A stretch of DNA of 40,000 nt from Marinobacter piscensis (lineage in GTDB: Bacteria > Pseudomonadota > Gammaproteobacteria > Pseudomonadales > Oleiphilaceae). Numbering within the stretch: the first letter of the stretch is position 1; every line of letters begins with the position of its first letter. The DNA lies in NCBI RefSeq assembly GCF_007671655.1, contig NZ_VCGX01000001.1, positions 613,917 to 653,916 on the forward strand, read 5' to 3'. The position numbers were made by a program, and so were the translations under genes. The notes beneath the pieces are model-generated. The model did no database searches, was not told where the DNA came from, and was given only the letters and a program-made list of their open reading frames with translations. Below, in pieces: positions 1 through 40,000 of the stretch.

Positions 1-240
1 GCCCAGAGTATGGCACGAGAGCTGGGGCCCAAAGGCATACACGTGGCTCACCCCATTATTGATGGTGCGATTGATACCGATTTCATTCGCGAAAATTTCC
101 CGGACAAGTATGCGCAAAAAGGCCAGGATGGCATCCTGAACCCTGAACACATCGCTGAGCAATACTGGCAAATACACTGCCAGCCCCGGGACTCGTGGAC
201 TCACGAACTGGACTTACGACCCTGGATGGAAACTTTCTAA
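1..240 (+). CDS. SDR-family oxidoreductase, C-terminal fragment (5' end outside window)
   Basis: Frame is open from base 1 to the stop at 238-240. The tail ...GIHVAHPIIDGAIDTDF... resembles short-chain dehydrogenase C-termini. Confidence 0.5.
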   Translation, partial: AQSMARELGPKGIHVAHPIIDGAIDTDFIRENFPDKYAQKGQDGILNPEHIAEQYWQIHCQPRDSWTHELDLRPWMETF

Positions 241-253
241 CAAGGATAAAACC

Positions 254-838
254 ATGAGCAACACGATAGAAGTCTACTTCGACGTCGGCAGCCCCGCCAG
301 CTATCTTGCCTGGACGCAATTGCCCGCACTGGCTGACCGGAACGATGCCGGCATCAACTGGAAACCCATGCTACTGGGTGGTGTATTCAAGGCAACGGGC
401 AACCAGTCTCCGGGCACCATACCGGCAAAAGGACACTATACGAGAGTCGACCTTGCACGCTTTGCCAAACAATACGGCGTCCCGTTCGAAAGCAACCCAT
501 ACTTTCCGATAAACACCCTGCAACTCATGCGGGGAGCCACGGGCTACCTTGAAAGCCCTCGCTTTCAGGAATACCTGAACGCCATATTCACTGCTATTTG
601 GGTGGACAAGAAGAACCTGAATGACCCGGACGTTGTCTCAGAGGTGCTGACTAATGCGGGGTTTGATCCATCTGAAGTGCTGGCACTCAGTAATAAGCCA
701 GCGGTAAAGGAACAGCTCAAACAAACAACCGAGGAAGCGGTTTCCCGGGGCGTTTTTGGCGCGCCCACGTGTTTCGTTGCAAACGAAATGTTCTTTGGAC
801 AGGATCGGCTCGACTGGGTAGAAAAAGCGTTGCGTTAA
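254..838 (+). CDS. 2-hydroxychromene-2-carboxylate isomerase / DsbA-like thioredoxin-fold protein
   Basis: 194-aa ORF. The N-terminal YFDVGSPASYL and C-terminal GVFGAPTCFV..FFGQDRL motifs are typical of the HCCA-isomerase branch of the DsbA family. Confidence 0.7.
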   Translation: MSNTIEVYFDVGSPASYLAWTQLPALADRNDAGINWKPMLLGGVFKATGNQSPGTIPAKGHYTRVDLARFAKQYGVPFESNPYFPINTLQLMRGATGYLESPRFQEYLNAIFTAIWVDKKNLNDPDVVSEVLTNAGFDPSEVLALSNKPAVKEQLKQTTEEAVSRGVFGAPTCFVANEMFFGQDRLDWVEKALR

Positions 839-878
839 CAGGAATGAAGGTACCCGAGTTTAAAACTGAAGCAGAAGA

Positions 879-934
879 GCAACGCACTTGCATGCGCATA
901 GTCATGCGCATAATCTATTGCTAAGTGTGTTACT
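879..934 (-). repeat. Putative degenerate terminal attC (distal end of array)
   Basis: GCAACGCACTTGCA...TGCTAAGTGTGTTAC. AAC/GTT ends flank CACTTGCA paired with TGCTAAGTG (one bulged base). Both 7-bp cores deviate from consensus. Confidence 0.35.
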
Positions 935-950
935 GCAACTGGAGGCTAAA

Positions 951-1196
951 ATGGCCGATCTATACAACACAGCCGCCCCAAAAAAAGCCGCAAACTTGTC
1001 GGTTAACAGCGACTTGCTGGAAAAGACACGCGCTCTGAACATTAACCTGTCTGCGACCCTTGAGCGAGCACTGAAAGAAGAATTAGCAAAGCACAAGGCT
1101 GACCAGTGGGTAGAGGAAAACCGGACAGCAATCAAAAGCTACAACGAGTTCGTCGAACAGCACGGCTGTTTCGGGGACGAATTTCGGGAGTTTTGA
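951..1196 (+). CDS. ccdA: CcdA-family antitoxin
   Basis: The 81-aa protein ...NLSATLERALKEELAKHKADQWVEENRTAIKSYNEFVEQHGCFGDEFREF matches the CcdA pattern. Its stop overlaps the ccdB ATG (TGATG). Confidence 0.7.
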   Translation: MADLYNTAAPKKAANLSVNSDLLEKTRALNINLSATLERALKEELAKHKADQWVEENRTAIKSYNEFVEQHGCFGDEFREF

Positions 1197-1513
1197 TGGC
1201 TCAGTTCGACGTTTATCCAAACCCGAGCAAAATCAGTAAGACGCATTACCCGTACCTAGTGGATGTTCAAAGCCCTCTTCTGACCGATCTCGCAACTCGT
1301 ATCGTCATTCCGCTGGGCAAGCGTTCGGCATTCGGCGGCCAAGCCATGCAAGGGCTAACACCAGAAATAACCTTTGCGGATCAGGAACTGCTGTTGCTGA
1401 CACCTCAAATTTCTTCAGTGCCTGAAAAACAGCTGAAGAATCCAATTGGTTCCCTATCGCATTTCAGAGACCAGATTGTTGGAGCTCTGGATTTTGCAAT
1501 CACTGGCATTTAA
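1196..1513 (+). CDS. ccdB: CcdB-family toxin (gyrase poison family)
   Basis: The 105-aa protein MAQFDVYPNP...YLVDVQS...RIVIPL...ITGI is collinear with F-plasmid CcdB. Its stop TAA is the TAAC of the next attC. Confidence 0.8.
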   Translation: MAQFDVYPNPSKISKTHYPYLVDVQSPLLTDLATRIVIPLGKRSAFGGQAMQGLTPEITFADQELLLLTPQISSVPEKQLKNPIGSLSHFRDQIVGALDFAITGI

Positions 1514-1583
1514 CGCTGCGCGCGCCGGTGGCCTTTTTGGAGCAGCGCGGAGAAAAGGCCATCCGCGTGGCGCGACTTGTTAT
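1511..1583 (-). repeat. attC site (non-class-A)
   Basis: + strand TAACGCTGCGCGCGCC...GGCGCGACTTGTTAT; GC-rich imperfect palindrome between the cores. Confidence 0.75.
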
Positions 1584-1635
1584 GGGGTGAAACATACTGC
1601 ATCATTTAGCTATGTCTATCTCCACGGGATGTAAA

Positions 1636-1872
1636 ATGACAGCGATCGAGCTCGAAGCCCTCAGAAATGCTGCCATGATGCTCTCCGAACAGGAGCGCGC
1701 CGCTTTAGCCAAAGATCTGGTGGCAAGCCTGGATGGCCCTGCAGATGAAGGTGTTGCCGAAGCGTGGGACCGTGAAATTCGCCGAAGAATTCAGCAGATT
1801 GATTCGGGAGAAGCAGAGCTTCTTGACGCAAAGGAAGTCCTGTCCCGCGCCAGAGATCGTATCAGGGGCTGA
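1636..1872 (+). CDS. Addiction-module antitoxin (Unstab_antitox-like)
   Basis: MTAIELEALRNAAMMLSEQERAALAKDLVASLDGPADEGVAEAWDREIRRRI... is the typical pattern of the putative addiction module component family. It lies 5 nt upstream of a RelE/ParE-like ORF. Confidence 0.6.
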   Translation: MTAIELEALRNAAMMLSEQERAALAKDLVASLDGPADEGVAEAWDREIRRRIQQIDSGEAELLDAKEVLSRARDRIRG

Positions 1873-1877
1873 TAATT

Positions 1878-2188
1878 TTGAAAGTAAGAGTTAGCAGGGA
1901 AGCTGCAACAGAATTGGAAGAAGCCTCTTCGTGGTATGAGCAGGAAGAAGTAGGGCTTGGAGAGCGCCTGATCAATGCGTTTGAACAAGCATTAAAGCTG
2001 CTTGTGGAACCAAATCCCCCATTGGTTCCAGTCCCGCATAAAGCGGCAGAATCCGGGGCAAAACAGCTCATTCTTCATGGATTCCCTTTCTCGCTCGTAA
2101 CATCCAAAGAAACCAAACTTTCATAGTCGTTGCTTTTGCCCACCACTCAAGAAAACCGGGCTACTGGCGAAAACGGATTACGCCATAA
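1878..2188 (+). pseudogene. RelE/ParE-family toxin interrupted by a frameshift
   Basis: Frame 0 (1878-2126) gives ...LILHGFPFSLVTSKETKLS*. Frame 2 continues ...TFIVVAFAHHSRKPGYWRKRITP*, the conserved toxin C-terminus, ending in the attC TAA at 2186-2188. The shift falls in the A-rich run around 2105-2120. Confidence 0.55.
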
Positions 2189-2247
2189 CGCCAGTGGTAA
2201 TGAGCGACGACGCAGCGCAGTTGGCGTCCCGTTGACCACCTTGTTAT
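2186..2247 (-). repeat. attC site (non-class-A; paralogous to the 4522 site)
   Basis: TAACGCCAGTGGTAATGAGCGACGACGCAGCGCAGTTGGCG...CTTGTTAT; the left half is near-identical to attC 4522-4581. Confidence 0.8.
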
Positions 2248-2256
2248 ATATTCACT

Positions 2257-2712
2257 TTATTTGAACGTACAGCGATTTGGTAATTCATTTTTTATGTATT
2301 CAGGGATGTCACTTTGAAAAACCAAGTAACTGCTTCCTTTGGCAGAAACTTCAATTTTTATGTGCTTTCTACCGCCACCAAGATAGTACTCCCCCCAACT
2401 TGGCCTCTTTTTGTAAACACGCCCTGTAATGTATAACTTTTCCTCTTCTTCAACAATCTTCATTGGGCTAGTTATTTTCTCCGGCAATAAAAATCCATTG
2501 ATGCCATTTTCAACCAAGAAAGGAGTATCGGCACTGTCATCATTGGCGCCCCCTATAGACCATATATATGCTCGATTTTCATGCAACTCTTTAAAAAAAC
2601 CCTTAACGTTTTGATTGAAGGCGGGGAAGCATTCTGCCTCTATTTCTTGGTTGCTAAACGTCGCAGAACAGCCTGCAAAAAAAATTATGGGTAGAACACT
2701 ATAAATTTTCAC
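2257..2712 (-). CDS. Hypothetical lipoprotein (cassette gene)
   Basis: 151-aa ORF with signal peptide plus lipobox MKIYSVLPIIFFAGC. AT-rich relative to its flanks and fills one cassette. Confidence 0.6.
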   Translation of the reverse strand: MKIYSVLPIIFFAGCSATFSNQEIEAECFPAFNQNVKGFFKELHENRAYIWSIGGANDDSADTPFLVENGINGFLLPEKITSPMKIVEEEEKLYITGRVYKKRPSWGEYYLGGGRKHIKIEVSAKGSSYLVFQSDIPEYIKNELPNRCTFK

Positions 2713-2734
2713 CTTAAAACCATCCCTGGATATA

Positions 2735-2804
2735 TAACGAGGCCATCACCGGTGCCAAAACCGGCGCGAAGCAGAGGTTTTGGCACCGGTGATGGCCTCG
2801 TTAT
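2735..2804 (-). repeat. attC site (long perfect-stem class, paralogous to the 17411 site)
   Basis: TAACGAGGCCATCACCGGTGCCAAAACC...GGTTTTGGCACCGGTGATGGCCTCGTTAT; long near-perfect palindrome. Confidence 0.85.
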
Positions 2805-3124
2805 GCAGCATCTAGCGGCTTAATCCGGTCTACTTCGTCCTTAACCGACTGAGCCGCCGTCCAAAGATCAACAGATCGCTGCGCATTCAGCCAGAACTCT
2901 GGAGAGTTGCCAAACAAGCGGGCAAGTCGAAGCGCCATTTCCGGACTGACAGCACGGCGCTCACGTAGTAATTCATTCACTGACTGGCGAGAGACACCCA
3001 GAGATTCAGCCAACCCCTTAACAGTCAGGTCATAGTCCGGCAGGAAATCTTCTCGCAGCATTTCACCGGGGTGAGTCGGCTTGCGCTGCATGCCGACAGT
3101 ATTAGGAATAGCCATAGTCATCAC
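2801..3124 (-). CDS. higA: HigA-family antitoxin (XRE HTH)
   Basis: ...THPGEMLREDFL...LTVKGLAESLGVSRQSVNELLRERRAVSPEMALRLARLFGNSPEFWLNAQ is the HigA pattern. It lies downstream of higB. Start is uncertain (3115-3124). The stop sits in the attC core. Confidence 0.8.
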   Translation of the reverse strand: MMTMAIPNTVGMQRKPTHPGEMLREDFLPDYDLTVKGLAESLGVSRQSVNELLRERRAVSPEMALRLARLFGNSPEFWLNAQRSVDLWTAAQSVKDEVDRIKPLDAA

Positions 3125-3129
3125 CTCAC

Positions 3130-3411
3130 TCAGTGGTAGTCACACACTTCGACCTCATACGCATCACCATCTTCAAAACGAAAACAGATGCGCCACTGAT
3201 CATTTATTGAAATTGCGTGCTGCCCCTGCCTATTTCCCGACAACGGGTGGAGGCGATTGCCAGGCGGCACTTTCAAGTCCTCCAGCTGTACGGCCAGATT
3301 CACATATTCAAGTTTTCTGGCAGCTCTCGATGCGACATCCGCAGGAAACTTCTTTGACTTGCCTTTGGAGTACAGTTTTTGAGTTCGTTTGTCAGCGAAG
3401 GATTTGATCAT
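3130..3411 (-). CDS. higB: HigB-like toxin (RelE/ParE superfamily, plasmid maintenance killer type)
   Basis: The 93-aa protein MIKSFADKRTQKLY...LHPLSGNRQGQHAISINDQWRICFRFEDGDAYEVEVCDYH is the canonical HigB pattern, with toxin-first gene order. Confidence 0.8.
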   Translation of the reverse strand: MIKSFADKRTQKLYSKGKSKKFPADVASRAARKLEYVNLAVQLEDLKVPPGNRLHPLSGNRQGQHAISINDQWRICFRFEDGDAYEVEVCDYH

Positions 3412-3467
3412 GCATCGAAGCGTAACATGTCACGTGACGCGTTTCAACGTGACTTGGAGTGACTGCA

Positions 3468-3533
3468 TAACGCTCAGCGTAATCGGCCGGTTTTGGAGCG
3501 TCAGTGGAAAAGTCCGGTTGACCGCCTTGTTAT
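3468..3533 (-). repeat. attC site (non-class-A)
   Basis: TAACGCTCAGCG...CCGGTTGACCGCCTTGTTAT. Confidence 0.75.
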
Positions 3534-3552
3534 GTGGTTGATTCAACTGGAT

Positions 3553-3795
3553 TCACGATTCGATGCCAATTAGGGAGTCGATGCCTTCATCCCTTATGGT
3601 CGCTTTAGCCTCGTCCAGAGCTGCAGCATCTGTATCGAACTCGTCATCCCATACAGTGGAGTTATTGAACTCATCCACCACTTCGAGAATCCAGCCACCG
3701 GTGTCACCACGGTAGATATCCACTTTGACCGTTTTCCCATCAACCGTCAGTTCCTGGCAAAGGGGACTCATCTCGATCTCAAAATCATCTTCCAT
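3553..3795 (-). CDS. Hypothetical small acidic protein (cassette gene)
   Basis: 80-aa ORF, very D/E-rich (MEDDFEIEM...VWDDEFDTDAAALDEA...). It is the sole ORF of its cassette. Confidence 0.5.
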   Translation of the reverse strand: MEDDFEIEMSPLCQELTVDGKTVKVDIYRGDTGGWILEVVDEFNNSTVWDDEFDTDAAALDEAKATIRDEGIDSLIGIES

Positions 3796-3827
3796 TCACT
3801 ATCTCCGGGATAGAGTCTTTGTACACA

Positions 3828-3900
3828 TGACGCTGAGCGCACCGGTGACTTTGGCGTAGCGAAGCGGAGACAAAGGCATCCGAGTGCCGCGCCTGGTTAA
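3828..3900 (-). repeat. attC site with mutated R' core (GTC instead of GTT)
   Basis: + strand reads TGACGCTGAGCGC...GCCTGGTTA. Every other site has TAAC/AAAC here; this one has TGAC, i.e. GTCA on the cassette strand. Confidence 0.7.
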
Positions 3901-3901
3901 A

Positions 3902-4186
3902 TTACGATCGTTCACCTTCAAGGCCATGCCATACCCGGAGAATGATGATGGCACTGGCATGAAGTGAGTATCGAACGACGTATTTTCCGAAAACCATATC
4001 TCGAACAGAGTCTGGCACCGGTGCCATTTCAACGGGTGTGCCCATTTTGGGGAAGTCTGGGAGCAGTCCGATTTTGCCAACCAACTCGGCGGCAATCTTG
4101 GCTGCCGCCGATGAATTGTGGACTTCAATGAACTCCCTCAAACGTTTCAGATCTTCGATGGCTTCATCCGTGTAAACCAGTTTCAC
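3902..4186 (-). CDS. ParE/RelE-family toxin
   Basis: The 94-aa protein MKLVYTDEAIEDLKRLREFI...YVVRYSLHASAIIILRVWHGLE is the ParE pattern. It overlaps the upstream antitoxin stop by 4 nt. Confidence 0.75.
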   Translation of the reverse strand: MKLVYTDEAIEDLKRLREFIEVHNSSAAAKIAAELVGKIGLLPDFPKMGTPVEMAPVPDSVRDMVFGKYVVRYSLHASAIIILRVWHGLEGERS

Positions 4187-4455
4187 TTACCTGACCTCGG
4201 TGCATCCTGCTCGCTCTCGGCTCCCCAACTATTAAGCCAGCTATGAACCTCGCTGGCATCAACAACCTTGCCTTGGGCGGCAGACTCCATTGCCTCTAAC
4301 GTTTGTTTCCACCGCTCTTGCTCAAGCTGCTGCTTTTCTATGTATTCCGACAATGCCTGGTTGATTACCCAACCTTTGCTCCGGTGCAGCCTGCCGGCGA
4401 TTGCTTCCAGGTGCTGTTCAACTTCTGCGCGGAGGCGAACTGTGGTGACACTCAT
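4183..4455 (-). CDS. Ribbon-helix-helix (CopG-like) antitoxin
   Basis: MSVTTVRLRAEVEQHLEAIAGRLHRSKGWVINQALSEYIEK... is an RHH N-terminus. The ATG at 4455 is the first in-cassette start. Confidence 0.65.
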   Translation of the reverse strand: MSVTTVRLRAEVEQHLEAIAGRLHRSKGWVINQALSEYIEKQQLEQERWKQTLEAMESAAQGKVVDASEVHSWLNSWGAESEQDAPRSGK

Positions 4456-4521
4456 GACTATACCCTCGAATTTACGACTACAACGTATTACAGCATAGTC
4501 GATGAGGTTGCGGCAAAAATT

Positions 4522-4581
4522 TAACGCTAGTGGTAATGGGCGACGACGCAGCGCAGTTGGCGAACTTGAACGATTGGTTAT
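4522..4581 (-). repeat. attC site (paralogous to the 2186 site)
   Basis: TAACGCTAGTGGTAATGGGCGACGACGCAGCGCAGTTGGCG...GATTGGTTAT. Confidence 0.8.
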
Positions 4582-4618
4582 ACATAAGGCTACCACCCCC
4601 ACCAATGCCAAACCTTGG

Positions 4619-4864
4619 CTACACCGCGCCAGACACCCCCGAGAATAGACGGGAAAAGTCGCGGGAGCAGCAACGCCAACACAGCAAAACCCAAAACACA
4701 GAAAATGAGGTAACGACTGCTAAGAAAGCCATCCCAGTAAACGGCCAACTCCAAATTGGCCCAGAGCCAAACGCATGCTGCCGTTGGGACAGAGAAAAAC
4801 AGCGATGCAAAAGGCTGATCAACCTTATTTCAATTGGCCCATCTTGGCCGCGATTCCTTGCCAT
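4619..4864 (-). CDS. Possible small membrane protein (weak call)
   Basis: 81-aa ORF and the only one contained in cassette 4582-4887. It has a hydrophobic stretch MAFLAVVTSFSVFWVLLCW but no good SD. Confidence 0.25.
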   Translation of the reverse strand: MARNRGQDGPIEIRLISLLHRCFSLSQRQHAFGSGPIWSWPFTGMAFLAVVTSFSVFWVLLCWRCCSRDFSRLFSGVSGAV

Positions 4865-4887
4865 GATCTATGAATATTCCTTGTGTA

Positions 4888-4966
4888 TAACGCTTGCAGC
4901 ATGCGCGCCCACGGAATGGAGCCGAAGGCGCAATGTAGTGGGCGTCGCCGTGCCTGCACTGGTTAG
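4888..4966 (-). repeat. attC site, class A (79-bp family)
   Basis: TAACGCTTGCAGCATGCGCGCCCACGGAATGGAGCCGAAGGCGCAATGTAGTGGGCGTCGCCGTGCCTGCACTGGTTAG. Confidence 0.9.
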
Positions 4967-5508
4967 GCATGCCCACGTCTATTCTCATCGTTGAAGGCCA
5001 AATGGAGCTTGGAAGCCGGAAACTCTCGCTTCGATAAAAACGCATTCCAGAGGTCTTGGCAGTAAAGGTTGGGCCAGAGGTAGTTTGTGATATGTATGTG
5101 AGAGCCGCCGCACCAATGGTTGCCTTTGTCGTAAAGCTCGTCCATTTCAAAAAACACCATGTGCCATTCACTCAAAGGATGCTGAGTCTCTCGAGAAAAA
5201 AACATGTGGGCCACTTTATACTTCCGCTCGCCATGTGTTTTGAACAAACGGCGAAATGCTTTCTGGCCTTCTGGCGATGCCTGAACCTCACTGCTGGCAT
5301 CCAGAATGTCAAAGTCACTCTCTCGCGTTTCTAAGTGCTCTGGAACGTAGTCGAAAAAGCTCATCGTGTGATTCAGGTGGAGCGCTCCAGCTTTGCAGGC
5401 AATTATCACGTCTACGAAATCGCTGCTCTCGACAGTCAGCGACTTGCATAGCTGCTTCAATTCCTTTTTATCCTGACACATCAGAACTTTCGCGAAGGTG
5501 TTCTCCAT
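4963..5508 (-). CDS. Hypothetical protein (cassette gene)
   Basis: 181 aa from the ATG at 5508, preceded by GAGGA at 5 nt. The stop TAA lies in the attC R'' core. No recognisable family. Confidence 0.55.
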   Translation of the reverse strand: MENTFAKVLMCQDKKELKQLCKSLTVESSDFVDVIIACKAGALHLNHTMSFFDYVPEHLETRESDFDILDASSEVQASPEGQKAFRRLFKTHGERKYKVAHMFFSRETQHPLSEWHMVFFEMDELYDKGNHWCGGSHIHITNYLWPNLYCQDLWNAFLSKREFPASKLHLAFNDENRRGHA

Positions 5509-5525
5509 CCGAATCCTCGATTGCC

Positions 5526-5592
5526 TAACGCCTTGGCTTTGCGGCGTGCCGGAGCGCCAGCGTAGGCGCGTCCGACAACAGCCACTGGTTAA
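5526..5592 (-). repeat. attC site (non-class-A)
   Basis: TAACGCCTTGGC...CAGCCACTGGTTAA. Confidence 0.75.
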
Positions 5593-5882
5593 GCTGCTTC
5601 GAAGTCCAAGGGATGAATGCCATCCAGATTGACCGTATTGCGGGCCACCCAAAGATCGTACATGTCCTGCATCGCCAACCAGCTCTCAGGAGTACGCCCG
5701 AGAACCTTGGACAGCCGCAAAGACATTTCAGGGCTAATGCCACTATCCCCTTTGAGCAGCCGAGACAAAGTAGAAGGTGAAACGCCCAGACTGGAAGCAA
5801 GCTGACGAGAGCTGATACCGAAAGGCTCCAGGTACACCTCGCGAATGAATTCACCAGGATGCGGCGGATTATGCATAGTCAT
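5589..5882 (-). CDS. higA: HigA-family antitoxin (XRE HTH)
   Basis: [72 protein letters not shown]. Its ATG overlaps the higB stop by 1 nt. Confidence 0.8.
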
Positions 5883-6160
5883 TAGTGATAATCCTCATAA
5901 TCAAGAATGTAGGCGTTGCCGTCCTGGAATTCGAACGTCATGCGCCAATTTCCGTTAACCCTAATCGACCACCGGCCTTTGTCTTTACCCTTCAATGAAT
6001 GAAGCCGAAAACCAGGGATATCCATGTCTTCCACTGAAGTCGCCGTATCCAGAGCAGCCAGCTGCATACGCAGCTTCGTGGCATGGTCGGGTTGTATGCC
6101 AGACGTGTGGCCGGTCGAATAAAACCGCTTCAGTCCTTTGTGACGGAATGATTTAATCAT
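5882..6160 (-). CDS. higB: HigB-like toxin
   Basis: [14 protein letters not shown]...[40 protein letters not shown]; a paralog of the 3130-3411 gene. Confidence 0.8.
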
Positions 6161-6202
6161 GAGGGAATGCTAGCATGTTGCGCATCACGCAACAATAGAG
6201 CT

Positions 6203-6295
6203 TAACGCTGTTGTTTAGCGGCGGCTACGGAGCGCAGCATAGTAGGCGTCCGGTGTAGGGCCGTCGGCCCGGAACGTACTACAACTACTGGTTAG
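6203..6295 (-). repeat. attC site (long class with GGCGTCCGG core)
   Basis: TAACGCTGTTGTTTAGCGGCGGC...GGCGTCCGGTG...CTACTGGTTAG, 93 bp. Confidence 0.8.
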
Positions 6296-6556
6296 AAGCC
6301 GGCTCACCCGTTGGTTCCAGCCCTAATGCTCGGCTCGCATGCGAACTCCAAAGAAGCCCCGCACCTGCTCGCGATCCGGCACCGATACAAACTACCAGAC
6401 TACCCGGCGCGTTTGGAATTTTCGGCGAATTGCCCCGTAACCTGAACACCGAGTTGCCCACCAAAACCGATGCATTACTGGCGGCTGTGTTTTGCCCGAA
6501 AACAACTGCTAAAACGCGGTCAAACACCAAACCCAACAGCGATGAAGCCAGGCATA
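6296..6556 (-). other. ORF-poor cassette, family member 1 of 4
   Basis: 261-bp cassette. The only long frame starts inside the neighbouring attC. It shares sequence modules with cassettes 14881-15222, 18047-18352 and 18438-18776. Confidence 0.5.
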
Positions 6557-6652
6557 TAACGCTGAGCTTAGCGGCGACCTTGGAATGAAGGCGAAGCCGC
6601 AATGTAAAGGGCGTCCGGCGGACATCGGCCGCGTACTACAGCGACTTGTTAA
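6557..6652 (-). repeat. attC site (long class; paralogous to the 15836 site)
   Basis: TAACGCTGAGCTTAGCGGCGACCTTGGAATGAAGGCGAAGCCGCAATGTAAAGGGCGTCCGGCGG...CGACTTGTTAA. Confidence 0.85.
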
Positions 6653-6654
6653 AT

Positions 6655-6709
6655 TTATCTCTTGCCGTAGTATGCATTAAGCAATTTCGCATCATCCTCA
6701 CAGAAGTGC
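6655..6709 (-). pseudogene. 3' fragment of the cassette gene split by IS66 (5' part at 9137-9536)
   Basis: Removing the IS and one copy of AGAAGTGC restores the frame ...IVRKRQHF-CEDDAKLLNAYYGKR*, with the stop at 6655-6657. Confidence 0.75.
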
Positions 6710-6724
6710 GTAAGCGGCCGGTGA

Positions 6725-8269
6725 TCACACCTTGTCAGGTATAGCTGGCTTCCAGTTATGGGGCAATAACTCGTCGATAGCGTTGTTCTTCTGTGTCGGC
6801 AGGCGGGTCAGCACATCTTTGAGGTAGGCATAGGGATCATGCCCGTTCAGCTTGGCTGACTGGATCAGAGTCATGACCGCAGCAGCACGCTGACCGCTCC
6901 GTAGTGAGCCCGCGAACAGCCAGTTGCTGCGCCCCAGCGCCCAGGGTCGGATCTGGTTTTCCACCCAGTTGTTGTCGATGGGCACAGCACCATCGTCTAG
7001 GTAGCGCGTCAGCGCTGCCCACCGTTTGAGGCTGTAATCCAGGGCTTTGGCTGTGCCGGAGCCATCCGGCACTTTCTGTCGGTGGACCAGCATCCACTGA
7101 TGTAGCGCATCAGCAATGGGCCTGGCTTTGACTTCCCGGATTTCCTGCCGTTTGTCCGGCGGCAGGTCTTTGCTTTCCCGCTCGATCTCGTAGAGTCCGC
7201 CGATGTATTCCAGTGCTTTCGCAGCCAGTTCGCTCTTGTTGGCTTCGTGCAGGTCATAGAACTTGCGCCGGGCGTGGGCCATGCATCCGATTTCGGTGAT
7301 GCCGTTGCCGAACCCGGCTTTGTAGCCGGCATAATCGTCACAGACCAGCTTGCCCTGCCAGTCACCCAGGAAGGTGCGGGCGTGTTCGCCTGCACGGCTG
7401 GGGGCGAAGTCATAAACAGTGGCTTTCAGGTCCGAGAACGGTGTGGTGCAGTAGGCCCAGACATAGGCCTTGTGGGTTTTCTTCTTGCCCGGGGCCAGCA
7501 TGCTGACCGGGGTTTCATCGGCGTGCAGAACGCCGTGTTCCAGTAAGGTATTTCTCAACGCATCCGCCAAGGGCTGCAACTGCACACCGCAAGCACCGAC
7601 CCATTCGGTGAGCGTGGAACGTGGGATTTCGAGGCCAGCGCGACCGAAGATGCGTTCCTGACGGTACAGTGGTAGATGATCCGCGTATTTGGCCACCAGC
7701 ACTTGAGCCAGCAGGCCGGCAGTGGGAATGCCCTTATCGATCACCTGCGGTGGTACCGGTGCCTGGATCAGGGTTTCGCATTTGTCGCAGGCCCATTTGC
7801 CCCGGATATGGCGCTCCACCGTGAACTCGCCTGGTACGTAGTCGAGCTTCTCGCTGATGTCCTCACCAATACGCTTGAGCTGGCAGCCACACTGGCATTG
7901 GGTATTGTCAGGTTCGTGGTGGATCAGGGTGCGGGGCAGTTCCGGTGGTAGCGGGGTGCGCTTGGGCTTTTGCTTTGGCCGGGCAGCTTTCTGCTCCTCG
8001 GTCATCACCTGTTCAAGCTCGGCTTCGATGGCCGCCAGGTCGCTGTCGATCAGCTCGTCCAGCAGTTTTCCCTGGACTGCGTCCAGTTGCTCACTGCGAC
8101 GGGCGTACTTGTGACGTTTGAGGATGGCTACTTCGTGAGTCAGCTTCTCGATGACCGCATCACGGTGCACCAGAGCGCGCTCTTTGTTCTCGACTCGATC
8201 GAACAGTTCCGTGGCAAGAGCACGGAGCTGTTCGGCAGAGAGTTGGTCGAGATCGGGGCGCTGAGTCAT
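6725..8269 (-). CDS. tnpC: IS66-family transposase TnpC
   Basis: ...CxCGC...CxxC zinc-finger region and ...LVCDDYAGYKA...GCMAHARRKF...NWVENQIRP motifs are typical of IS66 TnpC. Start taken at ATG 8269; an alternative GTG lies at 8338. Confidence 0.85.
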   Translation of the reverse strand: MTQRPDLDQLSAEQLRALATELFDRVENKERALVHRDAVIEKLTHEVAILKRHKYARRSEQLDAVQGKLLDELIDSDLAAIEAELEQVMTEEQKAARPKQKPKRTPLPPELPRTLIHHEPDNTQCQCGCQLKRIGEDISEKLDYVPGEFTVERHIRGKWACDKCETLIQAPVPPQVIDKGIPTAGLLAQVLVAKYADHLPLYRQERIFGRAGLEIPRSTLTEWVGACGVQLQPLADALRNTLLEHGVLHADETPVSMLAPGKKKTHKAYVWAYCTTPFSDLKATVYDFAPSRAGEHARTFLGDWQGKLVCDDYAGYKAGFGNGITEIGCMAHARRKFYDLHEANKSELAAKALEYIGGLYEIERESKDLPPDKRQEIREVKARPIADALHQWMLVHRQKVPDGSGTAKALDYSLKRWAALTRYLDDGAVPIDNNWVENQIRPWALGRSNWLFAGSLRSGQRAAAVMTLIQSAKLNGHDPYAYLKDVLTRLPTQKNNAIDELLPHNWKPAIPDKV

Positions 8270-8344
8270 GTCGCCCAGTATGCCAAGTCCCTGTGCGGCA
8301 AGCGATTCGCGGTTCTGGCTATAGCGGCACCATGGCACTTGTGG

Positions 8345-8680
8345 TTACAGGATGGAGATGACCCCTTCCGCGCCAATGCGCTGCCAGGGCAGGCCCTGAA
8401 CCAAAGCGGATAACTGTTCTTCAGTCAGTCGCAGCTGGTCACCGCGCCAGGTTTCGCCCCAGTGGAACTTGCCCCGGTTCAGCCGGCGGGCACAGAGCCA
8501 GATACCGAGGCCATCGTGGATTAGCACTTTCATCCGGTTGCCCCGTTTGTTGGCAAACAGGTAGGCGCAATGGGGTCTGGCCGAACCAAACACCTGGATG
8601 ACTCGCGCCAGCGCCTTGTCCGGCCCCGCCCGCATATCCAGCGGCTCAGTGGCCAGCCAGATCTCATCGATGCGGATCAT
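8345..8680 (-). CDS. tnpB: IS66 Orf2 (TnpB)
   Basis: MIRIDEIWLATEPLDMRAGPDKALARVIQVFG...AYLFANKRGNRMKVLIHDGLGIWLCARRLNRGKFHW. ATGA overlap with the tnpA stop. Confidence 0.85.
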   Translation of the reverse strand: MIRIDEIWLATEPLDMRAGPDKALARVIQVFGSARPHCAYLFANKRGNRMKVLIHDGLGIWLCARRLNRGKFHWGETWRGDQLRLTEEQLSALVQGLPWQRIGAEGVISIL

Positions 8681-9054
8681 CCCAGCAGGTCCCGCAGTAA
8701 CACTGCACACTGATGGGCCTGCTCCACCGGCCACTCAACCACCACCGCGCCACCGGCGCGGGGAATCTCGATGCGGATGGTGCTACGCTTATTCAAAGCT
8801 GATTGGTTGCCAGATGCAGAAGATGCTGGTGGCAAGTTGACCGGCACGAACCCCGATGTTTTCGAGGGTACTTTATCCGCTCGGTGCGCCTCACTGATCC
8901 AGCGCCGAACCATGTTGGCGTTGAGGCCATTATCCAGAGAGATTCGAGAGACGGATGCGCCAGGCTCTTGGCACTGGGCAACAATCTCGGCTTTGAATTC
9001 CCGGGAAAACCGGCGACGTTTTTGGTAGGGCTTGGTTACGCTTAATTCGTTCAT
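8677..9054 (-). CDS. tnpA: IS66 Orf1 (TnpA, HTH)
   Basis: ...RRRFSREFKAEIVAQCQEPGASVSRISLDNGLNANMVRRWI... It is preceded by a 10-bp-arm palindrome, AGTGTCCACT-N8-AGTGGACACT, at about 9058-9085. Confidence 0.8.
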   Translation of the reverse strand: MNELSVTKPYQKRRRFSREFKAEIVAQCQEPGASVSRISLDNGLNANMVRRWISEAHRADKVPSKTSGFVPVNLPPASSASGNQSALNKRSTIRIEIPRAGGAVVVEWPVEQAHQCAVLLRDLLG

Positions 9055-9136
9055 GTTAAGTGTCCACTATAAAATAAGTGGACACTATCCTGACGGCGGC
9101 AGCGCTTGGCTCAAGATGGGATTACCGGCCGCTTAC

Positions 9137-9536
9137 AGAAGTGCTGCCGTTTACGAACAATGAAACTCTCATAGTCACGATCTTTTGCTTTTACCAATAG
9201 ATAGCAGGACCAGCCGCCACTCCGGCCTATGGATATGGACCAGAAACGTTCTATTTGTTCTGGAGTCAGTGAGACTAACTGCCCACTCTTCTGCTCCAGA
9301 GTTACCCCGCTCTCGCCGTATGCGATAGTCCCAAACTTACTGTTAAGCGAGTTATATTCCCAGTATAAAAGCGCCGAGGCTGCACACAGAGCCCAGAAAA
9401 GCTTCAGTAGAGACCCTCTACGCTTGTGGTAGCTGTAGACGAATGCGAAGGGAATGAGCCAAAAATAAAAGCGCAACATTCCTAAGCCTACGTAAAAAAC
9501 ATTTTCCGAAAAGCTATATGCGTACTCGATTTCCAT
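9137..9536 (-). pseudogene. 5' part of a cassette gene (2-TM membrane protein) disrupted by IS66
   Basis: The ORF from ATG 9536 runs into the IS right end at 9136. It has two N-terminal hydrophobic helices followed by a soluble domain. The 3' end is at 6655-6709. Confidence 0.75.
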
Positions 9537-9544
9537 ATCAATTT

Positions 9545-9623
9545 AAACGCTTGCAGCATGCGCGCCCACGAAATGGAGCCGAAGGCGCAATGTAGTGGGC
9601 GTCGCCGTGCCTGCACTGGTTAA
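9545..9623 (-). repeat. attC site, class A
   Basis: AAACGCTTGCAGCATGCGCGCCCACGAAATGGAGCCGAAGGCGCAATGTAGTGGGCGTCGCCGTGCCTGCACTGGTTAA. Confidence 0.9.
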
Positions 9624-10021
9624 ATGTCGTCACGCCATTCTCTGTGCTTGCGCACACCTTCGTACTCAAGCCATGGTGCGTCATGTGAAACCCAAATATG
9701 AGCCTCTGGCCTCAATTCAGGGTCAACGTCCAAAGTAGCTACCCGAACAATTACATGTGCCTGCGCCCGCCTCTCTGCCACCAAATGAGACCCACAGCAT
9801 TTGCAGAAATGACGCAACTTCCCCGGCGAGGACTCGAACGTTGAAATGGAACTTGCACCCTTGAGCCATCGGAAATTCTCGCGCTTTACGCCAGCCGTAG
9901 AGGCAAAAGGAGCAGCGTGGGATTTACGACAAGTTTGGCAGTGGCAATGCACAATGGGCATATCCACAGAGTCTATTTCGTAACTTATCTCACCACACAA
10001 ACAGCTTCCCTTCAGCCCCAT
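9620..10021 (-). CDS. GFA-family (glutathione-dependent formaldehyde-activating / CENP-V-like) zinc protein
   Basis: The 133-aa protein MGLKGSCLCGEISYEI...HCHCQTCRKSHAAPF...FCKCCGSHL has the GFA cysteine pattern. The upstream part of the 218-aa track ORF is attC read-through. Confidence 0.75.
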   Translation of the reverse strand: MGLKGSCLCGEISYEIDSVDMPIVHCHCQTCRKSHAAPFASTAGVKRENFRWLKGASSISTFESSPGKLRHFCKCCGSHLVAERRAQAHVIVRVATLDVDPELRPEAHIWVSHDAPWLEYEGVRKHREWRDDI

Positions 10022-10044
10022 GAGGGGATCTCCTTCTGTACATT

Positions 10045-10123
10045 TAACGCTTGCAGCATGCGCGCCTGCGGAATGGAGCCGAAGGCGCAATGTAGTAGGC
10101 GTCGCCGTGCCTGCACTTGTTAA
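10045..10123 (-). repeat. attC site, class A (identical copy at 18777-18855)
   Basis: Class A sequence, variant ...CGCGCCTGCGGAATGG...TAGTAGGCG...CACTTGTTAA. Confidence 0.9.
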
Positions 10124-10446
10124 CCATACTTGATGGCTAGCAAAGTTGCCGACACCAACGCTGCAGTGATGAACGGCACCAAAAATGTGAGCAAGGAGAC
10201 TCGATACTCTTTTACCGACTGATAAACCCAATAAGCAGCAATGAAGAAACAAGCCACGCCTACACCGTGGGCCCACTTGCCCGAAAACTCTGCAAGCTCC
10301 AAGCGCCCGGGAAGTGTCATATTGTCAAAATAAAAAGCCACCACGCCGGCAATTACGAACACGAAGCAGAGCAAGCCATTAATTACCGATAAACTCCGAC
10401 GGTAGTGGCCTGACTCTCTAATGACCGGATCAAACTTCCACAACAC
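10120..10446 (-). CDS. Small membrane protein (cassette gene, copy 1 of 2)
   Basis: Three predicted hydrophobic segments (LLCFVFVIAGVVAFYF, VGVACFFIAAYWVY, LLTFLVPFITAALVSATLLAI). The start is probably GTG/TTG at 10443-10446 after GGAGAG; the ATG at 10485 lies inside the attC. Confidence 0.55.
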   Translation of the reverse strand: MLWKFDPVIRESGHYRRSLSVINGLLCFVFVIAGVVAFYFDNMTLPGRLELAEFSGKWAHGVGVACFFIAAYWVYQSVKEYRVSLLTFLVPFITAALVSATLLAIKYG

Positions 10447-10472
10447 ACAGCTCTCCAAGTTGCCAAAGTGGT

Positions 10473-10545
10473 TAACGCCCGCCATAAACGGCGCGAGGAA
10501 CGAGCGTCCGGCGACCGCAGGGAGCGAATTTAATGGCTTTGTTAC
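10473..10545 (-). repeat. attC site (non-class-A)
   Basis: TAACGCCCGCCATAAACGGCGCG...GAATTTAATGGCTTTGTTAC. Confidence 0.75.
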
Positions 10546-10910
10546 GTGTCATCGCTGGATGAAACCAGGTGGATGATATTCGATGGGCTAGATATCCAGA
10601 ACGCCTTAAACCCATTCGGTAGCGGCTCGATCTCGTCCCTACGGTGACAGCCTTGCTCTTTAAGGTATTCAGAGGCTTTACCAATATCACTAGCAACGAC
10701 TTCTAACCAAATTTCAGACTGACTCAAACCTGGCATGCAGTCGAGCCAAAGCACTTTGTCGCCAAACTCAAACCTCGGGGTATCGCCTGCACCGTTTCCG
10801 GTGATTTCTTTGAATCGCAAGACCTCTCGGTAGAAACGGACGGTATTTTCGTACTCGTGCGCAGGAATTTTCATCGCAATGTTTTTGCCTGGCTCAAACT
10901 CTAAATCCAT
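10542..10910 (-). CDS. VOC-family (glyoxalase/bleomycin-resistance fold) protein
   Basis: The 122-aa protein MDLEFEPGKNIAMKIPAHEYENTVRFYREVLRFKEI...LWLDCMP...EIWLEVV... has the typical size and pattern of a single-domain VOC protein. Confidence 0.6.
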   Translation of the reverse strand: MDLEFEPGKNIAMKIPAHEYENTVRFYREVLRFKEITGNGAGDTPRFEFGDKVLWLDCMPGLSQSEIWLEVVASDIGKASEYLKEQGCHRRDEIEPLPNGFKAFWISSPSNIIHLVSSSDDT

Positions 10911-10937
10911 GAACAGATCCTTAACTTGGGAGACACG

Positions 10938-11016
10938 TAACGCTTGCAGCATGCGCGCCCACGAAATGGAGCCGAAGGCGCAATGCAGTGGGCGTCGCCG
11001 TGCCTGCATTGGTTAG
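10938..11016 (-). repeat. attC site, class A
   Basis: Class A sequence, ending ...CTGCATTGGTTAG. Confidence 0.9.
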
Positions 11017-11570
11017 GCTTTTGCGTCCCACTGTTCTCGTCGTAACCGGTAAAGCACATGAGGCCGCAACAGGCTTCCTTTGGGCAAGCTGGGGTGCTCA
11101 AACTCGCCACTGTACTTCATCCCTATTCGCTCCATGACTCGACGCGAGCGCTGATTGCCAACCGTGGTAAAAGAGACAATCTCAGGAAGCTCTAAATGTT
11201 GAAACGCAACATGCAGTGCACCACGAGCAGCCTCTGATGCATAGCCTTTACCCCAATGAGCTAACGATAACCGCCAACCAATCTCGACACACGGAGAAAA
11301 AGGCAGCGTTGCAGTGGGTACGTGTAGCCCACAAAAACCAATAAACGGCTCAGCACCCTTGGCCTCGACTGCCCAGAATCCCCAACCGCGCTCCATAATG
11401 AGTGAACGAATTTTCTTTGCCATCTCGTCACTTGCTTGGCAACTCAGCGGTTCAGGAAAATACTCCATAACCTGTGGGTCGGCGTTCAAAGCCGCGAACG
11501 GCTCGAAATCGCTTTCTTGCCATTGCCGCAGACGCAACCGGTCGGTTTCAAATCCTATCAACTCTGCCAT
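11013..11570 (-). CDS. GNAT-family N-acetyltransferase (RimJ/RimL-like)
   Basis: The 185-aa protein MAELIGFETDRLRLRQWQESDFEPFAALNADPQVMEYF...GWRLSLAHWGKGYASEAARGAL has classic RimJ-like GNAT motifs. Confidence 0.8.
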   Translation of the reverse strand: MAELIGFETDRLRLRQWQESDFEPFAALNADPQVMEYFPEPLSCQASDEMAKKIRSLIMERGWGFWAVEAKGAEPFIGFCGLHVPTATLPFSPCVEIGWRLSLAHWGKGYASEAARGALHVAFQHLELPEIVSFTTVGNQRSRRVMERIGMKYSGEFEHPSLPKGSLLRPHVLYRLRREQWDAKA

Positions 11571-11597
11571 GGCAGGATGTGCCTTAGTTCTGAAGCC

Positions 11598-11670
11598 TAA
11601 CGCTGAGCACAGCGGCGGCCCGACAGGGGCGTCCGGCGGCCGTAGGCCGCGTACTGCTGCGGTTTGTTAT
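11598..11670 (-). repeat. attC site (GGCGTCCGG class)
   Basis: TAACGCTGAGCACAGCGGCGGCC...GGGGCGTCCGGCGGCC...GCGGTTTGTTAT. Confidence 0.8.
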
Positions 11671-11675
11671 GGTAT

Positions 11676-11981
11676 TTAGCGGCTACTGGCAAGGTCAGCA
11701 TGTTCCTGCAACTCGGCAGAAATGAATGCTGAAATCATGGCCCGATAGACCGATTCTGTGACTTCGGGATTGCCACCAACCTCTGCCGCAAGCGTTCTGA
11801 CTTTAGTAATAACTTGCTCAACTCGCTGAGGCGCTTTCACGTCATCAGTGGTCTTTTTAAAGCGCGCAGCCTGTTTAACGAAACCACCACGCTTGGCAAG
11901 TAGCCTAACAATTTCCCTATCGATCGAATCAACATTTGCGCGCACTTCATCTATAGATGTACAAACCACTTGCGTGTTCAA
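11676..11981 (-). CDS. Chorismate mutase (AroQ class, monofunctional)
   Basis: ...SIDEVRANVDSIDREIVRLLAKRGGFVKQAARFKKTTDDVKAPQRVEQVI... is the AroQ helical pattern. A TTG start at 11981 is preceded by TAAGGAG at 5 nt; the upstream ATG lies inside the attC. Confidence 0.65.
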   Translation of the reverse strand: MNTQVVCTSIDEVRANVDSIDREIVRLLAKRGGFVKQAARFKKTTDDVKAPQRVEQVITKVRTLAAEVGGNPEVTESVYRAMISAFISAELQEHADLASSR

Positions 11982-12005
11982 AATATTCTCCTTAGTTAAC
12001 GACCA

Positions 12006-12084
12006 TAACGCTTGCAGCATGCGCGCCTGTGAAATGGAGCCGAAGGCGCAATGTAATGGGCGTCGCCGTGCCTGCATTTGTTAG
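12006..12084 (-). repeat. attC site, class A
   Basis: Class A sequence, variant ...GCCTGTGAAATGG...GTAATGGGCG...GCATTTGTTAG. Confidence 0.9.
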
Positions 12085-12665
12085 AGTTGACCTTTACTGT
12101 ACGTTAGATGTTCAACTACATATCCAAGCTCAGATTGCGTAACCAGAAGCTCAACTTCTATTCTCCGATCAGGAAGAAAATTATACGTCTGCTCAGAAAT
12201 ACAGTAAAAAAACAAACGGCGGCTAAACGCCTCAAACTCTAATCGATGCCGACAACCCCACCCTCGCCGACTAGCTCTCGATTGCTTTTTTACTTCAGCA
12301 ATCAAAGTAGCATCTTCACCAAAAATTTCTGTAAACAACTTTGGAACGAAAAACGCCGAATTCACCCAAAATAACCAAAAAAGGAATACAGGTAATCCGA
12401 GAAGTAACGCAAACCCTTTTAACCCCTTGGCGAAGAGACTGGATTCTCTGAATGAACAAAAAACTCCCTTTACATATAAAATCCAATAAATAGCGCACAA
12501 AAACAAAATTAGGCCTAACGATATATATACCGACCACTCAGACACTACAGGATCAACCACAAAATCATGTGAAAACGACGAAAAAATTAATCCAATACTG
12601 GATACCGCTGTAACCAAACCTAAAATTATATGATCTAACGAATAATTTTTTCTCGTTATAGTCAT
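12081..12665 (-). CDS. Hypothetical membrane protein (cassette gene)
   Basis: ATG at 12665 after AAGAAAGG. About 4 hydrophobic helices followed by a roughly 80-aa soluble tail. AT-rich. Confidence 0.55.
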   Translation of the reverse strand: MTITRKNYSLDHIILGLVTAVSSIGLIFSSFSHDFVVDPVVSEWSVYISLGLILFLCAIYWILYVKGVFCSFRESSLFAKGLKGFALLLGLPVFLFWLFWVNSAFFVPKLFTEIFGEDATLIAEVKKQSRASRRGWGCRHRLEFEAFSRRLFFYCISEQTYNFLPDRRIEVELLVTQSELGYVVEHLTYSKGQL

Positions 12666-12685
12666 CACCAGCCTTTCTTAAACTC

Positions 12686-12741
12686 TAACGCCAGCATCAG
12701 CCGGCGCGCTATTCGCGCGCGCGGCTGAATGCCATCGTTAG
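12686..12741 (-). repeat. attC site (short, 56 bp)
   Basis: TAACGCCAGCATCAGCCGGCGCGC...GCGCGCGCGGCTGAATGCCATCGTTAG. Confidence 0.75.
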
Positions 12742-12796
12742 GCGATTGATCGTGTGTTGATTCTTTGCCTGGAAAAATAATTTCAACCAGCCCCCT

Positions 12797-13549
12797 TTAA
12801 TTCTTTAATTGCAGGGTGCGAAACGCCGCTTCGATGAATAACGCCTGGTTGAGAAACGGATTTTTACTGAATAGGTCGCCGGATGTCACTCGATCAATCA
12901 GTGACTGGCGCGGATTGCTAGTGTCTGTATTGGGTAAGTTAGCTGATGATTGGGGAATAAACTTGCCTGCATTCTCACTTGGCTCATGCACTAAATAGAT
13001 TGTACCTGAAGCAATAGCGGCTTGGCGTCGTCGGTCACTGGCAAGTAACCCGGCTGCCAGTTCAACATCATCAGCATCGAGGTTGTTCTCTACAGCATAA
13101 TCATACGCAGCTTCCAACGCTTCTCTGTCGCTTTCCGATAAAAAATCAAAGACATTTCCACTATCAGATGAAGGGTTAGGTCTTGGTATCGTTTCACGAA
13201 TGTTGTGTTCTTGCTGCAAGGCATTTCTCAACGCTTGGCCATCTATATCAATTTCGGCATTGGCTGTGACCATGCTAACGGCTTGGTCAAGCAACGCTTG
13301 GCCTCTTGCTATGGGAAGGTAACTGGGCCCAAGTTCTTGGCGTAAAAACTCGTTCGCGCCTTGCATCAATAGGCTTATAGAATGACCACGGGCGCTAATC
13401 TTCACGGCTGAATTAGTAGTATTGCTGATCCGAGAGCCGGAGCTAGTTGCATTCTCTGAATTCGTTCTATCCTTGGAATTAGCAACGGAGGTATCTGATT
13501 GTGATGCGCTTTGGGCTGAGCTGTTAATAAGTCCAGTGATGATATCCAT
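12797..13549 (-). CDS. Hypothetical protein with S/T/N-rich low-complexity N-terminus (cassette gene)
   Basis: 250 aa from the ATG at 13549, preceded by GGAGGA at 8 nt. No recognisable family. Confidence 0.55.
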   Translation of the reverse strand: MDIITGLINSSAQSASQSDTSVANSKDRTNSENATSSGSRISNTTNSAVKISARGHSISLLMQGANEFLRQELGPSYLPIARGQALLDQAVSMVTANAEIDIDGQALRNALQQEHNIRETIPRPNPSSDSGNVFDFLSESDREALEAAYDYAVENNLDADDVELAAGLLASDRRRQAAIASGTIYLVHEPSENAGKFIPQSSANLPNTDTSNPRQSLIDRVTSGDLFSKNPFLNQALFIEAAFRTLQLKN

Positions 13550-13583
13550 GCTGCATTTCCTCCTTATGACAAAGGGGTAATCT

Positions 13584-13612
13584 ATCATATTGTATTACAT
13601 CAGTAGCTGTAA
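13584..13612 (-). promoter_or_regulatory. Candidate cassette-internal sigma70 promoter
   Basis: Minus strand reads TTACAG-17 nt-TATGAT, about 35 nt upstream of the 13549 start. Confidence 0.35.
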
Positions 13613-13655
13613 TCCACTCTTACTGTATCCGCTGGACACCAGAACAACCACGCCC

Positions 13656-13734
13656 TAACGCTTGCAGCATGCGCGCCTTCGGAATGGAGCCGAAGGCGCA
13701 ATGTAGTAGGCGTCGCCGTGCCTGCACTGGTTAG
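13656..13734 (-). repeat. attC site, class A
   Basis: Class A sequence, variant ...GCGCCTTCGGAATGG. Confidence 0.9.
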
Positions 13735-14153
13735 GCATTCGACACCGTGGCAGATGCGACATACGCTAGCCCAACCATACCGAGAATAAAACAACCAAAA
13801 CCGATAGCCGCAAGAGTCCAAATTAACGATTCACACCAGCCTGGGCCATTTGGAGCATCGTGCCGATTCCCTTCTATATTTTTCCGCCACCTTTCTCCAA
13901 AGGCGTAATCCCTGCCAATGATCGCAACGAGGGATGAGGCTAGGCTCAGGATGGATATAAAGAGACCCCACCAAGATGCTTGCAGAATAGGAATGAGATC
14001 CTCAGATAGCAGTGCACGTGAAGAGCCACTGAAGAAGCCGATGGAGACGGCCAGCGAACCGCCGGCCAGTACGAAAATTGCTCGCACCAATGAATCTGCA
14101 CGACCCCGAAGGTCGGCCTGATGTGCGTTAAACTGCTCATTCTCGTCTGCCAT
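13731..14153 (-). CDS. Hypothetical membrane protein (cassette gene)
   Basis: 140 aa from the ATG at 14153, with three hydrophobic helices. The stop lies in the attC core. Confidence 0.55.
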   Translation of the reverse strand: MADENEQFNAHQADLRGRADSLVRAIFVLAGGSLAVSIGFFSGSSRALLSEDLIPILQASWWGLFISILSLASSLVAIIGRDYAFGERWRKNIEGNRHDAPNGPGWCESLIWTLAAIGFGCFILGMVGLAYVASATVSNA

Positions 14154-14165
14154 AGTTTTACTGCC

Positions 14166-14209
14166 TAACGCCCGCAATCACGCGCTTGTCGCGTGGATTG
14201 CATTGTTAT
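14166..14209 (-). repeat. attC site (very short)
   Basis: TAACGCCCGCAATCACGCGCTTGTCGCGTGGATTGCATTGTTAT; the cores plus CAATCACGCG/CGCGTGGATTG pairing. Confidence 0.6.
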
Positions 14210-14226
14210 GCCACCTAGATCAAAAT

Positions 14227-14243
14227 GTACCAATTATTGGTAC
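14227..14243. promoter_or_regulatory. Perfect palindrome upstream of parDE (candidate operator)
   Basis: GTACCAAT-T-ATTGGTAC, 16 nt upstream of the parD start. It is nested in an outer repeat, GCCACCT...AGGTGGC. Confidence 0.4.
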
Positions 14244-14258
14244 TAGCGAGGTGGCATC

Positions 14259-14498
14259 GTGCAAAAGAACACCAGCATCACTTTAGGCCAACATTTTGAT
14301 GCGTTCATTGCAGAGCAGCTCAAAAATGGCCGATACAGCTCAACCAGCGAAGTTGTTCGGGCAGGATTGCGCCTGCTCGAAGAATCTGAGACTCGCCTGA
14401 CTACGCTCCGCAAACTGCTTAAGGAAGGCGAGGAAAGTGGTTTCGAAGACTACTCCTATGACTCGTTTATTCGTGAACTCGACAACGAAGGGCGCTGA
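14259..14498 (+). CDS. parD: ParD-family antitoxin
   Basis: (GTG)QKNTSITLGQHFDAFIAEQLKNGRYSSTSEVVRAGLRLLEESE... is the ParD (COG3609) pattern. Its stop overlaps the parE ATG. Confidence 0.8.
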   Translation: MQKNTSITLGQHFDAFIAEQLKNGRYSSTSEVVRAGLRLLEESETRLTTLRKLLKEGEESGFEDYSYDSFIRELDNEGR

Positions 14499-14794
14499 TG
14501 CCAAATTTCAAGCTTTCCAGGAAGGCCAAAGCTGACCTCAAATCTATTGCCCTATACACGGAGCGTGAATGGGGCCGAGATCAACGAAACCACTATATTC
14601 TTCAGTTCGATCAATGCTTCCACCTTCTCGGTGAAAATCCAAACCTGGGGCAAGCCTGCAATGAGATAAGCCCAGGCTACCGGCAGTACCCTCAGGGAAG
14701 CCACATCATCTTTTATCGGCTAGCCACCGACGATGTTGTTGAAATTATCCGCATCCTGCACAAACGCATGCTACCTGATGTGCATCTGATTTAG
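14498..14794 (+). CDS. parE: ParE-family toxin
   Basis: MPNFKLSRKAKADLKSIALYTEREWGRDQRNHYILQFDQCFHLLGENPNLG...IIFYRLATDDVVEIIRILHKRM. Confidence 0.8.
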   Translation: MPNFKLSRKAKADLKSIALYTEREWGRDQRNHYILQFDQCFHLLGENPNLGQACNEISPGYRQYPQGSHIIFYRLATDDVVEIIRILHKRMLPDVHLI

Positions 14795-14798
14795 GGCA

Positions 14799-14880
14799 TA
14801 ACGCCGAGCTTAGCGGCGCCCTGACAAGGGCGTCCGGTGGACGGCCCTCGGGCCGGGAACGCACTACAGCGACTGGTTAG
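14799..14880 (-). repeat. attC site (GGCGTCCGG class)
   Basis: TAACGCCGAGCTTAGCGGCGCC...GGGCGTCCGGTGGACGGCC...GCGACTGGTTAG. Confidence 0.8.
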
Positions 14881-15222
14881 CTGGGGGCATCAATAAAGCC
14901 CGATCTCTGGCAACCAACATCGTAGCCCACACCGCAGCCCTAGCACCAAATTCCGCTGATGCTCTGTGCATAAAATCACCGCCAACGATGCAGCGAATGA
15001 ACCAGAACGCCAGAATAGCAGGTAAGCAAGGAACACACTCTCGGCGGACAGCCCCACGCGGCAAGCTCCAATTCCTAAACCAGTACCGGTGGCTGATTGC
15101 GCTACCAGCAAGACGCCAGACTTTCGGGCCTTGGCTAAACTGAAACGCCGCCGGCTTTACTGCCAGCTTCCGGCCAAGGCCAATAGCACCCAACCGCCAA
15201 AAAAGACCAAAGCACTACCAGC
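14881..15222 (-). other. ORF-poor cassette, family member 2 of 4
   Basis: 342 bp. The candidate frames (109 aa and 73 aa) overlap each other and neither is convincing. It shares the Gly/hydrophobic 5' module and the TCCGCCGAGA motif with the other three members. Confidence 0.45.
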
Positions 15223-15301
15223 TAACGCTTGCAGCATGCGCGCCCACGGAATGGAGCCGAAGGCGCAATGTAGTGGGTGTCGCCGTGCCTGCACTGGTTA
15301 T
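15223..15301 (-). repeat. attC site, class A
   Basis: Class A sequence. Confidence 0.9.
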
Positions 15302-15813
15302 GTTCGTCTATCAAGACGCTCCGCAGCTTCCAACATTTGCGCAAACTCGTTCTGCACAAACTCTTCGTTTACCCCATATTTCTCCCAGAGAGGCAGATAC
15401 AACCTGGTTAAAATCTCATCCGCCTTCTTGAACTCCGAGAGTATGGATTGGAGCTCCTTTTTCATCTCTTGACGACCCACCTCGGAAATAAAGTCCTCTG
15501 CTCGCTCCCGAAAATAACGATGAACAAGCATATTCCTGAGTTCCAATGTTTTACTCAGAAAATCGGCATCTTCTTCTGACAAACTCAGTTCTGATTTGGC
15601 CACCTTGAGAAGCCGCCCAAAGGTTCTTCGACCGAGAGAATCATACAGGTCCAAATATAGTTCCTGTGACACAAGGTTCACTTCCGGCAGTCGAAGCACC
15701 ACTGCTAGATTCAAAGCTGCCTCTTCAACAACCTGAGCGTAATAGGCCGTCAGCCCGAAAAATGCGAACGGCTCTTTGTCGCAGCAATTATCAATTTCAG
15801 GTATCTCAGGCAT
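15298..15813 (-). CDS. Hypothetical helical protein with HEPN-like RNxxxHxY motif (cassette gene)
   Basis: 171-aa ORF. ...TLELRNMLVHRYFRERAEDF... matches the R-N-x3-H-x-Y signature of HepT/DUF86-type HEPN RNases. No partner gene in the cassette. Confidence 0.45.
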   Translation of the reverse strand: MPEIPEIDNCCDKEPFAFFGLTAYYAQVVEEAALNLAVVLRLPEVNLVSQELYLDLYDSLGRRTFGRLLKVAKSELSLSEEDADFLSKTLELRNMLVHRYFRERAEDFISEVGRQEMKKELQSILSEFKKADEILTRLYLPLWEKYGVNEEFVQNEFAQMLEAAERLDRRT

Positions 15814-15835
15814 AGGAGCGACCCATCAAAGAACA

Positions 15836-15932
15836 TAACGAATGAGCTTAGCGGCGACCTTGTAATGGAGGCGTAGCCGCAATGAAAAGGGCGTCCGGCG
15901 GCCATCGGCCGCGTACTACAGCGACTTGTTAA
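15836..15932 (-). repeat. attC site (long class; paralogous to the 6557 site)
   Basis: TAACGAATGAGCTTAGCGGCGACCTTGTAATGGAGGCGTAGCCGCAATGAAAAGGGCGTCCGGCGG...CGACTTGTTAA. Confidence 0.85.
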
Positions 15933-15935
15933 AAG

Positions 15936-16229
15936 CTATCGCAGGCCACCCAAGGCCATGAGAGCAACGAACGATACCAACCTGCTAACGATAACCATCA
16001 GAATTATATCCGGCCAGATATTTGCTCTGCTGAATTTTTTGAGCAGAACAAAAAGCACGACAAGCGACAATAACCAGCCAATCGTAGGCACCAAAGCAAC
16101 GGCAGCGGCCCCACCCGCCGCAATGACAGTCTCACTCAATGCTAAGTCGACAAGGGTAATCTTTGCGGCAAGCCACAAAACCACGCCGCCGACTAAGGCA
16201 TCCAGCACTACAACTAACAACTCACCCAT
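15936..16229 (-). CDS. Small membrane protein (cassette gene)
   Basis: 97 aa, almost entirely hydrophobic, with about 3 helices. Confidence 0.55.
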   Translation of the reverse strand: MGELLVVVLDALVGGVVLWLAAKITLVDLALSETVIAAGGAAAVALVPTIGWLLSLVVLFVLLKKFSRANIWPDIILMVIVSRLVSFVALMALGGLR

Positions 16230-16248
16230 GGGGTCTATCCTTACCTTT

Positions 16249-16302
16249 TAACGCCTCAAACACCGGCGCCGTTCACGGCGTCCGAGTGCTTTGACTTGTT
16301 AG
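16249..16302 (-). repeat. attC site (short, 54 bp), translated as the C-terminus of the upstream ORF
   Basis: TAACGCCTCAAACACCGGCGCCGTTCACGGCGTCCGAGTGCTTTGACTTGTTAG. Confidence 0.7.
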
Positions 16303-16963
16303 CTGTATTTTGCACGACATTGGTAAGCATTGAGATTACTTTAAATTTGCCAAAGAAAACATGCACTAGAGTAATACTTGAACCGAAGTTTGGTATGCCA
16401 AAAACCTCTACTGTGTAGATCCTTTCATTGTTAGTGTTTGGCTTGCCGAATTCCATAAAGTCCATTGGTTTTCCGGAGTAGAATGCCTCAATCTCGGTTT
16501 CAATTTGATTCATCATCGGGTCTTGATCGCTAATTAAACTGCAATACATATGTTTTATTGAATAATTGTCTGGCAATGCAGAACCACAAGACTTAAAAAC
16601 AAGCCCACAAGATAGGGCATCAAAAAACTCATTTAATCTATCTGTATCAACTGGATACTTGACAGCTCCATCAGGTAGTTGAACCGATCCAGCAGCCAGT
16701 TTTTTTCTTAATGCTCCATTATTAAATTCTAGTTGGGGCTTTACTTTTTTTAAGAATATTTCCCGAGCTCTATTGCTCGGAGAGGCATTCATGCAGATTT
16801 GCGCGAGAACATAAAGATCATCTTTTGACTTGGCGTTGTTGTGAGCGACACATGATTTTACTGTTAATAGCTGATCTTTCTCATCCTTAGGGAAAAAGGC
16901 TTTTGGTGGGATATGCTCCTTTGTTACACCTTTTTGTGAACATCCTTGAAAGTAGCAATTCAA
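16256..16963 (-). CDS. HNH-like nuclease-motif protein (cassette gene)
   Basis: A TTG start at 16963 is preceded by AGGAGA at 6 nt. The N-terminus (L)NCYFQGCSQKGVTKEHIPPKAFFP...VKSCVAHNNAKSKDD resembles the C..C..EH...C..HN..K pattern of HNH endonucleases. It is followed by a roughly 170-aa domain of unknown function. The last 15 aa are encoded by the attC. Confidence 0.45.
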   Translation of the reverse strand: MNCYFQGCSQKGVTKEHIPPKAFFPKDEKDQLLTVKSCVAHNNAKSKDDLYVLAQICMNASPSNRAREIFLKKVKPQLEFNNGALRKKLAAGSVQLPDGAVKYPVDTDRLNEFFDALSCGLVFKSCGSALPDNYSIKHMYCSLISDQDPMMNQIETEIEAFYSGKPMDFMEFGKPNTNNERIYTVEVFGIPNFGSSITLVHVFFGKFKVISMLTNVVQNTANKSKHSDAVNGAGV

Positions 16964-16983
16964 TCTGATTCTCCTAGTACAGC

Positions 16984-17062
16984 TAACGCTTGCAGCATGC
17001 GCGCCTACGAAATGAAGCCGAAGGCGCAATGTAGTAGGCGTCGCCGTGCCTGCACTGGTTAA
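16984..17062 (-). repeat. attC site, class A
   Basis: Class A sequence, variant ...CCTACGAAATGAAGCC. Confidence 0.9.
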
Positions 17063-17070
17063 GCGCTGAA

Positions 17071-17385
17071 CTACAGGCCACGTTCGATAGCTTGTTTTAT
17101 AACCGGAGCCACAGTTTCCGGTGTGATGCCTCGGTCCTGACAATATCTAGTTTGCAGCCATACGGATAGCTGCTTTTGTCCTTTGCTCGCATTGCAGCCG
17201 CAACAGCAAAGGGCGATATTTTCTCTGGTTATGATGCTGGCATCGTTGATGATGTGCTCCCAGCTTGCCGCTGACTTTCTTGAAACTTTCACGGAGGTAA
17301 ACTCATTGCGACAATAAACGCATTCCGTATCTCGCGCTCGGATCTCTTTCTCCAGACCGTCCGGAATATTCCAGTTATTTGCCAT
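17071..17385 (-). CDS. HNH endonuclease (small, stand-alone)
   Basis: 104-aa ORF. ...ECVYCRNEF...ASWEHIINDASI...IALCCCGCNASKGQK is the canonical HNH CxxC...H...N...CxxCNxSK motif. Confidence 0.75.
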   Translation of the reverse strand: MANNWNIPDGLEKEIRARDTECVYCRNEFTSVKVSRKSAASWEHIINDASIITRENIALCCCGCNASKGQKQLSVWLQTRYCQDRGITPETVAPVIKQAIERGL

Positions 17386-17410
17386 TGCTCGAACTTACCT
17401 TTTTACCGCT

Positions 17411-17483
17411 TAACGCCAGCCATCACCGGTGGCAAAACCGGCGCGAAGCAGAGGTTTTGGCATCCGGTGCATGGCTTGGTTAT
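17411..17483 (-). repeat. attC site (paralogous to the 2735 site)
   Basis: TAACGCCAGCCATCACCGGTGGCAAAACCGGCGCGAAGCAGAGGTTTTGGCATCCGGTGCATGGCTTGGTTAT. Confidence 0.85.
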
Positions 17484-17947
17484 GCGCTCTCTCGGATGGC
17501 ACGGATATCCTCGATATCCACCGGCCGTGAGAGTGCAGATTTATACCGGACTAGATCCTCTTTCAGCATAAGGGGAAGCTCTAAGCCCAGCAAATTGACT
17601 GTTTTATAGCGAGAGAAATCTATGTTGAGCGGAACCCACGTCTCGCTGCCCGCATCAAAGATTCGCGGACCGTCAGCGCTACCTACCTCCACTTTAATGC
17701 CTTCATACGTGAACTGGACGTAGGTTAGGTCCCAACCTTCCTCCTGACGGTGAGCGGCTGCCTTGGATACAAATTCCTGACCATCCTGAACCACTGACGA
17801 AAAGTGTTTGCCAGGGACGAAAAGGTCGAGGTCATTCAGGTCACGCTCAGAGCCATATCCCTTAGCAGCGAGTCCCCCACAGATCAGAAAAGGGATATTC
17901 CTATTTCTGAGTAACCCCACAATCCATTGGGCTGCCAAATGATGCAC
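17480..17947 (-). CDS. Pol-beta-superfamily nucleotidyltransferase-fold protein (cassette gene)
   Basis: ...FLICGGLAAKGYGSERDLNDLDLFV... fits the hGG-x13-DhD nucleotidyltransferase motif. A GTG start at 17947 follows AAAGGAGGAGG; the ATG at 17977 lies inside the attC. Confidence 0.55.
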   Translation of the reverse strand: MHHLAAQWIVGLLRNRNIPFLICGGLAAKGYGSERDLNDLDLFVPGKHFSSVVQDGQEFVSKAAAHRQEEGWDLTYVQFTYEGIKVEVGSADGPRIFDAGSETWVPLNIDFSRYKTVNLLGLELPLMLKEDLVRYKSALSRPVDIEDIRAIRESA

Positions 17948-17965
17948 GCCTCCTCCTTTTGCGCA

Positions 17966-18046
17966 TAACGCCTGCATAAACGGCGCCCGACTAGGGCGTC
18001 CGGTGGACGGCCGTCAGGCCGGGAACGAATTTGATGCACTGGTTAG
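17966..18046 (-). repeat. attC site (GGCGTCCGG class)
   Basis: TAACGCCTGCATAAACGGCGCCC...GGGCGTCCGGTGGACGGCC...GATGCACTGGTTAG. Confidence 0.8.
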
Positions 18047-18352
18047 AAGCCGGTTCACCCGCTAGTTCCAGCCCTACTTCTCGGCTCGCATGCGAACTCC
18101 AAAGAAGCCACGCACCAGTTCACGGTCAGACACCGATACAAAGCACTAATCTATCCCCCTTACCCGGAACTTTCGGCGAACAGCCCCACAACCAGGGCAC
18201 GCGGCCGATAACCCGTAAAAATTCGATGCCAGCTACCAAATTAGACGACGGTTTTGCTGGCCTTGGCCATGACCTATAAACAGAAATGACCACCCAATTT
18301 GCCGCCAAGGCCCTGCGCCCAGCCACCAAAAAACTACCAAAGCCTTGGCTTA
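18047..18352 (-). other. ORF-poor cassette, family member 3 of 4
   Basis: The first ~70 nt (18047-18116) are about 91% identical to 6296-6365. The frame that is open in member 1 carries in-frame TGA codons here. Confidence 0.5.
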
Positions 18353-18437
18353 TAACGCGAAGGTAACCGGCGCCGGAGCGCCAGCGGAGGGAACCAAAAG
18401 CGGTACGCTTTTGGCGTCCGGTTGACCGGCTGGTTAG
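18353..18437 (-). repeat. attC site (non-class-A)
   Basis: TAACGCGAAGGTAACCGGCGCC...GGCGTCCGGTTGACCGGCTGGTTAG. Confidence 0.75.
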
Positions 18438-18776
18438 TGGCGGGTTTTGACGCTGCCTGCTCCCTGGCACTGACCATGACGGCCTACTCCGTTACCTCGC
18501 ACCGGCTGGCGCCGATACCGTTTGTTTGAAACCACCGCCAAGCATGCGGTGGATGGACCTGAACTCAAAGGTACCAGATCCTCACTAAAATTTCGGCGGA
18601 CGGCCCAAAACGACGAATGCCGAACTCACTACCAACACCGTTGCTGATTGAAGCAACCAACTCCGACGCGGACTCTGACGGCCTTGGTGCTCACCAGATT
18701 AAGCGGGTTTGGCTGCCAAGCCCGGCACCAAGGCCACTGGCACACAGCCACCCAAAAGGACCGAAGCCTTTGCCAT
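18438..18776 (-). other. ORF-poor cassette, family member 4 of 4
   Basis: 339 bp containing only short interrupted frames. It starts with the same GGCTTCGGT..TTTTGGGTGG module and carries a TCCGCCGAAA motif. Confidence 0.45.
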
Positions 18777-18855
18777 TAACGCTTGCAGCATGCGCGCCTG
18801 CGGAATGGAGCCGAAGGCGCAATGTAGTAGGCGTCGCCGTGCCTGCACTTGTTAA
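18777..18855 (-). repeat. attC site, class A (identical to 10045-10123)
   Basis: Base-for-base the same as the copy at 10045-10123. Confidence 0.9.
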
Positions 18856-19178
18856 CCATACTTGATGGCTAGCAAAGTTGCCGACACCAACGCTGCAGTG
18901 ATGAACGGCACCAAAAATGTGAGCAAGGAGACTCGATACTCTTTTACCGACTGATAAACCCAATAAGCAGCAATGAAGAAACAAGCCACGCCTACACCGT
19001 GGGCCCACTTGCCCGAAAACTCTGCAAGCTCCAAGCGCCCGGGAAGTGTCATATTGTCAAAATAAAAAGCCACCACGCCGGCAATTACGAACACGAAGCA
19101 GAGCAAGCCATTAATTACCGATAAACTCCGACGGTAGTGGCCTGACTCTCTAATGACCGGATCAAACTTCCACAACAC
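18852..19178 (-). CDS. Small membrane protein (cassette gene, copy 2 of 2)
   Basis: Identical to 10120-10446 at a constant offset of 8732 bp. Confidence 0.55.
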   Translation of the reverse strand: MLWKFDPVIRESGHYRRSLSVINGLLCFVFVIAGVVAFYFDNMTLPGRLELAEFSGKWAHGVGVACFFIAAYWVYQSVKEYRVSLLTFLVPFITAALVSATLLAIKYG

Positions 19179-19204
19179 ACAGCTCTCCAAGTTGCCAAAG
19201 TGGT

Positions 19205-19302
19205 TAACGCTTGCATAAACGGCGGCTTTTGCGCAGCGAAGCGGAGAAAAAGCCGTCCGGTGGAGGGCCATCGGCCCGGAACGAATTTAATGCACTGGTT
19301 AT
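19205..19302 (-). repeat. attC site (long, GCCGTCCGG class)
   Basis: TAACGCTTGCATAAACGGCGGC...GCCGTCCGGTGGAGGGCC...AATGCACTGGTTAT, 98 bp. Confidence 0.8.
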
Positions 19303-19940
19303 GTGTATCTATTTAGTATGATTTTCGCATAACCTGCGGCAAAGCGTTCATAATGAGCGTCATTCGGCACGAGAGTTTTATCATTAACAATAATTTCTGG
19401 AGCTTCCCTATCTATTTTGAATTCAAATCCATTAACGTCGAAACCGATTTCCGGGACTACACACCCATCATTTGGCGTATTTGCGATAAATACTTTAGTG
19501 CTTTCTATAAATAAAGAAACGACATCAACAAAGTCTTCAACCGAATTTTTTTCTGGAAAGTGAAACTCGTGCTCTATTAGGTTTCGCTCTTTGTTTAGCT
19601 TGCTTAAAATCCTTGGAGTAATAACTCCCAACCCTTCCAGATACCCTAGCTTAGAGGGAATATTCCATTTCTTTTTCTTGGAAACCGCTCGCATTCCAAT
19701 GCAATACAGAATCTCTTCGATACGGCAATCGAGAGCCCTCTTCGCGTTTGATAACGCATTCACAAGGTTACGCTTTTCTTTACCTAGCAAATCCTTCTCT
19801 GAAAACTCCAAATACTCTTTAGAGCTTACAGGGATTGGAAACTCTATCCGCTCCTCAATCTCGTTATCCATGATATCCACGCTATCACCCTCGAGAAGTG
19901 TCAGCATATCTTCAACCGTTTTATAGCAATCGCTTTCCAA
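19299..19940 (-). CDS. Hypothetical protein with HEPN-like RNxxxHxF motif (cassette gene)
   Basis: A TTG start at 19940 is preceded by GAGGAG at 7 nt; an alternative ATG at 19958 lies within the R' core. ...LSKLNKERNLIEHEFHFPEKNSVEDF... is an R-N-x3-H signature. AT-rich. Confidence 0.4.
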   Translation of the reverse strand: MESDCYKTVEDMLTLLEGDSVDIMDNEIEERIEFPIPVSSKEYLEFSEKDLLGKEKRNLVNALSNAKRALDCRIEEILYCIGMRAVSKKKKWNIPSKLGYLEGLGVITPRILSKLNKERNLIEHEFHFPEKNSVEDFVDVVSLFIESTKVFIANTPNDGCVVPEIGFDVNGFEFKIDREAPEIIVNDKTLVPNDAHYERFAAGYAKIILNRYT

Positions 19941-19957
19941 GCTAACTCTCCTCAACA

Positions 19958-20036
19958 TAACGTTTGCAGCATGCGCGCCCACGGAATGGAGCCGAAGGCG
20001 CAATGTAGTGGGCGTCGCTGTGCCTGCACTGGTTAT
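19958..20036 (-). repeat. attC site, class A
   Basis: Class A sequence, variant TAACGTTTGCAGC... Confidence 0.9.
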
Positions 20037-20042
20037 ACAGTG

Positions 20043-20666
20043 TTAGAAGAACACCTGCTCTGTCACGATTACACCAGCGACCTTTTTGTAAAACGGCTTT
20101 TCGCGATCATCACAGAGTTTGATGAAGGACTTATAGGTTGCAGGCTTAGTGAAAAGCAAAGTTACTTCTTCAAGGTTGAATTCATAGTCACCTTTTATCC
20201 TCCATTCCCGCTCATGAGTCCAATCTTTGAAAGACTCATCCTCGCTTATGTCGAAATTGACTATGCGCCACCACTCAGTGTCAGGAAGGTATTTCTTGGC
20301 TTCAGATGTCTTATCGTAAATTACGGGACGCCCGCCTTTTCGGTATATTTTCTGTTTGTGGAACAAGAAACCTGATGGAACATAACGCTTTTTTACTTGC
20401 TCACCGCTTTCTCGCAGCTTTTGCTCAAACCAGCAGTTCTGAGCTACAGCATGTACAGGAGCGTCCTGAAAGCAAACAGCGCGGCTTTTTCCGACGATGA
20501 ATCCCTTCTCAGTACTGCTACCGCGCAGAAGTTGTTCGTCGAGAATTTTAAACATTACCTCGACGATCTTACTGTTGGAAGGCGCTTTTGTAAGATGAAC
20601 AAGACTCGTAGAAAGGTCTGTACGTTCCGAGTAGCGACGCCTCCAACTATCTTTTGTATACGGCAA
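20043..20666 (-). CDS. AbiGi-like protein (abortive-infection antitoxin family resemblance; cassette gene)
   Basis: A TTG start at 20666 is preceded by AAGGGAG at 7 nt. ...SLVHLTK...AVCFQDAPV...YRKGGRPVIY...WTHEREWRIKGDY... recalls, from memory, the conserved blocks of AbiGi-family proteins. Confidence 0.45.
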   Translation of the reverse strand: MPYTKDSWRRRYSERTDLSTSLVHLTKAPSNSKIVEVMFKILDEQLLRGSSTEKGFIVGKSRAVCFQDAPVHAVAQNCWFEQKLRESGEQVKKRYVPSGFLFHKQKIYRKGGRPVIYDKTSEAKKYLPDTEWWRIVNFDISEDESFKDWTHEREWRIKGDYEFNLEEVTLLFTKPATYKSFIKLCDDREKPFYKKVAGVIVTEQVFF

Positions 20667-20689
20667 CTGAGCACTCCCTTGAATCTGTA

Positions 20690-20768
20690 TAACGCCAGCA
20701 GCATGCGCGCCCTTGAAATGGAGCCGAAGGCGCAATGTAAAGGGCGTCGCCGTGCCTGCATTGGTTAT
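20690..20768 (-). repeat. attC site, class A (first attC of the array)
   Basis: Class A sequence, variant TAACGCCAGCAGCATGCGCGCCCTTGAAATGG... Confidence 0.9.
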
Positions 20769-21322
20769 GCTTTTGCTTCAGACCGGTAACGTCGTGCATC
20801 AGTAATAAACCACTCTAACATTTGCCAGTGATCTAGTTTTGTAGCCTCATTGCCCATGCTTTTCCGAATTTCCAGCAGAAACTTCCCGACAAGCGAAATC
20901 ATCTCTACGATCTCATTCTCGGAGGGCGTTACACCCTGCTGCTCTCCGCGCTGGAAAAAGTATTGCATTAGGTCATTGTATGATGTGACCACGCTCTCGG
21001 AGCCAACAAGTGACATCTTGAATGCCTTTCTTCGATACTCCTGAGAAAGTAACTTCTGTTGCGCTATTTGATTTTTTTCGCGGGATTTATTTTTGGGATC
21101 TGACTTCCAGGCTGCATCTGAGGTGAAGAGGATTACGAACGGCTCAAGAATATCATTGTAGGTCTCGATTCGGTCGTCTCTGAGCTTATCTTCCAGCTGA
21201 AACTGCCTATCTAGACCGACCCTTATCCTCCAACCTATTCCGCTAAGTATCAGAACCAATATGGGAGTAGCGATGGCCCCTATTGCCGTGACCACTTCAA
21301 GCCAATTCGCACTATCTTCCAT
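20765..21322 (-). CDS. Hypothetical single-pass membrane protein (first cassette, attI-proximal)
   Basis: 185 aa: an N-terminal TM (VVTAIGAIATPILVLILSGIGW) followed by a helical soluble domain. AAGGAGAG lies 5 nt before the ATG at 21322. Confidence 0.6.
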   Translation of the reverse strand: MEDSANWLEVVTAIGAIATPILVLILSGIGWRIRVGLDRQFQLEDKLRDDRIETYNDILEPFVILFTSDAAWKSDPKNKSREKNQIAQQKLLSQEYRRKAFKMSLVGSESVVTSYNDLMQYFFQRGEQQGVTPSENEIVEMISLVGKFLLEIRKSMGNEATKLDHWQMLEWFITDARRYRSEAKA

Positions 21323-21340
21323 GAACTCTCCTTCTTAGAG

Positions 21341-21375
21341 CATAACAGCTAATTATACGAACGAGTTCGTATATC
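21341..21375 (-). other. attI recombination site (core GTTATG plus adjacent palindrome)
   Basis: Minus strand reads TATACGAAC-TC-GTTCGTATAATTAGCT-GTTATGC, then the SD and ATG of cassette 1. It is the last GTTRRRY core before intI. Confidence 0.7.
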
Positions 21376-21399
21376 ACTCATTCGTAAAACCCCATTCAA
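21371..21399 (-). promoter_or_regulatory. Candidate cassette promoter (Pc-like) reading into the array
   Basis: Minus strand reads TTGAAT-17 nt-TGATAT. The -10 abuts the attI palindrome. Weak hexamers. Confidence 0.25.
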
Positions 21400-21597
21400 A
21401 CCCGTTCGAAAGAACAGGATTTCCTGCAATAAAACAAACCTTTAAGCAACAAACACCATGGCTACCGCCAGAGTTATACGCCCTCTTTTGAGCCACTCCC
21501 ACTCTAGCCAGGGGCGTATAATTCCACCTTTCCTGTTGCTACTTTTGAACCCTATCAGATAGTTACCTTCTTTTCTCGGGCGAGTTCTGACGTTTTG

Positions 21598-21613
21598 CGA
21601 ACACGTTCGTATA
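21598..21613. promoter_or_regulatory. Second copy of the CGAAC-NN-GTTCGTATA palindrome, upstream of the intI promoter
   Basis: CGAACACGTTCGTATA here versus CGAACGAGTTCGTATA at 21358-21373. Confidence 0.35.
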
Positions 21614-21634
21614 ACTCCACTAATCGACAGCCTC

Positions 21635-21676
21635 TTGACTTTAGCGACAACCGTTATACTGTATATAAAAACAGCA
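21635..21676 (+). promoter_or_regulatory. intI promoter region with LexA (SOS) box
   Basis: TTGACT (-35) at 21635-21640. CTGTATATAAAAACAG at 21659-21674 matches the gammaproteobacterial CTG-N10-CAG LexA box and covers the -10/+1 region, 13 nt before the intI start. Confidence 0.75.
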
Positions 21677-21687
21677 CTTAAGGATCA

Positions 21688-22680
21688 GTGGATATGGATA
21701 TCCCTACCCCCATACCGACACAGCCAACCCGTTTTTTAGATAAAGTTCGGGCCTTTATACGTCTGAGAGGCATGGCGTATAAAACAGAGAAAACCTACCT
21801 ATTCTGGATCAAGCGCTTTATCCGCTTCCATGGCCGCCGGCACCCTGAAACTATGGGCTCTGCAGAAGTTGAAGCATTTTTGTCTCATCTGGTTTTGCAG
21901 GCAAACGCAAGCGCCTCCACTCAGAGAGTCGCTTTGAATGCCCTGATATTTTTATATCGGGAATTTCTTGGCCATCCTTTAGATGACCTGAACTTCAAAC
22001 ACTCCAAAAAGCCAGTGAAGCTTCCAACCGTCTTCAGTGCGGAAGAAGCAAGATCCGTTATTGGCAATCTGAACGGAGACTACAAGCTTGTTGCCATGCT
22101 TCTCTATGGTTCTGGCCTGCGTATCAACGAAGCACTGCGTTTGAGAGTTAAAGACGTAGATTTTAATATGCAGCAATTGATTGTCCGTAGCGGCAAAGGC
22201 GCTAAAGATCGCATTACGCTGCTTCCGGATCGCCTCGTTGAGCCGTTAAAACAACAAATTGATTCAGCGCTGCACCAGCACCAGGCAGATCTTTTGAAAG
22301 GGTCTGGCTCCGTATATCTTCCCGCGGGCCTGGCACGTAAATATCCGAATGCCAGTCAGGAGCCGGGCTGGCAATATATCTTTCCCGCACAGGAGCTTTC
22401 AAAGGATCCTCGTTCAGGTATTAGCAGGCGACATCATTTAATGGACCGAACAGTTCAAAAACATTTTCGTCACGCTATCCAGGCTGCCGGAATCCGCAAG
22501 CTCGCGGGCAGTCATACTTTTCGCCACAGTTTTGCCACGCGCCTGCTAGAAACTGGCTATGATATTCGCACCATTCAGAAGCTCCTCGGCCACTCAGATA
22601 TACGCACCACAGAAATCTACACCCATGTTGTTCACAAAGGTGGTTTTGGTGTTCGCAGCCCGGTGGACGAGGGCTTCTGA
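21688..22680 (+). CDS. intI: Integron integrase IntI (tyrosine recombinase)
   Basis: 330-aa ORF with the IntI-specific insertion ...[37 protein letters not shown]... and the catalytic region ...[39 protein letters not shown]... The start is GTG 21688 or ATG 21694. Confidence 0.95.
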
Positions 22681-22702
22681 ATTCACTACATGTGGTGCAG
22701 CC

Positions 22703-23761
22703 TCACCACTCCAACTGCGCCCCGGTCTGATACTCAATCACTCGCGTCTCAAAGAAGTTCTTCTCTTTGCGCATGGTGGCCTGTTCTTCCAGCCAGGGTG
22801 ATACGTTTTTGGCGCCGGGGAACGGGTCTTCCAGGCCTACGGTGCGGGCTCTTCGGTTGGCCACAAACCGGAATTGTTCGGTGTGGTATTCCGCCGAGTA
22901 GCCCAGAATCGGGTCCCGCAAAATGTAGTCAGCGTAGTCTTTCTCTACGGCTTCGGATTCGTCCCACATCTCGCGCACGGCTCTGTGATCAAGGCTGATG
23001 TTTTCTTCTTCCAGAATCTGGTTCACCACTTTCAGGCCGAAGGCGAAGTGCATGGCTTCGTCGCGCAGTATGTATTGCAGTTGTTCGCCGGTGCCGCGCA
23101 TCAGGCCGCGTCTTTGCAGGGCGAAGATGGGGCTGAAACCGTTGTAGAACCAGCAGCCTTCAAATACGCCGGCAAAGAACAGGTACGACATGATGAATTC
23201 CTGCAGGTCGTCTTTGTTGCGCAGGTTGATGTCGGGGCGCATAGCGGCGTCGAGGCGGCGGTTGGCCATCTGGATTTTGGCATTGATTTGCGGCACGACG
23301 CGGTAGCGGTTGTAGATTTCGCTCTGGTCCAGGTTGAGGGTTTCTATGCAATGCTGGTAGGCCCAGGTGTGCATGGCTTCTTCGTATACTTGACGCGCCT
23401 GGTAGATTTGCAGTTCCGGGGCGGTCATTTTTTCCATCACCGCCAGGCCGATGTTGCGCATGGCCAGGATGTCGGAGGTGGTGAGGTAGGCCAGCACGTT
23501 TTCGAAGACGTGTTTTTCCGCCGGGTTCAGGCGGTGGTGGTAGTCGTGAACGTCCTGGCTCATGTTTACATCCAGCGGCGTCCAGTGGTTTTTGTTGGCG
23601 TTCATAAAGAACTCCCAGGCCCAGGGGTACTTGAACGGTGCCAGCTGGTTTACGTCGGTTTCGCCGTTGATCACGCGTTTGTCGTCGGCGTTTACGGGGG
23701 CCACGCTGCTATCGGCAGCAGGCTGGGCTTGTGATTTGGTTTCGTCGTCCCAGTTCAGCAT
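22703..23761 (-). CDS. nrdB: Ribonucleotide-diphosphate reductase class Ia beta subunit
   Basis: 352-aa ORF with ferritin-like diiron motifs (...YEEAMHTWAY..., ...RDEAMHFAFG...). It lies directly downstream of nrdA. Confidence 0.9.
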   Translation of the reverse strand: MLNWDDETKSQAQPAADSSVAPVNADDKRVINGETDVNQLAPFKYPWAWEFFMNANKNHWTPLDVNMSQDVHDYHHRLNPAEKHVFENVLAYLTTSDILAMRNIGLAVMEKMTAPELQIYQARQVYEEAMHTWAYQHCIETLNLDQSEIYNRYRVVPQINAKIQMANRRLDAAMRPDINLRNKDDLQEFIMSYLFFAGVFEGCWFYNGFSPIFALQRRGLMRGTGEQLQYILRDEAMHFAFGLKVVNQILEEENISLDHRAVREMWDESEAVEKDYADYILRDPILGYSAEYHTEQFRFVANRRARTVGLEDPFPGAKNVSPWLEEQATMRKEKNFFETRVIEYQTGAQLEW

Positions 23762-23788
23762 GGGTTACTCCTATCTGAGCTTTTGTTG

Positions 23789-23881
23789 GCCACGAAATCC
23801 ACGAAAAAACACGAACAAAGATTTAAAAGAAAAATACACGCTTTGTTTTCTTCTTTCGTGTTTTTTCGTGGATTTCGTGGC
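23789..23881. repeat. 27-bp perfect inverted repeat in the nrdA-nrdB intergenic region
   Basis: GCCACGAAATCCACGAAAAAACACGAA (23789-23815) is the exact reverse complement of 23855-23881, with a 39-nt A/T-rich loop. The left arm contains CACGAA three times. Confidence 0.9.
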
Positions 23882-23892
23882 AAAAAAATCAC

Positions 23893-26661
23893 TTACTGAC
23901 AAGCCTCACAATCTGGCTCGTCAATGCTGCATACCTGCGGCTGTGGCGCCGCAACCGGAGCCGCTTGCTGGTTTACGCCGGTGGCACCCAGTGAGCGCAG
24001 GTAGTAGGTGGTTTTCAGGCCACGCTCCCAGGCCAGTTGATAGAGTTCGTCGAGTTTTCTGCCGCTGGGTTCAGCCATGTACAGGTTCAGACTCTGGGCC
24101 TGGTCGAGCCATTTCTGGCGGCGGGAGGCGGCTTCTACCAGCCAGCGGGCGTCGATTTCAAAGGCGGTGGCATAGCGGGATTTCAGTTCGGTGGGTATGC
24201 GGTCGATTTGCTGCACGCTGCCGTCGTAGTATTTGAGGTCGTTCACCATCACGTTGTCCCACAGGCCTTCGGCTTTTAGATCGCGCACCAGTGAGGGGTT
24301 CACCACGGTGAATTCGCCGGAGAGGTTCGATTTCACAAACAGGTTCTGGTACGCCGGTTCAATGGACTGGGATACGCCCACAATGTTGGAGATGGTGGCG
24401 GTGGGGGCGATGGCCATAACGTTGCTGTTGCGCATGCCGTGTTTGGCAATAAGCTCACGCACCGGCGTCCAGTCCAGGCGGCTGTCGGTGTTCACGCTCA
24501 GGTCGCCGTCTTTGCGGGCGGCTTTAAGGTGTTCAATGGAGTCGATGGGCAGCACACCCTGGCTCCATAGCGAGCCTTCGTAGCTTTCATAAGCGCCCCG
24601 CTCGGCCGCCAGTTGTGCTGAAGCGCGAATGGCGAAGTAGCTCAGCTGTTCCATGGCCACATCGGCAAACTCAACAGCTTCCGGGCTGGTGTATGCCAGG
24701 CGCAGTTTATACAACGCATCCTGAAAGCCCATCAGGCCGAGGCCTACCGGGCGGTGTTTCAGGTTGGAGTTGCGGGCCTGGGGCACGGCGTAGTAGTTGA
24801 TGTTGATTACGTTATCGAGCATGCGCACGGCGGTGTTCACAGTGCGTTCAAGGCGCTGCACATCCAGCTCGCCGTTGGCGATATGGGCGGCCAGGTTTAC
24901 GGAGCCCAGGTTGCACACAGCAATCTCATCGGCGCTGGTGTTGAGAGTGATCTCGGTACACAGGTTGGAGCTGTGCACCACGCCCTTGTGCTGCTGCGGC
25001 GAGCGCAGGTTGCTGGGGTCTTTGAAGGTAATCCAGGGGTGGCCGGTCTCAAACAGCACGGTCAGCATTTTGCGCCACAGCTGTTTGGCGGAGATAGTTT
25101 TAAACAGCTCGATTTTGCCTTCCGCCGCCAGTGCTTCGTAATGTTCGTAGCGCTCGCGGAATTCGTTGCCGTACAGGTCGTGCAAATCGGGCACGTCGCT
25201 GGGGCTGAACAGGGTCCAGTCGCGGTCTTCGCGCATGCGTTCAATCAGCAGATCCGGTACCCAGTTGGCGGTGTTCATATCGTGGGTGCGGCGGCGCTCG
25301 TCGCCGGTGTTTTTGCGCAACTCCAGAAACTCTTCAATGTCCAGATGCCAGCTTTCCAGGTAGGCGCACACGGCACCTTTACGCTTCCCACCCTGGTTTA
25401 CAGCGACGGCGGTGTCGTTCACCACTTTCAGGAAAGGCACAATGCCCTGGCTCTGGCCGTTGGTGCCTTTGATGCGGGAGCCCAGGGCGCGTACCGGGGT
25501 CCAGTCGTTGCCCAGGCCGCCAGCCCATTTGGAGAGCATGGCGTTGTCGCGGATCGATCCGTAGATGTCTTCCAGATCGTCGCCCACGGTGGTGAGGTAG
25601 CAGGACGACAGCTGAGAGTGACGCGTGCCACTGTTGAACAGTGTCGGCGTGGAAGCCATGTAGTCGAATGAGGACAACAGATTGTAGAACTCGATGGCAC
25701 GGGCGTTGGGGTCGTCTTCCCGCAGGGCCAGGCCCATGGCGACGCGCATGAAAAACACCTGGGGCAGTTCCAGGCGGGCGTCTTTCCAGTGCAGGAAGTA
25801 GCGGTCGAACAGGGTTTGCAGGCCGAGGAAACCAAACTGCAGGTCCTGTTCGGGTTTCAGGGCAGCGCCCAGGCGCTCCAGATCGAAAGCCGCCATGGCT
25901 TCGTCCAGCAATTCATAGCGAATGCCGGCGTGGATGAAGGCACTCAGAGCCTGTGGATACACGTCGGCAAGGCTCAGGCTGGTATCCAGGTTCAGTGCGC
26001 TCAGGCTTTCAAGTCGTAGCTGTTCCAGCAACAGGCGGGCGGTCACCGCGCTGTAATCCGGCTCTCTTTCAATGCGCCCGCGAGCGGTCATGATCAATGC
26101 GCTCAGCACTTCGGCTTCATCAATGCCGTTGTAGAGATTACGGATAGACTCCTCTACCAGAGATTCACCATCAATGCCTTCCAGCCCCGCCGAAGCCTGC
26201 TCTACCTGTTGTTTCATCCGGCCCAGGTCCAGGGGCGCGGTACAGCCATCAGCCTGTTTTACGGTGAGATGCGGGTGGGCTTCTACCGGCTCGTGCAAGG
26301 CCCGTTCGTGGGCCTGCTTTTCGCGGTAAAGCACATAAGCACGAGCCACTTTTTGCTCTTCTGCCCGCATCAGGGCCAGTTCTACCTGATCCTGGATGTC
26401 TTCAATATGAACCCGGCCTCCGGCTTTCAGGCGGCGGCTGATGGCCTGCACCACCTGCTCGGTTACCCGGTGAACGGCATCGTTAATGTGGGCCGAGCCG
26501 GCAGCCTCGTCGCCTTCAACGGCAAGGAAGGCCTTGGTGACCGCCACGCTGATTTTGGAAGGGGTAAAGCTGACCAGATTGCCGTTGCGTTTGATAACCT
26601 GAAGGGCTTCTGTGTCGGATGGTGCAGCGGGCCGGGCTTCGGCCTGAGCAGTCGCAGACAT
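23893..26661 (-). CDS. nrdA: Ribonucleotide-diphosphate reductase class Ia alpha subunit
   Basis: 922 aa from the ATG at 26661, preceded by AGGAGA at 7 nt. It has an N-terminal ATP-cone (VIKRNGNLVSFTPSKI), the catalytic region ...NLCTEI..., and a C-terminal CxxxxxxCxxC tail. Confidence 0.95.
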   Translation of the reverse strand: MSATAQAEARPAAPSDTEALQVIKRNGNLVSFTPSKISVAVTKAFLAVEGDEAAGSAHINDAVHRVTEQVVQAISRRLKAGGRVHIEDIQDQVELALMRAEEQKVARAYVLYREKQAHERALHEPVEAHPHLTVKQADGCTAPLDLGRMKQQVEQASAGLEGIDGESLVEESIRNLYNGIDEAEVLSALIMTARGRIEREPDYSAVTARLLLEQLRLESLSALNLDTSLSLADVYPQALSAFIHAGIRYELLDEAMAAFDLERLGAALKPEQDLQFGFLGLQTLFDRYFLHWKDARLELPQVFFMRVAMGLALREDDPNARAIEFYNLLSSFDYMASTPTLFNSGTRHSQLSSCYLTTVGDDLEDIYGSIRDNAMLSKWAGGLGNDWTPVRALGSRIKGTNGQSQGIVPFLKVVNDTAVAVNQGGKRKGAVCAYLESWHLDIEEFLELRKNTGDERRRTHDMNTANWVPDLLIERMREDRDWTLFSPSDVPDLHDLYGNEFRERYEHYEALAAEGKIELFKTISAKQLWRKMLTVLFETGHPWITFKDPSNLRSPQQHKGVVHSSNLCTEITLNTSADEIAVCNLGSVNLAAHIANGELDVQRLERTVNTAVRMLDNVININYYAVPQARNSNLKHRPVGLGLMGFQDALYKLRLAYTSPEAVEFADVAMEQLSYFAIRASAQLAAERGAYESYEGSLWSQGVLPIDSIEHLKAARKDGDLSVNTDSRLDWTPVRELIAKHGMRNSNVMAIAPTATISNIVGVSQSIEPAYQNLFVKSNLSGEFTVVNPSLVRDLKAEGLWDNVMVNDLKYYDGSVQQIDRIPTELKSRYATAFEIDARWLVEAASRRQKWLDQAQSLNLYMAEPSGRKLDELYQLAWERGLKTTYYLRSLGATGVNQQAAPVAAPQPQVCSIDEPDCEACQ

Positions 26662-26967
26662 ACCTGTGTCTCCTGAGTACGCGTGAATTCCATTACCTTC
26701 GCGTACGCAGGACAAACCGGTGCACCAGTCAATCGTAGCTGGTACTGTGGCCGTGCTTGTTGCTGCTTACCTTAACAGAGCCAAATGCAGGCGCCTGAGT
26801 CGCGAAGGTACAGTTATCCCTGGCAGGTCTTCGGACTCAGGGGCGTGAACCGTTTACTCGCTGGTTCTGCCTTGCGTGGCGACTTCCCGGCTTGTGCCAG
26901 TGTCTTTTTGCCACGCTCGTTCCCCAATACCGCTGCGCGTCAGTTCCGGATTCTCACCGGATTCCCG

Positions 26968-27030
26968 ATACCATATCTGGTATATAACCAAGGACGCAGC
27001 CACTATATACGGGACATTCAGAGGAAACAA
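26968..27030 (-). promoter_or_regulatory. Candidate nrdA promoter with two NrdR-box-like sites
   Basis: Minus strand reads TTGTTT-17 nt-TATAGT (27030-27002). Box-like 16-mers at 27000-27015 (CCACTATATACGGG half-match) and 26968-26983 (ATACCATATCTGGTAT) have centres 32 bp apart. Confidence 0.4.
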
Positions 27031-27057
27031 GGTTGACAAGAGTGCATTAATGTCCAT

Positions 27058-28563
27058 TCAGATATGGAACATCACCATGTACAGCCCTACCCCGCCCATC
27101 ACAACGGTATAGGGGAATGCCATAATAACCATTCGCCCATAGGACAACCGCACCAGTGGCGCAATGGCGGAGGTCAACAGAAACAGGAAAGCCGCCTGGC
27201 CATTAGGTGTGGCAACACTGGGCAGGTTGGTGCCTGTGTTAATGGCCACGGCAAGCTCCTGAAAGTGCTGATAACTGATGCTGCCGGCATCCAGCGCCTG
27301 TTTGATTTCACTGATATAAACCGTGGCAACAAACACGTTGTCACTGATCATGGAGAGCAGGCCGTTGGCTATAAAGAACATGCCCGGCTGCTGGCTTTCC
27401 GGAAGCGACAGAACAAAATCAATCATGGGCTTGAACAGGTGCTGTTCATGGATCACCGCTACAACGGCAAAGAACACAACCAGCAACGATGTAAACGGCA
27501 ACGACTCCTGAAAAGCCTTACCTATCTGATGTTCGCTGGTGACGCCGGTAAATGAGGTGATGAGGATAATAACCAGCAAACCAATCAGGCCCACTTCGGC
27601 CAGGTGCAGAGACAGACCGATCACGAGCACAATCGCTGCAAATGCCTGTACCCACAGGGCGGCTTGATCGGTTTTTGAACGTTTAACGCGCTCTTCTTCA
27701 GCAAACTCTTCCAGAACACGCCGCACAGGCTTGGGAAGCCGGCCGCCGTAACCGAACCAGCGCATTTTTTCCAGAACCCAGCAGGTTATAAGACCGGCTA
27801 CCAGCACCGGCATACTGACAGGTGCCATGTGCAGGAAAAACCCGATAAAGTCCCAGCCAACAACCTTGGCAATTAACAGATTCTGGGGCTCCCCGACCAT
27901 GGTAGCGACGCCGCCCAAAGCTGTGCCTATGGCACCATGCATCAGCAGGCTGCGCAGAAAGGCCCGGAAGTTTTCCAGATCGCGCCGGTGCAATTCGATC
28001 ACATCGTCATCACTGTCGGTATTGTGATCACTTGCCTGGTATCCTTTTCCGGACGCGACCTTGTGGTAAACCGAGAAGAAACCGACCGCAACGCTGATGA
28101 TGACCGCGGTTACTGTCAAGGCATCCAGGAACGCTGAAAGCAATGCCGCCGCACCACAAAACAGGAGGGCGAGTGCCGACTTGGACCTTACCCCTACCAG
28201 GATCTGCGTAAACACAACCAGCAGCAAATCCTGCATGAAATAAATGCCCGCCACCATGAACATCAGCAACAGTATTACCGGAAAATTCGTGAGCAGTTCC
28301 AGGTACACCGCATCGGTGGTGGTCAACCCGATCAACAAGGCTTCTATCGCCAGCAACCCGCCCGGCAGGAGTGGGTAACACTTCAGGGCCATTGCCAGGG
28401 TAAAGATGAATTCGGCGATCAGAAGCCAGCCTGCTGTCACAGGTCCCAACAGGTACATCACAATGGGGTTGGCTATCAGGAACAGTACAATGATCTGTTT
28501 GTACCAGACAGGCGCCTTACCTAGAAAGTTACTGGAAAAGGCAGAGAACATGGTTGTGGGCAT
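27058..28563 (-). CDS. nhaB: Na+/H+ antiporter NhaB
   Basis: ...[68 protein letters not shown]... is collinear with E. coli NhaB. ATG at 28563; an alternative TTG lies at 28584. Confidence 0.9.
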
Positions 28564-28674
28564 TACGGAGGTCTTCCGGTTCAACAGGGTAAAATAGGGT
28601 CATCAGTCTAACGGGTAAAGATACACCGCTGCCCCGGACTCTAGTATCACGGCATATGCGCACTGGTTACTTGT

Positions 28675-30021
28675 TCAGTGTTTCAATGTTGTTTCCATTG
28701 CCTGCGCAATCGCGAGTAACGCACTGTCTGACCCATTACGGCCCATCAGCATCAGGCCGCTGGGCAGCGCACCTTTTTGATGGTTCGGAAGTGTTATGGC
28801 ACACAGATCAAGCAGATTTGCCACAGAGGTATTGCGCAGAACCAGACGATTCATGAGAGCGTAATCCAGATCACTCTCCAGGTCGGCGATCAGGGGCGGC
28901 TCCACAGCGACCGTCGGGGCCAGCACTCCGTCAAAGGCGCTCAGCCATTCATCAGCCTGCTGTTTACGCACGGCCCGGCTGTGCAGGAGCTCAAGGTAAT
29001 CCGCAGCACTGATCCCCGCTCCCACTTCGATACGCAGGCGCACCCGCCGATCGTATTGATCTCCGTACTGCTGCAGCCAGTGCCGGTGAACATAGTAGCT
29101 TTCAGCCGCTGATATGCCCCCGGTTTCCATGCGGTCCGGCGTGGCCTCCAACGCTGGCATCGGGGCTTCCACAATCTGAGCTCCGCTGTCCCGCAACAGG
29201 CGCAGGCTGTTGGTAAAGGCCTCGGCGACCCCCGGAGACAGCTCGTCCATCATATAATTCGTGGGTACTACAAAGCGCCGGCCCCGCAAATCTGCGTTAG
29301 GCGCTTTCTGCCAGGTCTGCCCCGCCATCACCGCATCCAGGCGCGCACAACACTCAACGCTGTGGGCAATGGGGCCGATGGAGTCAAAGCTCTGGGACAG
29401 AGGAAAGGTACCATCACGGGGGATGCGTTGCTGGGACGGTTTAAAGCCCACAAGACCACAAAAGGCCGCTGGAATGCGAACAGACCCGCCGGTGTCCGTG
29501 CCAATAGCGGCGGCGGCCATACCTTGTGCGACGGCCGCCGCCGCGCCGGATGAGGAGCCGCCGGAAATACGCCCGGGCGCAGACGGATTGGCTGGCGTGC
29601 CGTAATGCGGGTTAAGCCCGAGCCCTGAGTAGGCAAACTCGGTCATGTTGGTGTGGCCGGTAATAACAGCACCGGCCCGGCGCAGGCGGGACACGATCAG
29701 CGCATCGCTCTGCGCTTGCTGACGCCACCAACTGGAGCCCGAGTGGGTCACTTCACCGGCCACATCAAACAGAACCTTGAGAGCGATTGTTAGCCCTGCA
29801 AGCTCGCCCAAAGGCACCCCACCCTGCTGAAGCGCATCAATGGCGGCGGCTTCTGCTTTCGCAGTACGGTCAAAGCGTGCTGTGTACACCTGGTTGTCCG
29901 GGTCATCCTTTTGGTCAATAGCGCTCAGGCATAAATTCAGTAGTTCGCTGGCGCGCCATTTATTCTGTTGTAACCCGGCGATCAGGGACGATAGAGTTGT
30001 CTCTGTCATTTTCAAAGGCAT
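28675..30021 (-). CDS. Amidase-signature family amidase
   Basis: GGSSSGAAAAVAQGMAAAAIGTDTGGSVRIPAAFCG is the amidase signature. Its ATG overlaps the stop of the upstream BCCT gene (TGATG). Confidence 0.85.
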   Translation of the reverse strand: MPLKMTETTLSSLIAGLQQNKWRASELLNLCLSAIDQKDDPDNQVYTARFDRTAKAEAAAIDALQQGGVPLGELAGLTIALKVLFDVAGEVTHSGSSWWRQQAQSDALIVSRLRRAGAVITGHTNMTEFAYSGLGLNPHYGTPANPSAPGRISGGSSSGAAAAVAQGMAAAAIGTDTGGSVRIPAAFCGLVGFKPSQQRIPRDGTFPLSQSFDSIGPIAHSVECCARLDAVMAGQTWQKAPNADLRGRRFVVPTNYMMDELSPGVAEAFTNSLRLLRDSGAQIVEAPMPALEATPDRMETGGISAAESYYVHRHWLQQYGDQYDRRVRLRIEVGAGISAADYLELLHSRAVRKQQADEWLSAFDGVLAPTVAVEPPLIADLESDLDYALMNRLVLRNTSVANLLDLCAITLPNHQKGALPSGLMLMGRNGSDSALLAIAQAMETTLKH

Positions 30022-31661
30022 CACGGGGTCCCCTCCTCATTAGTGCTTGTTTTATAGGCTGACTGCGGCTCGGGGAGCCCTTCTTTCTCCAGTTGCTCGG
30101 CTTTCTCCCGGTCATGCTCTTCCAGCATCTGAATCATGCGCCCACGGGTCACTGCCTCTCGAAGCTCTTTCTGTCGCTGTTCCTTGCTCAGTGACCGCAG
30201 CAGCGATATCGCCATAAAGACCATCAACACCATAAACGGAAATGCCGCCAGGATGGATATTGTCTGTAGTGCTTCCAGGCCACCACTGACCAAAAGCACT
30301 CCGGCAACGAGCACCTGAACCAGACCCCAGGCAACCCGGAGCCAGCGTTTAGGTGTCAGCGTACCCTTACTGGTAAACATACCCAGAACAAAGGTTGCGG
30401 AGTTGGCTGAAGTGATAACAAACAGGACAATCAATACCAGCATCAGGGCACTGATGGTGGACGCTCCGGGCAAGTATTCCAGAGTTACAAACAGGGCCGA
30501 ACTCATTTCCCGAATGACGGCTTCACCCAGAGGCGCACCTTCAAACATTTCGAAGTACAGGGCCGAGCCGCCAAAAGTGGAGAACCAGAGAATACTCAGC
30601 AACACCGGTGTGCCAATAACCCCCAGGATAAACTCACGAATGGTTCTGCCTCGGGAAATACGGGCAATAAAGCTGCCGACAAATGGCGCCCAGGACAGCC
30701 CCCACGCCCAATAGAATATGGTCCAGCGCTCAACCCAGTCATCGCCGGTGTAGGGAGTCATCACCAGGCTCATGCCCATCATGTTGGAGAAATAGTCCCC
30801 AATGGCGTTGGTCATGGCCGCCGTGATGAAGTCAGTGGGGCCCAAAAAGAACACGAAAACAAGCAGGAAGGCTGCCAGCACCATGTTGGCGTCACTGATA
30901 TAACGCACGCCACTTTCCAGTGGGGCCAAGGCACAGAGCAGGAACACCACGGCGATCGCCCCCAGAATCATTAACTGCTGGTTGGCACCGAAGCTCATAT
31001 CAGCTACGGACACCAGCCCGCTGTTGATCTGGATAACCCCGAGCCCCAGCGTGGTAGCAACACCAAATACCGTAGACACCACCGCAAGGGTGTTGATGCC
31101 ATGACCAATGCCGCCGTCTACACGATTGCCAAGGGACACGCGGAAGGCTTCACTGATCAGGCCGGGGCGCTCCAGGCGAAAACGTACGTAGGCAATGGCA
31201 AGCCCCACCACTGCAAAGTTGGCCCACTGATGAAAGCCCCAGTGGAACAGCGAATAACGCATGGCAAGACTGGCGGCATCAGGGCTTTCTGCCTCCGCCG
31301 CGCCAAATGGAGGTGCCATGAAGTGGCTCATGGGTTCTGCGACTGCCCAGAAAACCAGGCCAACCCCCATACCGGAGGAAAAGATCATCCCGAGCCAGGT
31401 CAGGTAGGGGAATTCAGGCGCCTCACCGTCCGCCCCCAGGCGGATTTTTCCGTAATCGCTCAGAGCTATCGCAACGCAGAACACCAGAAAACCGGTTGTG
31501 GCAAACAGGTAGAGCCAGCCAAAATGGACCGTTGTGAACTCCAGCCCGACATCGCCCCACAGAGTGAGCTCTTCCGGAAGAAAAACTCCCACCACGACAA
31601 ACACTGCCAATAGAATGACCGACAGGTAAAATACCCAGCCAGGCGATGTAGTCCTTCCCAA
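30021..31661 (-). CDS. BCCT-family (betaine/carnitine/choline) transporter
   Basis: WTIFYWAWGLSWAPFVGSFIARISRGRTIREF is the BCCT signature. A TTG start at 31661 is preceded by AGGAGG at 8 nt. Confidence 0.85.
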   Translation of the reverse strand: MGRTTSPGWVFYLSVILLAVFVVVGVFLPEELTLWGDVGLEFTTVHFGWLYLFATTGFLVFCVAIALSDYGKIRLGADGEAPEFPYLTWLGMIFSSGMGVGLVFWAVAEPMSHFMAPPFGAAEAESPDAASLAMRYSLFHWGFHQWANFAVVGLAIAYVRFRLERPGLISEAFRVSLGNRVDGGIGHGINTLAVVSTVFGVATTLGLGVIQINSGLVSVADMSFGANQQLMILGAIAVVFLLCALAPLESGVRYISDANMVLAAFLLVFVFFLGPTDFITAAMTNAIGDYFSNMMGMSLVMTPYTGDDWVERWTIFYWAWGLSWAPFVGSFIARISRGRTIREFILGVIGTPVLLSILWFSTFGGSALYFEMFEGAPLGEAVIREMSSALFVTLEYLPGASTISALMLVLIVLFVITSANSATFVLGMFTSKGTLTPKRWLRVAWGLVQVLVAGVLLVSGGLEALQTISILAAFPFMVLMVFMAISLLRSLSKEQRQKELREAVTRGRMIQMLEEHDREKAEQLEKEGLPEPQSAYKTSTNEEGTP

Positions 31662-31917
31662 TTTTCTGGCCTCCTTTGCTTCAGTCCGGTTTCAGTTGGG
31701 CTAGTGCGAAGCGATGTTGGTCGGATGGGTAGTGATCCCAATACCCGCCCCAACAAAGCACAGTGTACTTCCGATATCTGGCACCTCCAAAATACGACTG
31801 AAAGAAACCCCTGTTTATTGGCCAAAGCGGAAGTGAGGGTTTTGGAGAAAATAGTGCTTGCCGAATAACCGACACGCAATGTACTTACCTCATCGTGCGC
31901 GGCTTAACGACCAACAG

Positions 31918-33087
31918 CTAAGCAGTGAGCCGAGCTTTCTGCCCCCGGTTTACAATTATCCGATGCCCCTCATATACCCCCAGAGCCAGTATCGTAAAAC
32001 CGGCCGCGACCATACTCAGATACTCGCTGCCAAATATTTGAGATACATGCTTTCCAATAGACGCAGAAAGCGAAACTCCCAGATATATAGCTGAAGTATT
32101 CAGCCCCAAAACAATGGATGCGCTAGACGGCGCTGCTTTCACCAACTGGTGCTGCAGTGGCACCAGACAGCTCCACGCAATCGCCCCCCAAACGGCAAGT
32201 GGAAAAACCGATACTAAAGGAGAATAAGTAAGCACTGGCAACAGTAAGAAGTTGAGGCTTAGAACCGTGAGCCCGCCAACAATAATTGGTCTCGCACCCC
32301 ATCGGTCGGTCAGCCTTCCCGCGGTAAAGGTTCCAATTGTGGCCGCAATGCCCCAAGCCGCCATTAAAAGAGCCAATGTCTCACCCCTTCCATTAGTCGC
32401 GGGCATAAGAATGACACTGGCATAGGTATGAACGATGTAGGATCCGATCATTAAAAGCAGTGTCGTTCCCAACACGCCCAATACAGCCGGCTTCGTCACA
32501 GAGGCCAACAAATCCTTGGGTCTCTTCTTTGTATCCGGTCTTGGCATGGCCTCTAGTAAAGTACCAATCCCAATAGCCGCTGCAACGGCTAGTGCAGCGA
32601 CAAGCCACATGCCCAGCCGCCAGTCACAAAAACTCGTTGAGAGAGCAATTCCCACCGGTGCTCCAATTGCGGTTGACGCACTCAGACCGGCTGTAATGAT
32701 AGCCAATGAACGCCCCCAATGCTCCTGTGAGACTATCGCGGTCGCCGCTGCTCCGGCAATTGGCATAAACAGTGCCCCGCCCAAGCCTCCAAGCGCACGA
32801 CCCGCAACCGCCACTTCCAGACTTGGCGCCACCGCTGAGACCATATGGCCTGCGGCAAGAATGCTCATGCCCACCACCAGTATGGGCTTATAAGGCAAAT
32901 TCACCATCAGAGTTGCTGCGATTGGTATCACCAAAGCATAAGCTACGGCGAACGCGGCGATCATACTCGCCGCATCACCAACACTGATATTAAAACTGGC
33001 TGCCATCTCTGGCAGAAGGCCTGCCATAATGAAACTGGCCGTGCCAATGGAAAACATTCCTAAAGCCAGGATGAGCAATCTGTTCAT
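31918..33087 (-). CDS. MFS transporter
   Basis: 389 aa with about 12 hydrophobic helices, typical of the MFS N/C-half organisation. Confidence 0.8.
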   Translation of the reverse strand: MNRLLILALGMFSIGTASFIMAGLLPEMAASFNISVGDAASMIAAFAVAYALVIPIAATLMVNLPYKPILVVGMSILAAGHMVSAVAPSLEVAVAGRALGGLGGALFMPIAGAAATAIVSQEHWGRSLAIITAGLSASTAIGAPVGIALSTSFCDWRLGMWLVAALAVAAAIGIGTLLEAMPRPDTKKRPKDLLASVTKPAVLGVLGTTLLLMIGSYIVHTYASVILMPATNGRGETLALLMAAWGIAATIGTFTAGRLTDRWGARPIIVGGLTVLSLNFLLLPVLTYSPLVSVFPLAVWGAIAWSCLVPLQHQLVKAAPSSASIVLGLNTSAIYLGVSLSASIGKHVSQIFGSEYLSMVAAGFTILALGVYEGHRIIVNRGQKARLTA

Positions 33088-33245
33088 CGGTTCTTCAAAC
33101 GCCTGTTACAAGATATCACTCCGCATCGTCATATTTCATGACAGCTGAACGAAAGCTCAAGCACTTGCGTCTCCTCAGAACTACGACCTGTTCGGAAGAG
33201 AGAGGCTTCATAGCGGAGCTAGATAAATTCGGTCGTCGTTTTCCG

Positions 33246-33717
33246 TTATTTCAGCAACGCCAGAATCTCGTGCGCGGCGGCAGCGGATGAGGCAGGGTTC
33301 TGGCCGGTGACGAGCTTGCCGTCCCGCAGTACAAAGCTGGCCCAATCAGCGCCTTTCGCATAATTGCCACCATTGGCTTTGAGCATATCCTCGACCAGGA
33401 AGGGCACAACGTTGGTCAGGCCAACAGCCTCTTCTTCTGTGTTGGTGAAGCCTGTCACTCGTCGCCCTGAGACTAAAGGCTTGCCATCTGTACCTTGAGT
33501 GTGGCGGAATACGACGGGTGTCGTCGGTTTGCGCTTCCAGACTATCGCTGGACGGATCAATGGGTGGTTGCCCACCCTTGGGCGTGGCCAAAGTAATATC
33601 CGCACCGGCATCCTTGAAGACGTAATAGGGCGCGGCAAACTCCTCCAGCCAAAAGCCGGTCTTCCTGCCGCTATCGCCCATCTCATCGTGCGATGTCAGT
33701 ACCATTAAAATCTTCAT
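33246..33717 (-). pseudogene. DJ-1/PfpI (type 1 glutamine amidotransferase-like) gene with an internal deletion and frameshift
   Basis: The N-terminus MKILMVLTSHDEMGDSGRKTGFWLEEFAAPYYVFKDAGADITLATPKGGQPPIDP... is in one frame (from 33717). The C-terminus ...DGKPLVSGRRVTGFTNTEEEAVGLTNVVPFLVEDMLKANGG...LVTGQNPASS... is in another (to 33246). The total of 472 nt is too short for the roughly 225-aa family, and the nucleophile-elbow Cys region is absent. Confidence 0.6.
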
Positions 33718-33726
33718 GTATTTTCC

Positions 33727-34323
33727 TTAAATTGACTGCATGGTTAGCACTTTGTTATCCCACTTTTCATCATCTACTGCCTCGGCCAAAACTGCGGCGA
33801 CATCGCCTCTCGCAGCGATTCCATCAACATCAACTGAATCGCCAAAACGCATGTTCCTGGTCCCGCTTTCATCGGTCAGCCTAACCGGACGAACGATGGC
33901 ATAGCTCAGGCCAGAAGCTGTCAAGTGTTCGTCAGCGTCATGTTTGGCCTGAAGGTAATGTGCGAGCTTATGTTCAGGGTCGGGTTTGTCCGCGCCCACA
34001 CTACTCAACATAACGAAACGGGATATCTTTGATTTCGCTGCTATATCAACGAGACGCTGCGCGCCATCACGGTCAACCTTATCGGTCATATCAGCACCCG
34101 TGTGGCTGCCAGAACCTGCGGCAAAGATAACAGCGTCACAACCCTCACAGACATCTTCTTGCAGGTCGGTCAAATCGCCATAGCGCAGTTCAACATCAGA
34201 CGGCAGTGTAGTCGTGTCGGAACTTTCACGAACCAACGCAATCGGGTAATGGCCACGAGATTTAAGTTCATCAATCAAGCGAAGCCCTGTTTTTCCGGTA
34301 GCTCCAGCGACAAGAACTTTCAT
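33727..34323 (-). CDS. NAD(P)-binding NmrA/SDR-a5-like oxidoreductase
   Basis: MKVLVAGATGKTGLRLIDEL... is a Rossmann GxxGxxG. ATG at 34323 after GGAGAAG; an alternative ATG lies at 34335. Confidence 0.75.
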   Translation of the reverse strand: MKVLVAGATGKTGLRLIDELKSRGHYPIALVRESSDTTTLPSDVELRYGDLTDLQEDVCEGCDAVIFAAGSGSHTGADMTDKVDRDGAQRLVDIAAKSKISRFVMLSSVGADKPDPEHKLAHYLQAKHDADEHLTASGLSYAIVRPVRLTDESGTRNMRFGDSVDVDGIAARGDVAAVLAEAVDDEKWDNKVLTMQSI

Positions 34324-34413
34324 TATCTTCTCCATTATTTCGAGTTAAGGATTCATGATTTACCGGCAAAAAAGACTACGCCGGCACCATAAGCACCTGC
34401 ATGCGCTTCAGTG

Positions 34414-35448
34414 TTAGTCTTGGCCAACCCGGATCACGCGCTTGCCAAAGTTTTCACCATTGAGCAAACCAATGAACGCTTCCGGCGCATTTTGCAGGCC
34501 ATCGATAACCTCTTCACGATATTTGATCTTCCCGCTTTCCACCCAAGCCCCCATCTGTTCGGCGAAATCCGGGTATAGGTGACCGAAACTGTCAAAGATG
34601 ATGAATCCCTGCACCTTGACCTTGTTCCGCAGAATCTGTCCCATCAACCAGTTCATGCGGTCCGGTCCGCCGGGCAGTTCAGTAGCATTGTATTGCGAGA
34701 CCAGTCCACACACTGGCACACGCGCATGCGGATTCAAAAGTGGGATCACCGCATCAAGAACCTTACCGCCCACATTTTCGAAATAGACATCGATACCGTC
34801 GGGGCTAGCCTTGGCAAGCTGGTCTGCAAAGTCTTCTGCTTTGTGATCAATGCATGCGTCGAAGCCCAGTTCGTCGACCGCGTAGGCGCACTTGTCTGGA
34901 CCGCCTGCGACACCCACAACACGGCAGCCCAGCAGTTTGCCAATTTGACCTACGGTTGCACCGACCGGCCCCGTCGCCGCGGCCACCACAATCGTCTCGC
35001 CGGGTTTGGGCTCGCCGATCTGGGTCAGGCCAGCCCAGGCGGTAAACCCAGGCATGCCTAAGATTCCAAGCGCCCAGGATGGGTGCTCTGGCGAATTACC
35101 AAGATTGGTAACCCCTTCGCCATCGGAAAGAGCGTAATCCTGCCAACCATTGAAGCTAAGCACCCAGTCGCCCTCCGCGAAGCCATCAAGCTTCGAAGTA
35201 ATCACTTTGGCAACCGTGCCGCCAACCATCACATCACCCACTTCAACCGGTGCAGCATAAGAAGGCGCATCACTCATTCTGCCGCGCATATACGGGTCGA
35301 GTGACAAGTACTCGGTCCGCAAAAGCATCTGATTCTCACCGACAGCAGGAATCGCCTCCTCTTCTAACCGTAGAGTGTCCACGGTCGGCTCGCCTTTAGG
35401 GCGTTCCGCCAATACGAGTTTGCGGTTTGCAGTGTCTGTTTGTTTCAT
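34414..35448 (-). CDS. NADP-dependent alkenal/one oxidoreductase (MDR family, YncB/CurA-like)
   Basis: 344 aa; ...ETIVVAAATGPVGATVGQIGKLLGCRVVGVAGG... is typical of the zinc-independent MDR leukotriene-B4-dehydrogenase-like group. Confidence 0.8.
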   Translation of the reverse strand: MKQTDTANRKLVLAERPKGEPTVDTLRLEEEAIPAVGENQMLLRTEYLSLDPYMRGRMSDAPSYAAPVEVGDVMVGGTVAKVITSKLDGFAEGDWVLSFNGWQDYALSDGEGVTNLGNSPEHPSWALGILGMPGFTAWAGLTQIGEPKPGETIVVAAATGPVGATVGQIGKLLGCRVVGVAGGPDKCAYAVDELGFDACIDHKAEDFADQLAKASPDGIDVYFENVGGKVLDAVIPLLNPHARVPVCGLVSQYNATELPGGPDRMNWLMGQILRNKVKVQGFIIFDSFGHLYPDFAEQMGAWVESGKIKYREEVIDGLQNAPEAFIGLLNGENFGKRVIRVGQD

Positions 35449-35460
35449 GCTCGACTCCTC

Positions 35461-36618
35461 CTACAAAGCAGCTTCAAGAATGCGACGGGCGTCATCAGGG
35501 CCGATAGCTTTATTTTCCCCAAGTGCAGTCATCCCGTGTTCCTTTAAAGCACCAACGATGTGATTAATTCCATCAGCATCAACGTCATAGTCGCCTAACC
35601 GGGTCTTGATACCCATCTGTTCGAAGAAATCACGCGTCGCTTCGATCACAGCGTCAATTCGCTCATCGTCAAAACCTTCGCGGATATTCCAGACATTGCT
35701 GGCATACTGAAGAAGCTTCTCACGCTTAACCTCACGCTGATCATTCAACAGTGCAGGCAGCACAACCGCCAGGGTACGGGCGTGATCGGTATCATTCAGT
35801 GCAGTAATCTCGTGCCCGATCATATGAGTAGCCCAATCTTGAGGTACTCCTGCGCCAATAAGCCCGTTCAGAGCCATTGTCGCGGTCCACATCAAATTGG
35901 ATCGAATGTCGTAATCTTCGGGAGTCTCAAGCGCCTTGGGGCCAAGTTCGATCAATGTGCGCAGAAGGGTTTCGGCAAAACCGTCCTGAACTGGCGCGGC
36001 AGCTGGATAGGTCAGATACTGCTCGGTCGTATGAACGAAGGCGTCCACTACACCGTTGGCAATCTGACGCGGTGGCAAGGTATAGGTCACCTCTGGATCT
36101 AACACCGAGAACACCGGGTAGCAATGAACGCTGCTAAACGGCAGTTTTGCCTCTTTTTCTGGATTGGTAATCACCCCGCCGGAGTTCATCTCGGATCCCG
36201 TAGCTGGTAGCGTCAACACAGAGCCAAACGGCACCGCTTGGGTAATGACTGATCCACGTGAGCTGAGAATGTCCCAGGCGTCACCGTCGTACTTTACCGC
36301 CGCCGCAATAAACTTGGTGGCGTCGATGACCGACCCGCCGCCAACGGCAAGCAGGAAAGAGACGGCATTTTCGCGAATCATCTCAACTGCTTTTAGCGTT
36401 GTAGCATAGCGTGGGTTAGGTTCAATACCTCCAAACTCCAGCATTGCCCGGCCAGCAAGAGCTTCGCGTACCTGGTCCAGCACACCCGTACGTTCGGCAC
36501 TGCCACCGCCATATAGAATCAAAACTTTCGCATCAGCGGGAACCTGATCTTTCAGCTCCGCAATGCAGCCTTTACCAAACAGAATTCTGGTAGGGTTGTG
36601 AAAGTTGAAATTTTCCAT
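35461..36618 (-). CDS. Iron-containing alcohol dehydrogenase (YqhD/butanol dehydrogenase-like)
   Basis: 385 aa; ...LLAVGGGSVIDATKFIAAA... and the His-rich metal site ...DWATHMIGHEITAL... Confidence 0.85.
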   Translation of the reverse strand: MENFNFHNPTRILFGKGCIAELKDQVPADAKVLILYGGGSAERTGVLDQVREALAGRAMLEFGGIEPNPRYATTLKAVEMIRENAVSFLLAVGGGSVIDATKFIAAAVKYDGDAWDILSSRGSVITQAVPFGSVLTLPATGSEMNSGGVITNPEKEAKLPFSSVHCYPVFSVLDPEVTYTLPPRQIANGVVDAFVHTTEQYLTYPAAAPVQDGFAETLLRTLIELGPKALETPEDYDIRSNLMWTATMALNGLIGAGVPQDWATHMIGHEITALNDTDHARTLAVVLPALLNDQREVKREKLLQYASNVWNIREGFDDERIDAVIEATRDFFEQMGIKTRLGDYDVDADGINHIVGALKEHGMTALGENKAIGPDDARRILEAAL

Positions 36619-36801
36619 AATCAGTTTCCTTCAGTTTCAATATGTAAGCGGACATCAATATTTCCGCGGGTCGCATTGGGGTATGGGCAAAGCTGGAACC
36701 TATTTATAACCCGGGAACTAATAGACCGGTCACCTATATTCGAGACAAATAAAAACAACAAAATTGTCTTGCTAATCATGTGAATTTCTAGCTTAGTCGC
36801 A

Positions 36802-36828
36802 ACTAGACCAGTCGTCTAGTGTTTTTTT
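36802..36828 (+). terminator. Orphan hairpin plus T-run on the + strand (candidate intrinsic terminator)
   Basis: ACTAGAC-CAGTC-GTCTAGT followed by GTTTTTTT. No annotated + strand gene lies upstream. Confidence 0.3.
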
Positions 36829-36871
36829 GGAATAACCTTGTTCTTTAAGGGCAACACCCTGTAAAAGGCCG

Positions 36872-37999
36872 TTACTCCGCCTCATGAATTCTCGCGGCTC
36901 TGTATTTCAACATGCCGCCGTTTCGACCATTTACCACTGCACTGATCTCTGAGAGGATCGCCATAGCAACGCTCTCTGGTGTGTCTCCCCCAAGATCAAG
37001 ACCAACAGGGTAATAGAGCTTTTCACGAGCCTGAGCAGTTTGTGCATCATCACCAATGTCAGCCAACAGTCGCTCTGTTCGGTACCGAGGCCCCAGCTGC
37101 CCAACATAGCAAGCACCGCTCCTCAGGGCTTTGCTCAACCACCGTGTATCCTGAGTCACGCTATGGGTCATCACGACAACAGCGGCGCCATCTAGCAAGG
37201 AACTCGTGGACAGCGGCTCGTCAACATTCATCACCCGAACATCATCAGCTTCAGGGAAGCGGTGTGCCATCGCGAAGTTTGCCCTTCCGTCTATAACGGT
37301 GACATGCCAGCCTAGAGTTTTCGCCAACCGGACCAGTGGTTGAGCATCATGCCCCGCGCCAAACAGCACAAGCTTTTGAGGTGGCGATACAACTTCCAGG
37401 AACACCTCAACCTCAGCCGCTTGGTCGCTGTATTGATTCAGCGCAGATTTCCCGCTTGCCATTACCTCACGTAAATCGTCGGCAAGCACTTGCTCCAATG
37501 AGCTATCCACCAAACTGCCGTCTAAATTTCCTTCAGGGGGAACTATCAGACGGTCTCCGACAACAAAGGCGGACTCGTCATCCGCCGAGATTACGGTAGC
37601 GATCGCAGCCTTTCGTTTTTCTTCATGAACCATTTTCAGGGTTCGGACAAGTGGAGACGCAGCGGCAGGCAAAATTCTCTCAAACAGCAGAAATATCTTG
37701 CCATCGCAACCGAGACTAAAGTGATAAGAGGATTCGCTTTCTTCACCATCTTCAGCCGTACTATAGCTGCGAACCACCGGGCCATCGGAGGTCAGCCACC
37801 AAGCCTTTTTGATGACATCCTGCTCCAGGCAGCCTCCACTGACCGTTCCTTCAGATTGTCCAAGCGCGGAAATCAACATTCTGGCCCCGGGGCGGCGATA
37901 GGCCGAGCCTTCGACTTTAACAACCGTTGCGAGGACAAATCCCTCGCCCAGGCGCTCCTGCTCGTCGATCGTCTTTATCAACGACACTAATCCCGACAT
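36872..37999 (-). CDS. XdhC/CoxI-family molybdoenzyme maturation factor
   Basis: 375 aa: an N-terminal XdhC_CoxI-like region (...ATVVKVEGSAYRRPGARM...) followed by a Rossmann-like C-terminal domain (...LVLFGAGHDAQPLVRLAKTLGWHVTVID...). Confidence 0.8.
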   Translation of the reverse strand: MSGLVSLIKTIDEQERLGEGFVLATVVKVEGSAYRRPGARMLISALGQSEGTVSGGCLEQDVIKKAWWLTSDGPVVRSYSTAEDGEESESSYHFSLGCDGKIFLLFERILPAAASPLVRTLKMVHEEKRKAAIATVISADDESAFVVGDRLIVPPEGNLDGSLVDSSLEQVLADDLREVMASGKSALNQYSDQAAEVEVFLEVVSPPQKLVLFGAGHDAQPLVRLAKTLGWHVTVIDGRANFAMAHRFPEADDVRVMNVDEPLSTSSLLDGAAVVVMTHSVTQDTRWLSKALRSGACYVGQLGPRYRTERLLADIGDDAQTAQAREKLYYPVGLDLGGDTPESVAMAILSEISAVVNGRNGGMLKYRAARIHEAE

Positions 38000-38020
38000 A
38001 CCTCAACACCCCGTTCACCT

Positions 38021-39247
38021 TCAGTGCAATGACAACGACCGACGCTCGCCGACCTGCTCCGGCTCTATTGCAGTATCAAGCCTGCCAAAATGGCTCAGTA
38101 CAAACGTCGCCAAGGCCGCCAGCTCCTGGTCATTATAGATAGCGCCGAAATCGGGCATTCTATGATTCACCGGCAACGACGATGCAGGGTTCCCCTCCAG
38201 CAATATGCCTAGCAGATTAGAAGCACGAGGGTCGCTTACTGTCTTCAGACCCGACAGTGTAGCTGTGGGGCTCTGATTACCTCGCCCATCCCACTGGTGG
38301 CAACTAACACAGGCATCGGCGAAGATTTTACTGCCCAGATCTTCATTCAACGGTGCTCCCGCTAGTTTCGGCTTCACGGCGGGCCTCGGTACCCCAACAG
38401 CTTTGGGGTCGGTTGCTTTTAGATAAGTAGCTATGGCCCTGAGATCACTCTCACTCAGGTGTCTCAGGCTATATTCAACCACCTCGGCCATTGGTCCCCC
38501 AGCTACGCCATGACCTTCTGCATACCCCTCCCTGAAATAGGATACCAACTGATCTTCTGACCACTGGCCAATTCCGTGCGAATCACTTGAGGTAATGTTA
38601 TAGGCTCGCCAGCCCCCAATATCGGCGCCAGCAAACAGCTCGCTGGACTGCGTCGCCTGAAAAATATTTCTCGGGGTATGACATTCGCCGCAATGCCCGG
38701 GCCCATTCACCAGGTAGGCACCGCGATTCCAGGCCTCGCTTTGATCAAGGTCAGGCTGGAAGCGCTTGTCATCCAAGAAGACAAAATTCCAAAGGTACAT
38801 TCCCCAGCGCTGATTGAAAGGAAAGCCAATATCGTTCTCCCTCGCTGGTTGGTGCACCGGTTCCAGACTGAACAAATACGCCTTGATTGCAAGAATATCT
38901 TCCCTTGGCATTTTGGTGTACGAGGTATATGGGAAAGCGGGGTAGTAATGCTCACCCTCTCGGCTTATCCCCTCCTGCAACGCCCTGACGAACTCGTCAT
39001 CTGTCCAGTCTCCAATACCCGTTTCAGCATCTGGCGTAATGTTCGGGGTGTAGAGCGTCCCGAACGGCAATTCAAAAGCAAGCCCTCCGGCGAACGGCTT
39101 TTCGCCCGGAGCCGTGTGGCAAGCCACACAATCCGCAGCGGTTGCCAGGTATTCGCCTTCGGCGACTAACGCCTTGTCGCTGCTAACTGCCATAACATCA
39201 ACACACACCAGAAGGTACGCGAGCAGGCCAAAAATAATCTTTCTCAC
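38021..39247 (-). CDS. Tri-haem cytochrome c subunit of a membrane-bound molybdo-dehydrogenase
   Basis: Three CxxCH motifs (CVACH, CGECH, CVSCH). A GTG start at 39247 is preceded by AGGAGG at 5 nt, giving a signal peptide VRKIIFGLLAYLLVCVDVMA. Confidence 0.8.
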   Translation of the reverse strand: MRKIIFGLLAYLLVCVDVMAVSSDKALVAEGEYLATAADCVACHTAPGEKPFAGGLAFELPFGTLYTPNITPDAETGIGDWTDDEFVRALQEGISREGEHYYPAFPYTSYTKMPREDILAIKAYLFSLEPVHQPARENDIGFPFNQRWGMYLWNFVFLDDKRFQPDLDQSEAWNRGAYLVNGPGHCGECHTPRNIFQATQSSELFAGADIGGWRAYNITSSDSHGIGQWSEDQLVSYFREGYAEGHGVAGGPMAEVVEYSLRHLSESDLRAIATYLKATDPKAVGVPRPAVKPKLAGAPLNEDLGSKIFADACVSCHQWDGRGNQSPTATLSGLKTVSDPRASNLLGILLEGNPASSLPVNHRMPDFGAIYNDQELAALATFVLSHFGRLDTAIEPEQVGERRSLSLH

Positions 39248-39257
39248 AACGCCCTCC

Positions 39258-40000
39258 TTATGCAATAAAATAGCCCGAACGAACAAGCGGTAGACGGCGA
39301 ACCCGATCTCCGAATGTCGCGTTGACCGCGTTAAGCAAAGCAGGCCCTATTAGCGCGGTACCAGCTTCTCCCACCCCTCCCGGCGCTTCAGCGCTGGGTA
39401 CTATATGCACTTCTACAGGCGGTGCCTCGCTGATGCGCAACTGGCGGTATGCATGGAAGTTTTCTTGCTGCACCTGACCGCCTTTAATATCAATTTCATT
39501 AAACAGCGCTGCTGACAACCCAAACAAGGTGCCGCCCTCCATTTGTGCTTTCACCGAGGTCGGATTGGTCACCAGTCCGCAATCAACGACGGTGACCAAA
39601 CGCTCGATTCTGACGCCCTTTTCTCCAATGGCGGATAGCTCAACCATCGTAACCACAATGCTGCCGAACACTTCCCCGACAGCCAGCCCTCGACCGCGAC
39701 CACGGGGCACCGGACTATCCCACGCAACCTTGCTGGCCAGCAGATCCAATGCCGTCAGCACCCTGGGCTTGTGGGCCAACAAGGTTTTTCGGTAGCTCAG
39801 TGGATCTTTTCCGGCGTTATGAGCTAACTCATCAACAAAACACTCAATGGCAAAAGTGCTGCGCAGAACACCAACACCTCGCCACCAGGAAACGGGCACC
39901 ACTTCAGGCTCTTCACGAATGAAGTGGACCTTCAGGCTGTCCAGTTTGTAGATGGGGTCAACGGCCACTTCTACGGCGTCAGGGTCGACACCGCTGGCCG
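39258..40000 (-). CDS. Molybdopterin-binding large subunit (IorB/aldehyde oxidase family), C-terminal part; 5' end outside window
   Basis: The frame is open to the window edge. ...VVTVVDCGLVTNPTSVKAQMEGGTLFGLSAAL...GGVGEAGTALIGPALLNAV... is typical of xanthine-dehydrogenase-family Mo subunits. Confidence 0.8.
   Translation of the reverse strand, partial: ASGVDPDAVEVAVDPIYKLDSLKVHFIREEPEVVPVSWWRGVGVLRSTFAIECFVDELAHNAGKDPLSYRKTLLAHKPRVLTALDLLASKVAWDSPVPRGRGRGLAVGEVFGSIVVTMVELSAIGEKGVRIERLVTVVDCGLVTNPTSVKAQMEGGTLFGLSAALFNEIDIKGGQVQQENFHAYRQLRISEAPPVEVHIVPSAEAPGGVGEAGTALIGPALLNAVNATFGDRVRRLPLVRSGYFIA

Follow-up and report, generated by a model that had tools for sequence, protein, structure and literature searches.

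A well-preserved chromosomal integron with 32 cassettes beside nrdBA in Marinobacter piscensis

Architecture of the locus

The 40-kb stretch of Marinobacter piscensis DNA analysed here (the window) contains an integron platform, composed of an intact IntI-family tyrosine recombinase, a predicted LexA operator over the intI promoter and an attI site, with 32 cassettes beyond it, each ending in an attC site. The integron is located on a 1.24-Mb contig, immediately adjacent to nrdBA, with a 22-bp gap between intI and nrdB; genes for transposition are not found next to the platform. At each attC, the strand that folds (the bottom strand) corresponds to the + strand; the cassettes are therefore read on the − strand, away from intI. 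The features are listed in Table 1.

Table 1. Features of the integron and its flanks (window positions; L numbers denote related loci; percentages are nucleotide identities)
Feature	Position	Strand	attC	Content
Complete integron	877-22680			Integrase, LexA box, attI, 32 attC
nrdB, nrdA	22703-26715	-		nrdB 22703-23761, nrdA 23893-26715 (Pfam); integrase-side boundary
intI	21688-22680	+		Integron integrase, 330 aa, intact
LexA (SOS) box	21659-21674			CTGTATATAAAAACAG; predicted; overlaps putative intI -10
Putative intI promoter	21635-21662	+		TTGACT-16-TACTGT
Conserved attI-intI spacer	21346-21687			About 340 bp
Spacer palindrome	21598-21615			CGAACACGTTCG+TATAAC
Spacer inverted repeat	21471-21483 / 21512-21524
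Spacer palindrome	21354-21373			TATACGAACGAGTTCGTATA
Spacer TATAAT	21352-21357	-		Perfect; beside crossover
attI core	21340-21346	-		GTTATGC; crossover between 21345 and 21346
Cassette 1	20693-21345	-	20687-20770 (84-nt family)	ORF 20765-21322, 185 aa
Cassette 2	19961-20692	-	19955-20038 (84 nt)	ORF 20043-20666, up to 207 aa
Cassette 3	19208-19960	-	19202-19304 (103 nt, extra hairpin)	ORF 19299-19958, up to 219 aa; GC 0.42
Cassette 4	18780-19207	-	18774-18857 (84 nt)	ORF 18852-19190, 112-aa membrane protein
Cassette 5	18356-18779	-	18350-18439 (90 nt)	No convincing ORF; ORF-less family member
Cassette 6	17969-18355	-	17963-18048 (86 nt, extra hairpin)	No convincing ORF; 77-79% to L003, L005 cassettes
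Cassette 7	17414-17968	-	17408-17485 (78 nt)	ORF ends 17480, up to 165 aa; DUF2204 nucleotidyltransferase (PF09970, 21.9 bits, cut-off 20.3)
Cassette 8	16987-17413	-	16981-17064 (84 nt)	ORF 17071-17385, 104 aa, HNH-like
Cassette 9	16252-16986	-	16246-16304 (59 nt)	ORF 16256-16963, 235 aa; GC 0.39
Cassette 10	15839-16251	-	15833-15934 (102 nt, extra hairpin)	ORF 15936-16229, 97-aa membrane protein; 83% to L005 cassette
Cassette 11	15226-15838	-	15220-15303 (84 nt)	ORF 15298-15813, 171 aa; sub-threshold HepT-like match only (17.7 bits, cut-off 23.5)
Cassette 12	14802-15225	-	14796-14882 (87 nt, extra hairpin)	No convincing ORF; 74% to L003 cassette, boundaries matching
Cassette 13, genes inverted	14169-14801	+	14163-14211 (49 nt)	parD 14259-14498 (ParD_antitoxin, 114.8 bits), parE 14498-14794 (ParE_toxin, 75.4 bits)
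Cassette 14	13659-14168	-	13653-13736 (84 nt)	ORF ends 13731, up to 148 aa, membrane protein; sub-threshold DUF4231 match only
Cassette 15	12689-13658	-	12683-12743 (61 nt, nearly perfect palindrome)	ORF 12797-13588, 263 aa
Cassette 16	12009-12688	-	12003-12086 (84 nt)	ORF 12081-12668, 195-aa membrane protein; GC 0.40
Cassette 17	11601-12008	-	11595-11672 (78 nt, extra hairpin)	ORF 11676-11981, 101 aa; chorismate mutase type II (CM_2, 70.4 bits)
Cassette 18	10941-11600	-	10935-11018 (84 nt)	ORF 11013-11570, 185 aa; GNAT acetyltransferase (Acetyltransf_3, 131 bits)
Cassette 19	10476-10940	-	10470-10547 (78 nt, extra hairpin)	ORF 10542-10910, 122 aa
Cassette 20	10048-10475	-	10042-10125 (84 nt)	112-aa membrane ORF as in cassette 4
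Cassette 21	9548-10047	-	9542-9625 (84 nt, core TAAAC)	ORF 9620-10021, 133 aa; GFA family, Cys-rich, zinc (GFA, 98.7 bits)
Cassette 22	6560-9547	-	6554-6654 (101 nt, extra hairpin)	Membrane ORF from 9536, interrupted
IS66-family element	6710-9136	-		2427 bp; tnpA 8677-9054, tnpB 8345-8734, tnpC 6725-8338
Cassette 23	6206-6559	-	6200-6297 (98 nt, extra hairpin)	No convincing ORF
Cassette 24	5529-6205	-	5523-5594 (72 nt)	higB 5882-6160, higA 5589-5882 (HigB-like_toxin, 98.8 bits; HTH_3); 87-92% to L001, L002, L009 cassettes
Cassette 25	4891-5528	-	4885-4968 (84 nt)	ORF 4963-5508, 181 aa
Cassette 26	4525-4890	-	4519-4583 (degenerate 3' arm)	No convincing ORF; 92-96% to L013, L002
Cassette 27	3831-4524	-	3825-3902 (78 nt, core TGAC)	RHH antitoxin within 4183-4518 (RHH_1, 20.4 bits, cut-off 20.5), parE-like toxin 3902-4186 (ParE_toxin, 57.9 bits); 88% to L009
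Cassette 28	3471-3830	-	3465-3535 (71 nt)	ORF 3553-3795, 80 aa, acidic
Cassette 29	2738-3470	-	2732-2806 (75 nt, bulge-free near palindrome)	higB 3130-3411, higA 2801-3124 (HigB-like_toxin, 65.4 bits; HTH_3); 88% to L012
Cassette 30	2189-2737	-	2183-2249 (67 nt)	ORF 2257-2712, 151 aa, lipoprotein-like N-terminus; GC 0.40
Cassette 31, genes inverted	1514-2188	+	1508-1585 (78 nt)	Antitoxin 1612-1872 (Unstab_antitox, 46 bits), short ParE-like ORF 1878-2126 (ParE_toxin, 17.7 bits, under cut-off)
Cassette 32, genes inverted, last of array	883-1513	+	877-935 (degenerate)	ccdA 951-1196 (CcdA, 109 bits), ccdB 1196-1513 (CcdB, 113 bits)
DsbA-like gene	254-838			Pfam DSBA

The integrase and its control region

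The integrase scored 429.5 bits against the integron integrase model TIGR02249 (cut-off 265), while the XerC and XerD models gave only 124-127 bits against cut-offs above 329. Its alignment to VchIntIA, the Vibrio integrase of PDB structure 2A3V, was full-length (297 bits) and covered the IntI-specific segment and the catalytic positions R, K, H-x-x-R, H and Y, all of which are kept; an Arg occupies the position of Trp157 in VchIntIA. An IntI-type recombinase with the family-specific insertion, as proposed in a sequence-only reading of this DNA, was thus upheld over a XerC/D assignment. The protein is 87-94% identical to IntI from named Marinobacter species and is the sole IntI in the 3.34-Mb genome, where the XerC/D-like genes are separate.

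The predicted LexA box is invariant across 11 species and is one of only seven sites of this type in the genome. Of the remaining six, five are found upstream of genes that we take to be recN, recA, dinB, imuA-like and yebG-like; the sixth lies ahead of a 135-aa ORF. The putative intI promoter agrees with the consensus at 8 of 12 positions, and both hexamers are conserved across species; a stricter scan for an intI promoter returned no match.

The attI site could be located to the base because homology with 14 other Marinobacter species begins there (at 21341-21344), the sequence on the cassette side being unrelated. Its core, previously noted as GTTATG, was confirmed and is complementary to the R'' of cassette 1, but the site, GTTATGC, stands one base off the usual writing. 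The spacer has a mean column identity of 84% over 11 species, with the blocks listed in Table 1 invariant or nearly so, the TATAAT included among the invariant ones. No covariation was found in its inverted repeat. As to a cassette promoter, the same strict sigma-70 scan gave no match, and only the conserved TATAAT adjoins the crossover.

The attC sites

The array runs in one orientation, as had been claimed, the + strand being the recombining (bottom) one at all 32 sites. The predicted total of 32 also held, but the split is 30 clear and two degenerate sites (877-935 and 4519-4583), not 31 and one. The sites were called by two covariance models, one built from the 11-copy 84-nt family alone and one from all 32 sites, both therefore derived from the window's own sites and not from an independent curated set. 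The 84-nt-family model recovered 13 sites that belong to other types, none of them outside the array or on the − strand, and neither model gave a match at E < 0.1 outside 877-20770 in the window. The 49-nt site at 14163-14211 was detected by covariance model only, and the site at 877-935 reached 16.2 bits (E = 0.11) although it was in the training set. When applied to 14 related loci, the all-site model added 113 sites, each lying upstream of intI and on the same strand as that gene. Elsewhere in the genome it called only one four-site cluster on contig 3 and one weak site by an orphan attI copy.

The repeats are GC-rich, imperfect, intergenic palindromes resembling REP elements, which raises the alternative that unrelated REP-like or terminator-like palindromes merely sit beside a Xer-type recombinase. 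Their structure argued strongly otherwise. Conserved TAAC...GTTA boxes of a single polarity were present, and compensatory changes were found in 8 of 12 consensus stem pairs. Pairing reached 96.5% of stem cells, compared with 70% after shuffling and 24-45% when the register was slid. Unpaired bases (341 vs 160) fell mainly in the + strand 3' arm, the polarity of a bottom strand. The variable R'' triplet equalled the first bases of its own cassette in 26 of the 32 (maximum 10 in 20,000 permutations) and matched within one physical site in none; cassette 32 is among those that fail this rule. The IntI profile score, stem covariation and triplet rule refute the Xer-plus-repeats reading, and the restriction of the repeats, within the window, to the array further reduces it to practically no chance.

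At 2732-2806 and 12683-12743 the palindrome is almost perfect and both strands score; these two sites and the two degenerate ones may be poor recombiners.

The cassettes

The cassettes measure 354-970 bp (median 584), apart from one of 2988 bp, which corrects the earlier spacing estimate of 0.3-0.9 kb. Cassette 22 owes this length to the IS66-family insertion, which matches Pfam HTH_Tnp_1, TnpB_IS66 and DDE_Tnp_IS66 (353 bits), ends in 25-nt terminal inverted repeats (GTAAGCGGCCGGT...), is flanked on both sides by an 8-bp target duplication (AGAAGTGC) and has no other full copy in the genome. The insertion broke the membrane ORF near its 3' end; with the two flanks fused, a 146-aa ORF is regained whose end falls just ahead of attC. 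The array also holds one exact duplicate, cassettes 4 and 20 sharing an identical 438-nt block from core to core (18773-19210 = 10041-10478). Cassettes 6 and 23 are paralogues.

The short minus-strand ORFs noted earlier account for most of the cargo, but toxin-antitoxin cassettes 13, 31 and 32, three of the six of this kind, carry inverted genes on the + strand. The other recognised cargo comprises the GNAT, chorismate mutase, GFA, nucleotidyltransferase and HNH cassettes. The HNH-like ORF of cassette 8 had weak PADLOC PtuB matches (E = 2e-7) and no Pfam family at E ≤ 0.01. The cassette 1 ORF, with a hydrophobic N-terminal segment and its own GGAG ribosome-binding site, matched no Pfam, NCBIfam or PADLOC family, and profile searches found no family for the ORFs of cassettes 2, 3, 9, 15, 19, 25, 28 and 30. 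Altogether, about 14 ORFs are without a family, five cassettes lack a convincing ORF and about 10 of the 32 have a Pfam family at or near the cut-off. The suggestion that most of the cargo has no assignable function is therefore borne out, and the array consists mostly of genes without a known function.

Chromosomal position and relatives

Core genes had been proposed on both sides of the array. On the integrase side this was corroborated, since the intI-nrdB-nrdA junction is conserved in eight related loci (L001-L006, L012, L016). The DsbA-like gene is real, but it is not conserved beside the array in relatives and was not detected anywhere in four of five related genomes; its description as a core flank is therefore unsupported. 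In the comparison with 14 Marinobacter species, homology begins at attI, and the cassettes either differ or lie elsewhere in the array. Cross-species homology blocks end at cassette boundaries yet occupy other array positions, and the attI-proximal 10 kb of the 14 related species has almost no cassette order in common with this array.

The integron occurs in at least two chromosomal contexts across the genus, as might a mobile integron (on a transposon, island or plasmid) sitting in the chromosome by chance. The mobile reading is very improbable given the conserved junction, the 22-bp distance to nrdB, the platform free of adjoining transposition genes and the size of the contig. Furthermore, IntI1 is 48.9% identical to this integrase, and among the 5,000 plasmid records with the highest scores the best plasmid-borne integrase reached 54.6%, none exceeding 55%. 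Every testable element of a sedentary chromosomal integron was found, as the sequence-only reading had anticipated.

The cumulative GC-skew minimum lies near C2:680-700 kb. By this measure the replication origin is some 70 kb away from the array, and the + strand serves as the leading-strand template. This orientation is the one reported for sedentary chromosomal integrons (bioRxiv 10.1101/2022.08.03.502626).

Proposed working of the integron

By analogy with the established behaviour of IntI1 and Vibrio cholerae IntIA, cleavage of LexA upon DNA damage or entry of single-stranded DNA would allow intI to be expressed. IntI would then bind folded single-stranded attC bottom strands, releasing cassettes as circles (attC x attC), which would re-enter at double-stranded attI (attI x attC) after a cut between G and TT. 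The attI-proximal cassettes would be transcribed from a promoter within the conserved spacer, and distal ones would be mostly silent unless they carry their own promoter, as the six toxin-antitoxin cassettes probably do (three of them inverted) and the five ORF-less cassettes possibly do. Toxin-antitoxin cassettes would penalise loss of array segments, and bottom strands on the leading-strand template would keep excision rare. We propose that the array would therefore act as a stable store, reshuffled under stress, of mostly uncharacterised genes.

An integron that is structurally complete but functionally frozen, with inherited cassettes no longer moved at a meaningful rate, would instead be a fossil store. 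Decay does occur in the genus, because intI is interrupted or truncated in two relatives (L012 matches residues 1-268 and L016 residues 1-171), and the IS66-family element in cassette 22, the sub-optimal look of four attC sites and an orientation that disfavours excision point the same way. We consider this rather unlikely, as the intI frame is intact with complete catalytic positions, the LexA box, like the spacer, is unchanged between species, and the R''/R' rule is perfect in 26 of 32 cassettes. Moreover, the cassette 4/20 duplicate implies a recent event because its 438 nt are without substitutions, and the 14 related species have hardly any of this array's cassette order near attI.

The integron, a gene-capture element of a marine Marinobacter chromosome, is genuine and well preserved, and we are highly confident that it is both sedentary and complete. 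It is a textbook case of a kind already known. Mobile integrons have short, heterogeneous arrays, whereas the Marinobacter array has 32 cassettes and a dominant host-specific attC family, which also speaks against a mobile origin.

The integron integrase

The open reading frame annotated as intI scored 429.5 bits against the NCBIfam model TIGR02249 'integron integrase' (cut-off 265), whereas its scores on the XerC and XerD models, 123.5 and 126.6 bits, lay far under the equivalog cut-offs of 335 and 330. An end-to-end alignment (297 bits) was obtained with the Vibrio cholerae integrase 2A3V, a structure solved with a folded attC. In this alignment the catalytic R, K, HxxR, H and Y were all present, and the IntI-specific additional segment aligned without gaps to the corresponding segment of VchIntIA. 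The low Xer scores and the presence of this segment ruled out a XerC/XerD dimer resolvase, and the sequence-only reading, an IntI-type recombinase carrying the family-specific insertion, was confirmed. The protein is the sole integron integrase in the genome (3.34 Mb, 10 contigs), which encodes two Xer-like recombinases elsewhere.

The integrase is 87–94% identical to integrases located beside the cassette arrays of named Marinobacter species, namely M. salexigens, M. maritimus, M. litoralis, M. aromaticivorans and M. metalliresistant CuT 6. Identity to IntI1 was 48.9%, and among the 5,000 best-scoring plasmid records all plasmid-borne integrases fell below 60% identity. The combination that defines mobile integron classes 1–5, an integrase near-identical to IntI1–IntI5 with a transposon or plasmid link, was not found. 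The intI match ends early in two related loci, at residue 268 in a Marinobacter MAG and at residue 171 in M. salexigens HJR7, with ∼4.5 kb between the match and nrdB in each, which indicates that the integrase there is interrupted or truncated. The locations of these and the other features are listed in the table.

Features of the integron and of related loci. Plain coordinates refer to the window; C2 and C3 are contigs 2 (which carries the window) and 3 of the same genome; L numbers are compared integron loci, L034 and L036 lying on C3 and C2.
Feature	Position	Strand	Remark
Integron	877-22680
Cassette array on contig 2	C2:614.8-635.3 kb
intI	21688-22680	+
attI core GTTATGC	21346-21340	-	complementary to R'' of cassette 1
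Palindrome 1	21354-21373		overlaps the invariant TATAAT
Spacer inverted repeat	21471-21524		no compensatory changes by RNAalifold
Palindrome 2	21598-21615		20 bp upstream of the intI -35
Putative LexA box	21659-21674		CTGTATATAAAAACAG
DsbA-like gene	254-838
attC of a HigBA cassette	2732-2806	+	75 nt, nearly perfect palindrome; scores on both strands
Related bulged attC	17408-17485		ordinary architecture
attC of the inverted ParDE cassette	14163-14211		49 nt
Cassette 26	4525-4890		no convincing ORF, degenerate attC
Cassette 21 ORF	9620-10021	-	GFA family
ORF-less family	6206-6559, 14802-15225, 17969-18355, 18356-18779		four members
Cobalamin riboswitch	26805-27007	-	Rfam RF00174, 91 bits
Orphan attI and spacer	C2:2904-3199		296 bp, 83% identical to 21343-21637
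Orphan-attI cassette	L036:1070-2904		588-aa ORF, 48-nt attC
Integrase-less array	C3:152434-157127 (L034:9435-14128)	one strand	4 attC sites
imuA region	C3:85-95 kb		orthologues adjoin intI in seven loci
Second IS66-family copy	L003:718-3144		M. maritimus array
Shortened intI match, MAG	L012:4256-5059		ends at residue 268
Shortened intI match, HJR7	L016:140-652		ends at residue 171

Structure and orientation of the attC sites

An initial script search for TAAC...GTTA pairs enclosing a stable fold returned ∼30 sites, all within 1.5–20.8 kb. The attC lengths across the array ranged from 49 to 103 nt; 11 of the 32 sites form an 84-nt family with a mean column identity of 92%, and the other 21 are more diverse. 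A covariance model built only from the 11 sites of 84 nt recovered 13 sites of other lengths or sequences at E < 0.01, all on the + strand and within the array, including one 49-nt site that the script had missed; at the same threshold it matched nothing outside the array within the 40-kb window. A second model, built from all 32 sites, returned exactly its training sites on the window, a circular result, and 113 sites on 14 related Marinobacter loci, a non-circular one. All 113 lay upstream of intI, on the same strand as the integrase. With these models, which were derived from the window's own sites and are not that of IntegronFinder, the ∼32 attC sites in one orientation proposed beforehand were borne out, as 32 were called, all on the + strand.

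The sites displayed the attC architecture, with R''/R' boxes of the form RYYYAAC / GTTRRRY, an unpaired spacer of ∼5 nt, one-sided extrahelical bases and a conserved structure. The C, G, T, T and A of TAAC/GTTA were invariant and the other box bases nearly so. In the alignment of the 32 sites, four of the 12 pairs, those of the R boxes, were virtually invariant, and compensatory changes were seen in each of the eight stem pairs; 96.5% of cells were paired, against 70% in column shuffles and 24–45% when the 3' partner was slid by 1–3 columns. Per-site folding free-energy z-scores (DNA parameters) were noisy, and covariation was relied on instead. The unpaired bases lay mostly on the 3' arm of the + strand. 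As canonical attC sites (aadA7 and VCR sites) carry their extrahelical bases on the 3' arm of the bottom strand, the + strand is the recombining bottom strand, and the reading direction of the cassettes is that of the - strand, divergent from intI, which to our knowledge holds for all integrons. In eight sites an additional hairpin sat on top of the conserved lower stem, which we read as a branched variable terminal structure like that of the Vibrio repeats and not as a new feature. From intI to the nearest attC is 918 bp, and no gap exceeds 2.9 kb, the value at the IS-bearing cassette; both agree with the IntegronFinder definition of a complete integron, which asks for one or more attC sites no more than 4 kb away from intI and for neighbouring sites of the same strand to be separated by under 4 kb.

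The palindromic attC of a HigBA cassette (-61 kcal/mol, RNA parameters) has no unpaired spacer or bulges, scores on both strands and is related to an ordinary bulged attC elsewhere in the array; its strand selectivity or excisability may have been lost. The attC sites of the inverted ParDE cassette and of the orphan-attI cassette described below are shorter than the usual lower limit of ∼55–60 nt.

Cassettes as inserted units

IntI cleaves R' between G and TT, so that the final six bases of a physical site are part of the neighbouring cassette. Given this cut position, R'' should be able to pair with the start of its own cassette and not with the other end of the same site. After a one-base correction to the attI coordinate, the three variable R'' positions matched the start of their own cassette perfectly in 26 of the 32 cassettes and matched within the same physical site in none of the 32 (permutation maximum 10 in 20,000 permutations). 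The exceptions were terminal, degenerate or IS-adjacent cassettes.

The attI site and the predicted control of intI

BLAST against the 14 related loci gave 80–88% nucleotide identity from 21341–21344 onward through intI, with unrelated sequence on the cassette side, and in the multiple alignment conservation began at TAAC. This break places the crossover at 21345|21346, within the GTT of the core GTTATGC, and supports the attI core that had been proposed beside intI.

The ∼340-bp spacer between attI and intI was strongly conserved. Its CTGTATATAAAAACAG element was invariant and shares bases with the -10 of a putative TTGACT-16-TACTGT promoter. CTGT-N8-ACAG sites whose spacer is AT-rich number only seven in the whole genome; five of the six others precede genes that we recognised as recN, recA, dinB, imuA-like and yebG-like, and the sixth precedes a 135-aa ORF. 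The invariance of this element, together with a genome-wide set located mostly at SOS genes, places intI in the predicted SOS regulon, and LexA control of intI is predicted on these sequence grounds. IntI1 and IntIA are known members of the SOS regulon.

A strict sigma-70 promoter scan and a terminator scan of the spacer returned no match. An invariant TATAAT with a poor -35 was observed on the - strand, 6 nt from the attI core and abutting the crossover. The spacer also contains two CGAAC-N2-GTTCG palindromes with TATA extensions. Conservation of both extends over 11 species and the orphan attI, and CGAACNNGTTCG occurs only seven times in the genome. These palindromes could be operators for a second regulator besides LexA, or else accessory IntI sites at a distance.

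History of the array

Cassettes 4 and 20 were identical across 438 nt, core to core. This is the pattern expected from post-replication excision of one copy followed by reinsertion, and the exact duplicate is evidence of recent activity. The ORF of cassette 22 carries, in its 3' end, an IS66-family element of 2427 bp with 25-nt terminal repeats; an 8-bp target duplication (AGAAGTGC) flanks the element, and joining its flanks restored a 146-aa frame. A full-length copy of the same element (89.5% over 2427 bp) was seen within the M. maritimus integron array. Seven cassettes had counterparts of 74–96% identity in other species, and the interspecies homology blocks stopped at cassette boundaries and occupied other array positions.

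Cassette cargo

Toxin-antitoxin cassettes are interspersed in the array and number six: cassette 13 (ParD/ParE), cassettes 24 and 29 (HigB/HigA), cassette 27 (RHH/ParE), cassette 31 (an Unstab_antitox antitoxin with a short ParE-like ORF) and cassette 32 (CcdA/CcdB), of which 13, 31 and 32 are inverted. Further assignments were a DUF2204 nucleotidyltransferase (cassette 7), a small HNH protein (cassette 8, weak), a chorismate mutase (cassette 17), a GNAT acetyltransferase (cassette 18) and a Cys-rich zinc protein of the GFA family (cassette 21; Pfam, 98.7 bits). Around 14 distinct ORFs matched no family in Pfam, NCBIfam or PADLOC. Searches of PADLOC and NCBIfam for known defence or named families in this cargo returned none besides a weak PtuB-like HNH and a sub-threshold Cas13-ApeA match, and no recognised antibiotic-resistance cassette was found. 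Two earlier suggestions did not hold at profile level: cassette 2 as AbiGi-like had no profile match, and cassette 11 as HepT matched only below threshold. The GC content of several cassettes was 0.39–0.42, against ∼0.53 in the flanks.

Some integron-borne GFA-family proteins are reported to inactivate fosfomycin, an activity of only a subset of homologues (2026 preprint, 10.64898/2026.10.07.757220). The cassette 21 protein showed the cysteine pattern and no arginines at the equivalents of R41/R43, as counted by an assumed one-residue gapless offset and not from an alignment to Gfa173.

Five cassettes (5, 6, 12, 23 and 26) had no convincing ORF. In the window, Rfam at the gathering threshold reported only a cobalamin riboswitch, and permissive E-values on the array reported no RNA family, so that the ORF-less cassettes contain no known RNA. 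A four-member ORF-less family (mean column identity 64%) shares an invariant GGGC.GT.CGCCGA core with GGCCTTGGC/GCCAAGGCC inverted repeats and has counterparts in the M. maritimus and M. aromaticivorans arrays. Cassette 26 lacks a convincing ORF and has a degenerate attC, yet it is 92–96% identical to cassettes of two other species and more conserved than most protein-coding cassettes.

Chromosomal setting

The window spans positions 613917–653916 on a 1.24-Mb contig. The nrdB gene begins 22 bp after intI and is followed by nrdA, and this intI-nrdB-nrdA junction was found in eight related loci. In seven others, a second clade with a different neighbour, intI adjoins orthologues of the imuA region, which is on contig 3 in this genome; with two intI neighbourhoods in the genus, the platform must have changed neighbours at least once. 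On the distal side lie an SDR gene, the DsbA-like gene and a TonB-dependent receptor, and in five related genomes this flank showed no linkage to the integron. The proposed flanks were thus upheld on the nrdBA side and not on the DsbA-like side. The contig, the conserved nrdBA junction and the distance from IntI1 agree with the proposal of a chromosomal integron and not a mobile resistance integron. Its 32 cassettes (above the ∼20 of the size criterion) and an 84-nt attC family also present in other Marinobacter arrays match the size and the host-specific attC of such an integron.

The + strand GC skew was negative from the start of contig 2 to ∼680 kb, with a cumulative minimum near 680–700 kb and a rise thereafter. 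With this minimum as the origin, the array lies ∼70 kb from it and the + strand, which carries the attC bottom strands, is the leading-strand template. This orientation is reported to keep excision low in sedentary chromosomal integrons (bioRxiv 10.1101/2022.08.03.502626).

The cobalamin riboswitch lies upstream of the class Ia nrdA-nrdB operon, and a B12-dependent NrdJ is also encoded in the genome. Class I ribonucleotide reductase is switched off when B12 is available, and the riboswitch together with NrdJ fits such a B12-dependent switch-off.

An orphan attI and a second array

A copy of attI and its spacer was identified elsewhere on contig 2, beginning at the TAAC core and ending just short of the intI -35, with no intI following. 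It heads a single cassette whose 588-aa ORF has its own ribosome-binding site and matches the PADLOC defence candidate PDC-S71 over its full length (473 bits). The cassette adjoins fba-pgk and IS elements. The orphan attI was considered as a marker of the integron position in the second clade and rejected, as no relative has fba or pgk beside intI.

An integrase-less array was found on contig 3, with IS30, IS3 and IS110-type insertions close by. A transglycosylase-domain protein and a ParA-like ATPase are among its cargo. At its upstream end the array borders directly on nrdJ (class II ribonucleotide reductase genes), and two related genomes showed attC matches 6–7 kb from nrdJ. Both arrays of this genome therefore adjoin ribonucleotide reductase operons. 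In a reading that we hold to be rather improbable, the ∼340-bp spacer would be a control module specific to Marinobacter integrons, its palindromes coupling cassette expression to integrase expression. With the module retained as an orphan attI heading the PDC-S71 cassette, one integrase would on this reading serve several dispersed capture and expression sites, namely the main array, the orphan attI and the nrdJ-side array.

Significance and comparison with known systems

Outside Vibrio, the element offers a clean case of a chromosomal integron of medium size whose limits are all defined. With cassette boundaries known to the base, attI mapped by comparative genomics and an exact duplicate as a sign of recent activity, it is a convenient reference for the Marinobacter integron family. 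Its practical value lies in the cargo, that is, the ∼14 distinct ORFs and five ORF-less cassettes without assigned function; among similar cassettes of Vibrio and mobile integrons, some proved to act in defence against phages or as promoters. On integron mechanism the element adds nothing new. It is large, intact and neatly delimited, of a known kind and not surprising.

The class 1 mobile integrons (IntI1) share the recombinase family and the cassette/attC logic. Unlike them, the element has no Tn402/Tn21 context, 3' conserved segment or recognised resistance cassettes, and it combines its distant integrase with a long array of related attC sites.

In Vibrionaceae superintegrons, cassettes that lack a gene carry promoters (Blanco et al., 2024, PMC11014356). 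Here, five ORF-less cassettes with attC were found, four of them forming a family conserved in other species; this Marinobacter family is known from its sequence and has no Rfam match.

The V. cholerae superintegron (IntIA/IntI4, VCR-type attC) is alike in its full-length homologous integrase, the LexA box at intI and a large array with one dominant host-specific attC family and ORF-less cassettes. Many toxin-antitoxin cassettes, including ccdAB, higBA and parDE and some of them inverted, are also shared, as are attC bottom strands on the leading-strand template. The superintegron holds ∼180 cassettes in ∼130 kb, whereas 32 cassettes occupy 20.5 kb here. The present array is also less homogeneous, the dominant 84-nt attC accounting for 11/32 sites and the rest for several types, and it lies near the origin of the apparent main chromosome, next to nrdBA.

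The element also resembles other Marinobacter integrons, for which M. salexigens arrays and, in strain CuT6, a complete integron with a separate array have been described (bioRxiv 10.1101/2024.07.02.601719). They share with the element a highly similar IntI, the same attI-intI spacer with its LexA box and palindromes, the same attC families, some cassettes and extra integrase-less arrays elsewhere in their genomes. Cassette content and order differ outward from the attI crossover, the neighbour of intI is nrdBA in contrast to the imuA region of seven related loci, and this genome additionally keeps an orphan attI copy without intI.

Follow-up and report, generated by a model that had tools for sequence, protein, structure and literature searches.

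Nuclease-like and Abi-like cassettes beside attI in a Marinobacter chromosomal integron: candidate anti-phage cargo

Introduction

Does the cassette block lying next to the integrase of this Marinobacter integron act against phages? A first-pass annotation of the stretch of DNA analysed here (40,000 nt, hereafter the window) had put forward positions 15223-21346 as candidate anti-phage cargo. We hold it rather likely that this is an integron block in which six of the nine coding cassettes carry conflict-type proteins, with at least one cassette acting as a single-gene anti-phage module. An anti-phage role for these cassettes is plausible, judging from protein families and from the genomic contexts of relatives.

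The integron platform

Positions 15226-21345 make up the 6.1 kb nearest attI in the integron of a Marinobacter chromosome, probably that of M. piscensis or a close relative, with the following elements at the integrase end:

21688-22680, plus strand: intI, integron integrase of 330 aa, from the ORF list; intact and divergent from the cassettes
21659-21674, no strand assigned: LexA-box-like palindrome CTGTATATAAAAACAG, 14 nt 5' of the intI start
21340-21614, minus strand: attI region, with crossover GTTATGC (21346-21340), four TTATACG(N2)C motifs and TATAAT (21357-21352)

The catalytic region RHSFATRLL...GHSD...TEIYTHV can be read directly near the C-terminus of the integrase translation. Integrase loci in 14 Marinobacter genomes match intI along its entire length at 87-94% identity, and integron-type integrases of other phyla share 40-53% identity with it. 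The locus is a sedentary chromosomal integron, comprising this integrase and an attI followed by a co-oriented array of more than 20 cassettes; it is bordered by nrdAB and their cobalamin riboswitch, and its attC sites (a 127-nt repeat family with 11 copies over the whole array, together with other attC types) continue to about position 900.

All four window copies of TTATACG(N2)C lie inside 21353-21614, a number of copies reached in none of 100 shuffles; a search of the attI region for a sigma-70 consensus promoter found none. SOS control of intI is established background knowledge. The palindrome 5' of intI is the sole match to CTGT-N8-ACAG in the 40-kb window, and 30 of 100 shuffles also give one match; its position, rather than its occurrence, is what may be suggestive of significance.

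Cassette boundaries and map

Eleven cassettes lie on the minus strand at 15226-21345, bounded by attI (G/TT at 21346/21345) and by eleven attC sites that form hairpins. The G/TT crossovers fall at 21346 (attI), 20693, 19961, 19208, 18780, 18356, 17969, 17414, 16987, 16252, 15839 and 15226, placing the previously proposed block limits within 3 nt of the mapped ones. On folding, all eleven attC sites (58-101 nt; dG -24 to -39 kcal/mol) pair R'' (..TAAC) with R' (GTTA..), and in all eleven the more stable strand is the window plus strand, that is, the bottom strand of the cassettes. Each cassette is independently mobilisable, holds at most one gene and is read leftwards from attI:

20693-21345, minus strand: C1, ORF 21322-20765, 185 aa; single N-terminal TM helix (window of residues 6-33) and helical domain
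19961-20692, minus strand: C2, ORF 20666-20043 (TTG), 207 aa, AbiGi/DUF2971-like family
19208-19960, minus strand: C3, ORF 19940-19299 (TTG), 213 aa, HEPN-like; motifs NALSNAKR and RNxxEH
18780-19207, minus strand: C4, ORF 19178-18852 (GTG), 108 aa, two-TM membrane protein; cassette duplicated in the array
18356-18779, minus strand: C5, without a convincing ORF
17969-18355, minus strand: C6, without a convincing ORF; recurrent Marinobacter cassette family
17414-17968, minus strand: C7, ORF 17947-17480 (GTG), 155 aa, minimal Pol-beta-fold nucleotidyltransferase
16987-17413, minus strand: C8, ORF 17385-17071, 104 aa, small HNH protein
16252-16986, minus strand: C9, ORF 16963-16256 (TTG), 235 aa; N-terminal CCCH / EH...HN motif; stop codon within attC9
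15839-16251, minus strand: C10, ORF 16229-15936, 97 aa, polytopic membrane protein
15226-15838, minus strand: C11, ORF 15813-15298, 171 aa, all-helical HEPN-like (E30...R93-N94-x3-H98)

All nine ORF coordinates of the first-pass annotation agree with the ORF list, and its chosen starts (TTG 20666, TTG 19940, GTG 19178, GTG 17947 and TTG 16963) are each preceded by a Shine-Dalgarno-like sequence; that of C2 is further supported by the uniform length, about 207 aa, of its 861 homologues. Among 14 related Marinobacter arrays, none has any of the block's enzyme cassettes in its first 10 kb, which fits rapid cassette turnover; the sole block protein common to another of these arrays over that span is C10 (array L005, 91%). 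G+C content is 0.40-0.46 in C2, C3 and C9 and 0.54-0.58 in the flanking chromosome.

Membrane-protein and ORF-poor cassettes

C1, C4 and C10 each have TM segments. Neither C1 nor C4 matched any Pfam, PADLOC, NCBIfam or PHROGs profile. C1 has 17 metagenomic relatives (53-99% identity), and none was found among plasmids or viral contigs; the duplication of C4 was correctly called, 300 nt (18776-19075) recurring with 100% identity at 10044-10343. That C5 and C6 are ORF-poor is borne out by the ORF list and by sequence comparison: C5 finds only partial matches (about 70%) in three Marinobacter arrays, and the copies of C6, at 76-79% identity (window 6297-6442; Marinobacter arrays L003, 7938-8248, and L005, 95-403), do not keep start and stop, with a frameshift in one. 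Rfam searches were negative for both, and RNA folding gave z-scores of -0.9 (C5) and +0.15 (C6).

Cassettes with conflict-type proteins

The putative conflict-type set consists of C2 (AbiGi family), C3 and C11 (RNxxxH), C7 (nucleotidyltransferase), C8 (HNH) and C9 (HNH-type motif). At family level, the earlier labels (enzyme or Abi) stand for five of these six, C9 being the exception. The view that no named defence system is present also stands: PADLOC, which had been proposed as a check, recognises no complete system and returns component-level matches only (PtuB-like for C8, AbiGi for C2 relatives).

The AbiGi-like label of C2 is carried by its relatives, 12 of 28 of which match Pfam AbiGi (best 5.8e-6) and 7 of 28 PADLOC AbiGi (best 3.9e-6), and by tblastn matches to plasmid genes annotated as AbiGi family (E 1e-5 to 1e-7). 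The family shares the invariant blocks LVHLT, CFQDAP, RP, WRIVN and DWTHEREWR. The resemblance to AbiG of Lactococcus (AbiGi plus AbiGii; PF10899, PADLOC AbiGi) lies in an AbiGi domain of low significance in the C2 family, whereas AbiGi models do not pick up the window copy itself (no match at E<=1 in Pfam or PADLOC, and nothing significant in NCBIfam or PHROGs). A further difference is that the 732-nt C2 cassette has a single ORF, and a search beside it for an AbiGii partner found no match to AbiGii or another Abi protein in C1 or C3. Relatives of C2 stand alone or pair with other partners: one in a Malaciobacter ICE overlaps a 1163-aa YobI-ATPase gene, and a Rhizobium AbiGi-family gene lies immediately 5' of a Shedu nuclease gene. 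An Achromobacter array combines a C2 relative with HEPN_AbiU2, TIR and GIY-YIG proteins.

RNxxxH motifs had been noted in C3 and C11; both are present (residues 119-124 and 93-98 respectively) and invariant within their families, and it is the HEPN assignment that stays below curated thresholds. C3 has 72 homologues, the top one 100% identical and labelled Marinobacter piscensis, and across 30 relatives N61, S64, N65, K67, R68, R119, N120, E123 and H124 are invariant; one of the 30 matches HEPN_RiboL-PSP (5e-6) and one HepT-like, and the window copy has no significant match in Pfam, NCBIfam or PHROGs. C11 has 1079 representative relatives, with E30, R93, N94 and H98 invariant in 35 sequences; it scores at the motif 17.7 bits against HepT-like (cut-off 23.5) and 14.7 bits against NCBIfam HepT_toxin (cut-off 60), and matches phrog_12893 at 1.5e-5. 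In each family only one or two relatives reach HEPN profiles at E<0.01. The AF2 model of C11 is confident and all alpha (pLDDT 94), and Foldseek with it did not recover HEPN structures. Likeness to the HEPN superfamily (HepT of type VII HepT-MNT TA, RiboL-PSP-HEPN, AbiJ/AbiU2-type Abi) resides in an invariant Rx4H (RNxxxH), an all-helical protein, an acidic or polar residue conserved ahead of the motif (E30 in C11) and sub-threshold matches that sit exactly on the motif; against it, scores lie under every family's threshold and the C11 fold search lacks HEPN structures. The two families gave a profile-profile probability of 0.3%, and the genomic neighbourhoods of their relatives are uninformative. 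Unlike in type VII HepT-MNT modules, no MNT is adjacent, the sole nucleotidyltransferase, C7, being a separate cassette with three others between it and C3 and three between it and C11.

The C7 label is upheld by Pfam DUF2204 (21.9 bits, cut-off 20.3), by the putative nucleotidyltransferase TM1012 in the PDB (E 1e-3) and by a GS...DxD motif, G32-S33...D39-L-D41, read from the translation. C7 has no match in PADLOC-DB (AbiE-system models included) or NCBIfam, and the DUF2204/TM1012 family of minimal nucleotidyltransferases is not tied to any defined defence system. C8, described beforehand as a small HNH nuclease, is confirmed as an HNH protein by PADLOC PtuB models (2e-7; residues 17-75 on model positions 49-108 of 213) and, with E-values down to 1e-5, by the PHROG families for endonuclease VII and HNH, with sub-threshold scores to Pfam HNH and HNH_5; C22xxC25...E43-H44...N56...CxxC64-N65 can be read in its translation. 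What it shares with PtuB, the Septu HNH nuclease, and with phage HNH/endonuclease VII proteins is the HNH core, but at 104 aa it covers no more than about 60 positions of models that run to 213-240, and in contrast to Septu the block has no PtuA, an ATPase gene being absent from it altogether.

For C9 the HNH-like label proved to be a motif only, which profile and fold searches did not back: Pfam, NCBIfam, PHROG and PDB profiles and Foldseek returned no HNH or other match. The motif, C3/C8...E16-H17...C38-x2-H41-N42, maps onto a predicted beta-beta-alpha unit at the N-terminus of the AF2 model (beta 14-18, beta 33-37, alpha 39-45; pLDDT 79), and likeness to PtuB is confined to this motif and secondary-structure pattern, one of 26 relatives matching PtuB weakly (1.7e-3). 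There are 385 homologues across phyla at 62-93% identity, none with a Pfam domain; C8, E16, H17, P19, P20, C38, H41, N42, K45, D49 and R109 are invariant in the family, including relatives at 20-40%.

The neighbourhoods of C9 homologues are informative. In P. viridiflava one lies 12 nt 3' of a protein kinase gene, amid Pycsar (AGS_C and PycTM), a ParE TA pair, a DUF4435 and AAA_15 pair, and Abi_2. Others lie in ICE cargo of Klebsiella and Pectobacterium, at an E. coli prophage end adjoining a GIY-YIG gene, next to SIR2 on a Marinobacter plasmid, and within a cassette-like array of V. parahaemolyticus. Taken together, relatives of C9 and C2 are found within defence islands, among the cargo of ICEs, at a hotspot on a prophage end and in further cassette arrays. 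These settings make the two proteins the strongest candidates and lend the defence reading real guilt-by-association support.

Defence and its alternatives

Starting from the observed cassette anatomy, family memberships at the strengths given above and the relatives' genomic contexts, a mechanism may be proposed in which expression, enzymatic activity and any phage effect are what we infer. The cassettes would be transcribed from the attI side; upon infection, HEPN-like proteins would cut RNA and HNH-like proteins DNA, and the cuts would lead to growth arrest or to destruction of phage nucleic acid. C2 could be a sensor/regulator or an effector, its family pairing elsewhere with different effectors. 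At least one cassette would be an abortive-infection or nuclease module, as proven by experiment for other integron cassettes.

Such precedent comes from the V. cholerae SCI, where 16 cassettes (18% of those tested) confer phage resistance (Darracq et al., bioRxiv 10.1101/2024.07.02.601686, Science 2025). They include HEPN-only and HNH-like (distant His-Me-finger) single genes, and systems such as Esos, Sirona and Nemetona are missed by standard defence finders (10.1101/2024.07.02.601686). More cassette-borne systems have been described (10.64898/2026.03.17.712381), and integron-borne defence cassettes are attributed to Kieffer et al. 2025 and Getz et al. 2025 as cited there. The Marinobacter block shares its format with the V. 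cholerae cassettes, each cassette being bounded by attC and carrying a single small gene within a large array on the chromosome; the host genus differs, and the likeness is one of format and described domains.

Two other readings must be weighed. Firstly, the block may be an ordinary sample of the cassette pool, its clustering at attI a product of chance and post hoc labels, and its genes serving non-phage roles or barely expressed. The distal array is indeed a mix of metabolic, TA and unassigned cassettes, the last searched less deeply, and small nucleic-acid enzymes and membrane proteins of unassigned role are common in such arrays. The three membrane-protein and two ORF-poor cassettes bear no defence signature, leaving 5 of the 11 without a defence-like feature. 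Sub-threshold scores lie behind most labels, the promoter search was negative, and about 82% of tested unknown V. cholerae cassettes showed no activity against phage (10.1101/2024.07.02.601686). Members of the conflict-type set fill 6 of the 11 proximal cassettes, and among the distal non-TA cassettes, about 20 in number, there are none (Fisher p = 6e-4); the comparison was made post hoc and with distal unknowns searched less deeply. Against mere sampling, however, relatives of C9 and C2 repeatedly adjoin genuine defence genes across unrelated genomes, and residues of catalytic type do not vary even between divergent homologues, which shows purifying selection on an activity. We regard this explanation as unlikely.

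Secondly, the nuclease-like cassettes could be toxin, addiction or competition modules, whether as selfish array stabilisers, as anti-plasmid or anti-MGE functions or, for the 104-aa HNH protein, as a homing-type endonuclease. At least six classical TA cassettes occur in the same array, among them:

TA cassettes: CcdAB 888-1513; two HigBA pairs; ParDE/RelE-like 1612-2126, 3902-4611, 14259-14794

HEPN and HNH are often toxin domains, and C9 and C2 homologues reside on ICEs and plasmids, settings in which a role against MGEs or in entry exclusion is plausible; yet the six conflict-type cassettes have no antitoxin-like second ORF, a constitutively active free-standing toxin would not be tolerated beside attI, and the neighbourhoods in P. 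viridiflava and at the E. coli prophage end are anti-phage hotspots of the classical type. We consider this reading quite improbable.

Outlook

With phage defence as the preferred reading, the most promising lead is the C9 family, well conserved between phyla and unmatched in Pfam, PADLOC and the PDB. Integron-borne single-gene defence cassettes have already been published (Darracq, Kieffer, Getz, 2025), and the Marinobacter block fits that pattern.

Organisation of the integron

The block belongs to a sedentary chromosomal integron of Marinobacter, of which it forms the attI-proximal end; this identification follows from the integrase gene intI, the attI site, the series of attC sites and the 100% identity of the protein of one cassette (C3) to a protein labelled Marinobacter piscensis. 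The intI product is a 330-aa tyrosine recombinase, 87-94% identical to its counterparts in 14 Marinobacter genomes, and an attI-type crossover is followed leftwards by a run of attC-type imperfect palindromes. All eleven attC sites were extracted and folded: they measure 58-101 nt, their outer TAAC / GTTA boxes pair, their folding free energies range from -24 to -39 kcal/mol, and of the two strands the bottom one, predicted to recombine, has the greater stability in 11/11. Mapping of attI and attC, together with the ORF calls, reproduced the limits of 15223-21346 and every ORF coordinate proposed in the first-pass annotation. A 127-nt attC family recurs in 11 copies along the array, which runs on to about position 900 of the window. 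The cassettes, numbered C1 to C11 outwards from attI, and the genes beside them are as follows.

Features of the attI-proximal block and its surroundings (positions within the window)
26805-27007, minus strand, cobalamin riboswitch (91 bits), beside the integron, preceding nrdA and nrdB, the genes of class I ribonucleotide reductase
23893-26715, nrdA, and 22703-23761, nrdB, flanking the integrase
21688-22680, plus strand, intI
21346-21340, minus strand, attI-type crossover GTTATGC
G|TT crossover points: 21346, 20693, 19961, 19208, 18780, 18356, 17969, 17414, 16987, 16252, 15839, 15226
21322-20765, minus strand, C1, 185 aa, single N-terminal TM helix and helical domain
20666-20043, minus strand, C2, 207 aa, AbiGi-like at family level
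19940-19299, minus strand, C3, 213 aa, RNxxxH protein
19178-18852, minus strand, C4, 108 aa, small membrane protein
between crossover points 18780 and 18356, minus strand, C5, no convincing ORF
17969-18355, minus strand, C6, no convincing ORF
17947-17480, minus strand, C7, 155 aa, putative nucleotidyltransferase
17385-17071, minus strand, C8, 104 aa, HNH protein
16963-16256, minus strand, C9, 235 aa, conserved family
16229-15936, minus strand, C10, 97 aa, small membrane protein
15813-15298, minus strand, C11, 171 aa, RNxxxH protein

Between attI and intI lie several candidate regulatory elements. A LexA-box-type palindrome (CTGTATATAAAAACAG, 21659-21674), the sole CTGT-N8-ACAG in the window, precedes the intI start by 14 nt and suggests SOS control of the integrase; it is only the position that is suggestive, since such a match is not rare by chance (30/100 shuffles). 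Four copies of TTATACG-N2-C (21353-21362, 21474-21483, 21512-21521 and 21605-21614), arranged as inverted pairs, are confined within the 40 kb to this intergenic region, a copy number reached in 0/100 shuffles, and may be accessory integrase-binding sites. A consensus scan found no consensus promoter near attI; a perfect TATAAT at 21357-21352 (minus strand), six bases before the attI crossover and reading into the first cassette, has no recognisable -35 element.

Membrane-protein and ORF-poor cassettes

The C1 protein matched nothing in any profile library (Pfam, PADLOC, NCBIfam, PHROGs), and its 17 relatives, at 53-99% identity, are metagenomic. The cassette of C4 has a recent history that can be read directly: 300 nt of it (18776-19075), taking in attC4 and two thirds of the gene, are 100% identical to 10044-10343, 8.7 kb deeper in the array, which indicates a recent intra-array duplication.

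Cassettes related to C6 recur in Marinobacter: further members of its family stand at 6297-6442 of the window and in two other Marinobacter integron arrays (L003 7938-8248 and L005 95-403), at 76-79% identity and with strongly conserved blocks TTTGTATCGGTG and GGCTTCTTTGGAGTTCGCATGCGAGCC. The ORF-poor cassettes were considered as RNA genes, for which Rfam gave no match and folding energy showed no excess, and as small-protein genes, for which a forward frame is conserved but start and stop are inconsistent.

Nucleotidyltransferase, HNH, AbiGi-like and RNxxxH cassettes

The small nucleotidyltransferase and HNH proteins recognised by eye in C7 and C8 were both upheld by profile searches. C7 scores above the Pfam DUF2204 cut-off, matches TM1012 putative nucleotidyltransferase structures and carries a GS...DLD motif; an antibiotic nucleotidyltransferase was discarded on the absence of any NCBIfam match. 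C8 matches the HNH core of PtuB, the HNH nuclease of Septu (E 2e-7), and, down to 1e-5, PHROG families of the HNH and endonuclease VII types.

C2 has a TTG start preceded by GGGAG. Its family counts at least 861 proteins of near-constant length, found in Vibrio, Aeromonas, Shewanella, Comamonas, Achromobacter, Malaciobacter and non-proteobacterial MAGs. The window copy has no profile match. Among 28 relatives, 12 match Pfam AbiGi (best 5.8e-6) and seven the PADLOC AbiGi model, and by tblastn the window protein itself matches plasmid-borne genes that carry the AbiGi family annotation (E 1e-5 to 1e-7), so that the earlier label of 'AbiGi-like' is supported at the level of the family. No AbiGii partner, the other part of the AbiG abortive-infection system, is present. 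Relatives elsewhere keep suggestive company: in Achromobacter, small genes that share one orientation form an array in which a relative stands together with genes for HEPN_AbiU2, a GIY-YIG protein and a CAP12/PCTIR TIR protein; a Shedu nuclease gene directly follows an AbiGi-family gene in Rhizobium; and in an integrative conjugative element (ICE) of Malaciobacter marinus (L034 7001-11106), the homologue of C2 shares 7 nt with the start of the gene for a 1163-aa YobI-type ATPase, an overlap that makes the two probable operon partners.

In C3 and C11 the RNxxxH motif singled out by the first-pass annotation is invariant in both families, although HEPN profile scores are sub-threshold and the structural search with C11 was negative. 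R119, N120, E123, H124 and a NALSNAKR block are invariant in 30 relatives of C3, as are E30, R93, N94 and H98 in 35 relatives of C11 (from 1079 representatives). HEPN models (HepT-like, RiboL-PSP-HEPN) match exactly at the motif, yet below their curated cut-offs; profile-profile comparison aligned the two families at their motifs at no significance; and Foldseek with the all-helical AlphaFold model of C11 (pLDDT 94) recovered no HEPN structure. Motif invariance beside these profile and fold results leads us to call both proteins HEPN-like, a description that the motif satisfies and that profile and fold leave unproven. Comparison of C2, C3, C9 and C11 with PDB sequences, by single sequence and by profile, gave nothing useful save one weak hit, between the profile of the C11 family and B. 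subtilis YwmB (2fpn, E 2e-4). Relatives of C3 and C11 occur on short contigs, in other cassette-like arrays or in ordinary neighbourhoods, contexts that are little informative.

The C9 family

C9, the most unusual of the cassettes, represents a conserved family with 385 homologues detected at 62-93% identity in Klebsiella, Serratia, Aeromonas, Pectobacterium, Pseudomonas, Ottowia, Bacteroidota, Rickettsiales and others, among which there is no Pfam domain or name. When relatives at 20-40% identity are added, residues C8, E16-H17, P19-P20, C38, H41-N42, K45, D49 and R109 are still invariant, and an AlphaFold model (pLDDT 79, pTM 0.79) places the invariant residues on a strand-strand-helix unit. 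The motif spacing parallels the CxxC...EH...N...CxxC-N of the protein of cassette C8, and the N-terminus, as read from the sequence and not from a search, fits a predicted zinc-bound His-Me finger. Profile and fold searches were all negative (Pfam, PHROGs, PDB, Foldseek), PtuB was matched weakly by one relative only, and profile-profile comparison with C8 gave nothing. The earlier description 'HNH-like' therefore holds for the invariant EH...HN-type motif, but no profile or fold search backs HNH.

In Pseudomonas viridiflava (L036 5871-7699), a C9 homologue lies 12 nt downstream of a gene for a 372-aa Ser/Thr-type protein kinase, surrounded by a ParE toxin-antitoxin (TA) pair, Pycsar (AGS_C cyclase and PycTM), a DUF4435 and AAA_15 pair and Abi_2; kinase and homologue may form a two-gene variant of the system within this defence island. 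Homologues are cargo of ICEs in Klebsiella and Pectobacterium and stand within a cassette-like array in V. parahaemolyticus; a 32%-identical homologue (E 7e-42) lies at a prophage end in E. coli TUM14664, past the tail-fibre genes and adjoining a GIY-YIG gene, and a distant relative follows a SIR2 gene on the Marinobacter nauticus plasmid pMAQU01. A phage origin was set aside for C9, absent from 50,697 phage genomes, and for C2, which matched nothing among them.

The C9 reading frame terminates within its own 58-nt attC (16246-16303). Several homologues elsewhere have similar attC-encoded C-terminal tails (..TANKSKHSDA.., ..AAGLANPAVQG..), and many are on this ground probably also cassette-borne.

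Our tentative, and admittedly doubtful, proposal is that C9 represents a single-protein defence family, uncharacterised and spread very widely by transfer, with a cryptic zinc-bound His-Me-finger nuclease head (residues C3, C8, E16-H17, C38, H41-N42) and a new beta-rich C-terminal domain without counterpart among solved structures. Whether in integron cassettes, on ICEs and plasmids or at prophage ends, it would function without partners. As a lead, it could prove to be a new defence family.

Candidate anti-phage function

As a stretch of integron cassettes, the block is unexceptional. By a general principle, applied here to this locus, the cassettes nearest attI would be the newest and best expressed. 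The G+C of C2, C3 and C9 is 0.40-0.46, against 0.54-0.58 in the flanks; in the first 10 kb of each of 14 related Marinobacter arrays, the enzyme cassettes are absent and only C10 and the ORF-poor C6 are held in common. Low G+C and absence from related arrays agree with turnover and do not date the insertions.

PADLOC models, run on all nine proteins and on four family alignments, gave component-level matches only, in keeping with the earlier impression that no named defence system is matched. There is direct precedent in V. cholerae, where phage protection was obtained from 16 SCI cassettes (18% of those tested); these are mostly single genes missed by defence finders, and include one HEPN-only and two distant His-Me-finger proteins (bioRxiv 10.1101/2024.07.02.601686), with more from later screens (10.64898/2026.03.17.712381). 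The block is likened to such cassettes (Esos, Sirona and Nemetona among them) by description, not by sequence. This precedent, the small stand-alone proteins of conflict-system type in six of the nine coding cassettes, and the independent guilt-by-association evidence that genomic contexts supply for C9 and C2 together make it likely that phage defence is the function of at least one cassette, by way of RNA/DNA cleavage or Abi-type growth arrest. Defence cargo is an unlikely description of the entire block.

One must also consider that these cassettes are a chance sample of the cassette pool, labelled post hoc, which we judge improbable. Enzyme or Abi cassettes make up 6/11 proximal against 0/20 distal non-TA cassettes (Fisher test, p = 6e-4), a comparison itself post hoc and leaving chance sampling in play because the distal unknowns were scanned with Pfam only. 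Toxin, addiction, anti-plasmid or homing functions are less probable still; the many TA cassettes of the array and the location of relatives on ICEs and plasmids make them plausible, and the lack of a second ORF in any of these cassettes weakens them.

Elsewhere the array carries classical toxin-antitoxin and metabolic-type cassettes, including chorismate mutase and GFA, with GNAT acetyltransferase and glyoxalase as by-eye candidates. A probable IS66-family insertion (6725-9054; three ORFs of 125, 129 and 537 aa, family assigned by eye from translations) adjoins a paralogue of C6. The product of a distal cassette (13731-14177, minus strand), a membrane protein of 148 aa that matches DUF4231 weakly (E 0.004), may be another candidate effector, lying beyond the block.

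Significance

Integron arrays have come to be seen as reservoirs of compact anti-phage genes, with tested examples almost all from Vibrio. Anti-phage cassettes are a known kind, and these particular families are uncharacterised in the libraries searched. The Marinobacter block offers a short list of single-gene candidates, in which two families, that of C9 and the solo AbiGi-like one of C2, combine broad taxonomic spread with defence-island neighbours. If inactive, the block would be an ordinary sample of cassette diversity; if active, its members would add very small, experimentally easy systems and might clarify the role of AbiGi-type proteins standing alone.
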